A stretch of DNA of 64,000 nt from the IMG/VR virus record IMGVR_UViG_3300017987_005501; one strand, given 5' to 3'. This DNA is from a virus. Taxonomy: Duplodnaviria > Caudoviricetes. A program made the position numbers and the translations under genes. Below, piece by piece: positions 1 to 64,000 of this stretch (positions are counted from its first letter, which is position 1; each line of letters opens with the position of its first letter). Below the pieces are notes generated by a model. The model was not told the DNA's origin. It worked only from the letters and a program-made list of their open reading frames with translations, and made no database searches.

Positions 1-1561
1 GCTTTCCTGTCGCCGGGACGGCAAATTCGTTCGTAACTCCACCTTGCCAAAATCCAGCAAATTCCCCAAAGTTGTATGTCCCCGGTTGGGCATATAACCT
101 TAGGCTTGGGTTTGGGTAAGAAGAGTCCTGTCCCGTTGTTGGCTCAACCCTTAAATCCCTAATTCCGTCGATTGTTACGGCATTTTCTTTAATATGCCCA
201 TAGGGGGTTAAAGACTCGTCAAGCCTATCCCCCAAGGAATCCCTATTTCCTCGGGCATCTACAATTTCAGGACTTGCGCCCATGTTTAGGAAAGGTCTGA
301 TATCTTCAACATCATCTTTTGTTATTGCTTTTACCGACCCGGGGATACTTCTTCCATCATCCTGAACTATTAAAATTGCAATGGGCAACTCGTCGTCCGG
401 GGCCTCTGGGTTCGCTGTGGAAGCATCTGGGCGAGTTGCAATTTCTATACCTTGGGTTACGGTAATTAAATCAGCAGCTGGGGTTGTTCCTGTATCATCC
501 TTCATTAAAGAGATCAGGACTTTTTGGTAATACCCAGCATTTGTGATGGCATTTAATTGGTGATTGCCCCCAAACCCTAAATCTATTATAGTTGTTGGAA
601 ATCTTAAGATATCAGTCCCATCAACATAAACTAAACCTTGATTTATAGTAACAGTTGTTCCTAAGGGGTTAACATCCAAGTTTGTTATTGGAAATTCTAT
701 AGGAAGACCCGCAATTGGAACAAATCTTCTCTTATCATCTACTGTCCACAAGCCTGTAGTCGGGTCGATATAAGTCTCTGCGACCTTAACATGGAAATCT
801 GTGGGCCAAAGTTCATTATATGTTAAATTCCCAGAAGAATCTACATACCATTTTCTTGGAATATTGGGAGAAGCAAGCGTTGCAGATCCCGCTTGAATCG
901 TAAATTTATGATCTCCAACGTAGCCCCACCCAGAATCCCAAACGACCTGGTTTGTTCCCACAGTGGCAATAGCCAAACCATCCCCAACATAATTTCTGGC
1001 TGAGAAAATTCTCAAATCCTCAATTTGGTCTGCGGAGATAGATTCGTTCAAGGCTTGCCTATTTAGCCTTGCAATAGGGACAATGAATTCGGTTTCAAAA
1101 TCTACTGTCGGGATAGAGGTTCCTTCAGCAATTCTTAATTCAATATAGATCTGCCTGCGGGTAGCTGTTTCTGTTCCAATGTCTGGGTCTATAATATTAG
1201 GATCCTCTGTCGAATCAACGGGCTCGAACTTATAATAAATATAAACTAGGTCGACTCTAGATCCACCTAAAGGCGTTGTTAAATTAGAAAGGACTCTATA
1301 GGTAGGAAGCCTTAAAAAATTTCCTGAATTATAATAAATACCAGACCTAATTCCAACCTCATTAGGCTCCCCAGTAGAAAAAACTTGATAGCTATCCCCA
1401 AAAGGCCCATCCCCAACCCCAACTTCAGAGAGGAGATTCGACATTTCTGCTTGGATATCTTGTAATTCATTTAACTCAGAATCTAAGATTGATCGTTTTT
1501 CGTTAAATACTACACGATCATAGTTCTTATCTGGATCAAATGTATTGCGTGAAACAGTCAT
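1..1561 (-). CDS. Tail fibre/baseplate-attached protein, DUF4815-like N-terminus (runs off the window; not in ORF track)
   Basis: Manually translated: ATG at 1561 gives MTVSRNTFDPDKNYDRVVFNEKRSILDSELNELQDI, open to position 1; later IIDPDIGTETATRRQI. Shares LDSELN and IIDP..ET.RR with 1586..5098. Confidence 0.75.
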   Translation of the reverse strand, partial: MTVSRNTFDPDKNYDRVVFNEKRSILDSELNELQDIQAEMSNLLSEVGVGDGPFGDSYQVFSTGEPNEVGIRSGIYYNSGNFLRLPTYRVLSNLTTPLGGSRVDLVYIYYKFEPVDSTEDPNIIDPDIGTETATRRQIYIELRIAEGTSIPTVDFETEFIVPIARLNRQALNESISADQIEDLRIFSARNYVGDGLAIATVGTNQVVWDSGWGYVGDHKFTIQAGSATLASPNIPRKWYVDSSGNLTYNELWPTDFHVKVAETYIDPTTGLWTVDDKRRFVPIAGLPIEFPITNLDVNPLGTTVTINQGLVYVDGTDILRFPTTIIDLGFGGNHQLNAITNAGYYQKVLISLMKDDTGTTPAADLITVTQGIEIATRPDASTANPEAPDDELPIAILIVQDDGRSIPGSVKAITKDDVEDIRPFLNMGASPEIVDARGNRDSLGDRLDESLTPYGHIKENAVTIDGIRDLRVEPTTGQDSSYPNPSLRLYAQPGTYNFGEFAGFWQGGVTNEFAVPATGK

Positions 1562-1585
1562 TTTTTAGTTTATCCTCATCTAAAT

Positions 1586-4500
1586 TTAGAAGTTCTGCCT
1601 TTGCGCAATTCCACCCGAAGGAACTTCGTAATCCGTTCCGCCCGAGAAACCGTCACCATATTTCTTTGTTGGTTTCACAGTAGGTCTTCCAATACACCTA
1701 TAAACGTCATATGCAATATGAAGATTTCCAAGAGAATCCGGAAGGGAATAATTAGAATCCATAATGGTTGTAGACCCTTCATTAATTGTCACGCTACCTT
1801 TTGGAAGGAGGAAAAGCAAATCATCCGTAGTGAGTAAACCACCCACGGGATCAATAAACCTAATAATGCTTCCACCTAATTCAATATATGACTTTCCTAG
1901 TATTTGTAAGACACCATTTCTGTAAACTTGTAATTGCCCTCCAGGGGTGAAATCAAAAGAAACGGTAAAGTCTGTTTGGCCATCAAATGTTGGGTTTTGG
2001 AAATCTGATTGGCTATCAACTACTGTTGTTGTTTGGCTACTAATCCCTAGATTCTTTCCTAAACTAGAAACAACAAACATTAATAGTTCGCCCGTAGTGG
2101 GATGCTCAACTAGGCCATACCAGCAGCCTTGGATATTGATAAGCTCGTTAAGAAGAGGAACGGTAACCACTTCCATTGCATTGTCTTCTGAAATAGTTCC
2201 GTTTTTATCCGCCATTACCCAGAAATAAAAGTCAATACCTCTTTTTGGTTCTTCTGGCAGTGGGGTACTTGGGCTTGTAATGAAGTCTCTAATATCCTGA
2301 ACAAAAATACGTTGTCCAGTATAAGGAAGAACCCCTGTTCCTCTTGATGGGTCGTTGTTTTGCTCCGAGAACCTATAATAGGTAGAAGGAAGACCCCCGA
2401 AAGGAGTTAGCTCTACAGTTGAAGTAAGATCTGAATCATCCCCATCTGAAGGCATTGGGAGCCTGCTTGAAACGTTAACCAATAGGTTACTTCTTAAGGA
2501 AGGCTCGTCCCCTCCGGTTCCTAGATTGTGGATTACACCAGATTTTCCTAAAGACCTGATAATTGCCTTATTAATATTTTGGTTATTACCTTGATAAGGC
2601 TCGTGGTCATAGTAGAAGTTAATTTTATCTGATGTTGTTGGGGTATACGAGTGGTTAACCACTAAGTCAATACTAGAAACAGTTGCAGGGGGTATTACGG
2701 TTGTGTATGTAACAGTAATTGCGTTTGTCCCGAATCCAGTAATTGCTGAAATTTCATATGTAGATCCCGGGGATGTTGTGGTTTGGGGAGCCCCGGCGTA
2801 AACCCCTCCAGCTAATGCTTGATAGCTGATATAATCAGTATTAAGCCCCGTCCCATCTGGGTCAAAAGCAAAAACATCATAAATTAACTCATTAGTTGGC
2901 GCCGTAAAGATTACCTGGTTAGTTCCGTCAGGGGTTCCAGTTAGTAAGGCAGTTTTTGCGAAGTCAGTAGCACCTTTAGTGACCTTCTCATAAATGCAAT
3001 GATAATTTTCTAGGGCAAGGCTATACCGAACAACATCTGCGGTAGAAAATACCTGAGTAAACGTGATAATGAAATTCCCGTCAACGCCTCTTTCAACCGA
3101 CTCTGTCGGAATTGTAATAAAGCCACTTGGTGTTAACTTCTCAAATTTAATAAAACCTAAAGCAGTTTGCCCGACGGGTGGGACTAATTGAACTGCGTTT
3201 CCATCGGCATTAAATACGCCGGAGGGGAAATCTGTTTTAGTATTATAGGAAGCAGTTCCATTTCCTTGGAAATGCCCGATATAAAGTCTTGTATATCCCG
3301 TTTTTGTAGTAGTAAAATCTTCGTAATTATAATCCACTACGCTATCCGCGTATCCCCCAATAACTGGAAGACTTTGAAGATTAGGTCTTTCAAATTTGGG
3401 GACAATTCTTGAAGAATCATTTGTTTCAACAAAACCCATATACTTAGATTCGTCTGCCTTTTCAATTAAATACATTGCTTCTGGAACGTATCTAAAGCCT
3501 CCACCCCGAGCAACGTCAATTGAATAAAGGATATCAATAATCCCAGCAGTACCGGAAGCAACAAATGTTGGGTCTGTTGCATCTAAGAAAGCATAGGAAG
3601 TTGTATCCCCTAGACCAAACCAATTATCTGTAGCACCCGTTAAACCAGTAACTAAATTAACCGGGAGTCCGCTTTCTCTCCAGGTTAGGGTAGGAACTGC
3701 GTTAGCGATTACTGACCCTTCCGGGGATAACAGGGGGTTAAGATTAATAGTGACCTGTGGGCCAGTTACAACGTTTGCGTTATATTGAATAGTAACTGAA
3801 GATAAATAACCAGAACCGGATGAAGGGCAAGCCGAGTCGTCTGTAATTCCACCATGTGCCGTTGCGTCAGACATATCCAGGCATGCAGTTCTATTTTCAA
3901 TTTTTCCCTTATCTGAAAAGAATCTTCTACTATTATCTGCCGAAGCAAAATGATAAATTCCAGGTTGTGTCACGGAGGGACCTGAAATTCCATCTGCTTC
4001 CATTAGGGTATTTCCATAAACAATTCCAGTCATATCCGTACTAAATTGTTCCTGGTGTTTTCCATATACTAATGAGTTGAAATTCTCTTCCAGAATGCTA
4101 TGATAGTCCGTATTTGCAACTTGTTTACGGACATCCATCAGATCCCTCTTAGAAACTTCATCATAATAAAGACCGTCTGGGCGATCCGAAATTGTGTTGG
4201 GGTAAAGAGAGACAGAAACTGAACTTCCGTTTGGGTTAGTTGCAATATCCCAGGCCGAGCTATTTCTTCTAGAAACGGCGATTAGTGGAATTGAGTAAAT
4301 ATAACCATCAGCAGTTCCTAAAGTTTCAGCAGCCGTATCTGATCCGTCTCCAGCAACCCAAAGACCAGGGTCTTTCCAAGAGGTATCCCCAGCCCAAAGG
4401 TAACCATAAGATGTATCTGTTGAATTTGGTCCTTGTGCCCTAATAGATGGGTCTTCTAACCCATTAGGGTACGTATTGAAATCAATGGTTTCAACAATTC

Positions 4501-5098
4501 TAATTTTATATTGTAATTGAATCCTACGGGTAGTTTCAATATTTCCTTGGGGGTCAATAATCTGATCAGGGAGATTAGTTCCAGAGTATTGGGTATTCCC
4601 GTAACGCCAAACGGTTGTTTGAGAAGGCTTATTAGTGTCGTCATTTGGAGCAATATTTGCCAACCAAACCTCTAGGAATAAGAAATTAACCTTGCTGAGA
4701 GAAGTTGGAGATGGCGGCAGTTCGATTGCGAGCCAATCCGTATCTGGATATTGCCCACCATTTACGGCAGACCCTTTTACGGGAACAGTCCAACCGTTAA
4801 CTAGAGCCACAAAATTTTGAAGCAACAGTTCGTTAGGCTCTAGCCCAGTGTATGTTGAGTCTAAAGTTGGAACGAAGATTTGCTCATAACCAGCTTCTCT
4901 AAAATCAAGAATACCACTAGGGTATTTTGATCTTAGGTATTGGGCATAGGCTTCGTTTTGGGTTTGCCAAATAAAGTTTAACTCCGAATCTAAAACGGGA
5001 GTCCCACATTCAAATGTTACCCCCCAATAGTTTCTATCTTTGGCATCTAAAACTCTTGTGATATTAGGTCCAAATCTTGTTTCGTTTGGCGTCGACAT
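1586..5098 (-). CDS. Large tail fibre/baseplate structural protein (1170 aa), DUF4815-like N-terminus
   Basis: RNYWGVTFECGTPVLDSELN and IIDPQGNIETTRRIQ motifs, Thr/Gly/Ser-rich beta body, distal position in the baseplate operon. Confidence 0.7.
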   Translation of the reverse strand: MSTPNETRFGPNITRVLDAKDRNYWGVTFECGTPVLDSELNFIWQTQNEAYAQYLRSKYPSGILDFREAGYEQIFVPTLDSTYTGLEPNELLLQNFVALVNGWTVPVKGSAVNGGQYPDTDWLAIELPPSPTSLSKVNFLFLEVWLANIAPNDDTNKPSQTTVWRYGNTQYSGTNLPDQIIDPQGNIETTRRIQLQYKIRIVETIDFNTYPNGLEDPSIRAQGPNSTDTSYGYLWAGDTSWKDPGLWVAGDGSDTAAETLGTADGYIYSIPLIAVSRRNSSAWDIATNPNGSSVSVSLYPNTISDRPDGLYYDEVSKRDLMDVRKQVANTDYHSILEENFNSLVYGKHQEQFSTDMTGIVYGNTLMEADGISGPSVTQPGIYHFASADNSRRFFSDKGKIENRTACLDMSDATAHGGITDDSACPSSGSGYLSSVTIQYNANVVTGPQVTINLNPLLSPEGSVIANAVPTLTWRESGLPVNLVTGLTGATDNWFGLGDTTSYAFLDATDPTFVASGTAGIIDILYSIDVARGGGFRYVPEAMYLIEKADESKYMGFVETNDSSRIVPKFERPNLQSLPVIGGYADSVVDYNYEDFTTTKTGYTRLYIGHFQGNGTASYNTKTDFPSGVFNADGNAVQLVPPVGQTALGFIKFEKLTPSGFITIPTESVERGVDGNFIITFTQVFSTADVVRYSLALENYHCIYEKVTKGATDFAKTALLTGTPDGTNQVIFTAPTNELIYDVFAFDPDGTGLNTDYISYQALAGGVYAGAPQTTTSPGSTYEISAITGFGTNAITVTYTTVIPPATVSSIDLVVNHSYTPTTSDKINFYYDHEPYQGNNQNINKAIIRSLGKSGVIHNLGTGGDEPSLRSNLLVNVSSRLPMPSDGDDSDLTSTVELTPFGGLPSTYYRFSEQNNDPSRGTGVLPYTGQRIFVQDIRDFITSPSTPLPEEPKRGIDFYFWVMADKNGTISEDNAMEVVTVPLLNELINIQGCWYGLVEHPTTGELLMFVVSSLGKNLGISSQTTTVVDSQSDFQNPTFDGQTDFTVSFDFTPGGQLQVYRNGVLQILGKSYIELGGSIIRFIDPVGGLLTTDDLLFLLPKGSVTINEGSTTIMDSNYSLPDSLGNLHIAYDVYRCIGRPTVKPTKKYGDGFSGGTDYEVPSGGIAQRQNF

Positions 5099-5108
5099 CT
5101 ACATCTCC

Positions 5109-5543
5109 TTATGATTTCTTGATCTGCTCTGCTATATTTTTTAATTGTCGTGCAACTTTTTCAACATTGGGGTCCACAAAAAATCTGATTTCTTCCCCCT
5201 CCTCTTGTTGCAATGCATTTCTACCAATAAGAAGAGGTGTATCCAAGTTAGAGCGATCTGCCAATGTTGCGTAAGTTTTTATGCTTATGTCTTCTCTATC
5301 TTTTAATATGATTTCAATCTCTATGATTGGGCGGTCATCAGAACCATTAGCATTAATGATTTCTGCCTCGCCCACAATATTTCCATCCAATTTTAATTTT
5401 TTAGCTAATGCTTCATCGATACTGCAATTATCCGCTCCGGTATCAAACTTAGCAATTGCAATATGATTCTTGCCACCAGAATCTTTTAATAAAATTTCTT
5501 GTTTATAGTTAACAAAAACATCCATTAAGTGGTTATTCTCCAT
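5109..5543 (-). CDS. Retropepsin-like aspartic protease (RimK-associated 'ATP-dependent Zn protease' family, PF05618-like); start may be the ATG at 5525
   Basis: AKFDTGADNCSID (catalytic D-T-G) and LADRSNLDTPLLIGRNAL are typical of this family. Confidence 0.85.
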   Translation of the reverse strand: MENNHLMDVFVNYKQEILLKDSGGKNHIAIAKFDTGADNCSIDEALAKKLKLDGNIVGEAEIINANGSDDRPIIEIEIILKDREDISIKTYATLADRSNLDTPLLIGRNALQQEEGEEIRFFVDPNVEKVARQLKNIAEQIKKS

Positions 5544-6115
5544 ACAAACGTTAAAGTGGAGGTAGCACTTTTATTAATTACCGGAAACGTTTTATAATTA
5601 AACATGTAGCCGCTATTTGGAACGCCGGTTGCGTTCCCACCAAAAAGGCCCATTTCCACTAGAGGGCCTACGGCTTCCGACTCTGCAAAGATTGTAGTGT
5701 AATCAACAATGTTAGTTGGCGTTGAACTTTCATCACCACTTCCATCTGTCTTAATGTAGGCAGTTTTTGAAAAGGTTTTCCGGAATAATTCTGCTTCTAG
5801 CTGTGTTTGGGAACTAGTAGCCGCTGGTGGTTGCTGTAAATTCCACCCTATGGCCCCTGTTCCAACGGCTAAATATTGTAAGCCCCCTGTTAAGGTAGAT
5901 GGAGATTTTAATAAGATGCCCATTAAAACGGAGGCATCCTGGACAATTACATTTTTTCCTAGGTCAAAGTGAGTCTTTTCCCCAGTTCTTACATCCGTTA
6001 ACCAACCAAAAACATGTCCAGACACTTTCTGGAAAGCAGGCTCTGCAGGAACAACGATTTTCTGCTGCAAATTTAAAGTTTGGTTTTTAACCTTAAAGTT
6101 TTCGCGAATAGTCAT
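5525..6115 (-). CDS. Tail-collar/fibre-attachment baseplate protein
   Basis: YLAVGTG, TQLEAELFRK, EAVGPLVEMGLFGG, MFNYKTFPVINK...LTFVWRI resemble myovirus tail-collar proteins; lies between wedge and fibre genes. Confidence 0.65.
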   Translation of the reverse strand: MTIRENFKVKNQTLNLQQKIVVPAEPAFQKVSGHVFGWLTDVRTGEKTHFDLGKNVIVQDASVLMGILLKSPSTLTGGLQYLAVGTGAIGWNLQQPPAATSSQTQLEAELFRKTFSKTAYIKTDGSGDESSTPTNIVDYTTIFAESEAVGPLVEMGLFGGNATGVPNSGYMFNYKTFPVINKSATSTLTFVWRITT

Positions 6116-6132
6116 TATTAATCTCCATGTCC

Positions 6133-6303
6133 TTATAAATTTTCATTGTATGGAAGACGGTTTTTTCTCCAAACATGGGAGAATAAAACGTCTTTTAGCA
6201 TAGAAGTCTTTTTAGAAGTCCTTCTTTGTTTATTTGCTAAACTCTTATGTTTTTTTTGGATTAAGTTGTAATTAGTGCTTTTTAGGTTCGGACGCTTATT
6301 CAT
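6133..6303 (-). CDS. Small Lys/Arg-rich protein (about 56 aa; likely start MNKRPN at 6303 rather than 6315)
   Basis: GGAG Shine-Dalgarno before the ATG at 6303; a copy of the 13-bp motif lies upstream at 6354..6366. Confidence 0.5.
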   Translation of the reverse strand: MNKRPNLKSTNYNLIQKKHKSLANKQRRTSKKTSMLKDVLFSHVWRKNRLPYNENL

Positions 6304-6353
6304 ATTCTTCTCCATTTAATTTCAAGTAATTTACATTTTTATAACCAAAAAAG

Positions 6354-6366
6354 TAGTGAATTATTA
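6354..6366 (-). promoter_or_regulatory. Conserved intergenic motif copy (coding strand TAATAATTCACTA)
   Basis: Plus strand tagtgaattatta, intergenic, 51 nt above the ATG at 6303. Confidence 0.5.
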
Positions 6367-6382
6367 CGTTTTTAAGGTCAAT

Positions 6383-8749
6383 TTACAGATAAATTATAGT
6401 TCCACCACTTGCATAGATCCCTCGGACCTGGTCTACTGGGGTGGGGAAATCTTCAAACTCGGATCCAACATTTTCTGTTAGCCAATAATTGGTGGTAGTT
6501 GAAGTAAAAGGATCACTTGAGGGGGCAGTTTTTCCATAATTCAGGCTATGCAATAATTGTTGCTCCCTATCTAACTCAAAGCTTGTTACTGGGCTCGCAG
6601 CAATAGCTTTTACCGGCCAGAAATTAGTAATTAAATAATAGGTTAAGCCCCCTGAAACCTCGTAAGTTTCTTCAAAAGATCCTACATCGACATTAAATCC
6701 TTGCTCATCACAGGCTGGGGATAAATCATAAAGTCCCGTTCCATCCACCAAAATATCAAATTTTGTTCGGGAATACTTTGGATCCATATAATCATTTCCA
6801 ATAACCTGAATTGACTCGTTTAAGAGGATTGTATCGTTAATGATAGACCCGAGGCTATTCAAAATATATGGATCTGTGAATTCAAATCGTTCTGCTATAC
6901 ATCTTTTAGCACTTTGGGTAAGAACAACCGGAGGAGTTGGCCAATTTATAAACTCAGCAGAGTCTACAGCATGTAAAGATTCTCCAATCGGGTTGTCGTT
7001 AGGGTCTGTTGGGTCATCAATTAAGCTCCAATCGTTATAATTTGGGTCTGGCCCTCCAATTTTAGTTCCTCTGGGGCCCTCGTTTGATAAAACGTGATAA
7101 CTATTTGTTCTATTTTTATTTTCTTTATAGTCCCAGAAATTAGAAACTAAGGTTGATCTGCTGTTAGTTAAAGAAGAATAATTAATATCGAAAGCTTCCC
7201 ATCCCCATTTCCATTGAACAGGGTCACATAAGCTTCTATCAATATCTGTGTCCTCGCAATCTCTTGTGAAACATCTATGCTGAATTGCATAATTGGAAGG
7301 GCCCGTTGCTTCTCCGGGAACCACATTTCCAATTATGCTAGGGCCCCACCCGTTAGTTGTTAATCCTGCCGTATTTGTTTTTAATGTTAATATGGGATTT
7401 GGGAAATATGAGTAGTTAATCGTAACAGTGGCACCTGGTGGAGGTGGAAAAATTAAAACTATCGTTCCTTCGACTGGAAGAATTTCGTCCACCCCAACTA
7501 AGATACCATTAATATAAACTTTTACATCGTCTACGGAATCTGCTAATCTTACAGGTTCCTCCGCTTTTGTGATAGGAGAAAACCTAGTTCGAAAAACTCT
7601 ATTTCCAAGAATATTTGGATTATATAGCTCTTCGCCCAAAACGGTAGTAAGTTTTCTAAGCTCGTCGCAGCATTTTCGGGCGTCATCATAATCGTAATCT
7701 GCATAATCGTTATGGGAATTATCACAAAAAGCAGTTTCATCAAGCTTTTGTTTAACCAGGAAACCATTATCTATTTGTGGGTTTACAGGGAACCCATCTA
7801 TTCTTAAACCATCCCCTTCAACCAGGTCTGCAATTGTTAAGGGAATGCCAGAAGCATCCTCAATAATCGCGTCATCCTGGATTTTAACAGGAACCCCCGC
7901 AACATTTAAGAAGTCATCCTGAATAAAATCAAGAATTCCCTCTACTCGGTTATCAATAATTCCTATAGTAGCTGTTTGTTTAATCGAATAATCCCTAATA
8001 ACTTTATAGGCAGAGAAATATCCGTCTTCTTCCAAGAGAGTTCGGCACCCAGCTTGTAGTTTAAAAATCTCAGCAAAAATAAATCTAATTAAATATAGGG
8101 TATGTGCGGGTCGAATTACTTCTGATAAGTATTCCAAGCCAGTTTGTAATTGTTGCAGCGATAACCCTTCTGCGTCCAACTGATCAGTAACAGTGATATC
8201 GTATCTCCACTTAAATTGGTCACTGATATCATAAATACCATTAGGATCACGAGGAGGAGTTTGCTCAAATAGTTCAACAACCTTAGTCGGTGCCTTTGTA
8301 AAGATTTGAACTCCACTTTCAATCGAGGAGGGCCTTGCGCCATTTAATAAGACTGCCAAGATTGAAAGAAGAAAGGATCTGTATTTCTCGTCACTAAAAG
8401 ATGCTGGAACATTATATTTAACGTCAACGTCGTGTAGAAGGTATCCTAGGTTAGTGAAAAGAAACGCAGCCCTTGTCGTTACATAATGATTGTCCGCAAG
8501 AACATCTTCAGAGGATAACCTCAAGATAGCCGACTCAATCGCGATAGCATTTAAAAATTGGGTGTAGTTAGGACCCAGGATATCGCTAATATAGTTAGAG
8601 GGCAATAAGGTTAAAAGAGTCTCAAGAAGTTCCTGAGACCTTAAAATTAGTTCTTTACGGGTTTCCTTACTATCTCTAAGAGCTAAAGATTGTAAATACC
8701 GCGATTTTGTTGAATCGTAATTTCCTAGACTAAAAGGATCTATTGCCAT
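6383..8749 (-). CDS. Baseplate wedge protein (P2 gpI/T4 gp7-like N-terminal module)
   Basis: YRSFLLSILAVLLNGARPSSIESGVQIF and EVIRPAHTLY motifs; immediately downstream of baseplate J with TAATG-type coupling. Confidence 0.7.
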   Translation of the reverse strand: MAIDPFSLGNYDSTKSRYLQSLALRDSKETRKELILRSQELLETLLTLLPSNYISDILGPNYTQFLNAIAIESAILRLSSEDVLADNHYVTTRAAFLFTNLGYLLHDVDVKYNVPASFSDEKYRSFLLSILAVLLNGARPSSIESGVQIFTKAPTKVVELFEQTPPRDPNGIYDISDQFKWRYDITVTDQLDAEGLSLQQLQTGLEYLSEVIRPAHTLYLIRFIFAEIFKLQAGCRTLLEEDGYFSAYKVIRDYSIKQTATIGIIDNRVEGILDFIQDDFLNVAGVPVKIQDDAIIEDASGIPLTIADLVEGDGLRIDGFPVNPQIDNGFLVKQKLDETAFCDNSHNDYADYDYDDARKCCDELRKLTTVLGEELYNPNILGNRVFRTRFSPITKAEEPVRLADSVDDVKVYINGILVGVDEILPVEGTIVLIFPPPPGATVTINYSYFPNPILTLKTNTAGLTTNGWGPSIIGNVVPGEATGPSNYAIQHRCFTRDCEDTDIDRSLCDPVQWKWGWEAFDINYSSLTNSRSTLVSNFWDYKENKNRTNSYHVLSNEGPRGTKIGGPDPNYNDWSLIDDPTDPNDNPIGESLHAVDSAEFINWPTPPVVLTQSAKRCIAERFEFTDPYILNSLGSIINDTILLNESIQVIGNDYMDPKYSRTKFDILVDGTGLYDLSPACDEQGFNVDVGSFEETYEVSGGLTYYLITNFWPVKAIAASPVTSFELDREQQLLHSLNYGKTAPSSDPFTSTTTNYWLTENVGSEFEDFPTPVDQVRGIYASGGTIIYL

Positions 8750-11700
8750 TATAGTTGTGTATCGTCAGTGATAAAAGTTAAAATAAGGTCATTTAATGTT
8801 GGGTATTCCAAACTGGCCGTTATAATGTTTTTTGAACCAGATTCATTAAAGACAATATATGTTATTTTGTAAATATGGTTTTCTGGGCGATCTTCTGGGT
8901 CATCCGATACCATAGATACAACGATTCTACCATCTCCTCTAATATATCCTTGTCCCCTTCCGGTATCTACTAGTTCATCGGAAGCAACCAAAGTTAAACG
9001 ATTTTGATCTTCAAAGATAGCAGCGGGGTTAAACTTAAATCCATTTCCTCCAGGAGCCTTTGGGGTCGCATCTAAAGATTCCGAAACGACTTGAACTTGG
9101 TCTCCACCATTATCTTGGGTTGCATGGGCTAAAACAGGGTCTCTCGTAATATAAGATATAACCCTATCCCTCTCATATTCACCAAATGGTAAAGTTGTAT
9201 AAGAGACGAAAATAACATCTCCATCAGATATTGCTCCCCCTGGGATTCCAAAGACCTTAGGAGGAGTTGTTACCGTCCCGCTAATAATTCCGTAGTCGGT
9301 GTTTTCTGTGAGCGTATTTGAACCTAAAGTAACCACAATAGTTGATTCGTCCACATTTGAATTATTTAACGAAACAGGATTCGACAAGATTATTTGATGT
9401 GGTTCGTTTGAAATTATAATAGGATTATTAGATATTGGGTTTGCGCTGTAACTAACAAGGACCGTTCCCCCGTCCGGAATTGCGCCAGCAGTAATTCTAT
9501 AAATCTGTGCTGGGTTTTCTACGTCGCCGGGGATTATACCATAATCAACATTATTTGTATAAACGGTTGAAAGGTCTGAACTCCTTACAACAATTGACGA
9601 CGTTTCCACGTTTGAATTATTTAAGTCCACAAGATCCCCCGTGCTTAATACGTGCGACTCGTCCGTAACAATAATTGGGGGCAAGAAAGTCCCGAATAGG
9701 GAGGAGATATAAGTAACCCGCACCTCGCCTCCATCCGGAATATTTCCAGAAGAAATTCGCACTATTTTTGGGGGAAGTAAAGTACTTCCATAGAGGACAT
9801 CGAAATCCCGCCCTCTAACATAACTAATTGAGCCGTCAAGAGAAGCTATTTCAATTGAGTTTAATTCTACGTTTGAATTTGATAATGCCGTTGGGAGAGC
9901 TCCAGTAAGGGTAATGTCTTCAATAAATGTTGAGGTATATTCGTCCTCAATTGATTCGCGGTTAATTAAAGATTCATCTGCTCTTGCCATTTTATTGAGG
10001 CGAGATGTTGTTGTGCTCCACTCAATATAGTTAACATTTTCAACTTGCTCTATAAGACTAATAATATCTGATTCGTAAACTCTACTTGCAATTGGAAGCT
10101 GATTAATAAATTGGGAAATTGCAGTTCTAATTAATCCTTCAATTACGTTTTGATCCCCTTCAGGGTCGATTACCACAGTCACGTTAATATCGACAGGAGC
10201 TTGGATCGCACTTTTTACTAAAACGTCTGCAGTAACGTGTCGCATTTCATCAACTTCTTGTTGCGCCTGGTGAATTAGTTGGTTAGTCGAATAACGTAAA
10301 GTGATATTCTCTCCACATTTGTAGGAAACTTTAACAATAGACCCATTGGGAATATTTCCATTTGTTAAGCGTTTGATTCTTGTTGCAGTTAAGTTATCCC
10401 CAATATCAACTTGGTAGTCGAGATTTTCAATATATGTTTTGGTCTTATCAACATTCATTACAGTAATGGATTCATCGAAAACTCCAACTTTAGTCGTTTC
10501 AACATATGACTCCCCAGCTAAGGACATTTCCTCGTCTATAACTTGTTGTAAGTCCGCAACAGGTAAACCAGATCCCTTAGTATAGTATTTAACTAAAACA
10601 TCCCCGTCATCCGGAATGCTGCCATCAACAAACCTTGCAATTTGGGGTGGTATCGTAAAGTTTCCTGGAATTAGCTGATAATCAACCCCTTCCTGGTAAA
10701 TTATTGTTTCACTTGTATTTTGAACGGTAACAGTATTTATACTATATGTCGCGTTACCTGGGATTATGCTGCCATCTAAAACATTAATATTCGAAAAAGA
10801 AACACTATCCGTTCCAGGCAAACGAAGAATTTCTTGAACCTCCGTTAAGGGGACAGCATTATCAAAAAAGATCTCAATACTATCTTCTGCAAGTTCCGAG
10901 AACCCATAAAGAAGAGGGTCAGCCTGTTTATAGAAATTATAGTTTCTTCCTAGGTCCCCCGACAAATCCCCCACAACACTAATAATTTCGTCAATGGGTT
11001 GATTCTCGGGGGTATATTGTAAATTAGTTCTATATCTATAAGTAATTTTAACTGTATCAAACTTGTCCAATCCAATTTGCTGGTTAAGGGGATCCGTTTC
11101 ATCCAAATCAATAACGGAGCCCCCAATAACTTGGTAATTCGCTAAACTATAACTCAGGTTTCTAGAAACATTTTTAACTTCCAATACCTCAAAGATTGGG
11201 GTATCTGGGGATAAATCATCGTTTCTTGGTTGGAACTGCATTAAAGAAACGCTAACTATATCTGAATCCCCATCCGTAATGCGGGGGTAATTAAAGCTAA
11301 AGGTTTCTTCGTAAGAATATAAAACTTCTCCTTGCACGTAGATGTCAACTTTTCCACCAATATGTTCATCTCTTACATCATCAAAATCCCGCTCCATATA
11401 TTTATTCCCGGCAGAAATAACCTTAGCCTGACGAACCTGGGGCAAGGCATAAACAGTCTTTAAGTATCCGCCCCTAGTTCCGCTATCAACTCCAACTAAT
11501 GCTAAGGCTGCCCTATCCGCCAAGTCCGAATTGGATTCCTGGTCAGTTCCGAAAGAGGCGGAAAGTTCATTTGTTGCCCTTACATTATTTCCAGTTACCC
11601 CCGATGCCACAATCGTTATTGTGCTAGCAGCCACATTGTAATCCACGCCTGCCTGGTCAGATTGTGCAGGAACTTTAACTTCCCATCGGCGTTCGTTTCT

Positions 11701-13896
11701 ATTATAAAAACTGTTTAAGGATGCAACCCGGATTTCAGCTTGGGATAAAGATGTAAATGAAACCGATTCCCCCGACCCACCTGTTAAAAACTTGGCCCCT
11801 CTTCTAACTATTATATCTTCCGAAGGTTCCGTTGTTGTATAAATTGTAACCTCGACCTGGCTAGGTTGGGCGTCTTGTCTATAAACATTGAAGTTTGCAG
11901 CAAGTTTATCAAATTGTTCGTTAATTAAAGTTTGGGTTTCGTCGTCCGAAATACCTAAGGCATCAGCTAAAAGCTGTTTATCTGCCGAATCTTCAACAGC
12001 AATGGAATCCCCCGTTTCATTAGGGTCATCAAATTGCCTTAAAGTTAAAAAGGATTGCGAGGTCGAAACAAAATCCAAAATAACATAAAGTTTTCTAAAT
12101 TCCTCTGCGGGAGGATCTAAGAAAATATCTCTTACAACAGACCCGGGAGAAAAGTCAATTGCTTGATCTTTAGAAAAGATATTACTAATCATATTAGCTA
12201 AAATATCAGACATCGAGCGAGGCGTTAAATCTCTTACCGTCTTATCTATAACTATGGGTTCAGCACTCACCTCAACGCTATATAAACTCTCCACTTCTGT
12301 TTTATTTGCAGTGTCATAAGAAACGGCAGTTAAAACAAAATAAACGGGAACTCCGAGCTCAAAATTAGTTCCGTCTGGGTTTTTGTCTGGGGTAAAACTA
12401 AAGAAATTAATATCCTGGAACACCTCTTGGGTTACGGTTGTTCTAACATTTCCTGTTTGAGTTACGGCCGTATCAACATCGTAGTCAACCTCTTCGGAAT
12501 AAGCTGGAATTGTAACCAAGTCTGAATTTGCTTTAACATAACCATCGCTACCACCCCCAGCGTTGAGGGAATAATAGACATTATATCCAACAATATCCTG
12601 CTCTAAGTTTTGAGACCAAATAACTTCAACTGCATCCCTAAAACTTTTTGTTGAGATCCCGGTAGGAGGGGAGACAATTAAATCTATATCATCAACTGAG
12701 ACTAGCTTAATGTTGATTGTTGCTGGGTCGCTTACGTTCCCAAATTTATCAGTTGCTTGAACAACAATTGTATTAATCCCGTCAGGTGCAGTTGGGTCTC
12801 CTTGGAGCCTTAAATCCGGGTAAGACCAGATCGAATCTCCTGGAGTGTGGATTACCCCATCTTCAGTTGCGCTCAAACCTCTAATTGAAATTGTTACTTT
12901 TTCAGCGTTAGGAGAGACAGACCCCGCTAAATCCTGCAAATCTATATTAGTGGAAAAATCCTCCCCCTCTTGGGGGTAGTCGATAGTGATGAAAAGATCC
13001 GGTGGAGGGGTATATGTTATTTGAATTGTAGTAGAAGCATTTTCTGTTGTGTTAGATGCCTGAACAACAATAACATTTAAGCCTTCCTGTAATGAAATAT
13101 CTCTGATTTCCCAATCTTTGTCCCCAGGATAATACGTTACATTAAAATCAGTAAAGGGGGACCCGTTTTCTGAATACTTAATTTCTTCAGTAGAAGGATC
13201 CGTAACACCTCTTAGGGTCACGAATTCTTCCCTAGTTTCGAAATTCCCAGTAGAAGGGTAGGTTATAGTTGGGGGTGGTAAAGGTAACCCTGATGGAATG
13301 TATGTTAGTTTTTGTGTGGTTGCCTCACTTTGATCCCCAACAGCATTTTCAGCAAGGACTTCAAAATCGTTATCCCCATTAGATAGAGAAACATTTAGGA
13401 TAGACCAAGAGCTTTGCTCTGGAATAACCAAAACGCCAGGTAAACCCACCCCATTTTGCTTAAAAATAACTTCTTTTGTTTGGCTATCAATAGTTCCATG
13501 GAAATTGAAAGAATTAATATCTGTTTCAAAGTCTTCCCCATTATTTGGGTAATTAATTGTAGGAGCAGATATTGAAATGACAGTTATTCTAAAGATATTA
13601 ATAGCACTTGAAAGCCCATCAGCATTGAACGCTTGAATATTAAAAACGTTTTCGCCCTCTGATAAGGTAGCAGAGTATGACCAAGCGAGCTGATCGGCAG
13701 TAGAATCTGGGGTAAAAACAACACCTGAGTCACTACCGTTAATAGTTATTTTGGTAACGATATAAGGCTCTGTTATTATATGTAAAATAGGGTCAATTTG
13801 GCTAACTACACCTGCTAGAACAACTGAAGTTTCAGAAGTAGTATAATCTATCCCATTATTTGGATTTAATATAACTGGACGATTTGGAGTACTCAT
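8749..13896 (-). CDS. Baseplate J/gp6-like wedge protein (1715 aa) with N-terminal Ig-like/FN3 domains and internal repeats
   Basis: DFSPGSVVRDIFLDP, ATNELSASFGTDQESNSDLADRA...GTRGGY, GGKVDIYVQG, LPIASRVYESDIISLIEQVENV are J-family motifs; four GEN.F...A.N Ig-like units at the N-terminus. Confidence 0.85.
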   Translation of the reverse strand: MSTPNRPVILNPNNGIDYTTSETSVVLAGVVSQIDPILHIITEPYIVTKITINGSDSGVVFTPDSTADQLAWSYSATLSEGENVFNIQAFNADGLSSAINIFRITVISISAPTINYPNNGEDFETDINSFNFHGTIDSQTKEVIFKQNGVGLPGVLVIPEQSSWSILNVSLSNGDNDFEVLAENAVGDQSEATTQKLTYIPSGLPLPPPTITYPSTGNFETREEFVTLRGVTDPSTEEIKYSENGSPFTDFNVTYYPGDKDWEIRDISLQEGLNVIVVQASNTTENASTTIQITYTPPPDLFITIDYPQEGEDFSTNIDLQDLAGSVSPNAEKVTISIRGLSATEDGVIHTPGDSIWSYPDLRLQGDPTAPDGINTIVVQATDKFGNVSDPATINIKLVSVDDIDLIVSPPTGISTKSFRDAVEVIWSQNLEQDIVGYNVYYSLNAGGGSDGYVKANSDLVTIPAYSEEVDYDVDTAVTQTGNVRTTVTQEVFQDINFFSFTPDKNPDGTNFELGVPVYFVLTAVSYDTANKTEVESLYSVEVSAEPIVIDKTVRDLTPRSMSDILANMISNIFSKDQAIDFSPGSVVRDIFLDPPAEEFRKLYVILDFVSTSQSFLTLRQFDDPNETGDSIAVEDSADKQLLADALGISDDETQTLINEQFDKLAANFNVYRQDAQPSQVEVTIYTTTEPSEDIIVRRGAKFLTGGSGESVSFTSLSQAEIRVASLNSFYNRNERRWEVKVPAQSDQAGVDYNVAASTITIVASGVTGNNVRATNELSASFGTDQESNSDLADRAALALVGVDSGTRGGYLKTVYALPQVRQAKVISAGNKYMERDFDDVRDEHIGGKVDIYVQGEVLYSYEETFSFNYPRITDGDSDIVSVSLMQFQPRNDDLSPDTPIFEVLEVKNVSRNLSYSLANYQVIGGSVIDLDETDPLNQQIGLDKFDTVKITYRYRTNLQYTPENQPIDEIISVVGDLSGDLGRNYNFYKQADPLLYGFSELAEDSIEIFFDNAVPLTEVQEILRLPGTDSVSFSNINVLDGSIIPGNATYSINTVTVQNTSETIIYQEGVDYQLIPGNFTIPPQIARFVDGSIPDDGDVLVKYYTKGSGLPVADLQQVIDEEMSLAGESYVETTKVGVFDESITVMNVDKTKTYIENLDYQVDIGDNLTATRIKRLTNGNIPNGSIVKVSYKCGENITLRYSTNQLIHQAQQEVDEMRHVTADVLVKSAIQAPVDINVTVVIDPEGDQNVIEGLIRTAISQFINQLPIASRVYESDIISLIEQVENVNYIEWSTTTSRLNKMARADESLINRESIEDEYTSTFIEDITLTGALPTALSNSNVELNSIEIASLDGSISYVRGRDFDVLYGSTLLPPKIVRISSGNIPDGGEVRVTYISSLFGTFLPPIIVTDESHVLSTGDLVDLNNSNVETSSIVVRSSDLSTVYTNNVDYGIIPGDVENPAQIYRITAGAIPDGGTVLVSYSANPISNNPIIISNEPHQIILSNPVSLNNSNVDESTIVVTLGSNTLTENTDYGIISGTVTTPPKVFGIPGGAISDGDVIFVSYTTLPFGEYERDRVISYITRDPVLAHATQDNGGDQVQVVSESLDATPKAPGGNGFKFNPAAIFEDQNRLTLVASDELVDTGRGQGYIRGDGRIVVSMVSDDPEDRPENHIYKITYIVFNESGSKNIITASLEYPTLNDLILTFITDDTQL

Positions 13897-13906
13897 TTAC
13901 ATATCC

Positions 13907-14797
13907 TTATATATTTCTAAAATTCTGTACTGGGCTTGGTGGCAATTCCGTTATTTGAGAATTGTTTGCATCCCTAGCTGTAAGCGAACCCGGCCGTCTG
14001 TTAGATGGCAAAGATAAGGAGCTTCGGTCTATACTTGGAAGCACCTTAATAGGCTGGCTTATTTCTGCAACCCCAAAAGTTTTATTTTGAACAACGACAT
14101 TAACATTAAATAATGATGGGTCCTCTGAACTCTGAACAACATCTACGCTTAAAACGCTTGATAATAACTCAGCATCGGAGACTCTTTGAATTTGTGCCTG
14201 ATTCAATTGTTTTTGAATATACCCATTTAAAGTCGAATTTATCTCTTGGGTTATTTTTAATCGCATCATCTCTGGGTTTACAATCTTTTGCCCGATTAGT
14301 AAATAAATCGTTGTACCAATATATTCATGGAAAGTATTGGAACCCAAGATTGTATACATCCATTTTTTTAGATCTTGTAGTAGCTTTTGCTGCCCTGTTA
14401 CCGTTATAGGCTTCCCTGTAGCCGTAGTATACCGGAAATCGTTCTCAATTCTTAAATCGTGGCACCTGTTACAAAAAGCAACGTCAGTATAATAGGTTAT
14501 TTGGAAAAGGTCATCTATTGCTTTCAATTTATTTGCGAATAAGATCTTCTTCCAAACACGAGTAGATTCCCCAAAACCATCGAGTGAAGCCCTTGCCTCG
14601 TCTCTTACTAAGGTATAGCTATAAGTAGGATCCTCCGGGTTAATTTCAAACCCATTTACTTTTAAAACAATATCTTCCAATCTTGTAGCAGAAGGAGGCC
14701 GCTCAAATCTAAGGGACTGCCTATCATCATCGACTTGTTGAATTTCGTCGACAATTCTATGGGTGCAGCTATTTTCTAATTTTAAGTCGTATACCAT
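13907..14797 (-). CDS. Baseplate wedge gp25/gpW-like protein with N-terminal extension
   Basis: TVTGQQKLLQDLKKWMYTILGSNTFHEYIGT...LLSSVLSV.V.QSSEDPSLFNVNVVV is a gp25-like pattern; directly upstream of J. Confidence 0.75.
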   Translation of the reverse strand: MVYDLKLENSCTHRIVDEIQQVDDDRQSLRFERPPSATRLEDIVLKVNGFEINPEDPTYSYTLVRDEARASLDGFGESTRVWKKILFANKLKAIDDLFQITYYTDVAFCNRCHDLRIENDFRYTTATGKPITVTGQQKLLQDLKKWMYTILGSNTFHEYIGTTIYLLIGQKIVNPEMMRLKITQEINSTLNGYIQKQLNQAQIQRVSDAELLSSVLSVDVVQSSEDPSLFNVNVVVQNKTFGVAEISQPIKVLPSIDRSSLSLPSNRRPGSLTARDANNSQITELPPSPVQNFRNI

Positions 14798-14805
14798 TTT
14801 TAGTC

Positions 14806-15555
14806 CTAGCTTGCTGGATCCTCTTCATCCAAGTCTTGTAAGAGTTTTGCATAAGCTTCTGCGTTTGCGGACTCTGAAGTCTGGTTTTCTTCCAAGGGCA
14901 CAGAGAAACGTCTAACAGTTCTTAGTGAATTTTCGTTCGGAGCAGTTAATTCTGATTGCGAATTCTTGATAATTGAATTCGTGGCCCTGTTTTCAATAAC
15001 TTGGTCTTCTATTTCTGCTCCTTCTTCCGAGCTTGCTGTTCTTCTATTTTTGAGATCTAGCAATTCTCGATATAACTCATCTATGAGATCTTGAATCTTG
15101 TTTATTTTAAATTCTGCCTTTTCTTTCCATCTTTGAATACTTTTAATATAAGGACTTTTCATTTTTTTAGCTAATCTTCCAGGACCCAAATCAGGATACT
15201 GAGGAGCCCGCCCGAATCTTTTAGGCAATGGAGTTTCGTAATAGGCCCAAGTAAAATCACCTTCATAACTTTTTGTTGCTAAATCCTCTGAAGACCCCAC
15301 TGCGGAAGGCTTAACTCGGCGGGCTAGATCAGAAGTTGAAGCAGTCCCTGTCATTTCAGTTGCTTTACCTGAAGCTGTTCTCAGTTTTTGGAGAAGCCCA
15401 TTTTGTTTATTTCTTAGGCGCTCTATTTCCATTTCTAAATGGGAGATTCTTTTATCTAACCAGACAAACTCTTCACCCCTAACAAAAGGGAGGAAACGAA
15501 GAGTAAAATCTTTTAGAATATTTTGTCTCCAAACTGATTTTCCATCATATGCCAT
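14806..15555 (-). CDS. Hypothetical coiled-coil protein in baseplate module
   Basis: 249-aa ORF abutting its neighbours, two coiled-coil segments. Confidence 0.65.
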   Translation of the reverse strand: MAYDGKSVWRQNILKDFTLRFLPFVRGEEFVWLDKRISHLEMEIERLRNKQNGLLQKLRTASGKATEMTGTASTSDLARRVKPSAVGSSEDLATKSYEGDFTWAYYETPLPKRFGRAPQYPDLGPGRLAKKMKSPYIKSIQRWKEKAEFKINKIQDLIDELYRELLDLKNRRTASSEEGAEIEDQVIENRATNSIIKNSQSELTAPNENSLRTVRRFSVPLEENQTSESANAEAYAKLLQDLDEEDPAS

Positions 15556-15567
15556 AATTATTATGCC

Positions 15568-16161
15568 TTATAGATCTACTATTTGTTGATCTGCTCCGTT
15601 ATCACATATACCTAAATTAGCAAAAATTTGTAAATAACCATCCGCAAGAATAGCTTGCTGAACAATTTTATTAAGATATTCTTTCCAATCAAATATTTGA
15701 GCCTCTAAACCTACTATGGCTTCGTCTGTAAAACTAGCTAATTCCTTGCATTCCTCGATATTAGAGTCTGCCCCAGCAATTAGTAGGGCTAAATCATTTA
15801 AAGGCGCACAACTAAAAACGGAATCTGCTAAATTATTATAAATATTTACAGCTACCTGTTGGGTCCTATCCATCGCATTTGCAATAGTTACGACCCTATC
15901 CAAAGCATCTGTACTTGATTTAAGTTGGGCAATAATGTCTACTTGACACCCTGGCGCGATTACGCTAGTTTGTTGGGATCTATCACTACTAATTCTTCCA
16001 TCTGCCTCAGCATTGGCGCGCTCTAAATCCCCTTGAGTCATAACTGGTTCAGCTATTTCTCTAAGGAAATCGCATATTGCGGCTGCAGTTGGTGCGTTAA
16101 TTGCGTCTATAATACATGGTGCAAGCATGTAAAGGCAAGAAACTGCTGGTGGTAAGGCCAT
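15568..16161 (-). CDS. Hypothetical helical, Cys-containing protein
   Basis: 197-aa ORF, tightly spaced in the operon. Confidence 0.65.
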   Translation of the reverse strand: MALPPAVSCLYMLAPCIIDAINAPTAAAICDFLREIAEPVMTQGDLERANAEADGRISSDRSQQTSVIAPGCQVDIIAQLKSSTDALDRVVTIANAMDRTQQVAVNIYNNLADSVFSCAPLNDLALLIAGADSNIEECKELASFTDEAIVGLEAQIFDWKEYLNKIVQQAILADGYLQIFANLGICDNGADQQIVDL

Positions 16162-16164
16162 ATC

Positions 16165-16554
16165 TTAGTTATCCTCATCTTTTTCGTTGATCTCATTTAT
16201 ATTTTGTATAGTATGAAATTTATTTAAGTGTATCTGGGGTCCTTGTTTAAATGCCATGTAAGCAACATGCATCCAAGTTGATAATCGGTGAACCCCTAAA
16301 CCAATAAAAAAAGGTTCAGCCCAGAAAATAATAGGGTTAGCCCCAAATCCCAATCTCAACGAAAATAAATAACACAACCCAATTGCGACCCAAACCGAAA
16401 AGCAGGCGCCACAACTTAAAAGCCCTTTAAGGAAGGAAGACCACCCCATTAGTTTTTCTCTAATCTTTTCAAAAATAATTCTGCTTACAATAATTTCGGT
16501 AAAAGCCTCAGTAATGAAGGCTAGTAAGAAAAATTTAAATAAAAAATCTAACAT
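16165..16554 (-). CDS. DUF1360-like membrane protein with CxxC
   Basis: Three hydrophobic segments and LLSCGACFSVWVA, typical of DUF1360; TAATG-coupled to the upstream ORF. Confidence 0.65.
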   Translation of the reverse strand: MLDFLFKFFLLAFITEAFTEIIVSRIIFEKIREKLMGWSSFLKGLLSCGACFSVWVAIGLCYLFSLRLGFGANPIIFWAEPFFIGLGVHRLSTWMHVAYMAFKQGPQIHLNKFHTIQNINEINEKDEDN

Positions 16555-16775
16555 TATCTTTGGATCCTATACATTTGTTTTCCACATTTTTTACACTTAC
16601 ATTTAACTACCATTTGTGCCCCTAACTTAATAGGGCTCGGATTCGCTTTTAATTCGCCCCCACAATGAACACATCGATTAACCCCCACTCTAACTGTTGG
16701 CTTTGTTGCTGGGGTCTTTGCTATGGGGGTAGGTCGCGGATTATTTCTCCTTCTTCCTCTTCCACAACATGCCAT
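16554..16775 (-). CDS. Small basic Zn-ribbon protein (MACCGRGRRR...)
   Basis: CVHCGG...CKCKKCGK; AGGAG RBS; motif copy at 16819..16831. Confidence 0.7.
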   Translation of the reverse strand: MACCGRGRRRNNPRPTPIAKTPATKPTVRVGVNRCVHCGGELKANPSPIKLGAQMVVKCKCKKCGKQMYRIQR

Positions 16776-16818
16776 AATTCTCTCCTTTTTAAAGTATATC
16801 CTTATTTCTATTGTATAG

Positions 16819-16831
16819 AAATGAATTATTA
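16819..16831 (-). promoter_or_regulatory. Conserved intergenic motif copy (TAATAATTCATTT)
   Basis: Plus strand aaatgaattatta, overlapping the stop codon of the 1438-aa gene, 44 nt above the ATG at 16775. Confidence 0.55.
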
Positions 16832-19800
16832 GGTTATTTGGTAGTTTTCTTCTCCTAAAATTTCTTCTCCTATACTATTTCTTCCCTCAACAAATATCTG
16901 GAGAAGAGGATTAAGAAGTTGATTTCTTATTTGAGCCGTTACTATCCAATTTTGGTCGTCAATATACCCTATATTCATATCAGACGAAGCATATAATTGG
17001 TTGTAATCAAAAGCATTTATTCCTGGGATATTAAAAGTATCCTGTGGTCGTGTTGGGTAGGTTGGGTTAATCCTTAATGCTTCGGAAGTTAGATAAACTG
17101 GGATTAAGTTATCGTTTAGGGAATAAGAAATAACAGAGGAGGGGGCAGTATTTGTACTTGTCGTAACAACGTATCCCCGAGAAGGATTAAATAAATCAGT
17201 TATTGGTAAATCAAAATTATCAGCGGAAGCCTTTATTCTTATTGTGTCCCCAGGAGAAATTCCGAGACCCCCGGCATTAGTTATATCTACTACGACAATA
17301 TTTGTGGCTAAATGAGTTTCATAAATTTCAAATTCTAAAACCGAAGGTACCCTGCTTAAAGTATAAGTCCATGAATCCTTGTAATCTAGGGGATTTGTAG
17401 GATCAAATTGGCCATCTCTTAAAATTGTTCCCGAATCCAGAGTAATCTCCAGAAGATCTCTGTTTCCAAAATACCCAGGAACAGGAACGCTCCCCAAGGG
17501 GTTCACGGCAATAATGGTAGAATAGAGATAAACATCCCTAGGTCTAAAAGAAACTGTTTGAATAGCTTCATAAACGCCTAATTGATTAGGGCCTGTGTCC
17601 CCTCTAAGTAGAGTAAAAGATTGTGTTACAGGGAAGAAATAAGTATTTCTAACAGCTCTTGGTAAAAGGCTAATAGAACTAACCCCTTCCTCTGAAGTTG
17701 CCTGGAAGGATGCTCTCAAAGTAAAAGTTTTCAACTCTGTGTTTCCAATTATTTCGGAGGAATCGAAATTCTGAACTTCGGCAGTTATATCTGCTAATTT
17801 AACGTATGGGTCTGTCCCATAAAAAGATTGTGATTCTGATGAAGTTATTAATTCAGACCCAGCCGATATTGAAATTTCAGGTGTTGGTTGAGCCGCAGGC
17901 AAAGGAATTCGAAGGATTAACCCAGCACCACTACTATAGGAATAGGAATCATCCGTTTGAACCCCAATAATGCTAACAGCTGTCATTCCAATTAATTGGT
18001 TTAAGGTAATGTTTTCATCTAAATCGATTATGGTTCTTCCCTCTGAAGAAATTGATATACTAGCATTAGTTAAATCGTATTGACTATAAGCTCCGGTTAT
18101 TGTATCAATTCTCCCTACAGTTAGGATATCATTAAAATCGGTAAGGGCAACCGGAATTGAAACTTCGTAACTTGTTGCGTCGTCCACGCTGGCTTTTATT
18201 GCCTCGTCAAAAGCGATTAATTCCCGATTTGGACTTTGCAAATCAAATCTAAGAGCCCATGCGTATTCTGGGGAATCATAACAAACAATATTTTTAGGGT
18301 CCCCACAAGCTGAATTATAGATAAACCCAGGCTGGTATGAAATAGTTGAGGTATTATAAATATTAAATATAGGGGCAGAGGGAGTGAGTGTTGTTATATT
18401 AGGACCAGATAATGTAAGGGGAGTTCTCTTCCCGTCGTTATCAACTGCCAAAATTGCTATACTTAGCGGAATTCCATTTTCAAAGGATATTCCGGTAGAA
18501 ACAGTATCCGGGGTAAAACCAAAGTAAGTAACAGCATTGCCGTCTATAATTTCTAGTTGGTCATTAATTAGACAGGTACCTGCTTGTACACAAGGATCAA
18601 CACCACTTACAGTAGGTAACCCCGTACCGCTTCCCAACGGATTCCGTGGGATCAAATTTTTACAGGTAAGAACAAGGTAGCCACTGGAAACTGTTGCTCC
18701 TAACTCGTTTGTTTTACCTATAATATCAGCTGATATATCTAAAGCTGATAAATCTGTTCCGTGTTCTAATGTGACAGTTTCGCTGATTCCGTTACAAAAT
18801 ACATTAAAGGTGTCGTTTGTAGAGTCAACCTTAAATAATTCTTGGGTGTTTCCCTGAATTGATGCCCTGCTACCAATTTCAAGGTTATTATTAACTAAAC
18901 CCACTCTATTATAGTATTGTAATGGCAAACCAGACTCATTTAACCATATTTCGTATCCGACGATATTAAAAAACCTTCGCCATTTATATTCTGCTTTTAA
19001 CCTATCTCTAGGATCAATTCCAATTTCAGAGTTTAAACCATCTGATTGGTTTAGGATAATATAGTTATCAGTCCATGTTGCATTTGTTAAGTTGTATGTT
19101 TGACCTCCGCGATCAATATTCTGAATAGAATATAACTCTTCAATAAAACCTGTTGTTCCTAATTCGTAGTTCTTAATATCTAATCGCCAATCGAAGTCAT
19201 TAGATTCTGTTGCGTCGAGATTAAAAGTTGCTTGTGTTACGTCATCTGATTTAACCCGAATTAAGTCATCATCCCGCATCCCAATAATTTGGTTTTTAGG
19301 AGTTGTGGGGTCTATTTTAATTAAGGTTGACCCTTTAATGAAACTCGCTCCCGATAAGGAATAATAAGCGTCTTTTGTTGCATTATAAATACCACTCACA
19401 GTAGAGAAAGTAGTATTTAAGGTCGTTAAAGTCCAAGTTAAGGGGTTAATATGGTCCACCTTTCTTCGAACCTTACAATTACAAAGTAGCGTATCTGAAA
19501 GGTTTGCCCCAATATTTGCATTTTGGTTTGTTTGGGAAACCATTCCATTTAAGTTATAAATATTTGATCTTGTAAGATTTTTAATTTCCGTGATATTTGG
19601 GACTTCTGTAACTTGAAAATTCGCAACCCCAAGAATTAATTGTTGGGAATTAATTAGAGTTGCTACCTGCGCCCCTAAGCCATCAAAGGTTACTTCAACA
19701 TTATCCCCAGGAAAAGAAGAAAAAGTTTGTATCTGAGGGTTAAGTTTAATTTGAACATCGTAACCTGCAAACCCCGAAGCGGCTTCTATTTGGAAAGAAT

Positions 19801-21145
19801 TATAATCTAAAACGTTATAGCCCGTTACGCTATAAGTATCATAGGCCCCATCCGTTGGTCGGACCCGATATAAATCATCGACCCTTTGAATTGAGGATAT
19901 ATCAGGGGATAACTCAGGAACATCTAATCGAACAATCCAATTTACTCCACTTACAAAAGTAAAAGAAGCTGGTACCTGTCTATAATAATCCACGGAAACA
20001 GAATCCGTTTTTTGCAAACCAATAGTTATATTTAAAGGATTCGTGTCATCCAAAGTCGCTCTATAAGTTGACCCAATTGTTATATCTGCTCCAGATAAAT
20101 CATAAAAAGTATTATATGGGGGTGGGACAGAGACTGAATCGTTTCTTATGGCAGTTATATTATCAAAATCATTGTTTACAGCAATAAAGTAGTCATCGGC
20201 ATCTATTACGACTGCCGTATAGTCGATATCAGAATATTCTGTTGTATCAACTAGAATCTCGGGCATTTCCCAACCAAGGTAGAATCCACCATAATAGGGG
20301 ATAGCAGAAGTGATAACTGGGGCTGGCACATCCAAAGGGTTATCGGTTGAAACATTTATAACGTCCTGATATTCGCTATAAAGGGGATTTGGGTCAGTGT
20401 TGAATGTTCTTACGGAATAAATAAACGGAGAATCCGCCGGAACAGGGTTAACGAAGTAGTTAAAGGTAAAATAAGGGACAGCGGCTACGACGGCATTATT
20501 AATTGCAATCTCGTATCCCAAAATTCTTTCTGTCGGTGTGTTTGATGGTGGATCCCAGCGCAGCAAAACCCCACGCATAAAAGAAGAGGCCGTAAGATTT
20601 TCGGGAGGCTCTGGTGGCACAGGGTCGTCGTTTCTTGTCGTATCCGGGGTTAATTCTTGTTTGGGACATTCAACCCCAACAAAGTTTAGAACTGGCCATT
20701 GAAAAGTTTCATTTAATAATTTCTTTCCTATCGCTACTGCTTGTTTAATAAGCCCGGAAGGGTTTAAAACTTGTAAGTCTAGAGTTATTTGGTCTAACAA
20801 ATTCTTAATATTTTTAGCAGCTTCCGCTATGCTGCCACAAGACTCTTCATCCCCATTACACTTAAAAACCGTATCTAATTGGTTTAAAGCTTCTGAGAAG
20901 TTATTAAAGTCCAATGCTTTGTCCTTGTAATCCCTAAAACTATCTTTTAATGCGTTGAGATCCCCATCTAGTTCTGCAGATAAGTCCGCCCAGGATTGCT
21001 TAAAAACGTCGGAAGTTTCTCCTAATTTAATAGGAGATAATTTCATTAAAAACTCTGATACACAATCTGGGAGGCCTAAATCGACATCGCAAATACTTTT
21101 GCCGTCGATAGTTATTGCATCGCCTGGAATTGCTAGGTTTGCCAT
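16829..21145 (-). CDS. Large virion structural protein with FN3 domain and repeated beta modules (1438 aa)
   Basis: PEPPENLTASSFMRGVLLRWDPP...ILGYEI...YSVRTFN is an FN3 signature; directly downstream of the spike. Confidence 0.7.
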   Translation of the reverse strand: MANLAIPGDAITIDGKSICDVDLGLPDCVSEFLMKLSPIKLGETSDVFKQSWADLSAELDGDLNALKDSFRDYKDKALDFNNFSEALNQLDTVFKCNGDEESCGSIAEAAKNIKNLLDQITLDLQVLNPSGLIKQAVAIGKKLLNETFQWPVLNFVGVECPKQELTPDTTRNDDPVPPEPPENLTASSFMRGVLLRWDPPSNTPTERILGYEIAINNAVVAAVPYFTFNYFVNPVPADSPFIYSVRTFNTDPNPLYSEYQDVINVSTDNPLDVPAPVITSAIPYYGGFYLGWEMPEILVDTTEYSDIDYTAVVIDADDYFIAVNNDFDNITAIRNDSVSVPPPYNTFYDLSGADITIGSTYRATLDDTNPLNITIGLQKTDSVSVDYYRQVPASFTFVSGVNWIVRLDVPELSPDISSIQRVDDLYRVRPTDGAYDTYSVTGYNVLDYNSFQIEAASGFAGYDVQIKLNPQIQTFSSFPGDNVEVTFDGLGAQVATLINSQQLILGVANFQVTEVPNITEIKNLTRSNIYNLNGMVSQTNQNANIGANLSDTLLCNCKVRRKVDHINPLTWTLTTLNTTFSTVSGIYNATKDAYYSLSGASFIKGSTLIKIDPTTPKNQIIGMRDDDLIRVKSDDVTQATFNLDATESNDFDWRLDIKNYELGTTGFIEELYSIQNIDRGGQTYNLTNATWTDNYIILNQSDGLNSEIGIDPRDRLKAEYKWRRFFNIVGYEIWLNESGLPLQYYNRVGLVNNNLEIGSRASIQGNTQELFKVDSTNDTFNVFCNGISETVTLEHGTDLSALDISADIIGKTNELGATVSSGYLVLTCKNLIPRNPLGSGTGLPTVSGVDPCVQAGTCLINDQLEIIDGNAVTYFGFTPDTVSTGISFENGIPLSIAILAVDNDGKRTPLTLSGPNITTLTPSAPIFNIYNTSTISYQPGFIYNSACGDPKNIVCYDSPEYAWALRFDLQSPNRELIAFDEAIKASVDDATSYEVSIPVALTDFNDILTVGRIDTITGAYSQYDLTNASISISSEGRTIIDLDENITLNQLIGMTAVSIIGVQTDDSYSYSSGAGLILRIPLPAAQPTPEISISAGSELITSSESQSFYGTDPYVKLADITAEVQNFDSSEIIGNTELKTFTLRASFQATSEEGVSSISLLPRAVRNTYFFPVTQSFTLLRGDTGPNQLGVYEAIQTVSFRPRDVYLYSTIIAVNPLGSVPVPGYFGNRDLLEITLDSGTILRDGQFDPTNPLDYKDSWTYTLSRVPSVLEFEIYETHLATNIVVVDITNAGGLGISPGDTIRIKASADNFDLPITDLFNPSRGYVVTTSTNTAPSSVISYSLNDNLIPVYLTSEALRINPTYPTRPQDTFNIPGINAFDYNQLYASSDMNIGYIDDQNWIVTAQIRNQLLNPLLQIFVEGRNSIGEEILGEENYQIT

Positions 21146-21168
21146 ATCTTCATCCTAATCTAAATTTT

Positions 21169-24069
21169 TTATCCTAGAATAACCCGCCCACCATCAACTG
21201 TTGCCTTGGCAGACCCACCAGTTACTTCTGCAGTAGTGCTATTTACTGTTAACCCGGCATCGTTATTCAACACAAGTTTTATATCTCCTGAAGCTCCCAA
21301 TTCAAGTTTCGATCTATTAAATCTTCGACTGCTATCCGCATCGTCGAAAGCATCTTCAAAAGAAGAAGAATCGCTCCCTGTTTTAATTAAGATATCATCT
21401 GTTGTCGCAACTATCCTTTTTCCTAAAACAACTAATGTATCCTTACCATTTTGCCCAATAAAAACTCTACGTTGTGGGGTCGAGCCATTAGGTCCAACTT
21501 TAGTTGAAGCCGTAGTTGAAGCCGTAACAGTTTCATCTTCATAATTTTTAACGTGCTGGGTGAAAACCCCGTCAACCTCCCAATAAACGTTTCCTATATT
21601 TCTTCTATATTCATCTCCATGCACCACAATATTAACATTTCCAAATATCTCTAGGTCTAGGGCTGCTTCGTCGAATGGATTTCCAGCAACATCCATTTGG
21701 GCCAAGCGTTCGTACTCTTGAACTCTATCGTTGTTATCCTTATATTTCCCCGTACTTGCTAAGCTTGTATTTGCTAAAGCATCTGGTTGGCCAAGGCGCA
21801 TCTTTGCACCTTTTTTAGTGTAAACGCAAAGAGAATTTCCAAAGGTTCTGTCAACGTCTCCCGCCCCTTGGGAATTATCAGGATTATTTTCTCCAATAGG
21901 TTCAAGCTCGTTTCCTAATTCAAAAGACCCTTCTGTGAAAATAGTAACTGACCTGTGGGAAATATTATCTTTGCCAATAAAAGGCATAATAATAGCGCCA
22001 TCGGTAGCAAATTCTAAGGATGTATTGCCCCCTCTGTAGACTAAGCCGCCGGGCTGATTGAACATCCGGTTTGTAATCGAGCCATTTGGGTCATTATAAA
22101 GTATTTCCTCCCCTGCCTCGACAATAATTTCATTTCCTTCCGAGTCTTCTCCTTTTTCCACCTTAACCCGATAGGTATCTTCACCATCTCCAGCACTTCC
22201 TAAGTGAATAAAATGTCTCCCATCACTTCTATATTCCATAGATAAATGATCTTTAACATTTTTTCCTTGAATAATCCTTCCCTTTCCTTCAATTTTAAGG
22301 TTAAAGCTATTGTTTGTTCCAATAGCTTGAGGATTATTGCTCTCACCTGCGGGGAAATCGCTGCCAATCGTACCATAGATCATTCCATATGTTTGAAGGA
22401 GCAGAGAAATCCTTCGAGAGAAATCTCTTCCTAAAATTAATTTAGACCCACCTTCTACATTTCCTTCTATAGACCACCCCTGGAGCTTCTCGGGACCGTT
22501 ATCTGTTGTATCTGCAAACGAAACCCCAGCCCCGTAAAGTGGCCCTGCCCCTTGATACCCAGGAGATTTCCTAGCTGTTATTCCCTCAGAATCGGATGCT
22601 TTTAACTCTCCGTATTTCGAATCAGAGGCAGCTATATTAAATAGGATATTTCCGGTTTTAAGTATATCAAAACGCGTATAAGAAGGTTCTTGTTCGGGGT
22701 TATAAATTAAATTGGTTGTTTTAATTTGCCCACCCCAATAATAGGAGTCAATATTCCAGGATAAAGCTTCTTCAATTCCTTCGCTATCAATATCGAATAC
22801 AGGTGGATTAATCCCACCCTTTACTTCATCAGCTGCTCGGTCAACAATTGTCCCATTTAAAGGAAAGCTTAAGTGTAACGTAGAAGCATATCGTTCTTCA
22901 ACTATTTGTTTTGCTGCGAGCTTTGCTTCTAAATTAGTCAATTCTGCATAGGATTCTTCTGCATATAAATCTGAGGTAGTATAAGGGTCCGATCGCCTAT
23001 GGGAGGAATATGGGGTTAAGAAGAGATCGTCAATTAAGACTCTTCCATATAAAATGCTGCTAGGATCATTGCTGATTAGTGTTCCATAGTTCCTCACGAA
23101 GAAAGTTGGGCTTTCTTCTTCGTTCTCCACGTCAAAATCTAAAAGATCTTCATCGACATCAATTATTCCGTTATGTAACTCAACCATTTCTAAACGGTTT
23201 TCTGTAAACGCTAGAGGGGGTACTTCTTTCGCACTTGTTGCTGGAGAAGTAACGGGCGCCTCCCAAAATCCTGGGGGAGTATCCTGAGCTGTTAATGTTC
23301 CAATATAATCTCTTTGTTGCTTATCTAGGGTAGCTTCATTCTCCAGGGAAGCTTCATCTTCATTTGCCTTATTTAAGGTGACTATATATTGGAATTTTCC
23401 ATCAGGCAAAACCATTGCATGGTTTTTTCTTAAGGTGTTTAATTCTGTTGTTATCTGTGCGGGATCTATTTCTTCGTCGCTCTTTTTTAACGATTTAAGC
23501 CATGCTTCTTCATCATTCCTAACAACCAAACCTTTTATTGCTTTATATCCCGCAGCACGTGTAGTATTAATTAAACTATTTGTTCTAATAGATTGATCGG
23601 CTGCTCTGAGTTCAATTTCGTTTAGCCGTTGGTTACTTAAGGAAATATCGTCGCTAACATAAATACTTCCTCCCTGAGATGCCTCGACAAGGGCATCTCC
23701 TGGATATAGTTTTCTTCCTCGTTTTGTTCTAATAAGAGGCTGGTTTCCAATATATAAATCTTCCTCTTGTGCAAAAGTATCGAACCCGTCAGTCGTTGCT
23801 ATTGGTTGAAAATGGTTATATTTATCTAGGGATTGCGCAATATAAGTTATAATTCTTGGGCTACTATCAACTTCATCATCGACCCACCCCAATAAGGCTT
23901 GAGACCCTTCTTCTGGCATTACGCCAACCATTGCTCGGCTACCAACATAACCAAAAGATAGTGGAACTTTAGTAAAGGTCTGGGCCTCCGACTCCGCGTA
24001 GATATCGCAAAGGTATTGTTCTTCGTCTACGAATACGATTCTACCGATTGCTAGTTTTTTAAATGTCAT
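21169..24069 (-). CDS. Baseplate central spike (gp5/gpV/VgrG-like, OB-fold N-terminus)
   Basis: GRIVFVD...KVPLSFGYVGSRAMVGVMPEEGSQALLG OB-fold; beta-helix-like C-terminus ending TVDGGRVILG; follows the hub. Confidence 0.75.
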   Translation of the reverse strand: MTFKKLAIGRIVFVDEEQYLCDIYAESEAQTFTKVPLSFGYVGSRAMVGVMPEEGSQALLGWVDDEVDSSPRIITYIAQSLDKYNHFQPIATTDGFDTFAQEEDLYIGNQPLIRTKRGRKLYPGDALVEASQGGSIYVSDDISLSNQRLNEIELRAADQSIRTNSLINTTRAAGYKAIKGLVVRNDEEAWLKSLKKSDEEIDPAQITTELNTLRKNHAMVLPDGKFQYIVTLNKANEDEASLENEATLDKQQRDYIGTLTAQDTPPGFWEAPVTSPATSAKEVPPLAFTENRLEMVELHNGIIDVDEDLLDFDVENEEESPTFFVRNYGTLISNDPSSILYGRVLIDDLFLTPYSSHRRSDPYTTSDLYAEESYAELTNLEAKLAAKQIVEERYASTLHLSFPLNGTIVDRAADEVKGGINPPVFDIDSEGIEEALSWNIDSYYWGGQIKTTNLIYNPEQEPSYTRFDILKTGNILFNIAASDSKYGELKASDSEGITARKSPGYQGAGPLYGAGVSFADTTDNGPEKLQGWSIEGNVEGGSKLILGRDFSRRISLLLQTYGMIYGTIGSDFPAGESNNPQAIGTNNSFNLKIEGKGRIIQGKNVKDHLSMEYRSDGRHFIHLGSAGDGEDTYRVKVEKGEDSEGNEIIVEAGEEILYNDPNGSITNRMFNQPGGLVYRGGNTSLEFATDGAIIMPFIGKDNISHRSVTIFTEGSFELGNELEPIGENNPDNSQGAGDVDRTFGNSLCVYTKKGAKMRLGQPDALANTSLASTGKYKDNNDRVQEYERLAQMDVAGNPFDEAALDLEIFGNVNIVVHGDEYRRNIGNVYWEVDGVFTQHVKNYEDETVTASTTASTKVGPNGSTPQRRVFIGQNGKDTLVVLGKRIVATTDDILIKTGSDSSSFEDAFDDADSSRRFNRSKLELGASGDIKLVLNNDAGLTVNSTTAEVTGGSAKATVDGGRVILG

Positions 24070-24077
24070 TTCAAACC

Positions 24078-26624
24078 TTAAATATCATTTACAAAGGCAG
24101 AAGATCCTAGGTTACAAGAGCAACTGCTTGATTGTTTTGTACTAAGCATTTCAGATAACGGAATTTCAATCCCCTGTTTAGCTGCTTCGATCCAACCACT
24201 AAGCCTTCCGGCTGGGTACTTATCATCCCCCAACGTAGCTACTCGCTGATCTAAGTTAAGGTCAACATTATAAACTCCGGCCCCCATTCCACCATGTAAG
24301 CCTTTAGATGCTGTTGCTAGCAAAAACCTTCCAAGGTTTTGGACACTAACTTGTTTTAATTGTTCTTTAATAAAGGCGATAATATCCTCTAGAGATTCAA
24401 ATTCAGGAGGAACAGAAACGGTCCCATCCTCTTCCAAGGATAAGCCTCTTCCATACCCGAAAAAGCCAAATACCTCATATCCATTACTGTCCGAAACAGG
24501 AATAAGCCAAGCATTTTCACCTGGGTTTACTTCTTGGGGGTTTCCATCAGAATCCCTGGTATAACCGTAAGAACTTAATTGGTTAATTCCTACTGTTGGA
24601 AACGAAGCATGAAAGTCTGACTCCGCGGAGGGCCGGGCAGGTACCCCGTCATTTCCAGCTTGTACTAAATCCCAATATCCAAAGTCCATTGGCCATCCTG
24701 CCGTATTTCCGGCAAGCGACTGAATAAATCTTTTAAGAGGATTAACCCCTACATCATTATTCGAGCTTGCAGAATCCAATAATTCAGCGAAAGTTGTAGT
24801 TAATCTTTCTCTAGGGGATTCTCCAACATCTGCCGCACGGCCACTTAATCTTGGGGTAGGCTCATCTTGGTTAGGCTTAAATATATAAAATAAATTTGGA
24901 ATTCCTTCTGCAGGGTTAGTATCTGTCCCGGCACCCCTTCCCTGACTAGTTCTTGCGAACCGCTCAATAATTTTTCTTCTGCCTGCCTCTAATTCCAAAG
25001 TTGTTTTAAACGTTCCCCCATAATTATACGAATGGCTTACCTTCCGTACATAATAAAATGCGTCGTGAGGCTCATAATAAATTGGATAGCCTAATTGAAT
25101 TTCAGACCTTCCAATAATTGTAATGCTACCCCCTACATAATTTCTATTATGCCTCTCTAAGTTGAAAGCTGCCTGGTACCTACACATCTCGGGGCTATTA
25201 ATATCCGAGCGGGTATTATTAAAACTTGGCTTAAACCCATATTGTTTTAATAATTTAACATCAAAAACATAGCCTTGTGGGCGGGCATCAGTTGAATCCT
25301 TAGTTGCGCCGTTAACGCCGTAAGCCGTTAAAACAGAAGATTCTTGAACTCTAATATTTTCTGAGAAAACTTCCTCCGCCTTAATGACTTGAACCCTATT
25401 TCTTGATACATCAAGATTCCAGAAGGGAGGCTTAAGAACTAGCGTTCCATCCATGTCCTGGTAGAATTCGTAATTAACAAGTTTTTGAAAATAATGAATT
25501 GTTTCTAAAAGGTTTTTGTTAAGATGAAGTTTAGTAGATTCATATTCTGTTGGGAATTCTGGTCCATTTCCCCTCTTAGGGTTTAGTTTAGTTAATACAT
25601 TTTCAATAAAGTCTTGATTAAAAAAGTATTTGAAAGAAGGAATATTTGTAGGGACTCCAAAAGGGTATGAACTGAGTCTTGTGGGGAATTGGAATGCTTG
25701 GTTTCTTGCTGCCTGCCCTTGTCTTGCGGAGTTAAAAAATTCGCGAGCTTCCGCCCATTCATTTTCAACGTTTTGCGCATCCCCTGCTTCCCCCTCACCT
25801 AAAACCCTAAACGAAGCTCCTTTTCTTCCAAATATTTGTAATTTTGATACTACGTCGTCGAAACTAATTCGCCATTTCCAAAGATTCTCCGAAACTTGCA
25901 TATTTCGATTATAGCTTTCAATCATATCTGGAAATGTTATTTTTGCGTCTTCCTTGAAAGCTACGTTACCAATAAAAAACCTATAAATTAAATATTGAAT
26001 CACTTGGATTGGGTTAGGAGCCCCGTTTGCCGTATCTAGGACTTCTTCACTAATAATATTGCTAAAAATAGGTTCATACCCTTTATCCCCTCCGGGGAGA
26101 ACCAAACCAGTTATTGTTCCTCTTGCAAGCTTTAGCCACCTTAAATTGTCTTCTGCATGGATTACGATTCTTCTATCCCTTGGGTCGTCCGAGGGATCAA
26201 TTTTAGTGACACAACCAAAAAATACGGGGTAGTATCTAAAAGCAATATTTCCAGTTAAAAAGGAAGGGGCGCGGCTTAAAAGTTTTCCGATAAAACCAAC
26301 TCCACCCTCCCTTGGGAAATATCCTTTCATCCAAATTTGTATTTTTTGCATTGGAGAAAATACGCATACCCCGTTTTTGTAGAAAGGATGGGGACTATGA
26401 ATAGGGTTTCGCAAAGTAACCGTAGCAGTTGCTGGGGTTGGCATTAATCCGTCATCACCAGCTCCAACTTCATTGTTTACTTGAACATCATAAATATATT
26501 CATTAAAATTAGCCCGAGCTTCGCAATTGTTACAATATTGAACAGTAGGTTCTCCGTCAATATAGACCAATACGTCGGGTGCTACTGTTATAACTCGTTT
26601 TTGCGTTTGATCAAAAAGAGACAT
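24078..26624 (-). CDS. Baseplate hub protein (gp27/gpD-like)
   Basis: YPVFFGCVTKI, YEFYQDMDGTLVLKPP, GSITIIGRSEIQLGYPIY...YYVRKVSHSY...TTLEL hub motifs. Confidence 0.8.
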   Translation of the reverse strand: MSLFDQTQKRVITVAPDVLVYIDGEPTVQYCNNCEARANFNEYIYDVQVNNEVGAGDDGLMPTPATATVTLRNPIHSPHPFYKNGVCVFSPMQKIQIWMKGYFPREGGVGFIGKLLSRAPSFLTGNIAFRYYPVFFGCVTKIDPSDDPRDRRIVIHAEDNLRWLKLARGTITGLVLPGGDKGYEPIFSNIISEEVLDTANGAPNPIQVIQYLIYRFFIGNVAFKEDAKITFPDMIESYNRNMQVSENLWKWRISFDDVVSKLQIFGRKGASFRVLGEGEAGDAQNVENEWAEAREFFNSARQGQAARNQAFQFPTRLSSYPFGVPTNIPSFKYFFNQDFIENVLTKLNPKRGNGPEFPTEYESTKLHLNKNLLETIHYFQKLVNYEFYQDMDGTLVLKPPFWNLDVSRNRVQVIKAEEVFSENIRVQESSVLTAYGVNGATKDSTDARPQGYVFDVKLLKQYGFKPSFNNTRSDINSPEMCRYQAAFNLERHNRNYVGGSITIIGRSEIQLGYPIYYEPHDAFYYVRKVSHSYNYGGTFKTTLELEAGRRKIIERFARTSQGRGAGTDTNPAEGIPNLFYIFKPNQDEPTPRLSGRAADVGESPRERLTTTFAELLDSASSNNDVGVNPLKRFIQSLAGNTAGWPMDFGYWDLVQAGNDGVPARPSAESDFHASFPTVGINQLSSYGYTRDSDGNPQEVNPGENAWLIPVSDSNGYEVFGFFGYGRGLSLEEDGTVSVPPEFESLEDIIAFIKEQLKQVSVQNLGRFLLATASKGLHGGMGAGVYNVDLNLDQRVATLGDDKYPAGRLSGWIEAAKQGIEIPLSEMLSTKQSSSCSCNLGSSAFVNDI

Positions 26625-26625
26625 A

Positions 26626-27549
26626 TTAAACTGTTCCCAAAGTTGCTGTTAAGTTAGTTAGGAGAGGGAATGGAATATTAGCAGCATCAGCAGCATAACT
26701 TCTAAGCCTAGACCTAACTGTAAATTGGAAGTTATATCTTAATCTAAAAGGATTGCTTGCGTCCTCCCCAAGGCTAAAGTTTCTGAAACTTCCAATATAA
26801 AATACCCCGTCATAAAAAATTGTAACTGCACCCACAACAGATATCGTATTTTTTGCGTATTGTAAATAGTCACAACCGTTATTTCTATATATAAGATAAA
26901 GAGACATAAGATTCTGGAACCCAAGAGATTGAGTTCTCTTCATTCGGGTAATTCCAGCTTCCTTAGTATAAAGCCCTGTTGAAGTTCCAGTCGCAGTAAT
27001 ATCGGCTAAGTTATTTCCTAAATATTCAGTAACAACCCCACCCTTTGCTTGATATTGTTCAAAATCCTTTGGATAGTTAAACCTGATTTCTCTAGGATTT
27101 ACTAATAAGGTAAGAGGAGGAACGAATACTTGCCGCAAAGCAGCTTGCTGCAGCCCAGATAAGCCTGTTGGGATGTAAGAAATCTTACCTGAATCTTGAA
27201 GTTGCTCAACACTTCTTCCGCCACCCTGAGTTACATTCTGGATCCCCCTAATATTTGTAACCCCTGCAGCAGCCGCAACCCCATAGGAAAGGGGATTCAA
27301 ATTTCTATGTATATTTAGATAAAAGGACATCGGGGTGAATTGATTTAACTCAGCCGCAGACCAGCCAGGGTCTGGATCTGTTACAGTTCCTGCTAAGGGG
27401 ATAATAAGTGGGGTTACATTATTAGGCAAAGGTATCCCAATAGCTAGGCGGCTCATTAAGCCTCCTGTATTTAATGCAGCCTCGAAGCCTCTACTTAAAA
27501 AGTTAGCCGAGGATTGAAAAGCACTATTTGCTGCTTGGAAAAGTCCCAT
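26626..27549 (-). CDS. Tail tube initiator/centrepiece (gp48/gp54-like)
   Basis: LLVNPREIRFNY...GGVVTEYLGNNLADITATG...YIGSFRNFSLGEDASNPFRLRYNFQF tube-fold pattern; paralog of 27557..28225. Confidence 0.65.
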   Translation of the reverse strand: MGLFQAANSAFQSSANFLSRGFEAALNTGGLMSRLAIGIPLPNNVTPLIIPLAGTVTDPDPGWSAAELNQFTPMSFYLNIHRNLNPLSYGVAAAAGVTNIRGIQNVTQGGGRSVEQLQDSGKISYIPTGLSGLQQAALRQVFVPPLTLLVNPREIRFNYPKDFEQYQAKGGVVTEYLGNNLADITATGTSTGLYTKEAGITRMKRTQSLGFQNLMSLYLIYRNNGCDYLQYAKNTISVVGAVTIFYDGVFYIGSFRNFSLGEDASNPFRLRYNFQFTVRSRLRSYAADAANIPFPLLTNLTATLGTV

Positions 27550-27556
27550 TGTTCTC

Positions 27557-28225
27557 CTAAAACGTTATGAATAAATGTAATGTCTTTTCAACTGTAAAAG
27601 ACCAGTCAATTTGAAACCTGTAGGGTCTTTCTGCCGATTCTGTTACATTAAAGGAATTAAAGTATCCAGTAAAAATTCCAAAATCATTAATTAAACGTAG
27701 CCCGGAAAAAGCAGAAACCCGTCCGTTAGCATCGCTATAAATAGCTCCATTGTTTTTATATAGGCTAAGAAGTCTTTCGTAAAGGATATAGGAGAAAGTT
27801 ACCCTCCTATCAATTCCTTCAGACATTCCCGCTTCTAAATTAATAAAACCCCCAGTACTTCCTCTAGCCGAAATAATATCTAACTCATCCCCCCAATGAT
27901 ATTCAACCCACCCCGCTAATGTTTGAACAGTTTGAATCTTTTTTCTATAAGTATAGTCAATACTCTCAGGGGGAACTTCTAAAACGAGAGGAAGTTTATC
28001 CAAAACACTAAGCAAGGTATTAAATGCTTGAGGAATATTTGAAGGTAGCTCGTTATAAGGAGGAACTGTCACATTAACCGGGATAAACATGAAAGGCCAC
28101 CTAAACGGTGGAAAATCCGACTCGTTAGAAGGCAATAAAGTTAATCCTCTTTTCAAAGATTTAACTTTTATTTCATTCTGTATTTTTTGGTCTGCGTTAA
28201 CGTCTGTTCTATCATTATAAGCCAT
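27557..28225 (-). CDS. Tail tube initiator/centrepiece (gp48/gp54-like), second paralog
   Basis: LEVPPESIDYTY...AGWVEYHWGDELDIISARG...FTGYFNSFNVTESAERPYRFQIDWSF; directly after the tape measure. Confidence 0.65.
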   Translation of the reverse strand: MAYNDRTDVNADQKIQNEIKVKSLKRGLTLLPSNESDFPPFRWPFMFIPVNVTVPPYNELPSNIPQAFNTLLSVLDKLPLVLEVPPESIDYTYRKKIQTVQTLAGWVEYHWGDELDIISARGSTGGFINLEAGMSEGIDRRVTFSYILYERLLSLYKNNGAIYSDANGRVSAFSGLRLINDFGIFTGYFNSFNVTESAERPYRFQIDWSFTVEKTLHLFITF

Positions 28226-31200
28226 TAGCTATTTTCCCTAGGTGTTCTTGATTTATGTGGGGATTCTTGAAGTTTAATACCTCGCTGGTTCATTTCAGCG
28301 ATGCCCTCCCTAATCCCTCCTAATTCTTCAAGCATTTCATCCGATCTATCTAATGCTTGAGTAGTGTTGGCTGAGATCATGTCTAAAAGCTCCTCCTGTT
28401 CCCCGATTCCGGTCACGGGGTCTCCTGCAGCCTCTTCTGCGGATCTTAGCTGTTCATTCGTCATTTCTCCTAATCTTTCAGCATTTGCCTGAAGCGCAGC
28501 TACATTTGCTTGAAGAGCAGTTTCTGCCGCACCTTCCATTCCTTCCCGATCACTAATTGCAGTTACAACGGGGTCTAAATCCAATGTTGCCCTTTCCGCT
28601 TCTGCCCTTTGGGGCCCCCTTTCTGCCCTCCCCTCAACTTCTCCTCGTGTCGCCACCATTTGAGGTATTTGGGTTTCTTCCCTTTCGCCTGCTGGTGCAG
28701 CGCGCTCTTCCAAAGCGGGGGCTTCTGCCTTCCGCGCTTCTGCCCTTTGCCTTCTTACTTCTTCCCCAGCCTCTACGCCCGCCCTTTCTTCAACGATTTC
28801 CGGTATCGGAGGAGGTTCTGGCAATGCTTCACCGACCTCTGCCGACCTGCTTATTGCTTCAATAATTCCTTTCGGGTCCGAAGTTGCCTCAATTGTTTCC
28901 CTTAGTTGGTCTAATTGTTCAAACCGAGCTGCCTCTCCAACAACGATCGAATCTTTCAAGGCGTCAATATCTTCCCCAGTGTCTAGTTGAACTAAACTTT
29001 GTGTCTGTGCTGTTAGTTGATTAAGTAAGGCTTGTAACTTTTCGCTTTGGTCTTTTCCTGATTCGTCTTCCCTTAATGCAGTTTCTATTTCATCGAGAGT
29101 ACTTAATGCATCCGCAGGGGTGCTAATTTTATCTACCTCTCCGAAAATCTTTTCTTGGGTTGTGGAAAAATTATCTGCTAATTTATCAAAATTCTTTTCT
29201 TCGTTATCTGAGGTTCTTCTTAGTAAACCTCCAACTTCCCCCGCAATAGCCATTGATACGTATTGCTGAGCTTGTCTTTTCGCTTCTGCCTCTGATGCCC
29301 CAGCTTGAAGGAAAGCTTCAGTAAGTTCCCCAGCAAGACTTTCTTCTATGGCTTTTCTATTTTCCCCACCTGTCTCAACAACATCCTCCCTAAGTCTTGT
29401 TAATCCATTAGCAAGTTTTGCCGACATTCTTCTCATAGTCGCATGGGTAGCCTCATCAATTTTTCCTTGTTCTTTTAATAGGTCAACCGACTCCTTTAAG
29501 GAACTTAAGTCCAAGTCAGCTCCTGATTCTATACTTTCAAAAACATTTCCTAGAGCCTCTTCGAAAACATCTTTTGTAATATCTGCTCGGGTAGGGCCAT
29601 CTCCGGTATCCTCCAGACGAATGCTTGCTTTTTGAAGGCCACTTTCGACATTAGAAACAACTTTTAATAAGGCACTTTTAGTATTTTCAGGAATAGATTC
29701 AAGGGCACCAATAGAAGCTCTCAGTGCCACCCTAACTTCCTCGGGGGCATTTTTAATAAACTTTCCTAAAGAATTTAACACTTTTTGTTGCTCAACGGCA
29801 ACAGAAGTCCCATTTCTTTCTGATCTTTCTTGCGCACTTTCTAAAGCGGATAGGACATCACTAATCTTTGTTGCCCCCTCTATTAAACTTTCCTGCATAT
29901 TTCTACCAGCATATTTTAGTACATCAGACGCTTTTTCTAGGTCTTCTCCTCCGAATGCTGCGGATATATTTTCGAAATAAGTCCCAAAAGCACTTAGTAA
30001 GTCTGCGCGCATTGTATCCGTCGAATCTCTTAACTTTTTAAAATAACCTCCCATATCCCCAAGCGATTCCAATTTTCCTGAAATTTCTCCGAAGATTTCT
30101 TCTGTTGCCTCTATTTTTCTAAGCCTGCCTTGCTCTGTCGTTAAAACGGCGTCTGAAACGTTATTCATAGAATTTAATAAATCCTGCATTCCCTCAACTG
30201 TTTCTCTATTTCCAGCCCCGGATCTAATAGCAGAAGCAACGTCCCTCAATCCTTTTAATTGTTCCTGTTCTACCCCTTCCCCGGGTGTTTTAGCCTTTAA
30301 GCTATCCAAAGAAGTTTGCATATCTTTGAGATACTCTCCAAGGGATTCTTCTGCACCGGGGATTTCCTTAATTTCATCCCTAAACAGATTTAAGGCGGCC
30401 TCAACTGCATTAATGCTTCCACTCGATTCTGAAACTTCCCTTATAAGGCTTCTTGCACTGTTTTCTACCAAAGGCCCGAGATCTTGTCTTTCAATTGCAG
30501 AACGAAGATTAATTAGATTTTCTCCAAGTGCTTGTTCTGTTGAATCTAATTGTTTAACAATTCTTCTAGCTTGCCGGTCACTAGAGGATCGGAAATCCCT
30601 TCCCAAGCCCCCACTTTCTCCAAGGTCGATGGGGCCCGCAAGATCTATTTCTTGGGGAGCAGCAGGGCCTCGTGTTTTAGCAGGTCTTTTCGCGGTTGTG
30701 GTGGTAGGGCTTTCAAAATCTGAAAATATTTTTCTTAAACTTTCAATTTGCTGAGATAAGGAATTTCCAGTTTCAGAAAAGGAAGCAGCATGGTCTTCTA
30801 TCATCCTTGTTAAGTTACCCACTCCCGATTCCAGAGAGGATAGGTCCGGGGCGACCCCGCTACCCCTTGCCACCCCGCCGCCGGTTGGCTCTGGTAATGC
30901 CTTCGCTGCTTCTGATACAACTGCCGATAATTGCGAAGAGAAAGCATCTACTGATTTCCCAAGGGAAGATTCTAGTTTTTTAACAATATCTGTCCCCAAA
31001 GAAACATTTGCTAATGACGCATTTAATCCTTGCATTTGGGTATTTATGTCCCCTATATATTTAGCGGTACTTGAGAACTCTTTATTAATCGCAGAAATTT
31101 GGGAAGAAGTATTTTTTGCTTCGTCCTGTAAGCCATTAAGACCTTTTTGCATTTCAGAAAATAGCTTTGTAGTATCCCCAATCATACTAGCAGAAGTATT

Positions 31201-31251
31201 TACCGCTTTTGTAACCTCCGTAACTTTTTTGGATATGCTTTCTTCAGCCAT
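28225..31251 (-). CDS. Tape measure protein (1008 aa)
   Basis: Long helical Ala/Glu/Ser/Leu-rich ORF between chaperones and tube initiators (canonical position). Confidence 0.7.
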   Translation of the reverse strand: MAEESISKKVTEVTKAVNTSASMIGDTTKLFSEMQKGLNGLQDEAKNTSSQISAINKEFSSTAKYIGDINTQMQGLNASLANVSLGTDIVKKLESSLGKSVDAFSSQLSAVVSEAAKALPEPTGGGVARGSGVAPDLSSLESGVGNLTRMIEDHAASFSETGNSLSQQIESLRKIFSDFESPTTTTAKRPAKTRGPAAPQEIDLAGPIDLGESGGLGRDFRSSSDRQARRIVKQLDSTEQALGENLINLRSAIERQDLGPLVENSARSLIREVSESSGSINAVEAALNLFRDEIKEIPGAEESLGEYLKDMQTSLDSLKAKTPGEGVEQEQLKGLRDVASAIRSGAGNRETVEGMQDLLNSMNNVSDAVLTTEQGRLRKIEATEEIFGEISGKLESLGDMGGYFKKLRDSTDTMRADLLSAFGTYFENISAAFGGEDLEKASDVLKYAGRNMQESLIEGATKISDVLSALESAQERSERNGTSVAVEQQKVLNSLGKFIKNAPEEVRVALRASIGALESIPENTKSALLKVVSNVESGLQKASIRLEDTGDGPTRADITKDVFEEALGNVFESIESGADLDLSSLKESVDLLKEQGKIDEATHATMRRMSAKLANGLTRLREDVVETGGENRKAIEESLAGELTEAFLQAGASEAEAKRQAQQYVSMAIAGEVGGLLRRTSDNEEKNFDKLADNFSTTQEKIFGEVDKISTPADALSTLDEIETALREDESGKDQSEKLQALLNQLTAQTQSLVQLDTGEDIDALKDSIVVGEAARFEQLDQLRETIEATSDPKGIIEAISRSAEVGEALPEPPPIPEIVEERAGVEAGEEVRRQRAEARKAEAPALEERAAPAGEREETQIPQMVATRGEVEGRAERGPQRAEAERATLDLDPVVTAISDREGMEGAAETALQANVAALQANAERLGEMTNEQLRSAEEAAGDPVTGIGEQEELLDMISANTTQALDRSDEMLEELGGIREGIAEMNQRGIKLQESPHKSRTPRENS

Positions 31252-31261
31252 AGTTTATTTC

Positions 31262-32497
31262 CTATCTTTTCCGCCGCATTTTATTGATAAATACTTCGGG
31301 GTTCATGGGAGGAGGGGTCTCATCTTCTTTATTAGGATTAAACTTCTCAGCTATATGGTCAATTATTCCCTCGTTCTCAAAAGATTCCATGTCCTCCGAC
31401 GTAAGCTGTTGAGACATATAGTGAGCTTGGCCTCCTTCAGAAGTTTTAATCTTCTCTTGGTGTTTTAATTCCTCTGTTCTTTGTCTTGCAATTTCTTCAG
31501 ATAATTCTTGTTCAAATAGTCTTTTATGTTTGAATTGATCTCGGACAGCTTCGGGGTCATAATCGACCAGGAGATTCTTCCCTCCTTTAGTTTTGGTGTA
31601 ACTTTGTAACTTTTCTTCAATCATTTTTTGTTCCTTAACCTTTTCATATTTGCCCTTCTTTAGGTACCTTTCAATAATTTCATCATGCCTATCCTTAACT
31701 CCGGACATTTGCTTTTCTAATTCGTCAACTAGGTCTTCCTTGGATTGGACCTTAAAACGTGGTTTATAGTCCTTTCCATATATAATGCTTTCTCTATATG
31801 CTTTTTCTTCTTTCTTTCTGTTTTCATCGGCTTGATTTAGCTTTTTAATTCCCTTAGGATTAATAGCCGCAGCAATCATTTTTGCAGATGCCCACATCTT
31901 ATCAAAATCATTCTTTTCATCCTCAACCCTATTATAATAGGACCAAAGTAATTGACAAATATTATAACCAAGATTTACGGTTCCAGGAATTCCCGAAACT
32001 GCAACCGCGGTTAAAGGTGTTCCCTTTGTTGACATCCATAGCCATCTAGAATCTGGCTCAAAAGAATAGCGTTCAACCAATTTAATGCTTTCATTAGCTC
32101 TTTGCCCCAACTTAAAAAGCTCAGTTAAAATCATATTATAGACTCTCGGATGAAAGGTCTTTATTAAATTACGAGCTTCTGTCATAAAAGCTTGTCTATT
32201 GGTTAAGACATTAACATCCCCAATCATATAGATAGAATGTAGAAAATAATAAGTATTCAAGTTTTCTAAATATTGTGGGTTTTCCTCGTTTCCAGATAAA
32301 GCTTTAATCTTATATAGCTCATTATCATTTAGTGTTTTGAAAATAAGAGGAATATCTCTATAATAAGATTGAAGTTGAACAAAACTTTTGAAGATCATTT
32401 GCTTTGTATCAGCAAAATTAACAATACCAGGAGGAGCCTCCAAACTATTTTGAAGATTTTCAACCTCAAACTCTTGTTTTGTCGTAATCTTTTCCAT
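31262..32497 (-). CDS. Tail assembly chaperone-like protein 2
   Basis: IPLIFKTLNDNEL...FLHSIYMIG...NICQLLWSYYN; between tube genes and tape measure; N-domain loosely resembles 32497..33660. Confidence 0.55.
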   Translation of the reverse strand: MEKITTKQEFEVENLQNSLEAPPGIVNFADTKQMIFKSFVQLQSYYRDIPLIFKTLNDNELYKIKALSGNEENPQYLENLNTYYFLHSIYMIGDVNVLTNRQAFMTEARNLIKTFHPRVYNMILTELFKLGQRANESIKLVERYSFEPDSRWLWMSTKGTPLTAVAVSGIPGTVNLGYNICQLLWSYYNRVEDEKNDFDKMWASAKMIAAAINPKGIKKLNQADENRKKEEKAYRESIIYGKDYKPRFKVQSKEDLVDELEKQMSGVKDRHDEIIERYLKKGKYEKVKEQKMIEEKLQSYTKTKGGKNLLVDYDPEAVRDQFKHKRLFEQELSEEIARQRTEELKHQEKIKTSEGGQAHYMSQQLTSEDMESFENEGIIDHIAEKFNPNKEDETPPPMNPEVFINKMRRKR

Positions 32498-33660
32498 TAT
32501 TTCTTTTTCTTCCCTTTAACACCAGGCGGTAACTCGCCTTCCCTTAAAAATTGGGAATCAGAAGTTAATTGGATTCTGTCATCATCGAATTGGGAATCTC
32601 TTTTAACATTTTCCCTTTCTTGTTGGGCCTTTATCTGTTTTATTAACTCAGCTTTAGATGCTGGTTTTTCATTTTGACGCTTAAAAGCTGGTTTAGGAGT
32701 CGGTTTTTTAGGGGTATTTTTTTGAAAAGCGTTAGCCGCCTTTTTAGCATCTTCCGGTGCCGCTATTTCTTTTTTTTCTTCTGATTTTTCCGGATAGTTT
32801 TCTTCTTCTATTTGGGTTACTTCCGATAAGTCCTGTATTTTTGATTGACGAACGTCACCGCCCCCCGGAATTAAGGATTTTAATTGCTTTACTACTTCCT
32901 CGTCGGATAAACCTGAGAAGTCTAACCCCTCAGATGTTTCCTCCGGCAAATCTTCCTGCTCAGGAGAGGGTTCGTCAACAGTAATTACCCCTGGTGGGTG
33001 CTCTTGTTTTTTCTCCCTATCAAAGAAATCTTGTATTATTCGCCCCTCCGCAGTAAGATTTCCTTTATCATCGTACATGGGGATTTCTTCTTCCGATTCG
33101 GGCATAGAGAAGCTTCCGTCTGCCACAGGAGGCCCCGCGGCAGGTTCTCCTTCCTTAACCTTTTCAAGTTTTGGTTTTTGATTTTCTAGGTCTTCGTAAT
33201 CTGGGATTTCTTGCTTGGGTGGCTCTGCAAACTCAATTGTTTCCTCGATATTTTCATTAAAGCTTTCTTCAAACTTTACATAGGAATCAAACAGCCTATC
33301 TCTAATCTTAACATTCCAGCTATTAATTACCTCCCTCCAAAAAACATTCTTTTGTTTTTTGATTTCATTCCCACTTTCGTCGTATTCCCCAGTAGGAAAA
33401 AGTTGGATGGACCCAAACCTTTCTCCTCCAAGGGCCTTAATTGCGTAGGATAATACTTCGATTTGATAATTAAGGATATAAGCGAGGCGATTTTTGAATT
33501 GGGAGCAATATTCATGCACTTTTGTTTGTTCCTCGGCTGTTAATAACCCAAGGACAATTTCTTTCTTAAAGACGTTTATTTTGGTTTCACCATAACTTGC
33601 GTCTTTAATCTCTTGCAATACCCCTAATAAGGATTGCAAGTTGTAACGAAATTCAGACAT
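32497..33660 (-). CDS. Tail assembly chaperone-like protein 1 with acidic low-complexity tail
   Basis: IVLGLLTAEEQ...YQIEVLSYAIKALGG N-domain; first gene after the tube cluster. Confidence 0.6.
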   Translation of the reverse strand: MSEFRYNLQSLLGVLQEIKDASYGETKINVFKKEIVLGLLTAEEQTKVHEYCSQFKNRLAYILNYQIEVLSYAIKALGGERFGSIQLFPTGEYDESGNEIKKQKNVFWREVINSWNVKIRDRLFDSYVKFEESFNENIEETIEFAEPPKQEIPDYEDLENQKPKLEKVKEGEPAAGPPVADGSFSMPESEEEIPMYDDKGNLTAEGRIIQDFFDREKKQEHPPGVITVDEPSPEQEDLPEETSEGLDFSGLSDEEVVKQLKSLIPGGGDVRQSKIQDLSEVTQIEEENYPEKSEEKKEIAAPEDAKKAANAFQKNTPKKPTPKPAFKRQNEKPASKAELIKQIKAQQERENVKRDSQFDDDRIQLTSDSQFLREGELPPGVKGKKKK

Positions 33661-33872
33661 ATTTACATCTCCTATAAATTTTTATATATATTGAGTGCTT
33701 CCTCTATTAATATAAAAGGAATAACAGACTATTCTGTAGAAAAATCTTGCGTTTTTAGGATGAGAATTAAAGGTGTGAATGTACATTTACATTTACAACC
33801 GTAGTAATAACGGTCTCAATGTTACAATTTATTTATTTTTATCTATATCTAAATATATACTTATCTTTTATC

Positions 33873-34580
33873 TTACGTGGGCTTTACTCTATAAGCCTTA
33901 TCTTCGTTAGAGTCATCAGTAAAGTAAGCTTCTAAATCTGGTGTTTGTGATGCTGTAACATCGCTTACGGTTATACCAACATCTTCCGCAACGACTGCTT
34001 GTTGGCTATTGAATTGAACGCTAAAACTATTCATCCAGCACCCCTCATAGTAAGTTATCATCATTCTACCTGGGGTTTCTGTAGCATCGTCCGGGATACC
34101 GGGCTGGCCACTTGCCTCTGAATCTTTTTCTTCCCTGGTTCCGCTTGCTTGGGTCTCAATCTCTGGAGCTTTATTAATTTGGCTAAAAATTAATTCTTGA
34201 CGAATATCAAAAGGCCATTTATGGTGGCGTAAACTTCGAACGATTCCCTCTATCCCAGACTTATAGCCAAAGACTTGAAAAATATTAGATAACCAAAGAG
34301 CAATTCTATTGGCAGAAATGGTAGTTGGTTGGGTAACCCCCGGAACAACCTCCGCTATTCTATCCCCAAAGCCAATTCCAAAAACTGGCTCAATATTTCG
34401 AGATTCGTTTACGCCGAAAGAATTTAAAACTCCAATTTGCTGCAAGGACCCAGCAGCGTCAGCTGTTCCTTTTTGTTCTTCCGTAGCAGCAAATCCAAAG
34501 AGCCTGACTTTTTGAGATACAACTGCTCGAGTATTCACTTCTGGACCGTGAAAGTGGGTGTATCCGGAATCATTTACCAT
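33873..34580 (-). CDS. Tail tube protein paralog 3
   Basis: VNTRAVVSQKVRLF, IGVLNSFGVNESR, WPFDIRQE, ITYYEGCWMNSF..Q.NS...VVAEDV: contractile tube fold. Confidence 0.8.
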   Translation of the reverse strand: MVNDSGYTHFHGPEVNTRAVVSQKVRLFGFAATEEQKGTADAAGSLQQIGVLNSFGVNESRNIEPVFGIGFGDRIAEVVPGVTQPTTISANRIALWLSNIFQVFGYKSGIEGIVRSLRHHKWPFDIRQELIFSQINKAPEIETQASGTREEKDSEASGQPGIPDDATETPGRMMITYYEGCWMNSFSVQFNSQQAVVAEDVGITVSDVTASQTPDLEAYFTDDSNEDKAYRVKPT

Positions 34581-34603
34581 TTGAAAATCCTCATATAGTT
34601 TAT

Positions 34604-34634
34604 CCTAGGTGGGGGCAAAAAGCCCCCACCTAGG
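34604..34634. terminator. Perfect 13-bp GC-rich hairpin between tube paralogs 2 and 3
   Basis: CCTAGGTGGGGGC-AAAAA-GCCCCCACCTAGG; no clear U-tract on the minus strand. Confidence 0.65.
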
Positions 34635-34658
34635 TTAATTTCTAATATAAATATTAGA

Positions 34659-35348
34659 CTAAGGGTTAACCCTGAAAGCCTTGTCTTGTAATGAATCATC
34701 AGCAAAGTATTGCTCGGGATCACTATCAAGAGGCCCAGCTGTTACGTCTGATACCTGAATACCTACGTTTTCGGATACGATTGCGGTATCGGCACTAAAT
34801 GAAGTCCCATAGCTATTCATCCAGCAACCTTCATAGAAGGTTACTAAAGCTTTTGTATTCGCGTTGGGGCCAGCATCTGAATTAACTCCACCAATTTGAA
34901 CTTGCGTCTTATTGCCAGTAACGCCGACTGGATTCAAAACGCTTGGGGTTTTTGCAATCTCACTAAAGATCATCTCTTGGCGAATATCAAAAGGCCATCT
35001 GTGATGACGTAAACTTCTGATAATCCCATCCACGCCAGACTTATATCCAAAAACTTGGAAAACATTGATAAGCCATAGTGCGACACGATCAACAGAAATC
35101 GACATTGCGTCTGTTACCCCAGGAACTAGCTCCGCGACGCGGTCGCCGAATCCAATTCCTCGCGCTGTTTCTACATTTCTTGATTCTGAAGGCGAAAATG
35201 AAGTCAAAACTCCAATTTGGTTAATTGGGTTATTAGGGTCGGAACCTCCAGCAGGGACGAAACTAAAAAGACGTACCTTTTGGGAGACGGCGACTCTTGT
35301 GTTGACTTCAACTCCCCTCGTATGTATATAACTTCCGAGTTCTACCAT
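34659..35348 (-). CDS. Tail tube protein paralog 2 (candidate major tube)
   Basis: Same motifs (SQKVRLF, ESRNVE..RGIGFGD, WPFDIRQE, TFYEGCWMNSY); GGAGG RBS; followed by the strong hairpin. Confidence 0.8.
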   Translation of the reverse strand: MVELGSYIHTRGVEVNTRVAVSQKVRLFSFVPAGGSDPNNPINQIGVLTSFSPSESRNVETARGIGFGDRVAELVPGVTDAMSISVDRVALWLINVFQVFGYKSGVDGIIRSLRHHRWPFDIRQEMIFSEIAKTPSVLNPVGVTGNKTQVQIGGVNSDAGPNANTKALVTFYEGCWMNSYGTSFSADTAIVSENVGIQVSDVTAGPLDSDPEQYFADDSLQDKAFRVNP

Positions 35349-35373
35349 GAGTTGTTATCCTCCTAAACTCTTC

Positions 35374-36078
35374 TTAAAATTCTTGCCTTACCCTTAAAGC
35401 TTTTGTTCTATTTGAAGATAAATAATCATCATTATCAAAGTCGCCGATTAAGGATGGACCAGCAACTACATCAGAACATATAATCCCACAGTTTTCTGCA
35501 ACAACCGCTTGAGTTGATTGAAATGCCATTGAATAACTGCGCATCCAACAACCTTCGTAATAGGTTACTAAAATCTTTCCATCTTCTATAACTGGGGTTA
35601 TGGTATTTAACGCTTCTGTTGCATCACTACCAACAATCCCAGCATTTGATTGCCCTCCAGCATTTTTAACTTTTGCTAAAGTTGGGCCTTTATCAATCGC
35701 ACTAAAAACTAGCTCTTGGCGAATATCAAAGGGCCACCTATGGTGTTTTAAGGATCTAACTAAACCATCCACACCAGATTTATAACCAAAAACCTGGAAA
35801 ATGTTTGATAACCAAAGGGCAACTCTATTAGCTTCTATCGAGGCAGCACTTGTTACACCAGGGATTAGTTCCATAATTCGATCACCCGATCCAACCCCGC
35901 GCAACTCTTCTACTGCTCTTGATTCGGAAATACTAAATTGGGCTAAAGCTCCAATTTGTTCCATCTTATTATCAGCAGTAAATGAACTATATCCAAAAAT
36001 TCTAACTTTTTGAGATACTACGGCTCGAGTATTTACTTCGACACCATGGTTATAATAATAAGACGCATTAACTACCAT
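35374..36078 (-). CDS. Tail tube protein paralog 1
   Basis: Same motifs (SQKVRIF, ESRAVE, WPFDIRQE, TYYEGCWMRSY). Confidence 0.8.
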   Translation of the reverse strand: MVVNASYYYNHGVEVNTRAVVSQKVRIFGYSSFTADNKMEQIGALAQFSISESRAVEELRGVGSGDRIMELIPGVTSAASIEANRVALWLSNIFQVFGYKSGVDGLVRSLKHHRWPFDIRQELVFSAIDKGPTLAKVKNAGGQSNAGIVGSDATEALNTITPVIEDGKILVTYYEGCWMRSYSMAFQSTQAVVAENCGIICSDVVAGPSLIGDFDNDDYLSSNRTKALRVRQEF

Positions 36079-36551
36079 TATAGGTATTTTCCAGCAATTT
36101 TATCTATATCTAAATGTGATAGTTTTTTCTTAGTTTGATCTAAGAATAAAACGGGCAACCCAAGTTGGTTGCAAATCATTTCAAGCTCTGTTCTTCTTGC
36201 TTCGGGTAAAGTTGCAAGATGCATTAAAACGATTTTTTTATGTTTTTTAGACCGGAATACTTTATATCTAAAATCTAGCTGTAATTCAGAAATCCTACGT
36301 AAATTTTCGTTAATTTCTTCAAAGCTAGCTAACTTTTTCCCCCCAACCAAAACTAAAATAACTGCTTTTAGATCCTTTGGTAATCTATCCGGTGCTTTAT
36401 CCGCAGTAGCACTATACCCATCTGGAAGATGTCTAACACCATCATCAGGATTCTTTCGAGACCCTCCGGATCCAGTATCATTCGGATTTTGCCGCGTATA
36501 TTCGGCAGAATCGTTTGTTGGGTATATAGCTACTTTTCGTCTTTTGGACAC
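36078..36551 (-). CDS. Hypothetical protein
   Basis: 157-aa ORF coupled (TAATG) to tube paralog 1. Confidence 0.65.
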   Translation of the reverse strand: MSKRRKVAIYPTNDSAEYTRQNPNDTGSGGSRKNPDDGVRHLPDGYSATADKAPDRLPKDLKAVILVLVGGKKLASFEEINENLRRISELQLDFRYKVFRSKKHKKIVLMHLATLPEARRTELEMICNQLGLPVLFLDQTKKKLSHLDIDKIAGKYL

Positions 36552-36557
36552 GGCTTT

Positions 36558-37217
36558 TTATAGTCCTCTCTCTTTGAGCCAAGCAGCGATTTTCATAAGA
36601 TTCTCGGCTTCATCAAGAAGAGCTTTACTACGGGAAGCAGCATCCTTTAGCATACTAGCATTCTTGGTTTTATTCCATACACCAAGATCATAATAAGTTT
36701 GGTTATCACTTTGATCCCCATAGGTTTCTTTTGCTTCTCTAACCGCTTGTTCATAAGACATTGTCATGTCGTCCAGTTCTTTTTGACTCATACGGTTTTG
36801 TTCCTCAGCAGAAACCCCATGCATATAATCATGGGGCTTACCTTCGCTAGCATTTTTAACAGCTTCGCGTTGCTCTCTACGATTATGTGCGTTCTGTTCC
36901 TCAGCGGAAATCCCATGCATATAATCATGCATATCTTCTTCATCTGGCCAGCCAGCACTCTTATCACTAGCTTCCTCACTAACTTCTTCGCTAGCTGTTT
37001 TTTCACCAGTATCTTTTAGACCACTTGTTGACCAAGGCTCTTCCGCTTCAGAAACATCCTTGAGTTCATCATAAAATTCTTTGCGTTGCTCTTCTTGGGG
37101 AACCCCATGCATATAATCCTGAGGCTTATCTGCTTGTTTCTTAAAGACAGCGTCGAGCTCTTTTGCAATATCAGCAATGTCGTTTGCGATCTTAATGAAT
37201 TCAGATTCAGATGACAT
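36558..37217 (-). CDS. Acidic protein with three DYMHG..EEQ repeats and many K-x-A motifs
   Basis: GGAG RBS; motif copy upstream; repeats visible in protein and DNA. Confidence 0.75.
   Translation of the reverse strand: MSSESEFIKIANDIADIAKELDAVFKKQADKPQDYMHGVPQEEQRKEFYDELKDVSEAEEPWSTSGLKDTGEKTASEEVSEEASDKSAGWPDEEDMHDYMHGISAEEQNAHNRREQREAVKNASEGKPHDYMHGVSAEEQNRMSQKELDDMTMSYEQAVREAKETYGDQSDNQTYYDLGVWNKTKNASMLKDAASRSKALLDEAENLMKIAAWLKERGL
36795..37127 (-). repeat. Three intragenic repeats KP[QH]DYMHG[VI][PS][QA]EEQ
   Basis: DNA core cccatgcatataatc at about 36817, 36912 and 37104. Confidence 0.85.
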
Positions 37218-37275
37218 TTCTTATTCTCCTTTATTTTTAAATAGAAAATTTGTAATTACATTCTAATCAGAAAAT

Positions 37276-37288
37276 TAATGGATTATTA
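37276..37288 (-). promoter_or_regulatory. Conserved intergenic motif copy (TAATAATCCATTA)
   Basis: Plus strand taatggattatta, immediately after a terminator, 59 nt above the ATG at 37217. Confidence 0.7.
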
Positions 37289-37292
37289 ATGC

Positions 37293-37328
37293 AAAAAGGC
37301 ACTTCTTATCATTAAGAAATGCCTTTTT
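37293..37328 (-). terminator. Intrinsic terminator after the metallophosphoesterase
   Basis: AAAAAGGCACTTCTTA-TCAT-TAAGAAATGCCTTTTT; one mismatch on the minus strand; A/T tracts on both sides. Confidence 0.75.
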
Positions 37329-37357
37329 ACCTATTAGAAATAAATATTAAAAGTTTA

Positions 37358-38209
37358 TTAGGGGATCCAAACTTTAATTTTCTTCGTTTCCCCACTAAAT
37401 TCAACTAAGGGGCAGCCCTTCTTTGATGGGGGATAACCTTTCATATGAGCATAGGATCCCCAATGACTCAAAAACGTTCCAGAATTAATAAAATGCCGTT
37501 CTTTTTTAATGACTGCTTTATTTCTTCTATCGATAGCATAGGATTCCAAGGGAATATGCCCTAAGCCGTGGGTATGCCCCATGACGTAGAGATCTGCATC
37601 AGCTAAATTTTGTAAATTAATAATTGAATTTAGCTTGCTTACAGGCTTAATCGCCCCAGATCCCCCGTGCATTGTATAAATAGTATAATTTTGGGATCCA
37701 ATTTGTAGATAGTGGAAAATTCCATGTCCAAAATATCTAACAGGGGTCGGTGAGGCATAATTCCATTGTTTCACCATATTTTTAACCAAATTCATTCCAG
37801 AATGCTTAAATACCCGCCATTCGTGATTCCCCATATGTACCCCTAAGAGTTTTCCTGCTTTAGCCAGAGGCATATGGAGTTCAACGTAAGCATCAAGTTG
37901 TTCTTCCACGATTTGATCTTGTTCAAAAATTCCGGCACCGACACTATCCTTAGTTGCCGTTTCAAGGGCATCCCCCATTAGAACTAGATAGGTGTTATCC
38001 CTTTCTAGAATTTGGTTAATTGCCTTTTTGTGTAATTCTAAATCGTGGTATTTGCTTCCTAAATGCTCATCTCCCTTAAAACAGATAAAGCATTTTCCTT
38101 CTGAATTTAGGGTAAGATCCTTATAAACACTAATTGTTGGTACCTTATCATCAACTTGAGTAGCCGATAACAGATCCAATGCTTGGTCTTTTTCTTCGGG
38201 CGGTATCAT
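37358..38209 (-). CDS. Calcineurin-like metallophosphoesterase
   Basis: All five motifs present: GDEHLG, MGDALE, MGNHEWR, MHG, MGHTH. Confidence 0.9.
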   Translation of the reverse strand: MIPPEEKDQALDLLSATQVDDKVPTISVYKDLTLNSEGKCFICFKGDEHLGSKYHDLELHKKAINQILERDNTYLVLMGDALETATKDSVGAGIFEQDQIVEEQLDAYVELHMPLAKAGKLLGVHMGNHEWRVFKHSGMNLVKNMVKQWNYASPTPVRYFGHGIFHYLQIGSQNYTIYTMHGGSGAIKPVSKLNSIINLQNLADADLYVMGHTHGLGHIPLESYAIDRRNKAVIKKERHFINSGTFLSHWGSYAHMKGYPPSKKGCPLVEFSGETKKIKVWIP

Positions 38210-38215
38210 TAAAAG

Positions 38216-38800
38216 TTACTCCTTCTCAGGTTGTTTCTTCTGCTTCTTCAATTTCTTTAGTTGAGAAGCTGCAGCATCAAGATCATCTCCCTTACTTTCA
38301 GTACTCTTAATCTTAAGATGTGATTTTACTCCTGAACCGTCGGGACTAAAATCAGGGATGTACCGATCTTCTTCTTTAACCTTTGAAGAAGAATTTTTAC
38401 TTTCAGAACCTTGTTCAATAATAATTTTACCTTCTTGCTTCTCCAAAACCTCTAATTGTTTTTGTAATATTTCTAGTTGGGATTTATTATGGACCTCGCT
38501 GAGTTGCTTAAGCTCTTCAATTTTATCAGCGAGGGCATCAGTTGAAAGTTGTTGGAGAGCAGTGAGATCAATTTGAGGTTGTGCGTTTTTCTCTGTAACT
38601 TCCTTCAATTCTTGAAGCCTTGTATCTAATATATCTTTTAAGCTATTAATTAACTCTGTATTTAAATTTTCTGTGGGCTTTTCTTGATTTGGTTGTGTTG
38701 GCATTGCTTGATTTGGGTCTCCACGATATGCCAACGAACGAATTCGTAAATGTTGTTCGTTAACTTTTCTTTGGTGTTCTTTGGCTGGTTCTTTGCGCAT
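38216..38800 (-). CDS. Hypothetical coiled-coil protein
   Basis: 194-aa ORF, Gln/Glu/Lys-rich helices. Confidence 0.65.
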   Translation of the reverse strand: MRKEPAKEHQRKVNEQHLRIRSLAYRGDPNQAMPTQPNQEKPTENLNTELINSLKDILDTRLQELKEVTEKNAQPQIDLTALQQLSTDALADKIEELKQLSEVHNKSQLEILQKQLEVLEKQEGKIIIEQGSESKNSSSKVKEEDRYIPDFSPDGSGVKSHLKIKSTESKGDDLDAAASQLKKLKKQKKQPEKE

Positions 38801-38862
38801 AATTTTAGCTACCTTAAGCTCAGGAATTATTACTTATACAGATTATAAACACATTATTCATA

Positions 38863-38892
38863 GAAAAAGCAGTCCTATTTGACTGCTTTTTC
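38863..38892 (-). terminator. Intrinsic terminator closing the small-gene/LTD cluster
   Basis: Perfect GAAAAAGCAGTC-CTATTT-GACTGCTTTTTC. Confidence 0.8.
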
Positions 38893-38918
38893 CTTAAAAC
38901 TACTGAGTTAGTAGAAAA

Positions 38919-39128
38919 TTAAACAACATTCTTTGGAGGAACTGTCCAGCCATTCTTTATATAAGGGCTTGTTCCTTGATTTGGGCGAGCCGCATCGATA
39001 CGGGCAACATTTTGTCCAATCGTGCGAACACTCTTGCCAACAAGATTTCTGCCATTTGCGCCGGATCCCGGGCGAAGAGCTACTTTACCAATGTCTAAAT
39101 TTCCACCACCATATAATGGGTATCCCAT
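38919..39128 (-). CDS. Small Gly/Arg/Asn-rich protein (69 aa)
   Basis: AGGAG RBS; last gene before the terminator. Confidence 0.7.
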   Translation of the reverse strand: MGYPLYGGGNLDIGKVALRPGSGANGRNLVGKSVRTIGQNVARIDAARPNQGTSPYIKNGWTVPPKNVV

Positions 39129-39142
39129 ATTATTCTCCTTTT

Positions 39143-39910
39143 TTATGTATTAGTCTGTCCTGGCTGATAGCCATATCTAAAATTCTGAATACCCCAATCT
39201 CTTAGTTGTTGAGGGGTAGCTTTTATTCTTGTCGTCTTGTTCCTAAACGGAAGACTTAGATTTTGATTTGTTGTATCTGGGGACGCAGGCTGAGGAGGAA
39301 TAGATTCCCAATCAGACTTTTTATTCGTGTCCCAAGCATTAATTCTTGCAGCACCAGAAGCAAATCCTGCTCCAATAGGGACTCCATCTGTTAGCCATTG
39401 TGCCCCGATTGGAATTGTTGGAAAACCGCCTCCACTAACTTCCATTGCCTGAATATTTGCAAAAGCAGTATTCCAGGTAACAAAGTCTTGAACGGCTCCG
39501 ACTGTATCGACAAGCATTGCCCAACCGACCCTATTGGCAGTCCAATTTATATTAGAGCCCCAATAGTCTGGACTTGCAATCTGGTCGTCCCAATAGTTAA
39601 TCTCATAAGGTTGAAGAATCCCTAATGTTTGAGTTACCGTGTTAGATTCATTAAGATCTGTTGATTCAGATAAAATTAATTGCCACCCAGTAGCATCAAA
39701 AGCTGCGGGAGTAACATTTTGAATTTCAATATAATCAGGATCTGTGTTAAATTCGGTAATTAAGATTGGGCTCGTATAAGCAATTTCCCTAGCCTGCATT
39801 CCGTTCTTTTCAGAAACTTGATATTGCGTGGAAGGTTGAGGCCGTTGCCCTCGGCCAGGTCTTGTTGTCACGTTAAATAAATTAAAGTTACTATTAAATA
39901 GTGTTCCCAT
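39143..39910 (-). CDS. Lamin-tail-domain (LTD, PF00932-like) protein, paralog B
   Basis: SPILITEFNTDPDYIEIQNVTPAAFDATGWQL fits the LTD pattern I.E...D[WY]IE[LI].N.....D..GW.L. Confidence 0.7.
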   Translation of the reverse strand: MGTLFNSNFNLFNVTTRPGRGQRPQPSTQYQVSEKNGMQAREIAYTSPILITEFNTDPDYIEIQNVTPAAFDATGWQLILSESTDLNESNTVTQTLGILQPYEINYWDDQIASPDYWGSNINWTANRVGWAMLVDTVGAVQDFVTWNTAFANIQAMEVSGGGFPTIPIGAQWLTDGVPIGAGFASGAARINAWDTNKKSDWESIPPQPASPDTTNQNLSLPFRNKTTRIKATPQQLRDWGIQNFRYGYQPGQTNT

Positions 39911-39912
39911 TT

Positions 39913-40665
39913 TTATATTCCAGTATGGTTTCTGAACGGAATTATTAATTCAGGATTTGTAACTCCAACTGAGCTTTCTGAAGCAGAATGAGAAACATCC
40001 CAATCAGATTTTTGATTCGTATCCAACGAATTAACACGTTTGATTCCGTAGTTACCTGATACTGTTGGAATCCCATCGGAAGACCATTGAGTTTCTGGAA
40101 CTGTAATCCCCACGAAAGCACCAACATTAATACTCATACCTCTAATATCTGATTCTGACCAACCCCAGGATACAAAATCCATCACATTTCCTAAAGCGTC
40201 AATAATCATTATCCACCCATTCCCAGCAGCAGACCAATTAATGTTATTACCCCAATAATTTGGATCAGGCGCATTATCAGACCAATAAAGTAAATCACCG
40301 GGCAATAGAGGAGTTATTGGCTTTGTAATAGCATTAACAAGGTTAATGTTCACTTGACTATTGGATAGAACTAACTGCCACCCCGGAATAATAAAGGGGC
40401 TTGGAGATATATTTTGAATTTCAACATAATCGGGGGTATCTATCACAGCCTCAGTTATTAAAATTGGACTTGTATAAGCAGTAACAGTTGAAGTAAAATG
40501 AGGAAAATTGTCTCTCCTATAATTCTGGGAATTATGGAAAGGTCTCTTTTCATCCATAAATCGAACAAATCTATGGATTCTTGCAGATTCTGTATCCTCT
40601 ATAGTCCCTTTTGGTTTTAATTTCCAAAAGGAGTTTAAGTCCTTATTAAATCCATAGTTTGCCAT
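39913..40665 (-). CDS. Lamin-tail-domain protein, paralog A, with N-terminal peptide shared with 40676..40900
   Basis: SPILITEAVIDTPDYVEIQNISPSPFIIPGWQL; collinear with 39143..39910 (YWG.NINW, GW.M..D..G.V.DFV.W, QW..DG.P). Confidence 0.7.
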   Translation of the reverse strand: MANYGFNKDLNSFWKLKPKGTIEDTESARIHRFVRFMDEKRPFHNSQNYRRDNFPHFTSTVTAYTSPILITEAVIDTPDYVEIQNISPSPFIIPGWQLVLSNSQVNINLVNAITKPITPLLPGDLLYWSDNAPDPNYWGNNINWSAAGNGWIMIIDALGNVMDFVSWGWSESDIRGMSINVGAFVGITVPETQWSSDGIPTVSGNYGIKRVNSLDTNQKSDWDVSHSASESSVGVTNPELIIPFRNHTGI

Positions 40666-40675
40666 TTAACACTCC

Positions 40676-40900
40676 TTAAACCGCTGGGTCGTATGGTGGT
40701 GTATAGTTAGGGTCGATAGGTGGAAAATTTCCACGGAGTAAGTTATCAGATGCCGCATACTTTGGACGACGGGCGTCATGGTAGATCACATGCTGAGTAA
40801 CTTGCCAATAGTTTCTAAATTTTCTTTCAGATGGGGTATTTCCGCTCCAGTTAAAAGCCTTGAAATACCCATGTAAGTCTCTTTGAAATCCATATGCCAT
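40676..40900 (-). CDS. Small protein (74 aa) homologous to the N-terminus of 39913..40665
   Basis: GAGGAG RBS; YGFQRDLHGYFK vs YGFNKDLNSFWK; RP...S.N..R.NFP in both. Confidence 0.75.
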   Translation of the reverse strand: MAYGFQRDLHGYFKAFNWSGNTPSERKFRNYWQVTQHVIYHDARRPKYAASDNLLRGNFPPIDPNYTPPYDPAV

Positions 40901-40923
40901 TTTATTCTCCTCGTTTATGGTGT

Positions 40924-41181
40924 TTAATATGGATGCTCTTCACAAGATTCACTTGTTCTGAGGTCCGGGTTGGTAGAGCAAGTTCTCCATGACCTTTTAG
41001 AAACTATTGCATAGTATGGGGAGGAATAGGGGATGCTATTAGCACCACAAGACCCATAACCCCACCTACTTGGAAAAGCAGGGTTTCTAAAAAAGTAATT
41101 TTTGAATTTGCGAGGCACTGAATCCTTATGGGATAAAAATCCTGGATGCAGCGGTTTTTCTCTTTGAAAGTTTGAGCCCAC
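40924..41181 (-). CDS. Small protein (85 aa, GTG start)
   Basis: GGAG RBS before GTG; NFQRE and RKFKNYF echo GFQRD and RKFRNYW of the next ORF. Confidence 0.6.
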   Translation of the reverse strand: MGSNFQREKPLHPGFLSHKDSVPRKFKNYFFRNPAFPSRWGYGSCGANSIPYSSPYYAIVSKRSWRTCSTNPDLRTSESCEEHPY

Positions 41182-41224
41182 AGTTATCTCCTGTAGAATA
41201 TATGATTCAAAAGTAATGCAAAAT

Positions 41225-41237
41225 TAATAGATTATTA
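41225..41237 (-). promoter_or_regulatory. Conserved intergenic motif copy (TAATAATCTATTA)
   Basis: Plus strand taatagattatta, 44 nt above the GTG at 41181. Confidence 0.65.
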
Positions 41238-41260
41238 GAAGCGAAACAGTTAAGTAATAT

Positions 41261-42316
41261 CTAGATTAGACTAAGGGAATCTTCGAAATGAGATAAAATA
41301 GTATCAATATCTTTTTTGGAGAGGATTAAGGGAAAATGAAACCTAACGAGGATGTTATTAAAGGTATTGACCAAAATCTGATTTTTCTTAAAAATATTAG
41401 ATAAAGAAGTGGTATTTTCCCGTCTAAAACTGATAGAAAAATAGAAGCCCCAATTTTTAATTTCTAAAATCTTTTTGGATCTTTTCTTAATTAGATCGAG
41501 TCTTTTTCTTATATAAAGATTTAAGTCAGATACATTTTTTAAGTATTTTTGTTGTTCGTTTAATAATTCATAGGCCCGCAAATAATCAAGGTCCCAAGAA
41601 GTTTTATTTATAAATTCTAGATTTAAATTAGAAGAAATCCCTGATAAGTTAGGGAGAACTTTAAAAATAACTAAGTGAGGATAAAGTTCTAAGCCTTGGC
41701 AAATGAATGGAGTCCCCGTTTGCCCGCAATAAAAATTACTCTCATCAAAAATTAATAAAGTTTGGTATTGGTCGCAAAGTTTCTTAAGTTTTTTTAGAAA
41801 ATTAAACCTAAAGGATAAGTCCCTTTCAAAAGTTTGGATGGGGTTTAAAATAAAGGCAGCTACGTTTACAGAATTCAACTTGAAAAGGGTCTCAATCCTA
41901 TCTAATACCTCGTTTTCTGAGTCGGTATTGGGTTCTGGAGGAGAGGTAGAAATTGCATTATAATCTTCTTGTAATTTAGAATGTTTCGAATTCGTAAAAT
42001 AAAAGATTTTCGGGCTTAAGTCCCTAAACCCTAATTTAGAAGCCATTCTTTTTTTGTACCTAATAGAAGATTTAATAGCCGATTCAAGAGCAATATCTGT
42101 ATTATTAAACAAAACGGTTTCTCTAAAAGATTTTGGGATTTGGGACTTCCAAAAGCTTAAAAATATATCTTTGATATTGCTTTTCGAGGTGGGGGCAGTA
42201 AAAATTAAATCATTAAACTTATTTTCTAGTTTTTTTAAATTGGGATTATTATCCCCCAGAGGGAGTGGAGAACAGAAATTGTAATTTGATTCGGAATTAA
42301 GTTTTTTATCACTCAT
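41261..42316 (-). CDS. Degenerate class III PLP aminotransferase (L-lysine 6-aminotransferase-like); likely start MSDKK at 42316
   Basis: IALESAIKSS, VAAFILNPIQ, LKKLCDQYQTLLIFDE, CGQTGT, LYPHLVIFK align with AVENALKAA, IACFIAEPIQ, LCDE..ALLIFDEVQTG, PDIVAFGKK; GGAG RBS before 42316. Confidence 0.7.
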   Translation of the reverse strand: MSDKKLNSESNYNFCSPLPLGDNNPNLKKLENKFNDLIFTAPTSKSNIKDIFLSFWKSQIPKSFRETVLFNNTDIALESAIKSSIRYKKRMASKLGFRDLSPKIFYFTNSKHSKLQEDYNAISTSPPEPNTDSENEVLDRIETLFKLNSVNVAAFILNPIQTFERDLSFRFNFLKKLKKLCDQYQTLLIFDESNFYCGQTGTPFICQGLELYPHLVIFKVLPNLSGISSNLNLEFINKTSWDLDYLRAYELLNEQQKYLKNVSDLNLYIRKRLDLIKKRSKKILEIKNWGFYFSISFRRENTTSLSNIFKKNQILVNTFNNILVRFHFPLILSKKDIDTILSHFEDSLSLI

Positions 42317-42326
42317 AAAGGTCTCC

Positions 42327-43103
42327 ATGCTAACAGGGTCTTACTATTCTTACTCCCGCCTAAATTCCTTCGTGACCTGCCCCTACCAATTTAAGTTAAA
42401 ATATATTGATGGGCTTGACACTAAGCAGTCTATTGAAGCTTATATGGGCTCTAACGTACATTATACTTTAGAATATTTATACAAAGAACTTCTTGAAAAG
42501 AAACCATGCCCAAGTTTAAAAGACCTCCTAATATATTATAAACAACAATGGGAAGATAATTGGGAAGATTCCATTTTTATTATTAGAGATAAGTCTAAGA
42601 CATACTATTACCGCCTTGGGCAACATTGCATTAAATTTTATTATAATGTATACCAACCCTTTGAAGAGAAAACGCTGGGGATTGAATACGAGGTTGACTT
42701 TAAGCTTAAAGGTTATAGGGTAAAGGGGTATATCGATCGTTTGGTTGAAAAAGATGGGAATATACTAGAAATTATAGATTATAAAACCGGGAGGGTCTTC
42801 CCGACTAAAAAAGAGTTTAAGGAAAACCTACAACTAGCATTATACCAATTAAAGATCCAAAAAGAATTTCCCGATAAAAAGATTTACCTTGTTTGGCATT
42901 ATCTTCAAAGAAAAAGAACGGTTAGATTATTTAAGAAACCTAAAGAACTCTTAGAAGCCAAAGAAAAATTCTTAGCAACGATTAAGCAACTTGAAAATAC
43001 AAAAGTATTTCCCCCTAAAAAATCTTTCTTATGCGCTTGGTGCTCTTTTAAGGATTCTTGTCCCGTGTATACTTTTCAAGGGATTCAAAAGTGTTCTTTT
43101 TAA
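42327..43103 (+). CDS. PD-(D/E)XK RecB/Cas4-like exonuclease with four-Cys (Fe-S staple) motif
   Basis: YSYSRL...CPYQF, GSNVH..LE, GYIDRL...IIDYKTG, QLALY, CAWCSFKDSC. Confidence 0.9.
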   Translation: MLTGSYYSYSRLNSFVTCPYQFKLKYIDGLDTKQSIEAYMGSNVHYTLEYLYKELLEKKPCPSLKDLLIYYKQQWEDNWEDSIFIIRDKSKTYYYRLGQHCIKFYYNVYQPFEEKTLGIEYEVDFKLKGYRVKGYIDRLVEKDGNILEIIDYKTGRVFPTKKEFKENLQLALYQLKIQKEFPDKKIYLVWHYLQRKRTVRLFKKPKELLEAKEKFLATIKQLENTKVFPPKKSFLCAWCSFKDSCPVYTFQGIQKCSF

Positions 43104-43942
43104 AGGGTACCAGTTACTTTAATCCTATGAGTATGTTTTCCCTCAACCCCATCAGCTGGAAATACAATACCCCCTTTTACCTCGTGCTTATGCGTATATG
43201 GGGATTGAATCCCATTCCCAACATTAAATGCTTCTAGAAACCCATCGCCTACTTGATTAAGGTAAGCATCGATATGTGTATGGGAAAAAATTTGTAACTC
43301 ATCAACCCCAGGCTTTGCTTCCGTTGAATCATATAATCCAGTTAAAAATCGATGGATTGAATGGGTATGGAATTCTTCTAACCTCTGTCCATTTCTTTCA
43401 GCAGGACCAACATAAACCCCATCAACTATATGGTAATGTTCGTTCGAGCCGCAGGCATCAAACAAAGAGGTTGACCCTCTTCCCGATAAGTTTGGAACTA
43501 CCAAATGGAAATGTTCTGTAATCCTATCGTTTCCAATAACCCCACCTGTTAGGTATTCCCTTTTTTCAGACTTAAAAATTCTATAAATTTTAGATTCAAT
43601 GTTTGCAGCAATCCCATAGTTTGCAAGAACTGCTGTTATTAAGTCATTTAATTTTTCAACCTCTTTAGGGCGAGGCCCAAGTTTAGCTTTTTGTTTCTCT
43701 AAGAAATTTGTGTTATATGAAACTGTTTTAAATATTAGAGTATATCTTTCTAGTGAGGTTTCCACCTCTAGGCTTGACTCAATAGGGACAAGCCCATTCT
43801 TCTTTAATTCCAGCCTCAAGGCCTCTTCTAAAACCTTAAATGAAAATTCTTTTTCTAAGTCAAAAAGAGAGCTGATCTCGCTTGGGTAGGCAAGACCAGC
43901 TACTGTTTTTGTTTCATATATTTTAAGTGGTTTAGTCCCCAT
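43100..43942 (-). CDS. Hypothetical protein with six H-x-H repeats in its C-terminal half
   Basis: EHFHL, EHYHI, FHTHS, SHTHI, THKHE, KHTHR. Confidence 0.7.
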   Translation of the reverse strand: MGTKPLKIYETKTVAGLAYPSEISSLFDLEKEFSFKVLEEALRLELKKNGLVPIESSLEVETSLERYTLIFKTVSYNTNFLEKQKAKLGPRPKEVEKLNDLITAVLANYGIAANIESKIYRIFKSEKREYLTGGVIGNDRITEHFHLVVPNLSGRGSTSLFDACGSNEHYHIVDGVYVGPAERNGQRLEEFHTHSIHRFLTGLYDSTEAKPGVDELQIFSHTHIDAYLNQVGDGFLEAFNVGNGIQSPYTHKHEVKGGIVFPADGVEGKHTHRIKVTGTL

Positions 43943-45458
43943 TAGTCCCTATAAACCTTGTTGAAGGCCGAACCGCTCCCCGGTCAAAAACAAGTTGTTG
44001 CATTGACCTGTCCCCTTGTTGGGAAGAGCTAAATTGTCGGCAATCCTCTGCATATTGTAAAATAAGGAAATCTTTTAATTCCCCTATTGTTATTATACCA
44101 TTAGAGTCCAAATCTGCAGCACCATTAACTGCCCTTCTGAAAAATAGTGAAAGGTATCCACCAGCTCTAAATCTACTAGCCACTAAGGAAGTCATGTCCT
44201 CTTCTGAAGAGAAAAATCCAACTCTATTAGGGGCAGATATGACATCCCTACTGAAACCACCAGCAAAACAAGCATCTAAGACAATTAGCTTCAAGGCATC
44301 GTCATTTAATGTTCCAAATAAATCGTTCATTTCATCGTCTGAGACGGGACCACCTGGAGTATGTAATGTTTCTTGTCTTCGATCGATTTCATCTTCGTAC
44401 CGAGAATTTTCACTCGAGCGACTTCCATGCCCGGAATAAAAAAAGATAAAAATATCATTGGAATCCACCTGCTCGCTCATAGTCTCAAAGGCATTACGAA
44501 TACTTGTTGGGGAACATTCTCGGTCCAAGAGTAATATCATTTGATTTTCCGCCATTAAATCCTGATTAAGGTAAGCTTGAGCCAACTCTTCCGCGTCTTC
44601 TCTACAATACCTTAAGTTTCCCCATCCACCGTAGTCATTACAACCGCAAAAAATACCATAATAAGTAATATCGCTTGGCAAAATTTCATTTGTTCTTGCT
44701 TCGATTGTTAAGGTATAAGGACCTACTTCATGTGCATAGGAAGTACAGGAGATTCTATAGACTGCGTAACGGGGTAACAATTCAATCCGGGAATTAGTTG
44801 CTTCAAAATCATCATTTTCGACCGAGAACTCTTCCGCTTCTAGCTTTAGGTAACAATCAATTTCATCCGATTCCATCGTAATAATATATCGTAGGTCAGC
44901 CGAAACAACCAAGTCGTAGTAGTCTACAAACTTATTTTCGTTAATAATATCCGTTTCTGTTAACTCCCCTTCAAAAATTCCAGGCTCTTCAATCCTGATT
45001 ATTTCCGGTTCGGATGGAAGTTCGGGGGCACTCAATGTTAAGGTATAGGTACCAGTTGTTTCTTTTTTAAAGGTGGTTACAATAATATAATAGTTTCCAG
45101 TAATTTCTGCAATAAAATCTAATTCAGAGTCCCGGTTAAAAAGGCCGATGTCGTCGTTTTCAAAATAAGTGTCTTCTGGGCCTTCTATTTTTAGGAAAGT
45201 ATCAAACTCATTACTTTCCAGCCTAACAGAACATGTTTGATCTTCTTTTAATGAAAAAGAATAATATTTATAATATTTCTCTTCTTCCTGCGCACAAGAT
45301 TCATCAAGGGCATCTTCTATAACCGCCCCGTTTTCAATTTCTATAGGTAACCCTCTTGATCCTTCCAAGGGTGGGGCAGGTTCTATTGATTGTGCGTTAG
45401 CTATAGATACAAAAGAAATAAGAAATAAGACGAGAATGGGGGACTTAAATTTAAACAT
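43932..45458 (-). CDS. Signal-peptide-bearing caspase-family (peptidase C14) protease with two PPC-like domains (508 aa; start reassigned to 45458)
   Basis: AGGAGG RBS before MFKFKSPILVLFLISFVSIANA; two Y......ESNEFDTFL....ENDD PPC-like domains; YGIFCGCNDY, FFYSGHGS (His) and IVLDACFAGG (Cys). Confidence 0.85.
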   Translation of the reverse strand: MFKFKSPILVLFLISFVSIANAQSIEPAPPLEGSRGLPIEIENGAVIEDALDESCAQEEEKYYKYYSFSLKEDQTCSVRLESNEFDTFLKIEGPEDTYFENDDIGLFNRDSELDFIAEITGNYYIIVTTFKKETTGTYTLTLSAPELPSEPEIIRIEEPGIFEGELTETDIINENKFVDYYDLVVSADLRYIITMESDEIDCYLKLEAEEFSVENDDFEATNSRIELLPRYAVYRISCTSYAHEVGPYTLTIEARTNEILPSDITYYGIFCGCNDYGGWGNLRYCREDAEELAQAYLNQDLMAENQMILLLDRECSPTSIRNAFETMSEQVDSNDIFIFFYSGHGSRSSENSRYEDEIDRRQETLHTPGGPVSDDEMNDLFGTLNDDALKLIVLDACFAGGFSRDVISAPNRVGFFSSEEDMTSLVASRFRAGGYLSLFFRRAVNGAADLDSNGIITIGELKDFLILQYAEDCRQFSSSQQGDRSMQQLVFDRGAVRPSTRFIGTNGD

Positions 45459-45489
45459 ATAACCTCCTAGGGGTTTAATAAAGAAGGGT

Positions 45490-45933
45490 TTAAGCGCAGC
45501 TACAAACTTCTCCACCACAAATGGGGCAGAGAGTTTCGGCTTCTGCTGGTTTCCCTTCAAGGTGGGAGAGTGGTTCTTCTAAGTGTTCTGGGAATTCTTC
45601 AACTTCGTGTTGTTCGATTAATCCTACCAGTTCCTCTACTAGAGGCTGCTCCCAAACAACACCATAATTATTGAGAACATTAATAACCCTAGACTGGAGT
45701 TCGTAAATTTCAGAGTCTCCTTCCATTTCCATAACTTGTCCACAACCTTGGCCTTTACCTGGGCCAGCACCCTGACCATGTGGGCCCGTTTGGTCTCTGA
45801 TAAAGTCTGGGGTTGCTATAGGAAGAGGAGCTGGCATTTCTGGAACCATAATATCTCCAGTAAGCCCATAGTTGGCTTCGAGTTCTGTTGCAACACGAAG
45901 AAGCATGTTTGAAAGTTTTCTCTTATTATCCAT
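45490..45933 (-). CDS. Hypothetical protein with C-terminal CPIC..CSC
   Basis: 147 aa; motif copy 55 nt upstream; LLRVATELEA helix. Confidence 0.65.
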   Translation of the reverse strand: MDNKRKLSNMLLRVATELEANYGLTGDIMVPEMPAPLPIATPDFIRDQTGPHGQGAGPGKGQGCGQVMEMEGDSEIYELQSRVINVLNNYGVVWEQPLVEELVGLIEQHEVEEFPEHLEEPLSHLEGKPAEAETLCPICGGEVCSCA

Positions 45934-45987
45934 GATTTTCCTTTACCTATGAGAATTGTCGAATTAATCTCATTAGGTACTAATTAT

Positions 45988-46000
45988 TAATGGATTATTA
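45988..46000 (-). promoter_or_regulatory. Conserved intergenic motif copy (TAATAATCCATTA)
   Basis: Plus strand taatggattatta, exact copy. Confidence 0.7.
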
Positions 46001-46020
46001 GATTGTTCAAAGGGAAGGAG

Positions 46021-46344
46021 TTAACTACCTTCCGATTCTTTTTTTAAGGCTTCCCGCAACTTTTGAAGCCGATGTTCTGCCTTCTTTCGAGACTCTTTTT
46101 CAGTTTCGAAGGTAGATTCTAGTTTAACGTTTTGTTCCCGTTGTTCTTCAAGTTCTCGCTTACGCATTAGAAGGGTAATCTCAAGTTCTCGGATTTTATT
46201 ATCCTTAGTGGAACTTTCGGCCTCAACCTTTTTCCTTTGATTTGCGTGATATTTTCGTAAAATACCAAAAATAACTGCAAGAACCATACTTAAAATCTCA
46301 ATTAGTAAACGGAAGACTTCAGAATATGATTCGCTGGGTAGCAT
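46021..46344 (-). CDS. Single-TM coiled-coil membrane protein (holin/spanin-like architecture)
   Basis: Hydrophobic LLIEILSMVLAVIFGIL followed by a charged coiled coil; GGAGG RBS; function inferred from architecture only. Confidence 0.5.
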   Translation of the reverse strand: MLPSESYSEVFRLLIEILSMVLAVIFGILRKYHANQRKKVEAESSTKDNKIRELEITLLMRKRELEEQREQNVKLESTFETEKESRKKAEHRLQKLREALKKESEGS

Positions 46345-46411
46345 TGAGGGTGCCTCCTTGCAGATTTCAACTTAAATATTTTTTTCAATCGTTACACTTT
46401 ATGGAAGATAA

Positions 46412-46424
46412 TAATAGATTATTC
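46412..46424 (-). promoter_or_regulatory. Conserved intergenic motif copy (GAATAATCTATTA)
   Basis: Plus strand taatagattattc, 68 nt above the ATG at 46344. Confidence 0.5.
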
Positions 46425-46467
46425 TATTTTAATCTCCCTATAATATATACGGAAAAAACAGAAGGAT

Positions 46468-47355
46468 CTATTTTAGAAAAAGGATATCGTAAATTTCATT
46501 TCCATGAGAAGACATATCTATTTCATAGTTTAGAACTGAATCTGCCAAGTTTTTATTTTTCTGAAAGATTTTAATCTTACAAGACCCAGCTTCGCGGAAA
46601 TCTGAAAAAGAAACTTTATTTCCTGAGGAATAGGATATTGTTCTAACTTTTGAAGTCCCCACAATCATGGTATTTTTATTAATGGCCAAACCCCGAACAT
46701 ACCCACCACCCAGATCAAAAACTTCTCCAGACAAACTCCTAATACAAGATTTGGCAGACTCACAAAAATAAATTGTTCCATTTTCCGCTAGAAGAGTATG
46801 GGGTTGATATAACTTCGAATAATATATTTTATGTTCTGATACGCCCTTAATACAGCCATTCATTGAAAAAATCCAATTATCTTTTTTCGGGCCAAAAGCA
46901 GAATAATAAAGATTTCCTCCATATGAAAGAATGGAATTTAGGTGGATTAAATCTTTTGTTGAATCCTCTGCTACAAAGTAATCTGTTTCAACCAAAGTAT
47001 GGATATTAAATTTAATTATTCGATTGGTCCCCGTGGAAGCAATTAAAATATGGTTACGGTCTAAAACTTTTAAATCATGCCCACCTTTGACCTTTTTTAG
47101 TCCTATAAGTTGTTTAACCCTAAAGTTTTTATCAAGCCGGGCTAAAAACGAATCATATTTTTGGACTAAAACGAAGTAATCCCCCTGTATCTTCGTAATT
47201 CCGGTTAACCCAACCATATTTAAGGCAATAAATTCGGGAATAAAAATTTCGTCTACTTGTTTTGTTGCAAGATTTACTTTATATAAAAAGGTATGGGGGG
47301 AAGCAAATTGAAAATTTTCTTTTCTTTTATTTGGAATTGTTACAAGGATTTTCAT
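46468..47355 (-). CDS. DUF4915/TIGR03032-like beta-propeller protein
   Basis: DLIHLNSI, YYSAFG, LYQPHTL...GTIYFCES, GGYVRGLAI...MIVGTSKVR motifs. Confidence 0.65.
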   Translation of the reverse strand: MKILVTIPNKRKENFQFASPHTFLYKVNLATKQVDEIFIPEFIALNMVGLTGITKIQGDYFVLVQKYDSFLARLDKNFRVKQLIGLKKVKGGHDLKVLDRNHILIASTGTNRIIKFNIHTLVETDYFVAEDSTKDLIHLNSILSYGGNLYYSAFGPKKDNWIFSMNGCIKGVSEHKIYYSKLYQPHTLLAENGTIYFCESAKSCIRSLSGEVFDLGGGYVRGLAINKNTMIVGTSKVRTISYSSGNKVSFSDFREAGSCKIKIFQKNKNLADSVLNYEIDMSSHGNEIYDILFLK

Positions 47356-47945
47356 AGTAAGTCAGATTCTTCCATTCTCGCTGTGAGTTTCTTTATTGTC
47401 TTCCAGGACATTCTTACATAGGAAGGAAAATTAGGATAAAGTTTTTCCAAAAATTTCATAGTATGAACGTCTCCAGGATAACCTGAACATCTAATACCAT
47501 GATTTATTAAAGCATTATCTCTAGAAACTTTTGCTAAGATAGAAGCAGCCATACATGTTAAGTAATTAGAATCTGCTTTGTGTTCCGCAATAATCTCTGT
47601 ACCTGGAACTTCTATCATCTTTTTGTACTTGTGAGGAACAGGATGGGGGCAATCTACAAAAACCTTATCTGGGGAGAATTTTTTAATTAAGTTTTTAGAA
47701 TAATTTGCTTCCAGTTGAAGTAAATTACCCGAATCAATTTCTTGGGGAGAAATTTCTTTAATTTCATAAAAATCAAGAATCTCTACTAGTTTATCGAAAA
47801 GTTTTTGTCTTTTTGGTTTAGGAATTTTTTTAGAATCGTTTAAGCCTAATTCTTTTAGTTTTTCTTCGGAAGTTACTCCGGCAATAGCAATGTGTAACGA
47901 CCCTAATACGCAACCTTTTCCAGCTTCATCAATGCCAGCTAACAT
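47352..47945 (-). CDS. rnhB: Ribonuclease HII (archaeal-type signature)
   Basis: GIDEAGKG, LNDSKK, FVDC, EHKAD, AASILAKVSRD, SGYPGD, RMSWKT. Confidence 0.92.
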   Translation of the reverse strand: MLAGIDEAGKGCVLGSLHIAIAGVTSEEKLKELGLNDSKKIPKPKRQKLFDKLVEILDFYEIKEISPQEIDSGNLLQLEANYSKNLIKKFSPDKVFVDCPHPVPHKYKKMIEVPGTEIIAEHKADSNYLTCMAASILAKVSRDNALINHGIRCSGYPGDVHTMKFLEKLYPNFPSYVRMSWKTIKKLTARMEESDLL

Positions 47946-47991
47946 GAAACAACCCTTTCTTTTTAAATCTAATACGAAAGGGTTTTAAAAC

Positions 47992-48531
47992 TTAATCTTT
48001 TGGTTCGTCAATTTCTTCGGGTATTTCAGGAAGATCTTCTTCTAGTGTTTCCTTTTTGGGAGCTTCTTCTGAAAAATCTAATGATTCCCCGAAACCCTCA
48101 TCTAAAGCAGGAGGTTCCTCCCCCTTAAATCTATTTCCTGGGAAAACCCTATCGTGCCTTGCCTCAATTTTAGGCCAATCCTGGTTGATTTTTTGCTGAA
48201 TTAAGCTAGAAATAACATTTACATCCATCTTAGATAATTTTCTATCTAAAATCCCGTAATCTCGCAGTTTTTGGAGAATCTCTTTGGTTAGAAAGTTTTT
48301 AATAATTTCTTCTCGGGCACTGAGATCTCCAACCCCGTCTAGGTCGTTTTCAATCCTTCTCCTTCTTCCAAAGAGTTGCGTATAAATATAATCGATGTCG
48401 TTTGTAACAAGGAAGTCGGCTGCTCGAGAAGTGGCCTCTGTTATATCGAAATCTGAAACGGACGGCAAACTAGCCGCCCGTTTCATAAGGAGAAGTGCTC
48501 TATTTACGAGTTTATGGGAAAGAGATATCAT
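47992..48531 (-). CDS. Hypothetical protein, acidic C-terminus
   Basis: 179-aa ORF in a tightly packed operon; KRAASL motif. Confidence 0.65.
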   Translation of the reverse strand: MISLSHKLVNRALLLMKRAASLPSVSDFDITEATSRAADFLVTNDIDYIYTQLFGRRRRIENDLDGVGDLSAREEIIKNFLTKEILQKLRDYGILDRKLSKMDVNVISSLIQQKINQDWPKIEARHDRVFPGNRFKGEEPPALDEGFGESLDFSEEAPKKETLEEDLPEIPEEIDEPKD

Positions 48532-48533
48532 TT

Positions 48534-49406
48534 TTAGTCATTATCGTCTTCAGGAGACTTAAATCTCTCGAGATCCTTGCTTTCTTTTTCTTCTTTTTTC
48601 TCCTCTTCCTCAACAAATTGTTCGGGAGTCATAATAATTGAAGAATCCCCGCCTGCACGCAAAACAATTTGGTTTAGGAGGGATACTATTTTTTCTTTTT
48701 CTGTCTCTTCGCAGATTCCTTCAAACAAGTCATCAATTTTTGTAAAGATGTTTGCATTAGTCCCATTAATAATTAACATAATGTAGTCGCGAATATCTTT
48801 ACGCCTTTTTTCCTCATCAAGTTCATTTATAGTATCAAAAACTAAATTTAATACCGTTTTGAAGTTGAAAGGGGAATTCGCTGTTTTCGAATCATAGATA
48901 AACCGGACGGCATCTAAAACTGACCCTTCGCTGATTTGCGGACAATATTTTTCTGCTAATTTTTCAAACGCAACTTTTTTAGATGCTCTTTTATTATAGT
49001 AGTATGAAACTTCCCTGAGAATTGGGAAGACGTTAGAACTATAATAAATATTAGCTACCGCACTTAAACTAGCAATCCTAGACATTTTTCCACTTACACC
49101 TTTGTCCAAGTTAAATTTTCTATTCTGCTCTAGCATATAGTCAGTATAGAAGTTTGGGCGGTCATGGTTAAGAAGATTAATATTAACCCCAACGTCGGAA
49201 TAAGGAGTTAATGGGACTAATTCCTCTGGTGCCCTTTGTTGTAACCCCCCAATTGGGAAGACAACGCTTACTTTTTGTATTTGTGGATGAACACCAGCGA
49301 CAATTCCCACATAAGGTGAAACTTGTCGATCTGAAATAAACCATTTAACAGGTTGGCCGATTGCAAAGTCTTCGGCAGCTACAGTCATGGGAAAAAGTGC
49401 TGGCAT
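48534..49406 (-). CDS. Hypothetical protein (SH3/KOW-like N-terminus possible)
   Basis: DFAIGQPVKWF...YVGIVAGVHPQIQKVSVVFP; RIASL, KTANS motifs. Confidence 0.7.
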   Translation of the reverse strand: MPALFPMTVAAEDFAIGQPVKWFISDRQVSPYVGIVAGVHPQIQKVSVVFPIGGLQQRAPEELVPLTPYSDVGVNINLLNHDRPNFYTDYMLEQNRKFNLDKGVSGKMSRIASLSAVANIYYSSNVFPILREVSYYYNKRASKKVAFEKLAEKYCPQISEGSVLDAVRFIYDSKTANSPFNFKTVLNLVFDTINELDEEKRRKDIRDYIMLIINGTNANIFTKIDDLFEGICEETEKEKIVSLLNQIVLRAGGDSSIIMTPEQFVEEEEKKEEKESKDLERFKSPEDDND

Positions 49407-49408
49407 TT

Positions 49409-49666
49409 CTAGTCCTCGCTTTTATGTCTAATTTCTTCGGATTCTAGTTGTAAAGCATCTCTCACTGTTTTAATGATCACTTCGTTAATCAAAAAGCCGT
49501 TATAACGAAGATGCCGAAGAATCTCGCTTTCTAATAAAGGAGAATCGTTAGCCTTTAAGTCCTCGATAATCTGCTGAATTCTTTCTGTTAAGGCAGAAAT
49601 ATCTTCAGTTATTGTATTAATCATAATATCGGTGGCGAGTCGGCTAATTCGGCTAGAAAATTTCAT
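49409..49666 (-). CDS. Small helical protein
   Basis: 85 aa, TAATG-coupled; ISRLATDI helix. Confidence 0.65.
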   Translation of the reverse strand: MKFSSRISRLATDIMINTITEDISALTERIQQIIEDLKANDSPLLESEILRHLRYNGFLINEVIIKTVRDALQLESEEIRHKSED

Positions 49667-50061
49667 TATTTCTCAGAGAGTTTTTTCATTAGTTTAGAGA
49701 GTTTCTTGCCATCAGCCGCATCCTTAAAGCGGTCTGTATTTAGGTCACGGACTTCGTATCCTGGTTTATGCTTTCTTTCGTATTCCTTAAGAACTTCTTG
49801 CTCTTCAACGGGATTTTCGAAAGACTTCATATATTCTTCGTCTTCATCACTAATATAGGCACCTGCTTCATCATAACGTTTCATAAAAGAAGCTTCGTCC
49901 TTATCTCCCATCAGCCATTTACCTTGCTTCTCGAGAGCTTCTAGATTATCGCTAACTTCGTCGATAAGCTTAGCAAGGACAAGACGATCTGCTTCGCTAA
50001 GCTTCCCATTTTTCTCAACTTCGCTTGCGATTTTGTCTAGTTCGGTTGTAAAACGTTTCAT
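49666..50061 (-). CDS. Small acidic protein, paralog of 50083..50538
   Basis: ELDKIASEVEK, WLMGDKDEASFMKRY, DEDEEYMKSFEN, VRDLNT. Confidence 0.75.
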   Translation of the reverse strand: MKRFTTELDKIASEVEKNGKLSEADRLVLAKLIDEVSDNLEALEKQGKWLMGDKDEASFMKRYDEAGAYISDEDEEYMKSFENPVEEQEVLKEYERKHKPGYEVRDLNTDRFKDAADGKKLSKLMKKLSEK

Positions 50062-50082
50062 TTTGTGTCTCTCTCCTTAAAA

Positions 50083-50538
50083 TTAAACTTTTCTTTTTGG
50101 AATTGTGCGAGCTACTTTATTCCCCTCAGGAAGATTTTCATCTCTCCAGGGATTTTTCCAATCAGCAGTTGATTTTGGATTATCTTCGGTATTTAAGTCG
50201 CGAACTGGAGGCTCTTTATGGACAGAAACTGTTTGAGATTCACGGCCAGCAGCATTTTCGAAAGGTTTCATATACCTCTCTTCATCTGCGTCGCCCATAA
50301 TGGTTCCAGTTTGGTTATAACGATTCATATACCGACTTTCATCAGTATCCCCCATGAGCCACTCCCCATTCTTCGTGCGGAAGCCGTGCTCCGAAGCAGC
50401 CTTTTCAAAAGCGTCATTTGCCTTATCGATACGATAAGCAAAATACTTTCTTTGGGCATCTGATAGGTATGGCGACTTCTCAACTTCGGCCGCAATCTCA
50501 TCCAATTGCGCAGCGATCTTAATTGGATTAAAACCCAT
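50083..50538 (-). CDS. Small acidic protein, paralog of 49666..50061 (start reassigned to MGFNP at 50538)
   Basis: AGGAG RBS before 50538; QLDEIAAEVEK, WLMGDTDESRYMNRY, DADEERYMKPFEN, VRDLNT. Confidence 0.75.
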   Translation of the reverse strand: MGFNPIKIAAQLDEIAAEVEKSPYLSDAQRKYFAYRIDKANDAFEKAASEHGFRTKNGEWLMGDTDESRYMNRYNQTGTIMGDADEERYMKPFENAAGRESQTVSVHKEPPVRDLNTEDNPKSTADWKNPWRDENLPEGNKVARTIPKRKV

Positions 50539-50539
50539 A

Positions 50540-50671
50540 TTACTTCTCCTTTTGGTTTCCATAAACTTCGATATTAATAATTCTTGCATATTTGTCTGCA
50601 AGGATTTTTGCTAATTTCGTATCCCCACTCTTGATAGCCTGTACAAGTTTTTTCTTTAATTTATCTTTCAT
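50540..50671 (-). CDS. 43-aa basic helical protein missed by the ORF track
   Basis: MKDKLKKKLVQAIKSGDTKLAKILADKYARIINIEVYGNQKEK*; ATG overlaps the upstream stop (TAATG); fills the gap exactly. Confidence 0.6.
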   Translation of the reverse strand: MKDKLKKKLVQAIKSGDTKLAKILADKYARIINIEVYGNQKEK

Positions 50672-52455
50672 TAGTTTACAAAATGGTCATTTAGCCAATG
50701 AATTAAAATTTCTATTTCGTCTTTAATTAAATCAATCTGTTTAGGATCGATAAGTTCCAGATCAAATGTTAATGTGACATTAGTAAAAGCCCGATCGTTT
50801 TCGATATCTTTTTGGACAACCCCATTCCCAGAAATGTTATAATCAACATAACCAAATTTTCCATTTAAAAGTCGTTCTAACCTTTGTTGGAAAATTCTCG
50901 CAGCTTTTTTCAAGCTATCAAAATCAATACCTTTTTCACTAAATAAAGTTAATGAAAAGGCCGGCTTATAATCATCGTTTACTTGTTCAAAATCAAGAGA
51001 GTAACTATAATCAAGATCCCCTGAAGTTAACGACTTAATATGATCATAAATTTCTGCCTCGAAAACTTTTTTAGTAAATTCTGGAACATCGCTATGCTCT
51101 AATCTTTTAAGATCTATATCATCCCTTAAATTTTCCCATTGTTCATCTAGAACTTTTAAGGCTTCTTCCTTCCCTTTGATCTGATCTTCAAGGGAATTGA
51201 TTGCTTCCTTTAATTTATCTCGTTGGGACAGGATTGTATTTTCTTTTTTCTCGAGGGTTTTTACTGGTCCCTTATAACCACCCTTAAAAGCAAAAGAATC
51301 TGGAGAAACTCGTGCTAACTCCCCGTTTCCAACCGCCCCTGTGATAATCTCATCTATTTCTTCTTCCTCTATAGAATAATTTGTTTTTAGATGGTAACTA
51401 AGGTCATCCCGAGACATATTCTTTTTCTTTTGAAAAAGTTTCTTTAAGGAAGTTTTTGGATTAAACTTCTTTTTAGCCGCTACCTTTATCTTTTTTTCAG
51501 TAACTTCTTTTTTAAGAGAAGAAATAGTAGTTAATAATTGAAAAGCGGTTTTTATATTTTCTGGCAAATCTGGCCAAACTTCATCAAGTTTCCCTTTTAC
51601 GTCGTAATAAATATCCTTTTGATAATAATCCCGCATAATAACACTTTGAATCTTTGGAGAAACCCTTAATTTCTCAAGAGCCACCCAGGCAGCGTTTGAA
51701 TCCCGGATATTCATTTCATCGTAAAGTTTTGCCCTAACCGCATCAACTTCCGCTCGGAACTTTGATTGTGGGGTATCTTTATCTTTTGCAACGATATCTC
51801 TACCCGTATCCTCCTTAACTAAGGTTACAAGCATCGTTTCATAGTCATTGTAATCAATTTTACTTTGATATTTTCCGCTTTTCATACTCCAGATAACTTT
51901 CTCCAAAGCATCCCGCCACTTTACTTGAGAATGCCAACTAATATCGTCTGTTACGACTCCCCAAGGCCCCGTTTTAGCATATTTATCCAAGATCGGATCA
52001 ACATTCTCTTTTGCTGCCGCCATAATTGTTTCTAGGTCGCTGCGCATAACGTCTCTTTTATCTGTATAATCCGAATAGTATTTTGTTCTTTTATCAAAGA
52101 GAGGGAATGCTTCATAAACTGATTCCTCTGAGAATTCCTTCTCCCCATAAGCCTTCTTGATAAGCTTTGAAAGTTTGTTTGGTTCTTTTTTCAAAACGCC
52201 ATCCGATTTTCTTTTTTCTTCATCCTCTTCCTTGTCGGGGTCCTTTTCCTTCGGCCCCTCGTTTATTTTCTGTTGCCAAGGCTGACGACCTCTTTTTAAT
52301 GCAGAGACAGGTTTTCTATCTGTTTTCGGCCCGTCCCCATAAGGATTTCTCATATCCGGGTCGTTCTTATCCGTGTTAATCTTCGCAGCTTTTTCAAGGG
52401 TTGAGTTTTTTAACCCTTTCAAAGCCCTAAGTTTTTCTTCATTAGAGTGGTACAT
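50671..52455 (-). CDS. Hypothetical multidomain protein (594 aa), probable head/internal protein
   Basis: First gene after a motif copy downstream of the portal; Lys/Glu-rich with several K-x-A motifs. Confidence 0.7.
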   Translation of the reverse strand: MYHSNEEKLRALKGLKNSTLEKAAKINTDKNDPDMRNPYGDGPKTDRKPVSALKRGRQPWQQKINEGPKEKDPDKEEDEEKRKSDGVLKKEPNKLSKLIKKAYGEKEFSEESVYEAFPLFDKRTKYYSDYTDKRDVMRSDLETIMAAAKENVDPILDKYAKTGPWGVVTDDISWHSQVKWRDALEKVIWSMKSGKYQSKIDYNDYETMLVTLVKEDTGRDIVAKDKDTPQSKFRAEVDAVRAKLYDEMNIRDSNAAWVALEKLRVSPKIQSVIMRDYYQKDIYYDVKGKLDEVWPDLPENIKTAFQLLTTISSLKKEVTEKKIKVAAKKKFNPKTSLKKLFQKKKNMSRDDLSYHLKTNYSIEEEEIDEIITGAVGNGELARVSPDSFAFKGGYKGPVKTLEKKENTILSQRDKLKEAINSLEDQIKGKEEALKVLDEQWENLRDDIDLKRLEHSDVPEFTKKVFEAEIYDHIKSLTSGDLDYSYSLDFEQVNDDYKPAFSLTLFSEKGIDFDSLKKAARIFQQRLERLLNGKFGYVDYNISGNGVVQKDIENDRAFTNVTLTFDLELIDPKQIDLIKDEIEILIHWLNDHFVN

Positions 52456-52509
52456 ACTTGAAATTCCAAAGCAGAACTATAGAATATCGTTCATGAATTA
52501 AGAAGATAT

Positions 52510-52522
52510 TAATGGATTATTA
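52510..52522 (-). promoter_or_regulatory. Conserved intergenic motif copy (TAATAATCCATTA)
   Basis: Plus strand taatggattatta, exact copy, 55 nt above the ATG at 52455. Confidence 0.7.
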
Positions 52523-52532
52523 TTTGTTACGA

Positions 52533-54599
52533 TTAGTCTTCTTCCTCTTTTTTCTTCGCATTTTTTTTGTATTCCAAGAACTCCTGATATTCTTTATCTT
52601 GAATTGTTCTGTACTCTTGGAATTCCTTAGAAAACTTTTTCGCGAGGAAATCAAGGAAATTGGAAGGTTCTGGGGAGTCCACAGAAGCCGTTTTGTCGAA
52701 CGCAAATCTTCCGAGTTCCCCTCCCTCTCCTTCGGCTTTTTGCTCAACCTCTTCCAACCCAAGGTTCTCTCTTAAAATTTCAACAATATTGCTTGATTGG
52801 ACGACTTGTTCAGCCGAACCATCGTAGAGTCGGGAAATAAGATCGTTAAACCTTGAATCATTCACCGTAAAGAGATCTTGCTCTAATTTTTCTTTTACGT
52901 CGTCTGAGTCAATATTCCATAGGTCCAGAATAAACTCGACTGGTAAGCTTCCTTTTTGATAAAGGGAAAAGAGTTGTTCATATAAATCGGCATTATCTCT
53001 AATTGCTAAACGGGTAAACTTAAGAGAAGGGACAATTGGATTAATTTTCCCATCAACAGGGTCAACCTCAACAAAACCCTTTTTAAAACAAATTGGCTTG
53101 AATACGTAATTTTCAACCCAGAACTTTAATTTTTCCCTAAAGTTAAGATAAATAGTATTCATTACCTCTAGGGTAATTCTATTCCCTCCATAAGTCCCTT
53201 CCCCGGTTAGGAGCTCCTTTGTAACTCCAAGCCCGACTAGGAGCCTTTTCTCTGTTTCTTCATATTCAGACCCAAGATCGAGAAGTCTTTCTCTTGCGCT
53301 GATTTGGTCCCAGTTAATTTGATAATTCGCAACAATTGCATAATCCGGATCAACTAAGGCTAGATCAACGTGCTCTCTTAATTCATCAACCTGGAAGTCG
53401 CTGAGCGTGTCACTCCAGACAATATGCTTCGGAGTTAATGCGCGATCTGCAATCATTGTTTGGGCCTGGCGTAATTTATCCCGATATAATAGGGTTCTTA
53501 AACATCTTTGTAGGATTGAAAGACCGAAATCTTCGTATTGGGACTTTCGGTTAGATAAATGATATACGTGAGACCCGGTTAGAGGGTCAGTATCCAGGGG
53601 GATGGGCTCCTGAGACTGGACCCTTTCAAGGATTGCTGGTGGGATATTATCAAGAATCTCTGAAACATCTTCATTAGAATCCCCTGTTTCAATTAATTTT
53701 CTCATAGAGTCAGAGGGTTGAAGCGAGATCTTAACCTCATCCGTAAAATCGAAAGATTCTAATAAAACTTGGTCTGGAGGAAGAACAATAATACGTTTCC
53801 AGCCTTTATAATCTATATTCTTAAAATTCCATTTTTTATATAGCTTATTTATCTTATCCTGCTTTTCTTTTTGCTCCGAATTATTTGATGGCTTTTCCTC
53901 AATTGCGCCGTCAACAAATTCTTCAATGTTTTGTTGAACCTCTTCAAAGTCGCTTTTTAGCTCCTCATCAATTTCGTTTTCTCCCCCAGAAAAATTATCA
54001 TCTAGGTAATCTGCAATTGCGTCGTCTTCGTCTTCGAAAGTAGTTCCTTCGGGCATATCCTCTTTTTCAAGATATTCAGGAACTGGATATTCATCTTCAA
54101 GTCCTTCTGTGTCTTCCTCAAGGAAAATAAAGCAATTTCCCTGCAACCAATATTCGTGAGCAATTTCTTGTAATCTCTCAAATAATCGGAGATGATCACA
54201 AATCCGCATAAAATATCTCCAGATATAATTTGCTTTTTCTCTATCCTGACATTTTGGTAATCCTAGGGTGACCTTACTTAAAGGGAGGTCACAGTGAATA
54301 TCAATTGCTCTTGAAATAATTTCGTCGTTCTCGTACCAATGTCGGTACCACTCTCTTCTTTCCTGGATAGACCGAGGTAACTCAAAGTAATCCGTACTAA
54401 GCTGTGGGGAGTAAAATGGAAAATTTCCACTCTGCATTAAGTCGACATCAGAAGCGGTTCTAATATTAAATTTTCCAAAAGTTGGTTTAGCTACCTTTGT
54501 AATTTTTCTATTAGGGGAGGAACCTAGAGGACGGGAATCCCCTTGATTTCCCGGTGTTTTTTCGGATGAGCGACGTTTTCGTCTTACATCGTCTGCCAT
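52533..54599 (-). CDS. Portal protein (688 aa) with acidic insertion
   Basis: Two genes downstream of TerL; REWYRHWYENDEIISRAIDIHCDLPLS, VYHLSNRKSQYEDFGLSILQRC, KLRQAQ..IA.R..TP, LLVGLGVTKELLTGE portal-like motifs. Confidence 0.8.
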   Translation of the reverse strand: MADDVRRKRRSSEKTPGNQGDSRPLGSSPNRKITKVAKPTFGKFNIRTASDVDLMQSGNFPFYSPQLSTDYFELPRSIQERREWYRHWYENDEIISRAIDIHCDLPLSKVTLGLPKCQDREKANYIWRYFMRICDHLRLFERLQEIAHEYWLQGNCFIFLEEDTEGLEDEYPVPEYLEKEDMPEGTTFEDEDDAIADYLDDNFSGGENEIDEELKSDFEEVQQNIEEFVDGAIEEKPSNNSEQKEKQDKINKLYKKWNFKNIDYKGWKRIIVLPPDQVLLESFDFTDEVKISLQPSDSMRKLIETGDSNEDVSEILDNIPPAILERVQSQEPIPLDTDPLTGSHVYHLSNRKSQYEDFGLSILQRCLRTLLYRDKLRQAQTMIADRALTPKHIVWSDTLSDFQVDELREHVDLALVDPDYAIVANYQINWDQISARERLLDLGSEYEETEKRLLVGLGVTKELLTGEGTYGGNRITLEVMNTIYLNFREKLKFWVENYVFKPICFKKGFVEVDPVDGKINPIVPSLKFTRLAIRDNADLYEQLFSLYQKGSLPVEFILDLWNIDSDDVKEKLEQDLFTVNDSRFNDLISRLYDGSAEQVVQSSNIVEILRENLGLEEVEQKAEGEGGELGRFAFDKTASVDSPEPSNFLDFLAKKFSKEFQEYRTIQDKEYQEFLEYKKNAKKKEEED

Positions 54600-54603
54600 C
54601 TAT

Positions 54604-54930
54604 TTACTCCATTTCATCAAACAACGATAATCCTAAAATTTCGTCGTCATCGTCTTTGGTCTTCTTTTTGAAAAACTTTTTTTTGCGAGCGACTTTTTCA
54701 TCGTTAGGGGTTCCAAGAGCTTGTAATCGTAGAAGAGCCTGTTTACTAATTCCTAGATTTCTTAAATTAAGAGAAGCCGCCCCCCGAATCTCTTCAAATC
54801 TAAGATCGCGCGAGATAGCAATTACATCTCTATAAGCCTTTTGAATCCCCTCAAATTTTTGAATTATATCAATTTGCTCATGTTCAATAAAAGCTAAAAT
54901 ATCTTCTAAATCCTTATTTTTTCTAGTCAT
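54604..54930 (-). CDS. Hypothetical protein
   Basis: 108 aa between TerL and portal; EKVARKKK motif. Confidence 0.65.
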   Translation of the reverse strand: MTRKNKDLEDILAFIEHEQIDIIQKFEGIQKAYRDVIAISRDLRFEEIRGAASLNLRNLGISKQALLRLQALGTPNDEKVARKKKFFKKKTKDDDDEILGLSLFDEME

Positions 54931-55243
54931 TTTTTCGCCTTAGATTAAAAGCAATCTTAAATAATTGTAGACTAGCATGCTTCGTCCCAACTTTTAACTC
55001 TGGAGGAGGATAAGCTAGTATCGCATTCCTACATAATTGAATCAAAGTATAATAGGCATCAGGGTTACTGGTTTCAACAAATTCATTTATTAATCCTTCC
55101 CGGGTCCATTTTGGAAATAATTTTTCCCAACTATCCTTAATATAACGATAATGCTCCCTTTTAATCTTTTTTACACCCATTTGGTTCTGAAATACGAAAT
55201 TAATTATTTCTTTCACTTGCTTTGGGAAATATTTTCGAGACAT
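54923..55243 (-). CDS. Hypothetical protein
   Basis: 106 aa, abuts TerL; KHASL and FKIAF motifs. Confidence 0.65.
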   Translation of the reverse strand: MSRKYFPKQVKEIINFVFQNQMGVKKIKREHYRYIKDSWEKLFPKWTREGLINEFVETSNPDAYYTLIQLCRNAILAYPPPELKVGTKHASLQLFKIAFNLRRKND

Positions 55244-55244
55244 T

Positions 55245-57026
55245 TTAGTGTCCTCTTCTTAAGGGACCTAGGTTTCTTCTCGGAAGACCTCGCTTTGGCC
55301 TCTTTCCGGCACCAGCAATTGTTCCACGAGACATACTGGAACTTCCTGACATTCTAACGTTTGAATTGCCTTTTTCTAAATCTTCATAGGCTAAGGCTAC
55401 CATTCGAGCCAAGGCGTCGCTTAAGTCGTCTTTCCACCCGCCCGAATTAGGCTTATTAACCCTTTCAACATAATCACTTACAACCTTTCTCTGAAGATGC
55501 CGTAATTCTTGAATCATCTCTTCATCGTAGTAAAGTTTGATTTTTTTATCCATTAAAAGTTTTCTAAACATTTTATATTGGTCAGACTTTTTTCTTTCAG
55601 AGACAGCAAATCTTCTTATTGTTTTTAAGCCTCGTCTTGCGAGACCTTGTTCGAAACTAAATCCTTCTTCCTGGTCAAAGATACCCGCTTTAATATAGAA
55701 TCGATTATTTAGATTTTGAATATAATCTAAAAGTTTTTCTGTATCTAAAACTTTAGTGCCACCTTCAAAGTCGGTATTAACGAAATCAATATCATCCTTA
55801 TTTTTGGGGCTAATTACTCGATGAAAATCCAATTCTATTTGATTCTCTTCATTTACGTGTCCAATTGCAATCGCGGTTCCATCTTCTGTAAAAGCTAGGT
55901 CTACCCCCATGTAATGGGGGACCCCAGGTCTTCCCATTTGTTTTTGTCCTTGGTCTGGGTCAATACATTGCATTAAAAATTGGCTATCTCCAATCCAACT
56001 AGTAATTTCGTCAGTGAATTTGGCACCATACTCACAGGCAAAAACGGCTGGGTCTTTTGACTTTTGGAGCTTTTTCATTTCTTCAATTCCTGCATCGGAT
56101 TGAAAAATGCTATTAACTTCCCACGTGGGGGCTTGAATTACTAAGGCAGCAGTTTCATCCACCGTGTTTTCTAAAGCATGAATATATTGTTCCCAAAAAA
56201 CCCCTGATTTCCCCAAAGGGCTACTAATCAAGATTACTTTACCATCAATTTTTCCTTCGGGGTTAATAAAAGTTTTTGTTGAGGGCTCAATTGCTTCAAA
56301 AACATTTCTATCGCTTGCGTCTGATTTTGCTTCCGCAATAAAGTGGGCAATTTCGTCAATAATTGCAACAATATTTGAAGCCCCCCGCAAACCTTTACCC
56401 TGACAACTTTTAACCCTTACGTGAATGGAAGGAACAGTATCGAACTTTTTATCATATTCTGTTTTAAAGGTCTGGAACAGAGATGCGTTATTTGAAACAT
56501 ATTTACCGAAGAAGGGGCAATCATTATAATGTGAGCGCATTTCATCGAAAACTTCTTTTGCTTGCTCTTTCCCCGTAGCAACACAAGTAATACTAATCTT
56601 TGTGTTTTTCTTTACGCCATAAAAGTCGTGCGGATTTTCTAAGTTTAGTAACCGATATGTTTCGTAAGATGCAATGGAAGAAGTAATTAGGGACTTTCCA
56701 CTTCTTCTACCGCAAATTAGAATTAGTTTATTTTTATGTTTTAAAACATCATCATGACTTCTTAAGTTAGTTCTATTCTCTTTTGAAAGATGATGTAGGT
56801 ATTCCATTTCAGTTAAGGTATCAATTAAATTAAATTTATCATCGTAAACCTTAATTGTTCTATTGACAGCATCGAGAGGTAACCCATAAAAGCATTTCAA
56901 AATAAATTTCTGCACTGGGAATAGCTGCCATCCCAAACCCCAAGAGCTTTCAATATAATCAATAATAGGCTTGATCTGCCCTGCTTTGCCTTTTCTAAAT
57001 TGTCTAACTCTGTCTGCTACCCCCAC
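55245..57026 (-). CDS. terL: Terminase large subunit
   Basis: Walker A LICGRRSGKS, Walker B AIIDEIAHF, motif III ILISSPLGKSG, nuclease YMGVDLA and KDDLSDA. Confidence 0.95.
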   Translation of the reverse strand: MGVADRVRQFRKGKAGQIKPIIDYIESSWGLGWQLFPVQKFILKCFYGLPLDAVNRTIKVYDDKFNLIDTLTEMEYLHHLSKENRTNLRSHDDVLKHKNKLILICGRRSGKSLITSSIASYETYRLLNLENPHDFYGVKKNTKISITCVATGKEQAKEVFDEMRSHYNDCPFFGKYVSNNASLFQTFKTEYDKKFDTVPSIHVRVKSCQGKGLRGASNIVAIIDEIAHFIAEAKSDASDRNVFEAIEPSTKTFINPEGKIDGKVILISSPLGKSGVFWEQYIHALENTVDETAALVIQAPTWEVNSIFQSDAGIEEMKKLQKSKDPAVFACEYGAKFTDEITSWIGDSQFLMQCIDPDQGQKQMGRPGVPHYMGVDLAFTEDGTAIAIGHVNEENQIELDFHRVISPKNKDDIDFVNTDFEGGTKVLDTEKLLDYIQNLNNRFYIKAGIFDQEEGFSFEQGLARRGLKTIRRFAVSERKKSDQYKMFRKLLMDKKIKLYYDEEMIQELRHLQRKVVSDYVERVNKPNSGGWKDDLSDALARMVALAYEDLEKGNSNVRMSGSSSMSRGTIAGAGKRPKRGLPRRNLGPLRRGH

Positions 57027-57845
57027 CTATTTTCTCCTTGCTTCTGCTAGAAAATCTACCCGGGCTAAGATCTCATTAAATTTTTCTTTTTCACTCCCTT
57101 CAAGCGATTCAGAAATTTGCTCTAATTCTTTTCTGCTAGTTGCAAAAAATCTCTTAAAGTGGTTTCTAAATAACGAATAATATTTATCGTATTCCAGTAA
57201 CATTAGTAGCATAATGCTAAGGTCGACCTTTGAAATTAATTCTGCCGGGATATCAGAACTTGTAAATTGTTTTAAGAAAGGACTTGCTGCGTATAATAAG
57301 GCATTTCTAAAAACTTTCTCAGATGAACCCCCAGTAATAATTGTTTCGCTTTGGAATTCTTCTAGGATGTCATGGAGTTCGCTTTCGTCTATTTTTTCTC
57401 CTCGCGCTTCTAATTCCTTCTTGGCTTCCTCAAGCTCTTCTTGTTTTTCTAGAGGAAAATCCCTCCATTTTTTTGAGAGATCTTCCTTAAAGTCTTCTTT
57501 AGATAAAAGGTGTTTAAGGATTTCTTTGTTTCTGTGATCGCTTAAAAAACTTAAGATCCCTGATTCCATATCAAATCCAGCAACCCCATCTAAACCTAAT
57601 TCATCTTTAATATAATAGGATAATAATTTATCGAAAAACTCTTTTTGAGGAATAAGGTTATATTCAAATGGGAAAGCCGCCTTAAATAAATCCTGGGCAT
57701 CTATTGCATCGATTATAATATTTAGATAATCCTCTTTGGATAAATCCTCCTTTTTATTAGGTTCTTCTAAAATTATTTGTTCCTGTGGCTCCTCATCTAA
57801 AAGCATCTCAGCAATTTTTCGGAGCTTAAGATATGCATATTTCAT
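57027..57845 (-). CDS. Hypothetical acidic helical protein upstream of TerL
   Basis: 272-aa ORF abutting TerL; LRKIAEML helix. Confidence 0.7.
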   Translation of the reverse strand: MKYAYLKLRKIAEMLLDEEPQEQIILEEPNKKEDLSKEDYLNIIIDAIDAQDLFKAAFPFEYNLIPQKEFFDKLLSYYIKDELGLDGVAGFDMESGILSFLSDHRNKEILKHLLSKEDFKEDLSKKWRDFPLEKQEELEEAKKELEARGEKIDESELHDILEEFQSETIITGGSSEKVFRNALLYAASPFLKQFTSSDIPAELISKVDLSIMLLMLLEYDKYYSLFRNHFKRFFATSRKELEQISESLEGSEKEKFNEILARVDFLAEARRK

Positions 57846-57846
57846 G

Positions 57847-58335
57847 TTACTTTGAACCTTTTGCTCTTAATTCCTTTCTATAGTCTTTCTCTAAAGAATC
57901 AAGGGCGTTTCCAAATTCAGTGAATACAGTTGATTTATGTTCCTCGTCCAGCCTTGCTTGTTCGAGAGCATCTTCTAACCTTACCAGCATAAGATCCAAA
58001 AGAATTTTAAATCCATCGCTTTGAAGATTTATTTCGTTCGAAGACAAAGCTCGGTGGAGACTTAAGGATAAATCGCCCATTTGCTTAACAATATCAGCAA
58101 TTTTTTTGCTTAAAGTAATTTGTTTATCAGCCTCTAAAGATTCTTGTTCTCTTAAAATTTCCAAGTATGCTTTTTCTCTGGAGGCTTGAAAAAGAATTTC
58201 TTTAATTAATTCTTCTTCCGTGTATGCTTTTTTCTTTGCCAGCCGTACAAGGGGGTCCTTATTAATTCTAGACTCAATATCCCGTTTTAAATTAAGATCT
58301 TCTGGAACTTCGTGTGTTCTTCTTTGTTTACCCAT
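57847..58335 (-). CDS. Hypothetical helical protein, candidate terminase small subunit
   Basis: 162 aa, helical, two genes upstream of TerL; function inferred from position and size only. Confidence 0.45.
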   Translation of the reverse strand: MGKQRRTHEVPEDLNLKRDIESRINKDPLVRLAKKKAYTEEELIKEILFQASREKAYLEILREQESLEADKQITLSKKIADIVKQMGDLSLSLHRALSSNEINLQSDGFKILLDLMLVRLEDALEQARLDEEHKSTVFTEFGNALDSLEKDYRKELRAKGSK

Positions 58336-58355
58336 AACACTCTTAACCCCTTCAT

Positions 58356-58388
58356 AAAAACAGACTCTTTGTAGAAGAGCCTATTTTT
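58356..58388 (-). terminator. Intrinsic terminator after the 972-aa gene
   Basis: Minus strand AAAAATAGGCTCTT-CTACA-AAGAGTCTGTTTTT (two G-U pairs). Confidence 0.65.
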
Positions 58389-58404
58389 TCAATTTAAATA
58401 ATTC

Positions 58405-61323
58405 TTAATCCAGGTAATCACTTATATCTAAACCTCCAGAATCGGTATCTACATTAACATCGAAATCTGATTTAACTTCAAATTGATCTATATCAGACTC
58501 TAGCTGCACTGGTGGTTTTTCTTTTTCCTGAACGACTGAAACGTCGTATGTATACTTCTGAATTGTACTTGCAATTATTTTATCCAGCTCAAATTTTGGA
58601 AGTTGTGAAGCATATTTTCTATAAATTAGCTCAATATTAACCCCACTTAAGAGATCAGTTTCGATATTCTTAGCAATTTTGCTAACTGCCAATTTTTCTT
58701 TTCTAATGGGGGCTTCTCCAGTATGCTTTAATCCTCCAACTTTTACTTTTTTCTGCTTCTTATATCTAAAGGCACTTTGAATTACCTTCTTAGGATCATT
58801 TGAAGCTACCTTGTAATTTGCATCAAGTCTATTATTCCCGTTAAGTAAATTAATATAGCTCTTTGCTAATTCCGGGGTATAATTAACTTCTGAAACTAGT
58901 GGTCTTTTAATGAGGCTACAATATTTTCCTGCCTTATTATAAACACAACCAGCGCATTTGGAACTTGCTTGGACGTTACTCACATGGGCTGCTTTTCTAA
59001 TATATTCAGCTTGTTTATGACAATCCCCCCCATTAAAGATTGGGTTAACATAAACGTTTCCAAGGACAACATCTTCAGATGCTAATTTTGAAATTTCTGC
59101 TTTTGCCCAACCTAGAGCTTCTTGATCAAAATTCTGTTTAAGTATCTGAGCTAGCTCTGAACCATATTTTCCGTTATTCATATGGAATAGCATAGAAGTT
59201 TTAACTAGGTCAACTGTTGCCTTTTTATCCCTTATAACTTGTTTTTCTTCCCTTGGCGTTACTTGGACGCCACCAGTTCTTATCTCTTTTTGGGGTTTAG
59301 AAGTATAAGCAAGCCTCAACATTTCGCGGATGTCCTTAATTCTTGCTAATTCAGAGATTTGCTTCGAACCTAACTTTTTATTCTGTTGAAGCCAAAGTAG
59401 GTGTTCTTTTGCTATTTTAACCCAATCAATATCTGCAGAGGCAACTTTAATCGAAGATCCAAAATTTTGAACTTTCCCAAGAATATCTTTTTTATAAGAA
59501 GTGCAACGACCACCCTTATTGAAAGGACACCCGGAACATTTAGAAGCAACTTTTACGAAAGCAAGTTTTGCCTTTTTATTTGCTTCTTTTGCTCCCTCTT
59601 TACAGTCGGTATAGTTATCTGGATCAATATAGACATTACCCAGGAGCCCTAATTCCTCGGAAGCTTCCTGGAGAGCATGCTTTTCCTGAAGAATTTCTTG
59701 TGCTCCAAATTTTTGTTTAATCGTATTATGAATCTGTTCTGCAGATTTTCCCCGATGCATTTCTTTTTTAAAGAAATCTGTAATTGGGGTTGGGAGCTTA
59801 TAAGATTCTGTTTTATGTATTTTTAAAGGTAAAGGTTTATTTTGAACCCCGCCTTCTTTAATTTCCTTCTTTTGATGCAAGAAAGCGTCTTTAATTGTCC
59901 CGAGGCTTGCTTCCTTAGTTAAGAATTGTTTTTTATCGGTGGAGGTTAACCGTTTTGCCTGGTAAAGGTTTTCAATAATAGATGGATACAGTTTAGTAAT
60001 ATCCAAATCCGATAAGTTAGCAGTTATTGTTTTATTGAAAAGAGAACAGGTGTTACAATTTCTATGGACGCAGGTACTGCAATTTGGAGTCGACCCAATA
60101 AATGGAGCGTTGCGAGCGTTTGCAGTTTTAGTTAGCTCCCCTTTTGCCGCTTTACAGTTCCAGTTCCAAGGGGAAGACGTAATATAGAGGTTACCTAATA
60201 ATCCTTGTTCATCCAATAAGGACCCTAAATTCTTTCCAAATTTCTTTAATGTTTTTACCCCAAACTTAGAAGCAATTCTTTTTCCAAGCTCCTTACCCGT
60301 AAAACCTTGTTGGATTTGCTTAGAAGTAAAATCCCAAATAGGTTTTAAGTCCCTCTGATGCTTTAAGGCTTTTTCTAACTCTGCTTTATTTGAAGCTGTC
60401 TTTTTAAGTTCATCTACAGCATTATCTATTTCTTCCTTTGATAGCTCTTTCCATTCAGGGTAACCTTGCACTCCGCCGATTTTTATTTCTTCTGGTGTTT
60501 CGTGTACAAACGCAAGTTGTAGGGCTTTCTCTGGGTTTTCGCTATTTTTAATAGAGTCAACATGAGACGAATCAATTTTCCCAGTAGTTAAAAGTTTCTG
60601 GGTAAACATATTGATTAATGCTGGGTCGTAATTTAAGTTTGAAACAATAGTTTTGTTAAATTTAGCACAACTACCATTCTGGTTGAAAACGCACCCCTGG
60701 CACTCAGGCATTTCTTTAAGATAAGGAGCATCATTCATAACTCCTCTTAATTCCCGAGCCCCTTCCTCACAGCTTTTTGGTGGTTTCGCTACAGAAGAGA
60801 TAAAAATAGATGGATCAATATAAACATTCCCTAAAAGCCCGTATTCCTGCTCAACTAAATAGTTTATTGAAGGTATTGCTTGTTCCAGAGCTTCCATAGG
60901 ATAATGTTGATTAAATTCAGCAAAAATATCATTTAGGTCATTTCCTAATTGCACTTTCCGCCTAAAGGAATAAATAATATGCCCGACTAGCTCCAGCATT
61001 TCTTCGCTGCTAGCTTCCTTGTTTTGAGTAGTTGGCAAACTTCTATGAGAATCTTCATAAAAATTTAAAACTGGTAACCCCTCATAGCGATGAATTGAGG
61101 TAGTATGGTCCCAGAGATCTTCGAGCTGAGGAACACTATTTAAGCTTTTTTGAACATCTGGAAGGGTTTGGTGCTTGTTATAATTTCTGGGATCTACTTC
61201 TAACCAAGAACCATCCCAAACGGCCCGTGCTATTTTGCTTCCATAAAATTCTGTTAAATCGAGAGGTTGATTATCTATTTTTCCCTCGTCGAAAAAATTA
61301 GAAAGGTCGCCTGCGCTTGCCAT
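58405..61323 (-). CDS. 972-aa protein with four Cys4 repeat domains
   Basis: Four copies of LGN[VL]Y...C-x~20-C-x2-C-x7/8-C, each followed by GG[VL][QK]. Confidence 0.8.
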   Translation of the reverse strand: MASAGDLSNFFDEGKIDNQPLDLTEFYGSKIARAVWDGSWLEVDPRNYNKHQTLPDVQKSLNSVPQLEDLWDHTTSIHRYEGLPVLNFYEDSHRSLPTTQNKEASSEEMLELVGHIIYSFRRKVQLGNDLNDIFAEFNQHYPMEALEQAIPSINYLVEQEYGLLGNVYIDPSIFISSVAKPPKSCEEGARELRGVMNDAPYLKEMPECQGCVFNQNGSCAKFNKTIVSNLNYDPALINMFTQKLLTTGKIDSSHVDSIKNSENPEKALQLAFVHETPEEIKIGGVQGYPEWKELSKEEIDNAVDELKKTASNKAELEKALKHQRDLKPIWDFTSKQIQQGFTGKELGKRIASKFGVKTLKKFGKNLGSLLDEQGLLGNLYITSSPWNWNCKAAKGELTKTANARNAPFIGSTPNCSTCVHRNCNTCSLFNKTITANLSDLDITKLYPSIIENLYQAKRLTSTDKKQFLTKEASLGTIKDAFLHQKKEIKEGGVQNKPLPLKIHKTESYKLPTPITDFFKKEMHRGKSAEQIHNTIKQKFGAQEILQEKHALQEASEELGLLGNVYIDPDNYTDCKEGAKEANKKAKLAFVKVASKCSGCPFNKGGRCTSYKKDILGKVQNFGSSIKVASADIDWVKIAKEHLLWLQQNKKLGSKQISELARIKDIREMLRLAYTSKPQKEIRTGGVQVTPREEKQVIRDKKATVDLVKTSMLFHMNNGKYGSELAQILKQNFDQEALGWAKAEISKLASEDVVLGNVYVNPIFNGGDCHKQAEYIRKAAHVSNVQASSKCAGCVYNKAGKYCSLIKRPLVSEVNYTPELAKSYINLLNGNNRLDANYKVASNDPKKVIQSAFRYKKQKKVKVGGLKHTGEAPIRKEKLAVSKIAKNIETDLLSGVNIELIYRKYASQLPKFELDKIIASTIQKYTYDVSVVQEKEKPPVQLESDIDQFEVKSDFDVNVDTDSGGLDISDYLD

Positions 61324-61335
61324 CTAAAATTACTC

Positions 61336-62094
61336 CTATGTCTTTTGATTCCAATATCTTTTAGTTGCTTCTTTTAATTTTGCGAATTCTTTTTTCTTGT
61401 CTTCTTTTGAAGCAGTTCTTGTTAGATTTCCAAGATTCCCAGTTTCGTCGTAAATTTTCTTAATTTCCTTCACCTCATTTAAGCCTAGGTCTTTACCTAA
61501 AATATACTTACATATCTTAACTATACGCTTCTCTGTAGATGTGAAGTTTTTAAGAGAGGCTACCTTTGGGGTTGGAAATTCGAAGGTAACAATTTCCTCA
61601 TCTTCTTCTGATTCCTCAAAAGGAAGAAGGTCTTCAAGGTCTTCCATATCCTCGTCGCCAACTATTTCATCAGCGGATTCAATAATCTCTTCTTTTTCCT
61701 CGATGACTTCTTCGATGTCATCTTGTTCCTCGTCTGGAACTTTATCAATCCAGAGAGGATTTTTTAACTCGTCAGCAATTGTATCACTTAAATCGCTTAG
61801 GATTTTCAAACTCGAGTTAAAACTTTCTTTCATTTCCTTAATATCCTGAACATACCCATTTCCGCCCAGTTTACCATCAGGAGAAATTGCGGAAGATTTA
61901 ACCCCGAAAAACATGCGATGGGCAGCAACTAAAGCTTCCAAGGAGCTATTTAACTCCTCCAAAATATCCTTTAATTTAGACAGCTCTGTAATATCATAAT
62001 CGAAACCTGGAATACTTTGGCGGGGGGAATCAGATCCCGTGGCTGCTGTTTTTTTTAGAAAAGCCTGTACTACTTTTGAAGCTTTATTTGTCAT
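61336..62094 (-). CDS. Hypothetical acidic protein
   Basis: 252 aa; KKTAAT, PKVASL, TRTASK motifs. Confidence 0.7.
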   Translation of the reverse strand: MTNKASKVVQAFLKKTAATGSDSPRQSIPGFDYDITELSKLKDILEELNSSLEALVAAHRMFFGVKSSAISPDGKLGGNGYVQDIKEMKESFNSSLKILSDLSDTIADELKNPLWIDKVPDEEQDDIEEVIEEKEEIIESADEIVGDEDMEDLEDLLPFEESEEDEEIVTFEFPTPKVASLKNFTSTEKRIVKICKYILGKDLGLNEVKEIKKIYDETGNLGNLTRTASKEDKKKEFAKLKEATKRYWNQKT

Positions 62095-62107
62095 TTCAAA
62101 GTATCTC

Positions 62108-62503
62108 CTAAACAGTATCTGCTAGTGGGTCAGGACCATCAAAAAGTTCTTCAATATAATATTCACCCTTTGTATCTTTTTTTAGCTCCCAAAGATCCTT
62201 AGTCGATTTATGAATTAGCTTTTGAGAGTTTCCAATTCGAACGAATCCATTCCTTTTAAGGTCTGAGGCACTTTTTACCCTATACCTTTTAGGAGGTTTA
62301 GTTAAGTGTAAAAAAGGGCTAATCTCGTCAGATTGAAACTCGGGAGAAAAATCTTTTGCCTGTTTTTGGCTTGTTAACGATTGATTAAAGGACTCTCCAT
62401 CCTCACACTCAAATAAAACTTCTTCGAAGACATTCATACTATTCGAAATATGAATATTATTTAAGTCCCACTCGTTTGATGAATTTTGTTTTTTGTCACC
62501 CAT
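62108..62503 (-). CDS. Hypothetical protein
   Basis: 131 aa; first gene after two motif copies; VKSASDL. Confidence 0.7.
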   Translation of the reverse strand: MGDKKQNSSNEWDLNNIHISNSMNVFEEVLFECEDGESFNQSLTSQKQAKDFSPEFQSDEISPFLHLTKPPKRYRVKSASDLKRNGFVRIGNSQKLIHKSTKDLWELKKDTKGEYYIEELFDGPDPLADTV

Positions 62504-62563
62504 ATTTCCACCTATCTCTAAAGATGATAACAGACTTAACGTATTTGTACAAATACTATATAT

Positions 62564-62576
62564 AAATGAATTATTA
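62564..62576 (-). promoter_or_regulatory. Conserved intergenic motif copy (TAATAATTCATTT)
   Basis: Plus strand aaatgaattatta, 61 nt above the ATG at 62503. Confidence 0.55.
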
Positions 62577-62614
62577 CTAAAAGTAACAATAGGTATTCCT
62601 TATTATGGAAGGAT

Positions 62615-62627
62615 CAATGGATTATTA
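62615..62627 (-). promoter_or_regulatory. Conserved intergenic motif copy (TAATAATCCATTG)
   Basis: Plus strand caatggattatta, just after the queD terminator. Confidence 0.65.
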
Positions 62628-62642
62628 AGGCTTAAGAAATTT

Positions 62643-62674
62643 AAAAAAGAAAAGAGATAGCGTTTGCTACCTCT
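62643..62674 (-). terminator. Intrinsic terminator after the QueD-like gene
   Basis: Minus strand AGAGGTAGC-AAAC-GCTATCTCT followed by TTTCTTTTTT. Confidence 0.8.
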
Positions 62675-62692
62675 ATAATCTTCTTTTTTAAT

Positions 62693-63676
62693 TTAATCTT
62701 CCAAAGTAATCTCGGGTCCTCCTTTTGGCGACCCTCTTTTCTCTGCGTAGCCTTCTTTTACAAAGCTTTTAAGAGTATAACTATCGTCCTTAATCTGAGA
62801 GATAGGCCTAGAGATTGAGGTAGTTGCACCTTTTTGAATTCCTTCGTAAGCATTTACCTGGACAGATCTGAAATCCCTTAAATTGCCGAATTTAACTTTG
62901 ACTTGGTTACAGACAAAGCGCGAAATATTTTCAACTGTTGTTTCGTATGGGAAAATTTCTACCATATGAAATGGCAAGTCAGCAAAAAAGTAACCCTGCC
63001 CCGATTGGTATTCAACTTGAATTCTAGATACCCCTTCGTTGGCGTAAACTTTTTTTACATTTTCCTTAAAAATAAGATGCTTGTTTTGAAGCCTTTCTGC
63101 CATTAATTTTTCGAAGTGGTTATCTCGAACACCATCAACCATTATATCAATTGTATTTCGATGGCCATGGAATAGCCGTTGACAATTTCCATAATGCTCT
63201 TTTAGTCCATGTGTATAGTGGTAAATAGCTTTCCCGGGAGGGAGTTCTTCCCCCACGAGAGAAACTTCTACCCCATTAATATTTTCAGGCATTCCTTTCA
63301 TAATTTCCTGGGCTAAATAGGCTTCAATAGCACCAATGGTAACCGCAGGGGTATTTAAAGCAACAATTGCTTGTGCAGGGGCTTTATAGCACAACCATTC
63401 TCCATCGCTATAATCCCATTTGATTTGAATATCCCCATCATTTAGCCACTCTACACAGGAAGAAGGGACAATAACTCTATGGTCTGCGATTTCATCTATA
63501 ATTTTTTTTGCTGCGTTTTTGGCAAGACTAAAATCGAAAACAACCCCTTCTTCATTTAGTTGACCAATAAAGCGGACAGCAGCATATCTTGCATCCCCAA
63601 TTAATCCTTGCATTCTGTCTAGATAGGCATAATCAAAAACAGAAAGCTGGTTAACAAACATTGAGATTTGACTCAT
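62693..63676 (-). CDS. queD: Two-domain 6-pyruvoyl-tetrahydropterin/6-carboxytetrahydropterin synthase (QueD-like, T-fold)
   Basis: MFVNQLSVFDYAYL, GVVFDFSLAK...DHRV, HYTHGLKEHYGNCQRLFHGH, ETTVENIS, VNAYEGIQKG. Confidence 0.8.
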   Translation of the reverse strand: MSQISMFVNQLSVFDYAYLDRMQGLIGDARYAAVRFIGQLNEEGVVFDFSLAKNAAKKIIDEIADHRVIVPSSCVEWLNDGDIQIKWDYSDGEWLCYKAPAQAIVALNTPAVTIGAIEAYLAQEIMKGMPENINGVEVSLVGEELPPGKAIYHYTHGLKEHYGNCQRLFHGHRNTIDIMVDGVRDNHFEKLMAERLQNKHLIFKENVKKVYANEGVSRIQVEYQSGQGYFFADLPFHMVEIFPYETTVENISRFVCNQVKVKFGNLRDFRSVQVNAYEGIQKGATTSISRPISQIKDDSYTLKSFVKEGYAEKRGSPKGGPEITLED

Positions 63677-63678
63677 TT

Positions 63679-63987
63679 TTATTCCTCTTTACTTTCCTTG
63701 GTATCTTGAACAAGGTTTTGCTTAAATAAATTAGAAACCTTAAATCGAACAGCCTTTCTTTTGGGAATCACAACGTCTTTTCCTTCAGTAAAAAGGGAAT
63801 TAGTAACTTTTTTAGCCCTTTCCACGACCTGGAAAGTACCAAACCCTGGGATATTAAAGTTATTTCCAGAGGTAACTTCATCCTTAATGATGCCGACATA
63901 AGAATCTATAATCTGCTTAACAACTTTTTTATCTCCCTTAATTCCCAACCTTTTACAAATTTCATTTAATACTTCTACTTTTCTCAT
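63679..63987 (-). CDS. hup: HU/IHF-family DNA-binding protein
   Basis: IPGFGTFQVVERAKK...VVIPKRKAVRFKVS; GAGG RBS upstream. Confidence 0.9.
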   Translation of the reverse strand: MRKVEVLNEICKRLGIKGDKKVVKQIIDSYVGIIKDEVTSGNNFNIPGFGTFQVVERAKKVTNSLFTEGKDVVIPKRKAVRFKVSNLFKQNLVQDTKESKEE

Positions 63988-64000
63988 TTTAGCATCCTCA

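What the first reader, a model, noticed from the sequence alone, without database searches (positions are those of the whole stretch)
36558..62503. A shared [KR]-x-A-[SA] motif marks many unrelated head-region proteins: candidate virion maturation/encapsidation code
Seen: KTAS/KVAS/RTAS/RIAS/KNAS/KSAS/KHAS/KTAA-type tetrapeptides recur, often at domain boundaries. Examples: 36558 (EKTASE, DKSAG, VKNASE, TKNASM, MKIAAW); 47992 (KRAASL); 48534 (SRIASL, SKTANS); 50083 (IKIAAQ, EKAASE); portal (IRTASD, DKTASV); 54923 (TKHASL); the 972-aa protein (KTASN, RIASK, KTANA, KVASK, KVASA, KLASE, KVASN); 61336 (KKTAAT, PKVASL, TRTASK); 62108 (VKSASD). By eye the motif is not similarly prominent in the rnhB, caspase, nuclease, QueD or baseplate proteins. 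Established: large phages process head proteins at a short shared motif (T4 gp21 cuts after Glu). Inference: this lineage uses a K/R-x-A processing site, which would mark about 15 hypothetical ORFs as virion head or ejection proteins.
Basis: partly seen in the sequence, partly recalled or inferred. Interest (0 to 1): 0.72.

Follow-up and report, generated by a model that had tools for sequence, protein, structure and literature searches.

The report
Predicted head-protease cleavage motif, huge phage
A four-residue pattern (Lys/Arg, any residue, Ala, Ser/Ala) is strongly over-represented in the head-module proteins of this uncultured huge phage and its relatives, including cultivated Bacillus phage G. 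It sits where a capsid-maturation protease would be expected to cut, so it is most likely that protease's recognition site, with a herpesvirus-like Ala|Ser bond.

Summary
[KR]-x-A-[SA] occurs 36 times in the 31 ORFs of 36558-62503, against 7.7 in composition-matched shuffles. The rest of the window shows no excess. In an unbiased scan of 8000 gapped tripeptides, K-x-A-S is by far the strongest outlier (P 8e-12). It is not a DNA-level signal.

The same excess appears in three syntenic relatives, in the head modules of two complete cultivated genomes (phage G, Tunturi_5), and across 150 relatives of the 972-aa protein (796 vs 213).

The sites fall where maturation proteases cut:
- both borders of the catalytic domain of the clade's T4-gp21/herpes-assemblin-fold protease, including this phage's own 329-aa protease, reached about 61 kb past the window end;
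- 20-50 residues from the C-end of the acidic scaffold-like protein;
- both ends of the portal core, where 32 of 120 homologues naturally end within 3 residues of R-F, the first two residues of the R-F-[AS]-S site.

Best reading (about 0.7): it is the prohead-protease site [KR]-x-A|[SA], with an R-site/M-site layout like herpesvirus UL26.

Caveats: no cleavage has been shown, and column-level conservation is weak. Only about nine window ORFs, not fifteen, can be called likely substrates. The scan had noted the same motif in another window of this genome.

The parts
58405..61323 (-). 972-aa protein made of four ~190-aa Cys4 modules. It is the most motif-rich ORF, with 10 sites: KEAS102, KTAS308, RIAS349, KEAS470, KVAS591, KVAS626, KLAS746, RKAA776, KVAS838, KYAS903. 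Candidate internal head, core or ejection protein that is cut into pieces.
   Evidence: 10 sites against 1.24 expected. Orthologues carry 10, 9 and 13. 150 family representatives: 796 against 213, z 41. AF2 model and site mapping. At most two sites are repeat-equivalent.
52533..54599 (-). Portal protein (688 aa). Site RTAS47 (nt 54450-54461) lies 13 residues before the conserved core. Site KTAS636 (nt 52683-52694) lies after the conserved G-R-F, ahead of a 49-residue tail.
   Evidence: phrog_16240, E 4e-29. In 120 homologues the motif density is 10.0 per 1000 aa in the first 70 aa, 7.1 in the last 70 aa and 0.30 inside. 106 of 115 have [KR]x[AG] within 30 aa before the FYSPQLS anchor. 32 of 109 end within 3 aa of RF; 77 continue, mostly with SS or AS.
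36558..37217 (-). 219-aa orphan with 5 sites (KTAS73, KNAS121, KNAS185, KDAA191, KIAA209). Candidate substrate.
   Evidence: 5 against 0.56 expected. No Pfam or PHROG hit. Homologues were not examined.
61336..62094 (-). 252-aa protein with an acidic linker. Sites: KTAA15, KVAS177 (directly after the acidic linker), RTAS226.
   Evidence: 3 against 0.27. K-x-A is kept at columns 15 and 177 in 3 of 4 orthologues with a variable next residue.
62108..62503 (-). 131-aa protein with site KSAS77.
   Evidence: K-[SN]-A is kept in 3 of 4 orthologues. The fourth lost it and carries K-A-A-S a few residues downstream, which looks like site turnover.
50083..50601 (-). 172-aa ORF (called as 151-159 aa in public contigs), paralogue of the next ORF. 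N-terminal P-I-K-I-A-A site and KAAS67.
   Evidence: Alignment of the two paralogues and their orthologues. Alternative gene starts.
49666..50061 (-). 131-aa paralogue. N-terminal L-D-K-I-A-S (residue 10) is conserved in the paralogue/orthologue set. KDAA113.
   Evidence: L-D-[KRE]-[IF]-A-[SA] is aligned in all four sequences.
48534..49406 (-). 290-aa protein. Site RIAS110 lies in the variable stretch between a highly conserved N-domain (1-70) and the C-domain. KRAS139.
   Evidence: RIAS aligns with KVAS in the L001 orthologue. Not a protease by any test used here.
47992..48531 (-). 179-aa protein (164 aa by another gene call) with N-terminal M-K-R-A-A-S.
   Evidence: The L001 orthologue has KLAS13.
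50671..52455 (-). 594-aa protein next to the portal. KVAA324 and KKAA516 only, so its substrate status is uncertain.
   Evidence: 2 against 0.63. Orthologues carry KKAS288/KKAA507 and RIAS319.
54604..55243 (-). Two small overlapping ORFs (108 aa and 106 aa) between terminase and portal, with one hit each (RGAA49, KHAS88). Uncertain.
   Evidence: Their orthologues carry no hit.
55245..57026 (-). Large terminase. Its RGAS214 hit is probably not a cleavage site.
   Evidence: PHROG terminase families. RGAA sits at the same place in all three orthologues.
43932..45560 (-). Caspase-like (Peptidase_C14) protein. It carries no motif and is not the likely processing enzyme.
   Evidence: PF00656, E 7.5e-12. 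Phage G shows the motif but has no C14 gene.

Best explanation
[KR]-x-A-[SA] is the recognition site of this phage lineage's capsid (prohead) maturation protease. That enzyme is a serine protease of the T4 gp21 / herpesvirus assemblin fold.

The enzyme most likely cuts after the Ala: P3 = Lys/Arg, P1 = Ala, P1' usually Ser or Ala. This keeps the P3-x-P1 register of T4 (L/I-x-E) and phiKZ (S/A/G-x-E) but has a herpesvirus-like Ala|Ser bond.

Inside the prohead the protease would:
- free its own catalytic domain at an N-site and a C-site (like the herpes R-site);
- clip the C-terminal tail off the acidic scaffold protein (like the herpes M-site);
- trim the N- and C-terminal extensions of the portal;
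- cut or fragment several orphan proteins encoded around the terminase and portal genes. These proteins are therefore probably head-internal, core or ejection proteins.

Shown here: the enrichment, its specificity, its spread across the clade, the fold of the protease, and the positions of the sites. Inferred: that the sites are cut, which bond is cut, and that the orphan proteins are packaged.
For: 1. Enrichment in the window. 36 against 7.7 in shuffles, restricted to the head block. K.AS is the top outlier of 8000 patterns, P 8e-12. Register and charge controls are flat. No DNA-level motif. Flanks show no hydrophobic periodicity.

2. Independent genomes.
- Syntenic relatives L001, L003 and L004 (portal 58-62% identical) repeat the pattern.
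- In the complete phage G genome, only the terminase-portal-protease bin 0-20 kb of 25 bins is strongly enriched (23 against 6.1, P 1.3e-7). The other 24 bins together give 101 against 92.5, the lowest single-bin P among them being 5e-3.
- In Tunturi_5 the strongest bins hold the protease (P 1e-5) and the block next to the terminase (P 5e-7). Its top ORFs are annotated DNA ejection protein, DarB-like protein, a scaffold-like neighbour of the protease, and the portal.

3. The protease.
- The L005 519-aa protein and phage G gp19 match phrog_18299, head maturation protease.
- 120 homologues carry 239 motifs against 122 expected. The hot spot G-D-[FY]-L-[KR]-A-A-[SA] lies directly after the fold and before an acidic/Pro linker.

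4. This phage's own protease. It was reached by exact-protein walking on a contig that is 100% identical to window 42533-64000. It is L063:4171-5160, 329 aa, phrog_18299 E 1.2e-13. It has 5 sites against 0.58 expected: IKTAA5, RVAS35, KAAS281, KVAS287, KLAS316. K287 and A289 (C-site) and A37 (N-site) are invariant in the alignment with L005, phage G and Tunturi_5.

5. Scaffold-like proteins. The own 423-aa protein has KTAS371 and KKAS394. The L005 256-aa homologue has the same pair (KTAA217, KKAS231), followed by a conserved tail L-W-K-[ST]-D-P-D-V. Tunturi_5 gp332 has KVAS 19 residues from its C-end. This matches the herpes layout described in PMC4498786: R-site YLQA|T and M-site VQA|S, with 37 residues removed.

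6. Portal. The motif is confined to the two termini in 120 homologues. 32 homologues end within 3 residues of R-F, where 77 others continue, mostly as R-F-[SA]-S plus a 30-50 aa tail.
Against: - No experimental evidence of cleavage exists for any member, and I could not read the phage G virion mass-spectrometry paper.
- In orthologues at 39-62% identity, motif residues are barely more conserved per column than the same residue types elsewhere: K/R 64% against 59%, A 51% against 37% (p 0.054), S 43% against 33%. Only 25 of 53 site-by-orthologue pairs keep [KR].A in the aligned column.
- In the model of the 972-aa protein about half of the sites lie in or at the ends of helices of confident domains. 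Family-wide, the sites are not enriched in coil: 29% against a 41% background.
- The phage G capsid protein has no site, and the KTAA in the L005 capsid protein aligns with E-T-E-E in phage G.
Confidence: 0.7

Rival explanations
1. The motif is an uncut short linear motif. It would be a capsid-targeting or scaffold/portal-binding signal that brings cargo proteins into the prohead, like the T4 capsid targeting sequence but without proteolysis at it.
For: Several small proteins carry it within the first 5-20 residues: P-I-K-I-A-A, L-D-K-I-A-S, M-K-R-A-A-S, and I-K-T-A-A in the protease. Earlier unchecked notes describe shared N-terminal tags on other proteins of this genome. Many sites in the 972-aa protein sit on folded-domain surfaces rather than in linkers.
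Against: - A targeting tag does not explain 9-13 copies per 970-aa protein.
- It does not explain sites at both borders of the protease domain and 20-50 residues from scaffold C-ends.
- It does not explain portal homologues ending at the site.
- The flanks show no amphipathic pattern.
- In T4, targeting and cleavage coexist, so this rival may be partly true together with the main reading.
Confidence: 0.12
2. The excess is a structural or compositional habit of a few helical protein families, for example a helix C-cap K-x-A-S, inherited by descent. It would carry no shared function across families.
For: Three of the ten sites in the 972-aa model sit at helix C-ends, and a further five lie in or beside short helices. 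67% of family sites map to helix. Relatedness inflates the family-wide count.
Against: - The motif is shared by unrelated folds: portal, protease, acidic scaffold, Cys4 modules and small orphans.
- The remaining roughly 15,800 aa of the window show no excess. Outside its head module, about 477 kb of phage G gives 101 against 92.5.
- At most 2 of the 10 sites in the 972-aa protein are repeat-equivalent.
- Sites turn over locally: 42 of 53 have [KR].A within +-8 columns (my rough estimate of the chance level is about 27%), including a lost-and-regained site.
Confidence: 0.1
3. A different enzyme reads the motif. Candidates are the caspase-like C14 protease in the window or a trypsin-like protease (which would cut after the K/R), or a kinase or glycosyltransferase that modifies the Ser ([KR]-x-x-S resembles basophilic kinase sites).
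For: A Peptidase_C14 gene lies in the window. A trypsin-like gene lies in relative L001. [KR]..S is mildly enriched, z 3.5. Earlier notes report glycosyltransferases elsewhere in this genome.
Against: - Phage G shows the motif but has no C14 gene. The trypsin-like gene is absent from the equivalent place in the window.
- The invariant residues at the best-conserved sites are K/R and Ala, while the Ser position varies (N, A, G, D, F). That argues against a Ser-directed modification.
- [KR]A.S and [KR].SS are not enriched in the window.
- The only enzyme that co-occurs with the motif in all four lineages examined is the gp21/assemblin-fold protease.
Confidence: 0.05

Closest known systems
Herpesvirus assemblin (UL26 / pUL26N, MEROPS S21) with its release (R) and maturation (M) sites
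   Same: - Ala before the presumed scissile bond and mostly Ser after it.
- One site directly after the catalytic domain. In many relatives it is followed by a linker and a helical scaffold-like domain in the same polypeptide.
- A site 20-50 residues from the C-end of the scaffold protein, ahead of a conserved tail. PMC4498786 gives YLQA|T and VQA|S for PrV.
   Different: - P3 is Lys/Arg here, against Val/Leu (M-site) or Leu/Val with Tyr at P4 (R-site) in herpesviruses.
- Sequence identity is about 10%.
- A Cys-rich insertion (C-x-x-C ... C-x-H) lies inside the phage protease domain.
- Many more substrates are predicted: the portal and several orphan proteins.
- Nothing has been tested biochemically.
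T4 gp21 prohead protease and its L/I-x-E sites; capsid targeting sequence of T4 internal proteins
   Same: - A three-residue P3-x-P1 site shared by unrelated head and internal proteins.
- Self-processing of the protease.
- N-terminal sites on small proteins.
   Different: - P1 is Glu in T4 (established knowledge) and Ala here.
- P3 is hydrophobic in T4 and basic here.
- The T4 portal is not known to me to be processed (own knowledge).
- The capsid protein of this clade is a small HK97-type protein of about 280-320 aa with no long propeptide.
phiKZ gp175 / SPN3US gp245 prohead proteases (S/A/G-x-E sites)
   Same: A giant-phage protease that cuts many head proteins at a short shared motif, with several sites per propeptide and a preference for Ser at P1' (PMC10052503). 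Many substrates are internal or ejection proteins.
   Different: P1 is Glu there. The lineage, capsid protein and gene order differ. Cleavage there is mapped by mass spectrometry, whereas here it is only predicted.
Bacillus phage G (Donellivirus gee) head module gp1-gp21
   Same: - Portal 28% identical and a homologous protease, gp19.
- The capsid protein is 37% identical to that of relative L005.
- The same motif excess is confined to the head module.
- Sites at portal residues 18, 55 and 625 of 648, and at protease residues 43, 248 and 274 of 300.
   Different: Gram-positive host, 497-kb genome, and the protease is not fused to a scaffold domain. No homologue of the 972-aa protein was detectable by BLAST against gp7. 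I found no published cleavage motif in the papers I could read.

Membership tests
Prohead maturation protease of the T4 gp21 / herpesvirus assemblin fold (the enzyme proposed to read the motif) | Assemblin/gp21 fold of the catalytic domain | tested here: met
   [not shown]
Prohead maturation protease of the T4 gp21 / herpesvirus assemblin fold (the enzyme proposed to read the motif) | Conserved catalytic Ser and His residues | tested here: inconclusive
   H108, S165 (in S-M-G-C) and H191 are invariant across five divergent members. The equivalent residues are also invariant in 102 homologues. I did not superpose them on the catalytic residues of 5jbl or 1vzv.
Prohead maturation protease of the T4 gp21 / herpesvirus assemblin fold (the enzyme proposed to read the motif) | Encoded next to scaffold and major capsid genes | tested here: met
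   - L005: protease, acidic 256-aa protein, 202-aa protein, then a capsid protein 37% identical to phage G gp27.
- Tunturi_5: gp331 protease, gp332, gp334 major head protein.
- Own genome: 329-aa protease, 694 aa, acidic 423 aa, 212 aa, then a 318-aa gene that is cut off.
Prohead maturation protease of the T4 gp21 / herpesvirus assemblin fold (the enzyme proposed to read the motif) | Proteolytic activity on head proteins | not testable with these tools
   Needs biochemistry or virion mass spectrometry.
Shared prohead-protease cleavage motif (as T4 L/I-x-E, phiKZ S/A/G-x-E) | The same short motif in unrelated head proteins, in excess over chance and absent from non-head proteins | tested here: met
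   (window). (phage G genome). (Tunturi_5, where the background is weaker: 232 against 144 genome-wide).
Shared prohead-protease cleavage motif (as T4 L/I-x-E, phiKZ S/A/G-x-E) | Sites at propeptide or extension borders and in the protease itself | tested here: met
   Protease N- and C-borders. Scaffold C-end. Portal ends. Only partly so in the 972-aa protein.
Shared prohead-protease cleavage motif (as T4 L/I-x-E, phiKZ S/A/G-x-E) | Glu at P1 | tested here: not met
   The conserved residue two places after K/R is Ala (rarely Ser or Gly). [KR].A gives z 8.1. So this is a different specificity, not a member of the x-E class.
Shared prohead-protease cleavage motif (as T4 L/I-x-E, phiKZ S/A/G-x-E) | Mature termini mapped at the motif | not testable with these tools
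   No peptide-level data were reachable.
Herpesvirus R-site / M-site architecture | Ala at P1 and Ser (or Thr/Ala) at P1' | tested here: inconclusive
   The sequence pattern fits: A then S in 24 of 34 window head hits. The scissile bond itself is inferred.
Herpesvirus R-site / M-site architecture | Hydrophobic P3 (V/L/I), with Tyr at P4 in R-sites | tested here: not met
   P3 is K/R throughout. At the protease C-site the preceding residues are [FY]-L. That resembles Y-[VL]-[KQ]-A only if the register is shifted by one residue.
Herpesvirus R-site / M-site architecture | A site between the protease domain and scaffold domain, and a site 25-40 residues from the scaffold C-end | tested here: met
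   (R-like). (M-like: 30-52 residues from the C-end in the own 423-aa protein, 25-40 in L005, 19 in Tunturi_5).

The most novel reading that the evidence does not exclude
A very large clade of huge phages has a prohead protease with herpesvirus-like Ala|Ser specificity and a UL26-like R-site/M-site logic. The clade has more than 1000 portal and protease relatives in metagenomes, contigs up to 590 kb, and includes cultivated phage G. If so, this cutting rule and the protease-scaffold processing scheme either predate the split of tailed phages and herpesviruses or arose twice. The motif could then be used to read the packaged and ejected protein cargo of uncultured huge phages directly from sequence.
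Probability: 0.35. Interest if true: 0.8.

Novelty: new variant of a known kind. Interest (0 to 1): 0.62.

Why it matters
Huge phages encode hundreds of orphan proteins, and almost none of these phages is cultivated. If the motif is a validated protease signature, several things follow:
- It would flag which orphans are built into, or injected from, the capsid: here the 972-aa Cys4-module protein and about eight others, and in Tunturi_5 an ejection protein and a DarB-like protein.
- It would give the mature ends of the portal, protease and scaffold for structural work.
- It would add a third specificity class (basic P3, Ala P1) to the two known for large myophages.
- It would tighten the link between phage prohead proteases and herpesvirus assemblin.

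The hypothesis can be tested directly, because phage G is in culture and virion proteomes of it have already been recorded.

Tried and rejected
**Searches that found nothing**
- Megablast of the head block against deposited phages: no match.
- Single-protein scan of IMG/VR with the portal: nothing.
- No whole genome is held for the window, and the JGI contig could not be searched by handle.

**The 290-aa ORF 48534-49406**
- I suspected it to be the protease because it sits where phage G gp19 sits. This was rejected: no similarity to gp19, no Pfam or PHROG hit, no word-search homologues and no Atlas hit. The real protease lies elsewhere.
- The 751-aa gene met while walking was also suspected and rejected.

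**Other homology and fold tests**
- The 594-aa ORF against phage G gp15, and the 972-aa protein against phage G gp7: no detectable similarity.
- Foldseek of the 972-aa model against BFVD: nothing meaningful.

**Literature**
- The phage G cryo-EM and mass-spectrometry paper (PMC7316594) and the supplements of PMC12484599 are not held. The papers I could search describe cleavage motifs only for phiKZ-like phages.

**Rival ideas tested and rejected**
- DNA-level motif.
- Repeat inflation.
- Amphipathic-helix periodicity.
- The C14 caspase as the enzyme.
Full report
**1. What the window is**

All long ORFs except one lie on the minus strand. Family searches identify:
- a large terminase (55245-57026) and a portal (52533-54599);
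- RNase HII, DUF4915, a caspase-like C14 protein, a PD-(D/E)XK nuclease, an aminotransferase-like protein, two lamin-tail-domain proteins and a QueD-like protein.

Most ORFs around the terminase and portal are orphans. The portal has more than 1200 relatives in metagenomes, on contigs of up to 590 kb. Its deposited relatives are an uncultured 485-kb phage, Tunturiibacter phage Tunturi_5 (309 kb) and Bacillus phage G (497 kb). No whole genome is held for the window. Earlier notes of this scan describe the phage as about 400 kb and uncultured.

**2.

[KR]-x-A-[SA] occurs 36 times in the 31 ORFs of the claimed stretch, against 7.74 +- 2.75 in shuffles (maximum 18 in 1000). The other 26 ORFs of the window give 13 against 10.6. 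The enzyme block 37358-47945 inside the claimed stretch gives 2 against 2.2. So the enriched set is really 47992-62503 plus ORF 36558-37217.

An unbiased scan of every a-x-b-c pattern puts K-x-A-S first: 18 against 2.03, P 8e-12, roughly five to six orders of magnitude ahead of the next pattern. Nothing similar appears in the rest of the window.

The signal needs the basic residue and this exact register. [^KR].AS, [DE].AS, [KR]A.S, [KR].SS and [KR].G are all flat, while [KR].A alone is doubled (91 against 43).

Thirteen different hexamers encode the last two residues, so it is a protein-level signal. The flanks look like background apart from a preference for Thr at x, and they show no heptad or amphipathic pattern.

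**3. It is a property of the clade, not of this genome**

- Three syntenic relatives (portal 58-62% identical) repeat the pattern. Their orthologues of the 972-aa protein carry 10, 9 and 13 sites.
- A profile search finds 519 relatives of that protein. In the best 150 representatives (no two more than 50% identical) the motif count is 796 against 213 (z 41), again with flat controls.
- I rebuilt the complete phage G genome from the public record and called 626 ORFs. Only the first 20-kb bin (terminase, portal, protease) is strongly enriched: 23 against 6.1, P 1.3e-7. The other 24 bins together give 101 against 92.5, with 5e-3 the lowest single-bin P among them.
- In Tunturi_5 the strongest bins are the one with the protease (P 1e-5) and the one next to the terminase across the circular junction (P 5e-7). 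The top ORFs are annotated DNA ejection protein and DarB-like antirestriction protein, plus a scaffold-like neighbour of the protease and the portal. This genome is Ala-rich and shows a mild general excess (232 against 144), so it is the weaker of the two tests.

**4. Where the sites sit**

*Portal.* In 120 homologues the motif density is 10.0 per 1000 residues in the first 70 residues, 7.1 in the last 70 and 0.30 in between. Shuffles give 29, 17 and 40 hits against the observed 84, 60 and 21.
- The N-site lies mostly 12-19 residues before the invariant F-Y-S-P-Q-L-S core. It reads [KR]-x-[AG] in 106 of 115 homologues, with a variable next residue.
- At the C-end, 109 homologues share an acidic/Gly stretch ending in R-F. 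Of these, 32 stop within three residues of it. The other 77 continue, 66 of them with SS or AS, giving R-F-[SA]-S, followed by a 30-50 residue helical tail.
- The window's portal has RTAS47 and, just after G-R-F, KTAS636 followed by 49 residues.

*Protease.* Phage G gp19 and a 519-aa protein seven genes downstream of the portal in relative L005 match the PHROG family for head maturation proteases.
- I modelled the L005 protein with 102 homologues. Residues 40-245 fold with pLDDT above 90, 287-337 are disordered, and 339-519 are helical.
- The 120 homologues carry 239 motifs against 122 expected. About 84 of them fall at one spot, G-D-[FY]-L-[KR]-A-A-[SA], directly after the fold and before the acidic/proline linker. 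A second hot spot falls in the disordered stretch 375-402.

*The phage's own protease.* An earlier, unchecked note of this scan (e1-5374469) placed the protease, scaffold and capsid genes about 47-70 kb beyond the window end.
- I walked there with seven exact-protein look-ups. The first six stayed on a contig that is 100% identical to window 42533-64000. The last landed on a contig that is 99.99% identical over 13.7 kb of overlap.
- The protease is L063:4171-5160, 329 aa, phrog_18299 E 1.2e-13. By my coordinate arithmetic from the ranges in those calls it lies at about 125.4-126.4 kb on the window's scale.
- It has five sites against 0.58 expected: IKTAA5, RVAS35, KAAS281, KVAS287 and KLAS316.
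- Aligned with L005, a second marine homologue, phage G gp19 and Tunturi_5 gp331, the Ala of the N-site and the Lys and Ala of the C-site (K-[VI]-A-[SN]) are invariant. So are one Ser and two His residues.
- In phage G and Tunturi_5 the protein ends about 20 residues after the C-site. In the L005 type it continues into the helical domain.

*Scaffold-like protein.* Downstream of the own protease lies an acidic 423-aa protein with KTAS371 and KKAS394. Its L005 homologue (256 aa) has the same pair, KTAA217 and KKAS231. Both then end in a conserved tail, L-W-K-[ST]-D-P-D-V. Tunturi_5 gp332 has KVAS 19 residues from its end.

This is the layout of herpesvirus UL26/UL26.5: an R-site after the protease domain and an M-site that removes the capsid-binding C-terminal tail. 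PMC4498786 gives YLQA|T and VQA|S for pseudorabies virus.

**5. Interpretation**

The simplest account is that [KR]-x-A, usually followed by Ser or Ala, is the cleavage site of this gp21/assemblin-fold protease.

I place the cut after Ala for three reasons, all of them inference:
- K/R and Ala are the invariant positions while the next residue varies.
- T4 and phiKZ-type enzymes read P3-x-P1.
- The homologous herpes enzymes cut Ala|Ser.

The window ORFs that I consider likely substrates are:
- the 972-aa protein;
- the 219-aa ORF 36558-37217;
- the portal;
- the 252-aa and 131-aa ORFs at 61336-62503 (sites kept or regained in orthologues);
- the paralogous 172-aa and 131-aa ORFs (conserved N-terminal site);
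- the 290-aa ORF (site in its inter-domain stretch);
- the 179-aa ORF.

The single hits in the 594-, 108- and 106-aa ORFs are undecided. The terminase hit is probably irrelevant.

**6. What weakens the case**

- Nothing here shows a cut.
- Per-column conservation of motif residues among close orthologues is not clearly above background. However, 42 of 53 site-by-orthologue pairs keep a [KR].A within eight columns, and copy number is stable. That fits a short linear motif with local turnover.
- I modelled the 972-aa protein with 79 sequences. It forms four confident ~190-aa Cys4 modules joined by low-confidence linkers. Only two sites lie in linkers (102, 308) and two in loops (470, 838). Three sit at helix C-ends and three inside structure (349, 591, and 626 in a lower-confidence insertion hairpin). 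Across the family the sites are not enriched in coil. So either many of these sites are cut only after unfolding or not at all, or part of the excess in this one family has a structural cause.
- The capsid protein seems not to be a conserved substrate.

**7. Rivals**

- An uncut targeting or binding motif remains possible for the N-terminal copies and may coexist with cleavage.
- A purely structural habit is unlikely. The motif spans unrelated folds and is absent from the remaining proteins of three genomes.
- A different enzyme is unlikely. The C14 caspase is missing from phage G, the Ser position is not conserved at the best sites, and only the gp21-like protease co-occurs with the motif in all four lineages.

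**8. Novelty**

Shared cleavage motifs of prohead proteases are textbook for T4 and are documented by mass spectrometry for phiKZ-like phages (PMC10052503). I found no description of a site for the phage G-like clade in the literature I could search. I could not read the 2020 phage G structure and proteome paper, which might contain one.

I therefore rate this as a new variant of a known kind. It is a predicted basic-P3/Ala-P1 specificity with herpesvirus-like R/M-site placement, spread over a very large group of mostly uncultured huge phages.

The same motif was independently noted by this scan's first-stage readers, in another window of this genome and in a re-reading of this stretch. I verified the parts of that note that I could reach.

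Noticed in passing
window 58405-61323 (-): The 972-aa protein is four tandem ~190-aa modules. Each has a G-L-L-G-N-V-Y-I-D-P strand, a C...C-x-x-C...C cluster and a G-G-V-Q element. 519 relatives of 426-1583 aa carry variable module numbers. No fold match was found in BFVD. This is a large uncharacterised family of huge-phage head-module proteins.
   Followed up: partly
window 49666-50601 (-): The 172-aa and 131-aa ORFs are paralogues that share a W-L-M-G-D-x-D-E-A-x-Y-M ... D-E-E-R-Y-M core. The pair is also present in relative L001.
   Followed up: partly
L057-L063 (about 64-131 kb on the window's scale): Relative to L005 the head module of this phage is split. Terminase, portal and the motif-rich orphans lie in the window. 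The protease, scaffold-like, decoration-like and capsid genes lie about 61 kb away, behind replication genes, on the opposite strand. RecA and the ribonucleotide reductase large subunit carry inteins there, and many portal homologues carry inteins too.
   Followed up: partly
window 14806-15555 (-) and 32497-33660 (-): Two ORFs outside the claimed stretch also have more hits than expected: RTAS59 and RTAS172 (2 against 0.52), and KDAS19, KKAA306 and KPAS332 (3 against 0.34). They may be further substrates among the tail-region genes, or chance.
   Followed up: no
protease family, alignments A4 and A9; own protease L063:4171-5160: The catalytic domain carries a conserved Cys cluster, C-S-x-C-G ... 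C-x-H, that looks like a zinc-ribbon insertion. I do not know of such an insertion in T4 gp21 or herpesvirus proteases (own knowledge; not checked here).
   Followed up: no
portal homologues P0001-P0120, C-terminus: There is a presence/absence polymorphism of a 30-50 residue C-terminal helical extension with consensus K-L-A-K-[IV]-x-K-[YF]-x-x-x-N-P-[ED]-K-L-D. It is appended after the R-F-[SA]-S site in about two thirds of homologues and missing in about a quarter.
   Followed up: partly
phage G record NC_023719, 386261-387376 (-) and 326002-330624 (+): Two ORFs far from the head module have the highest per-protein motif excess in phage G: 371 aa with 4 against 0.18, and 1540 aa with 5 against 0.92. 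They are candidate additional packaged proteins.
   Followed up: no
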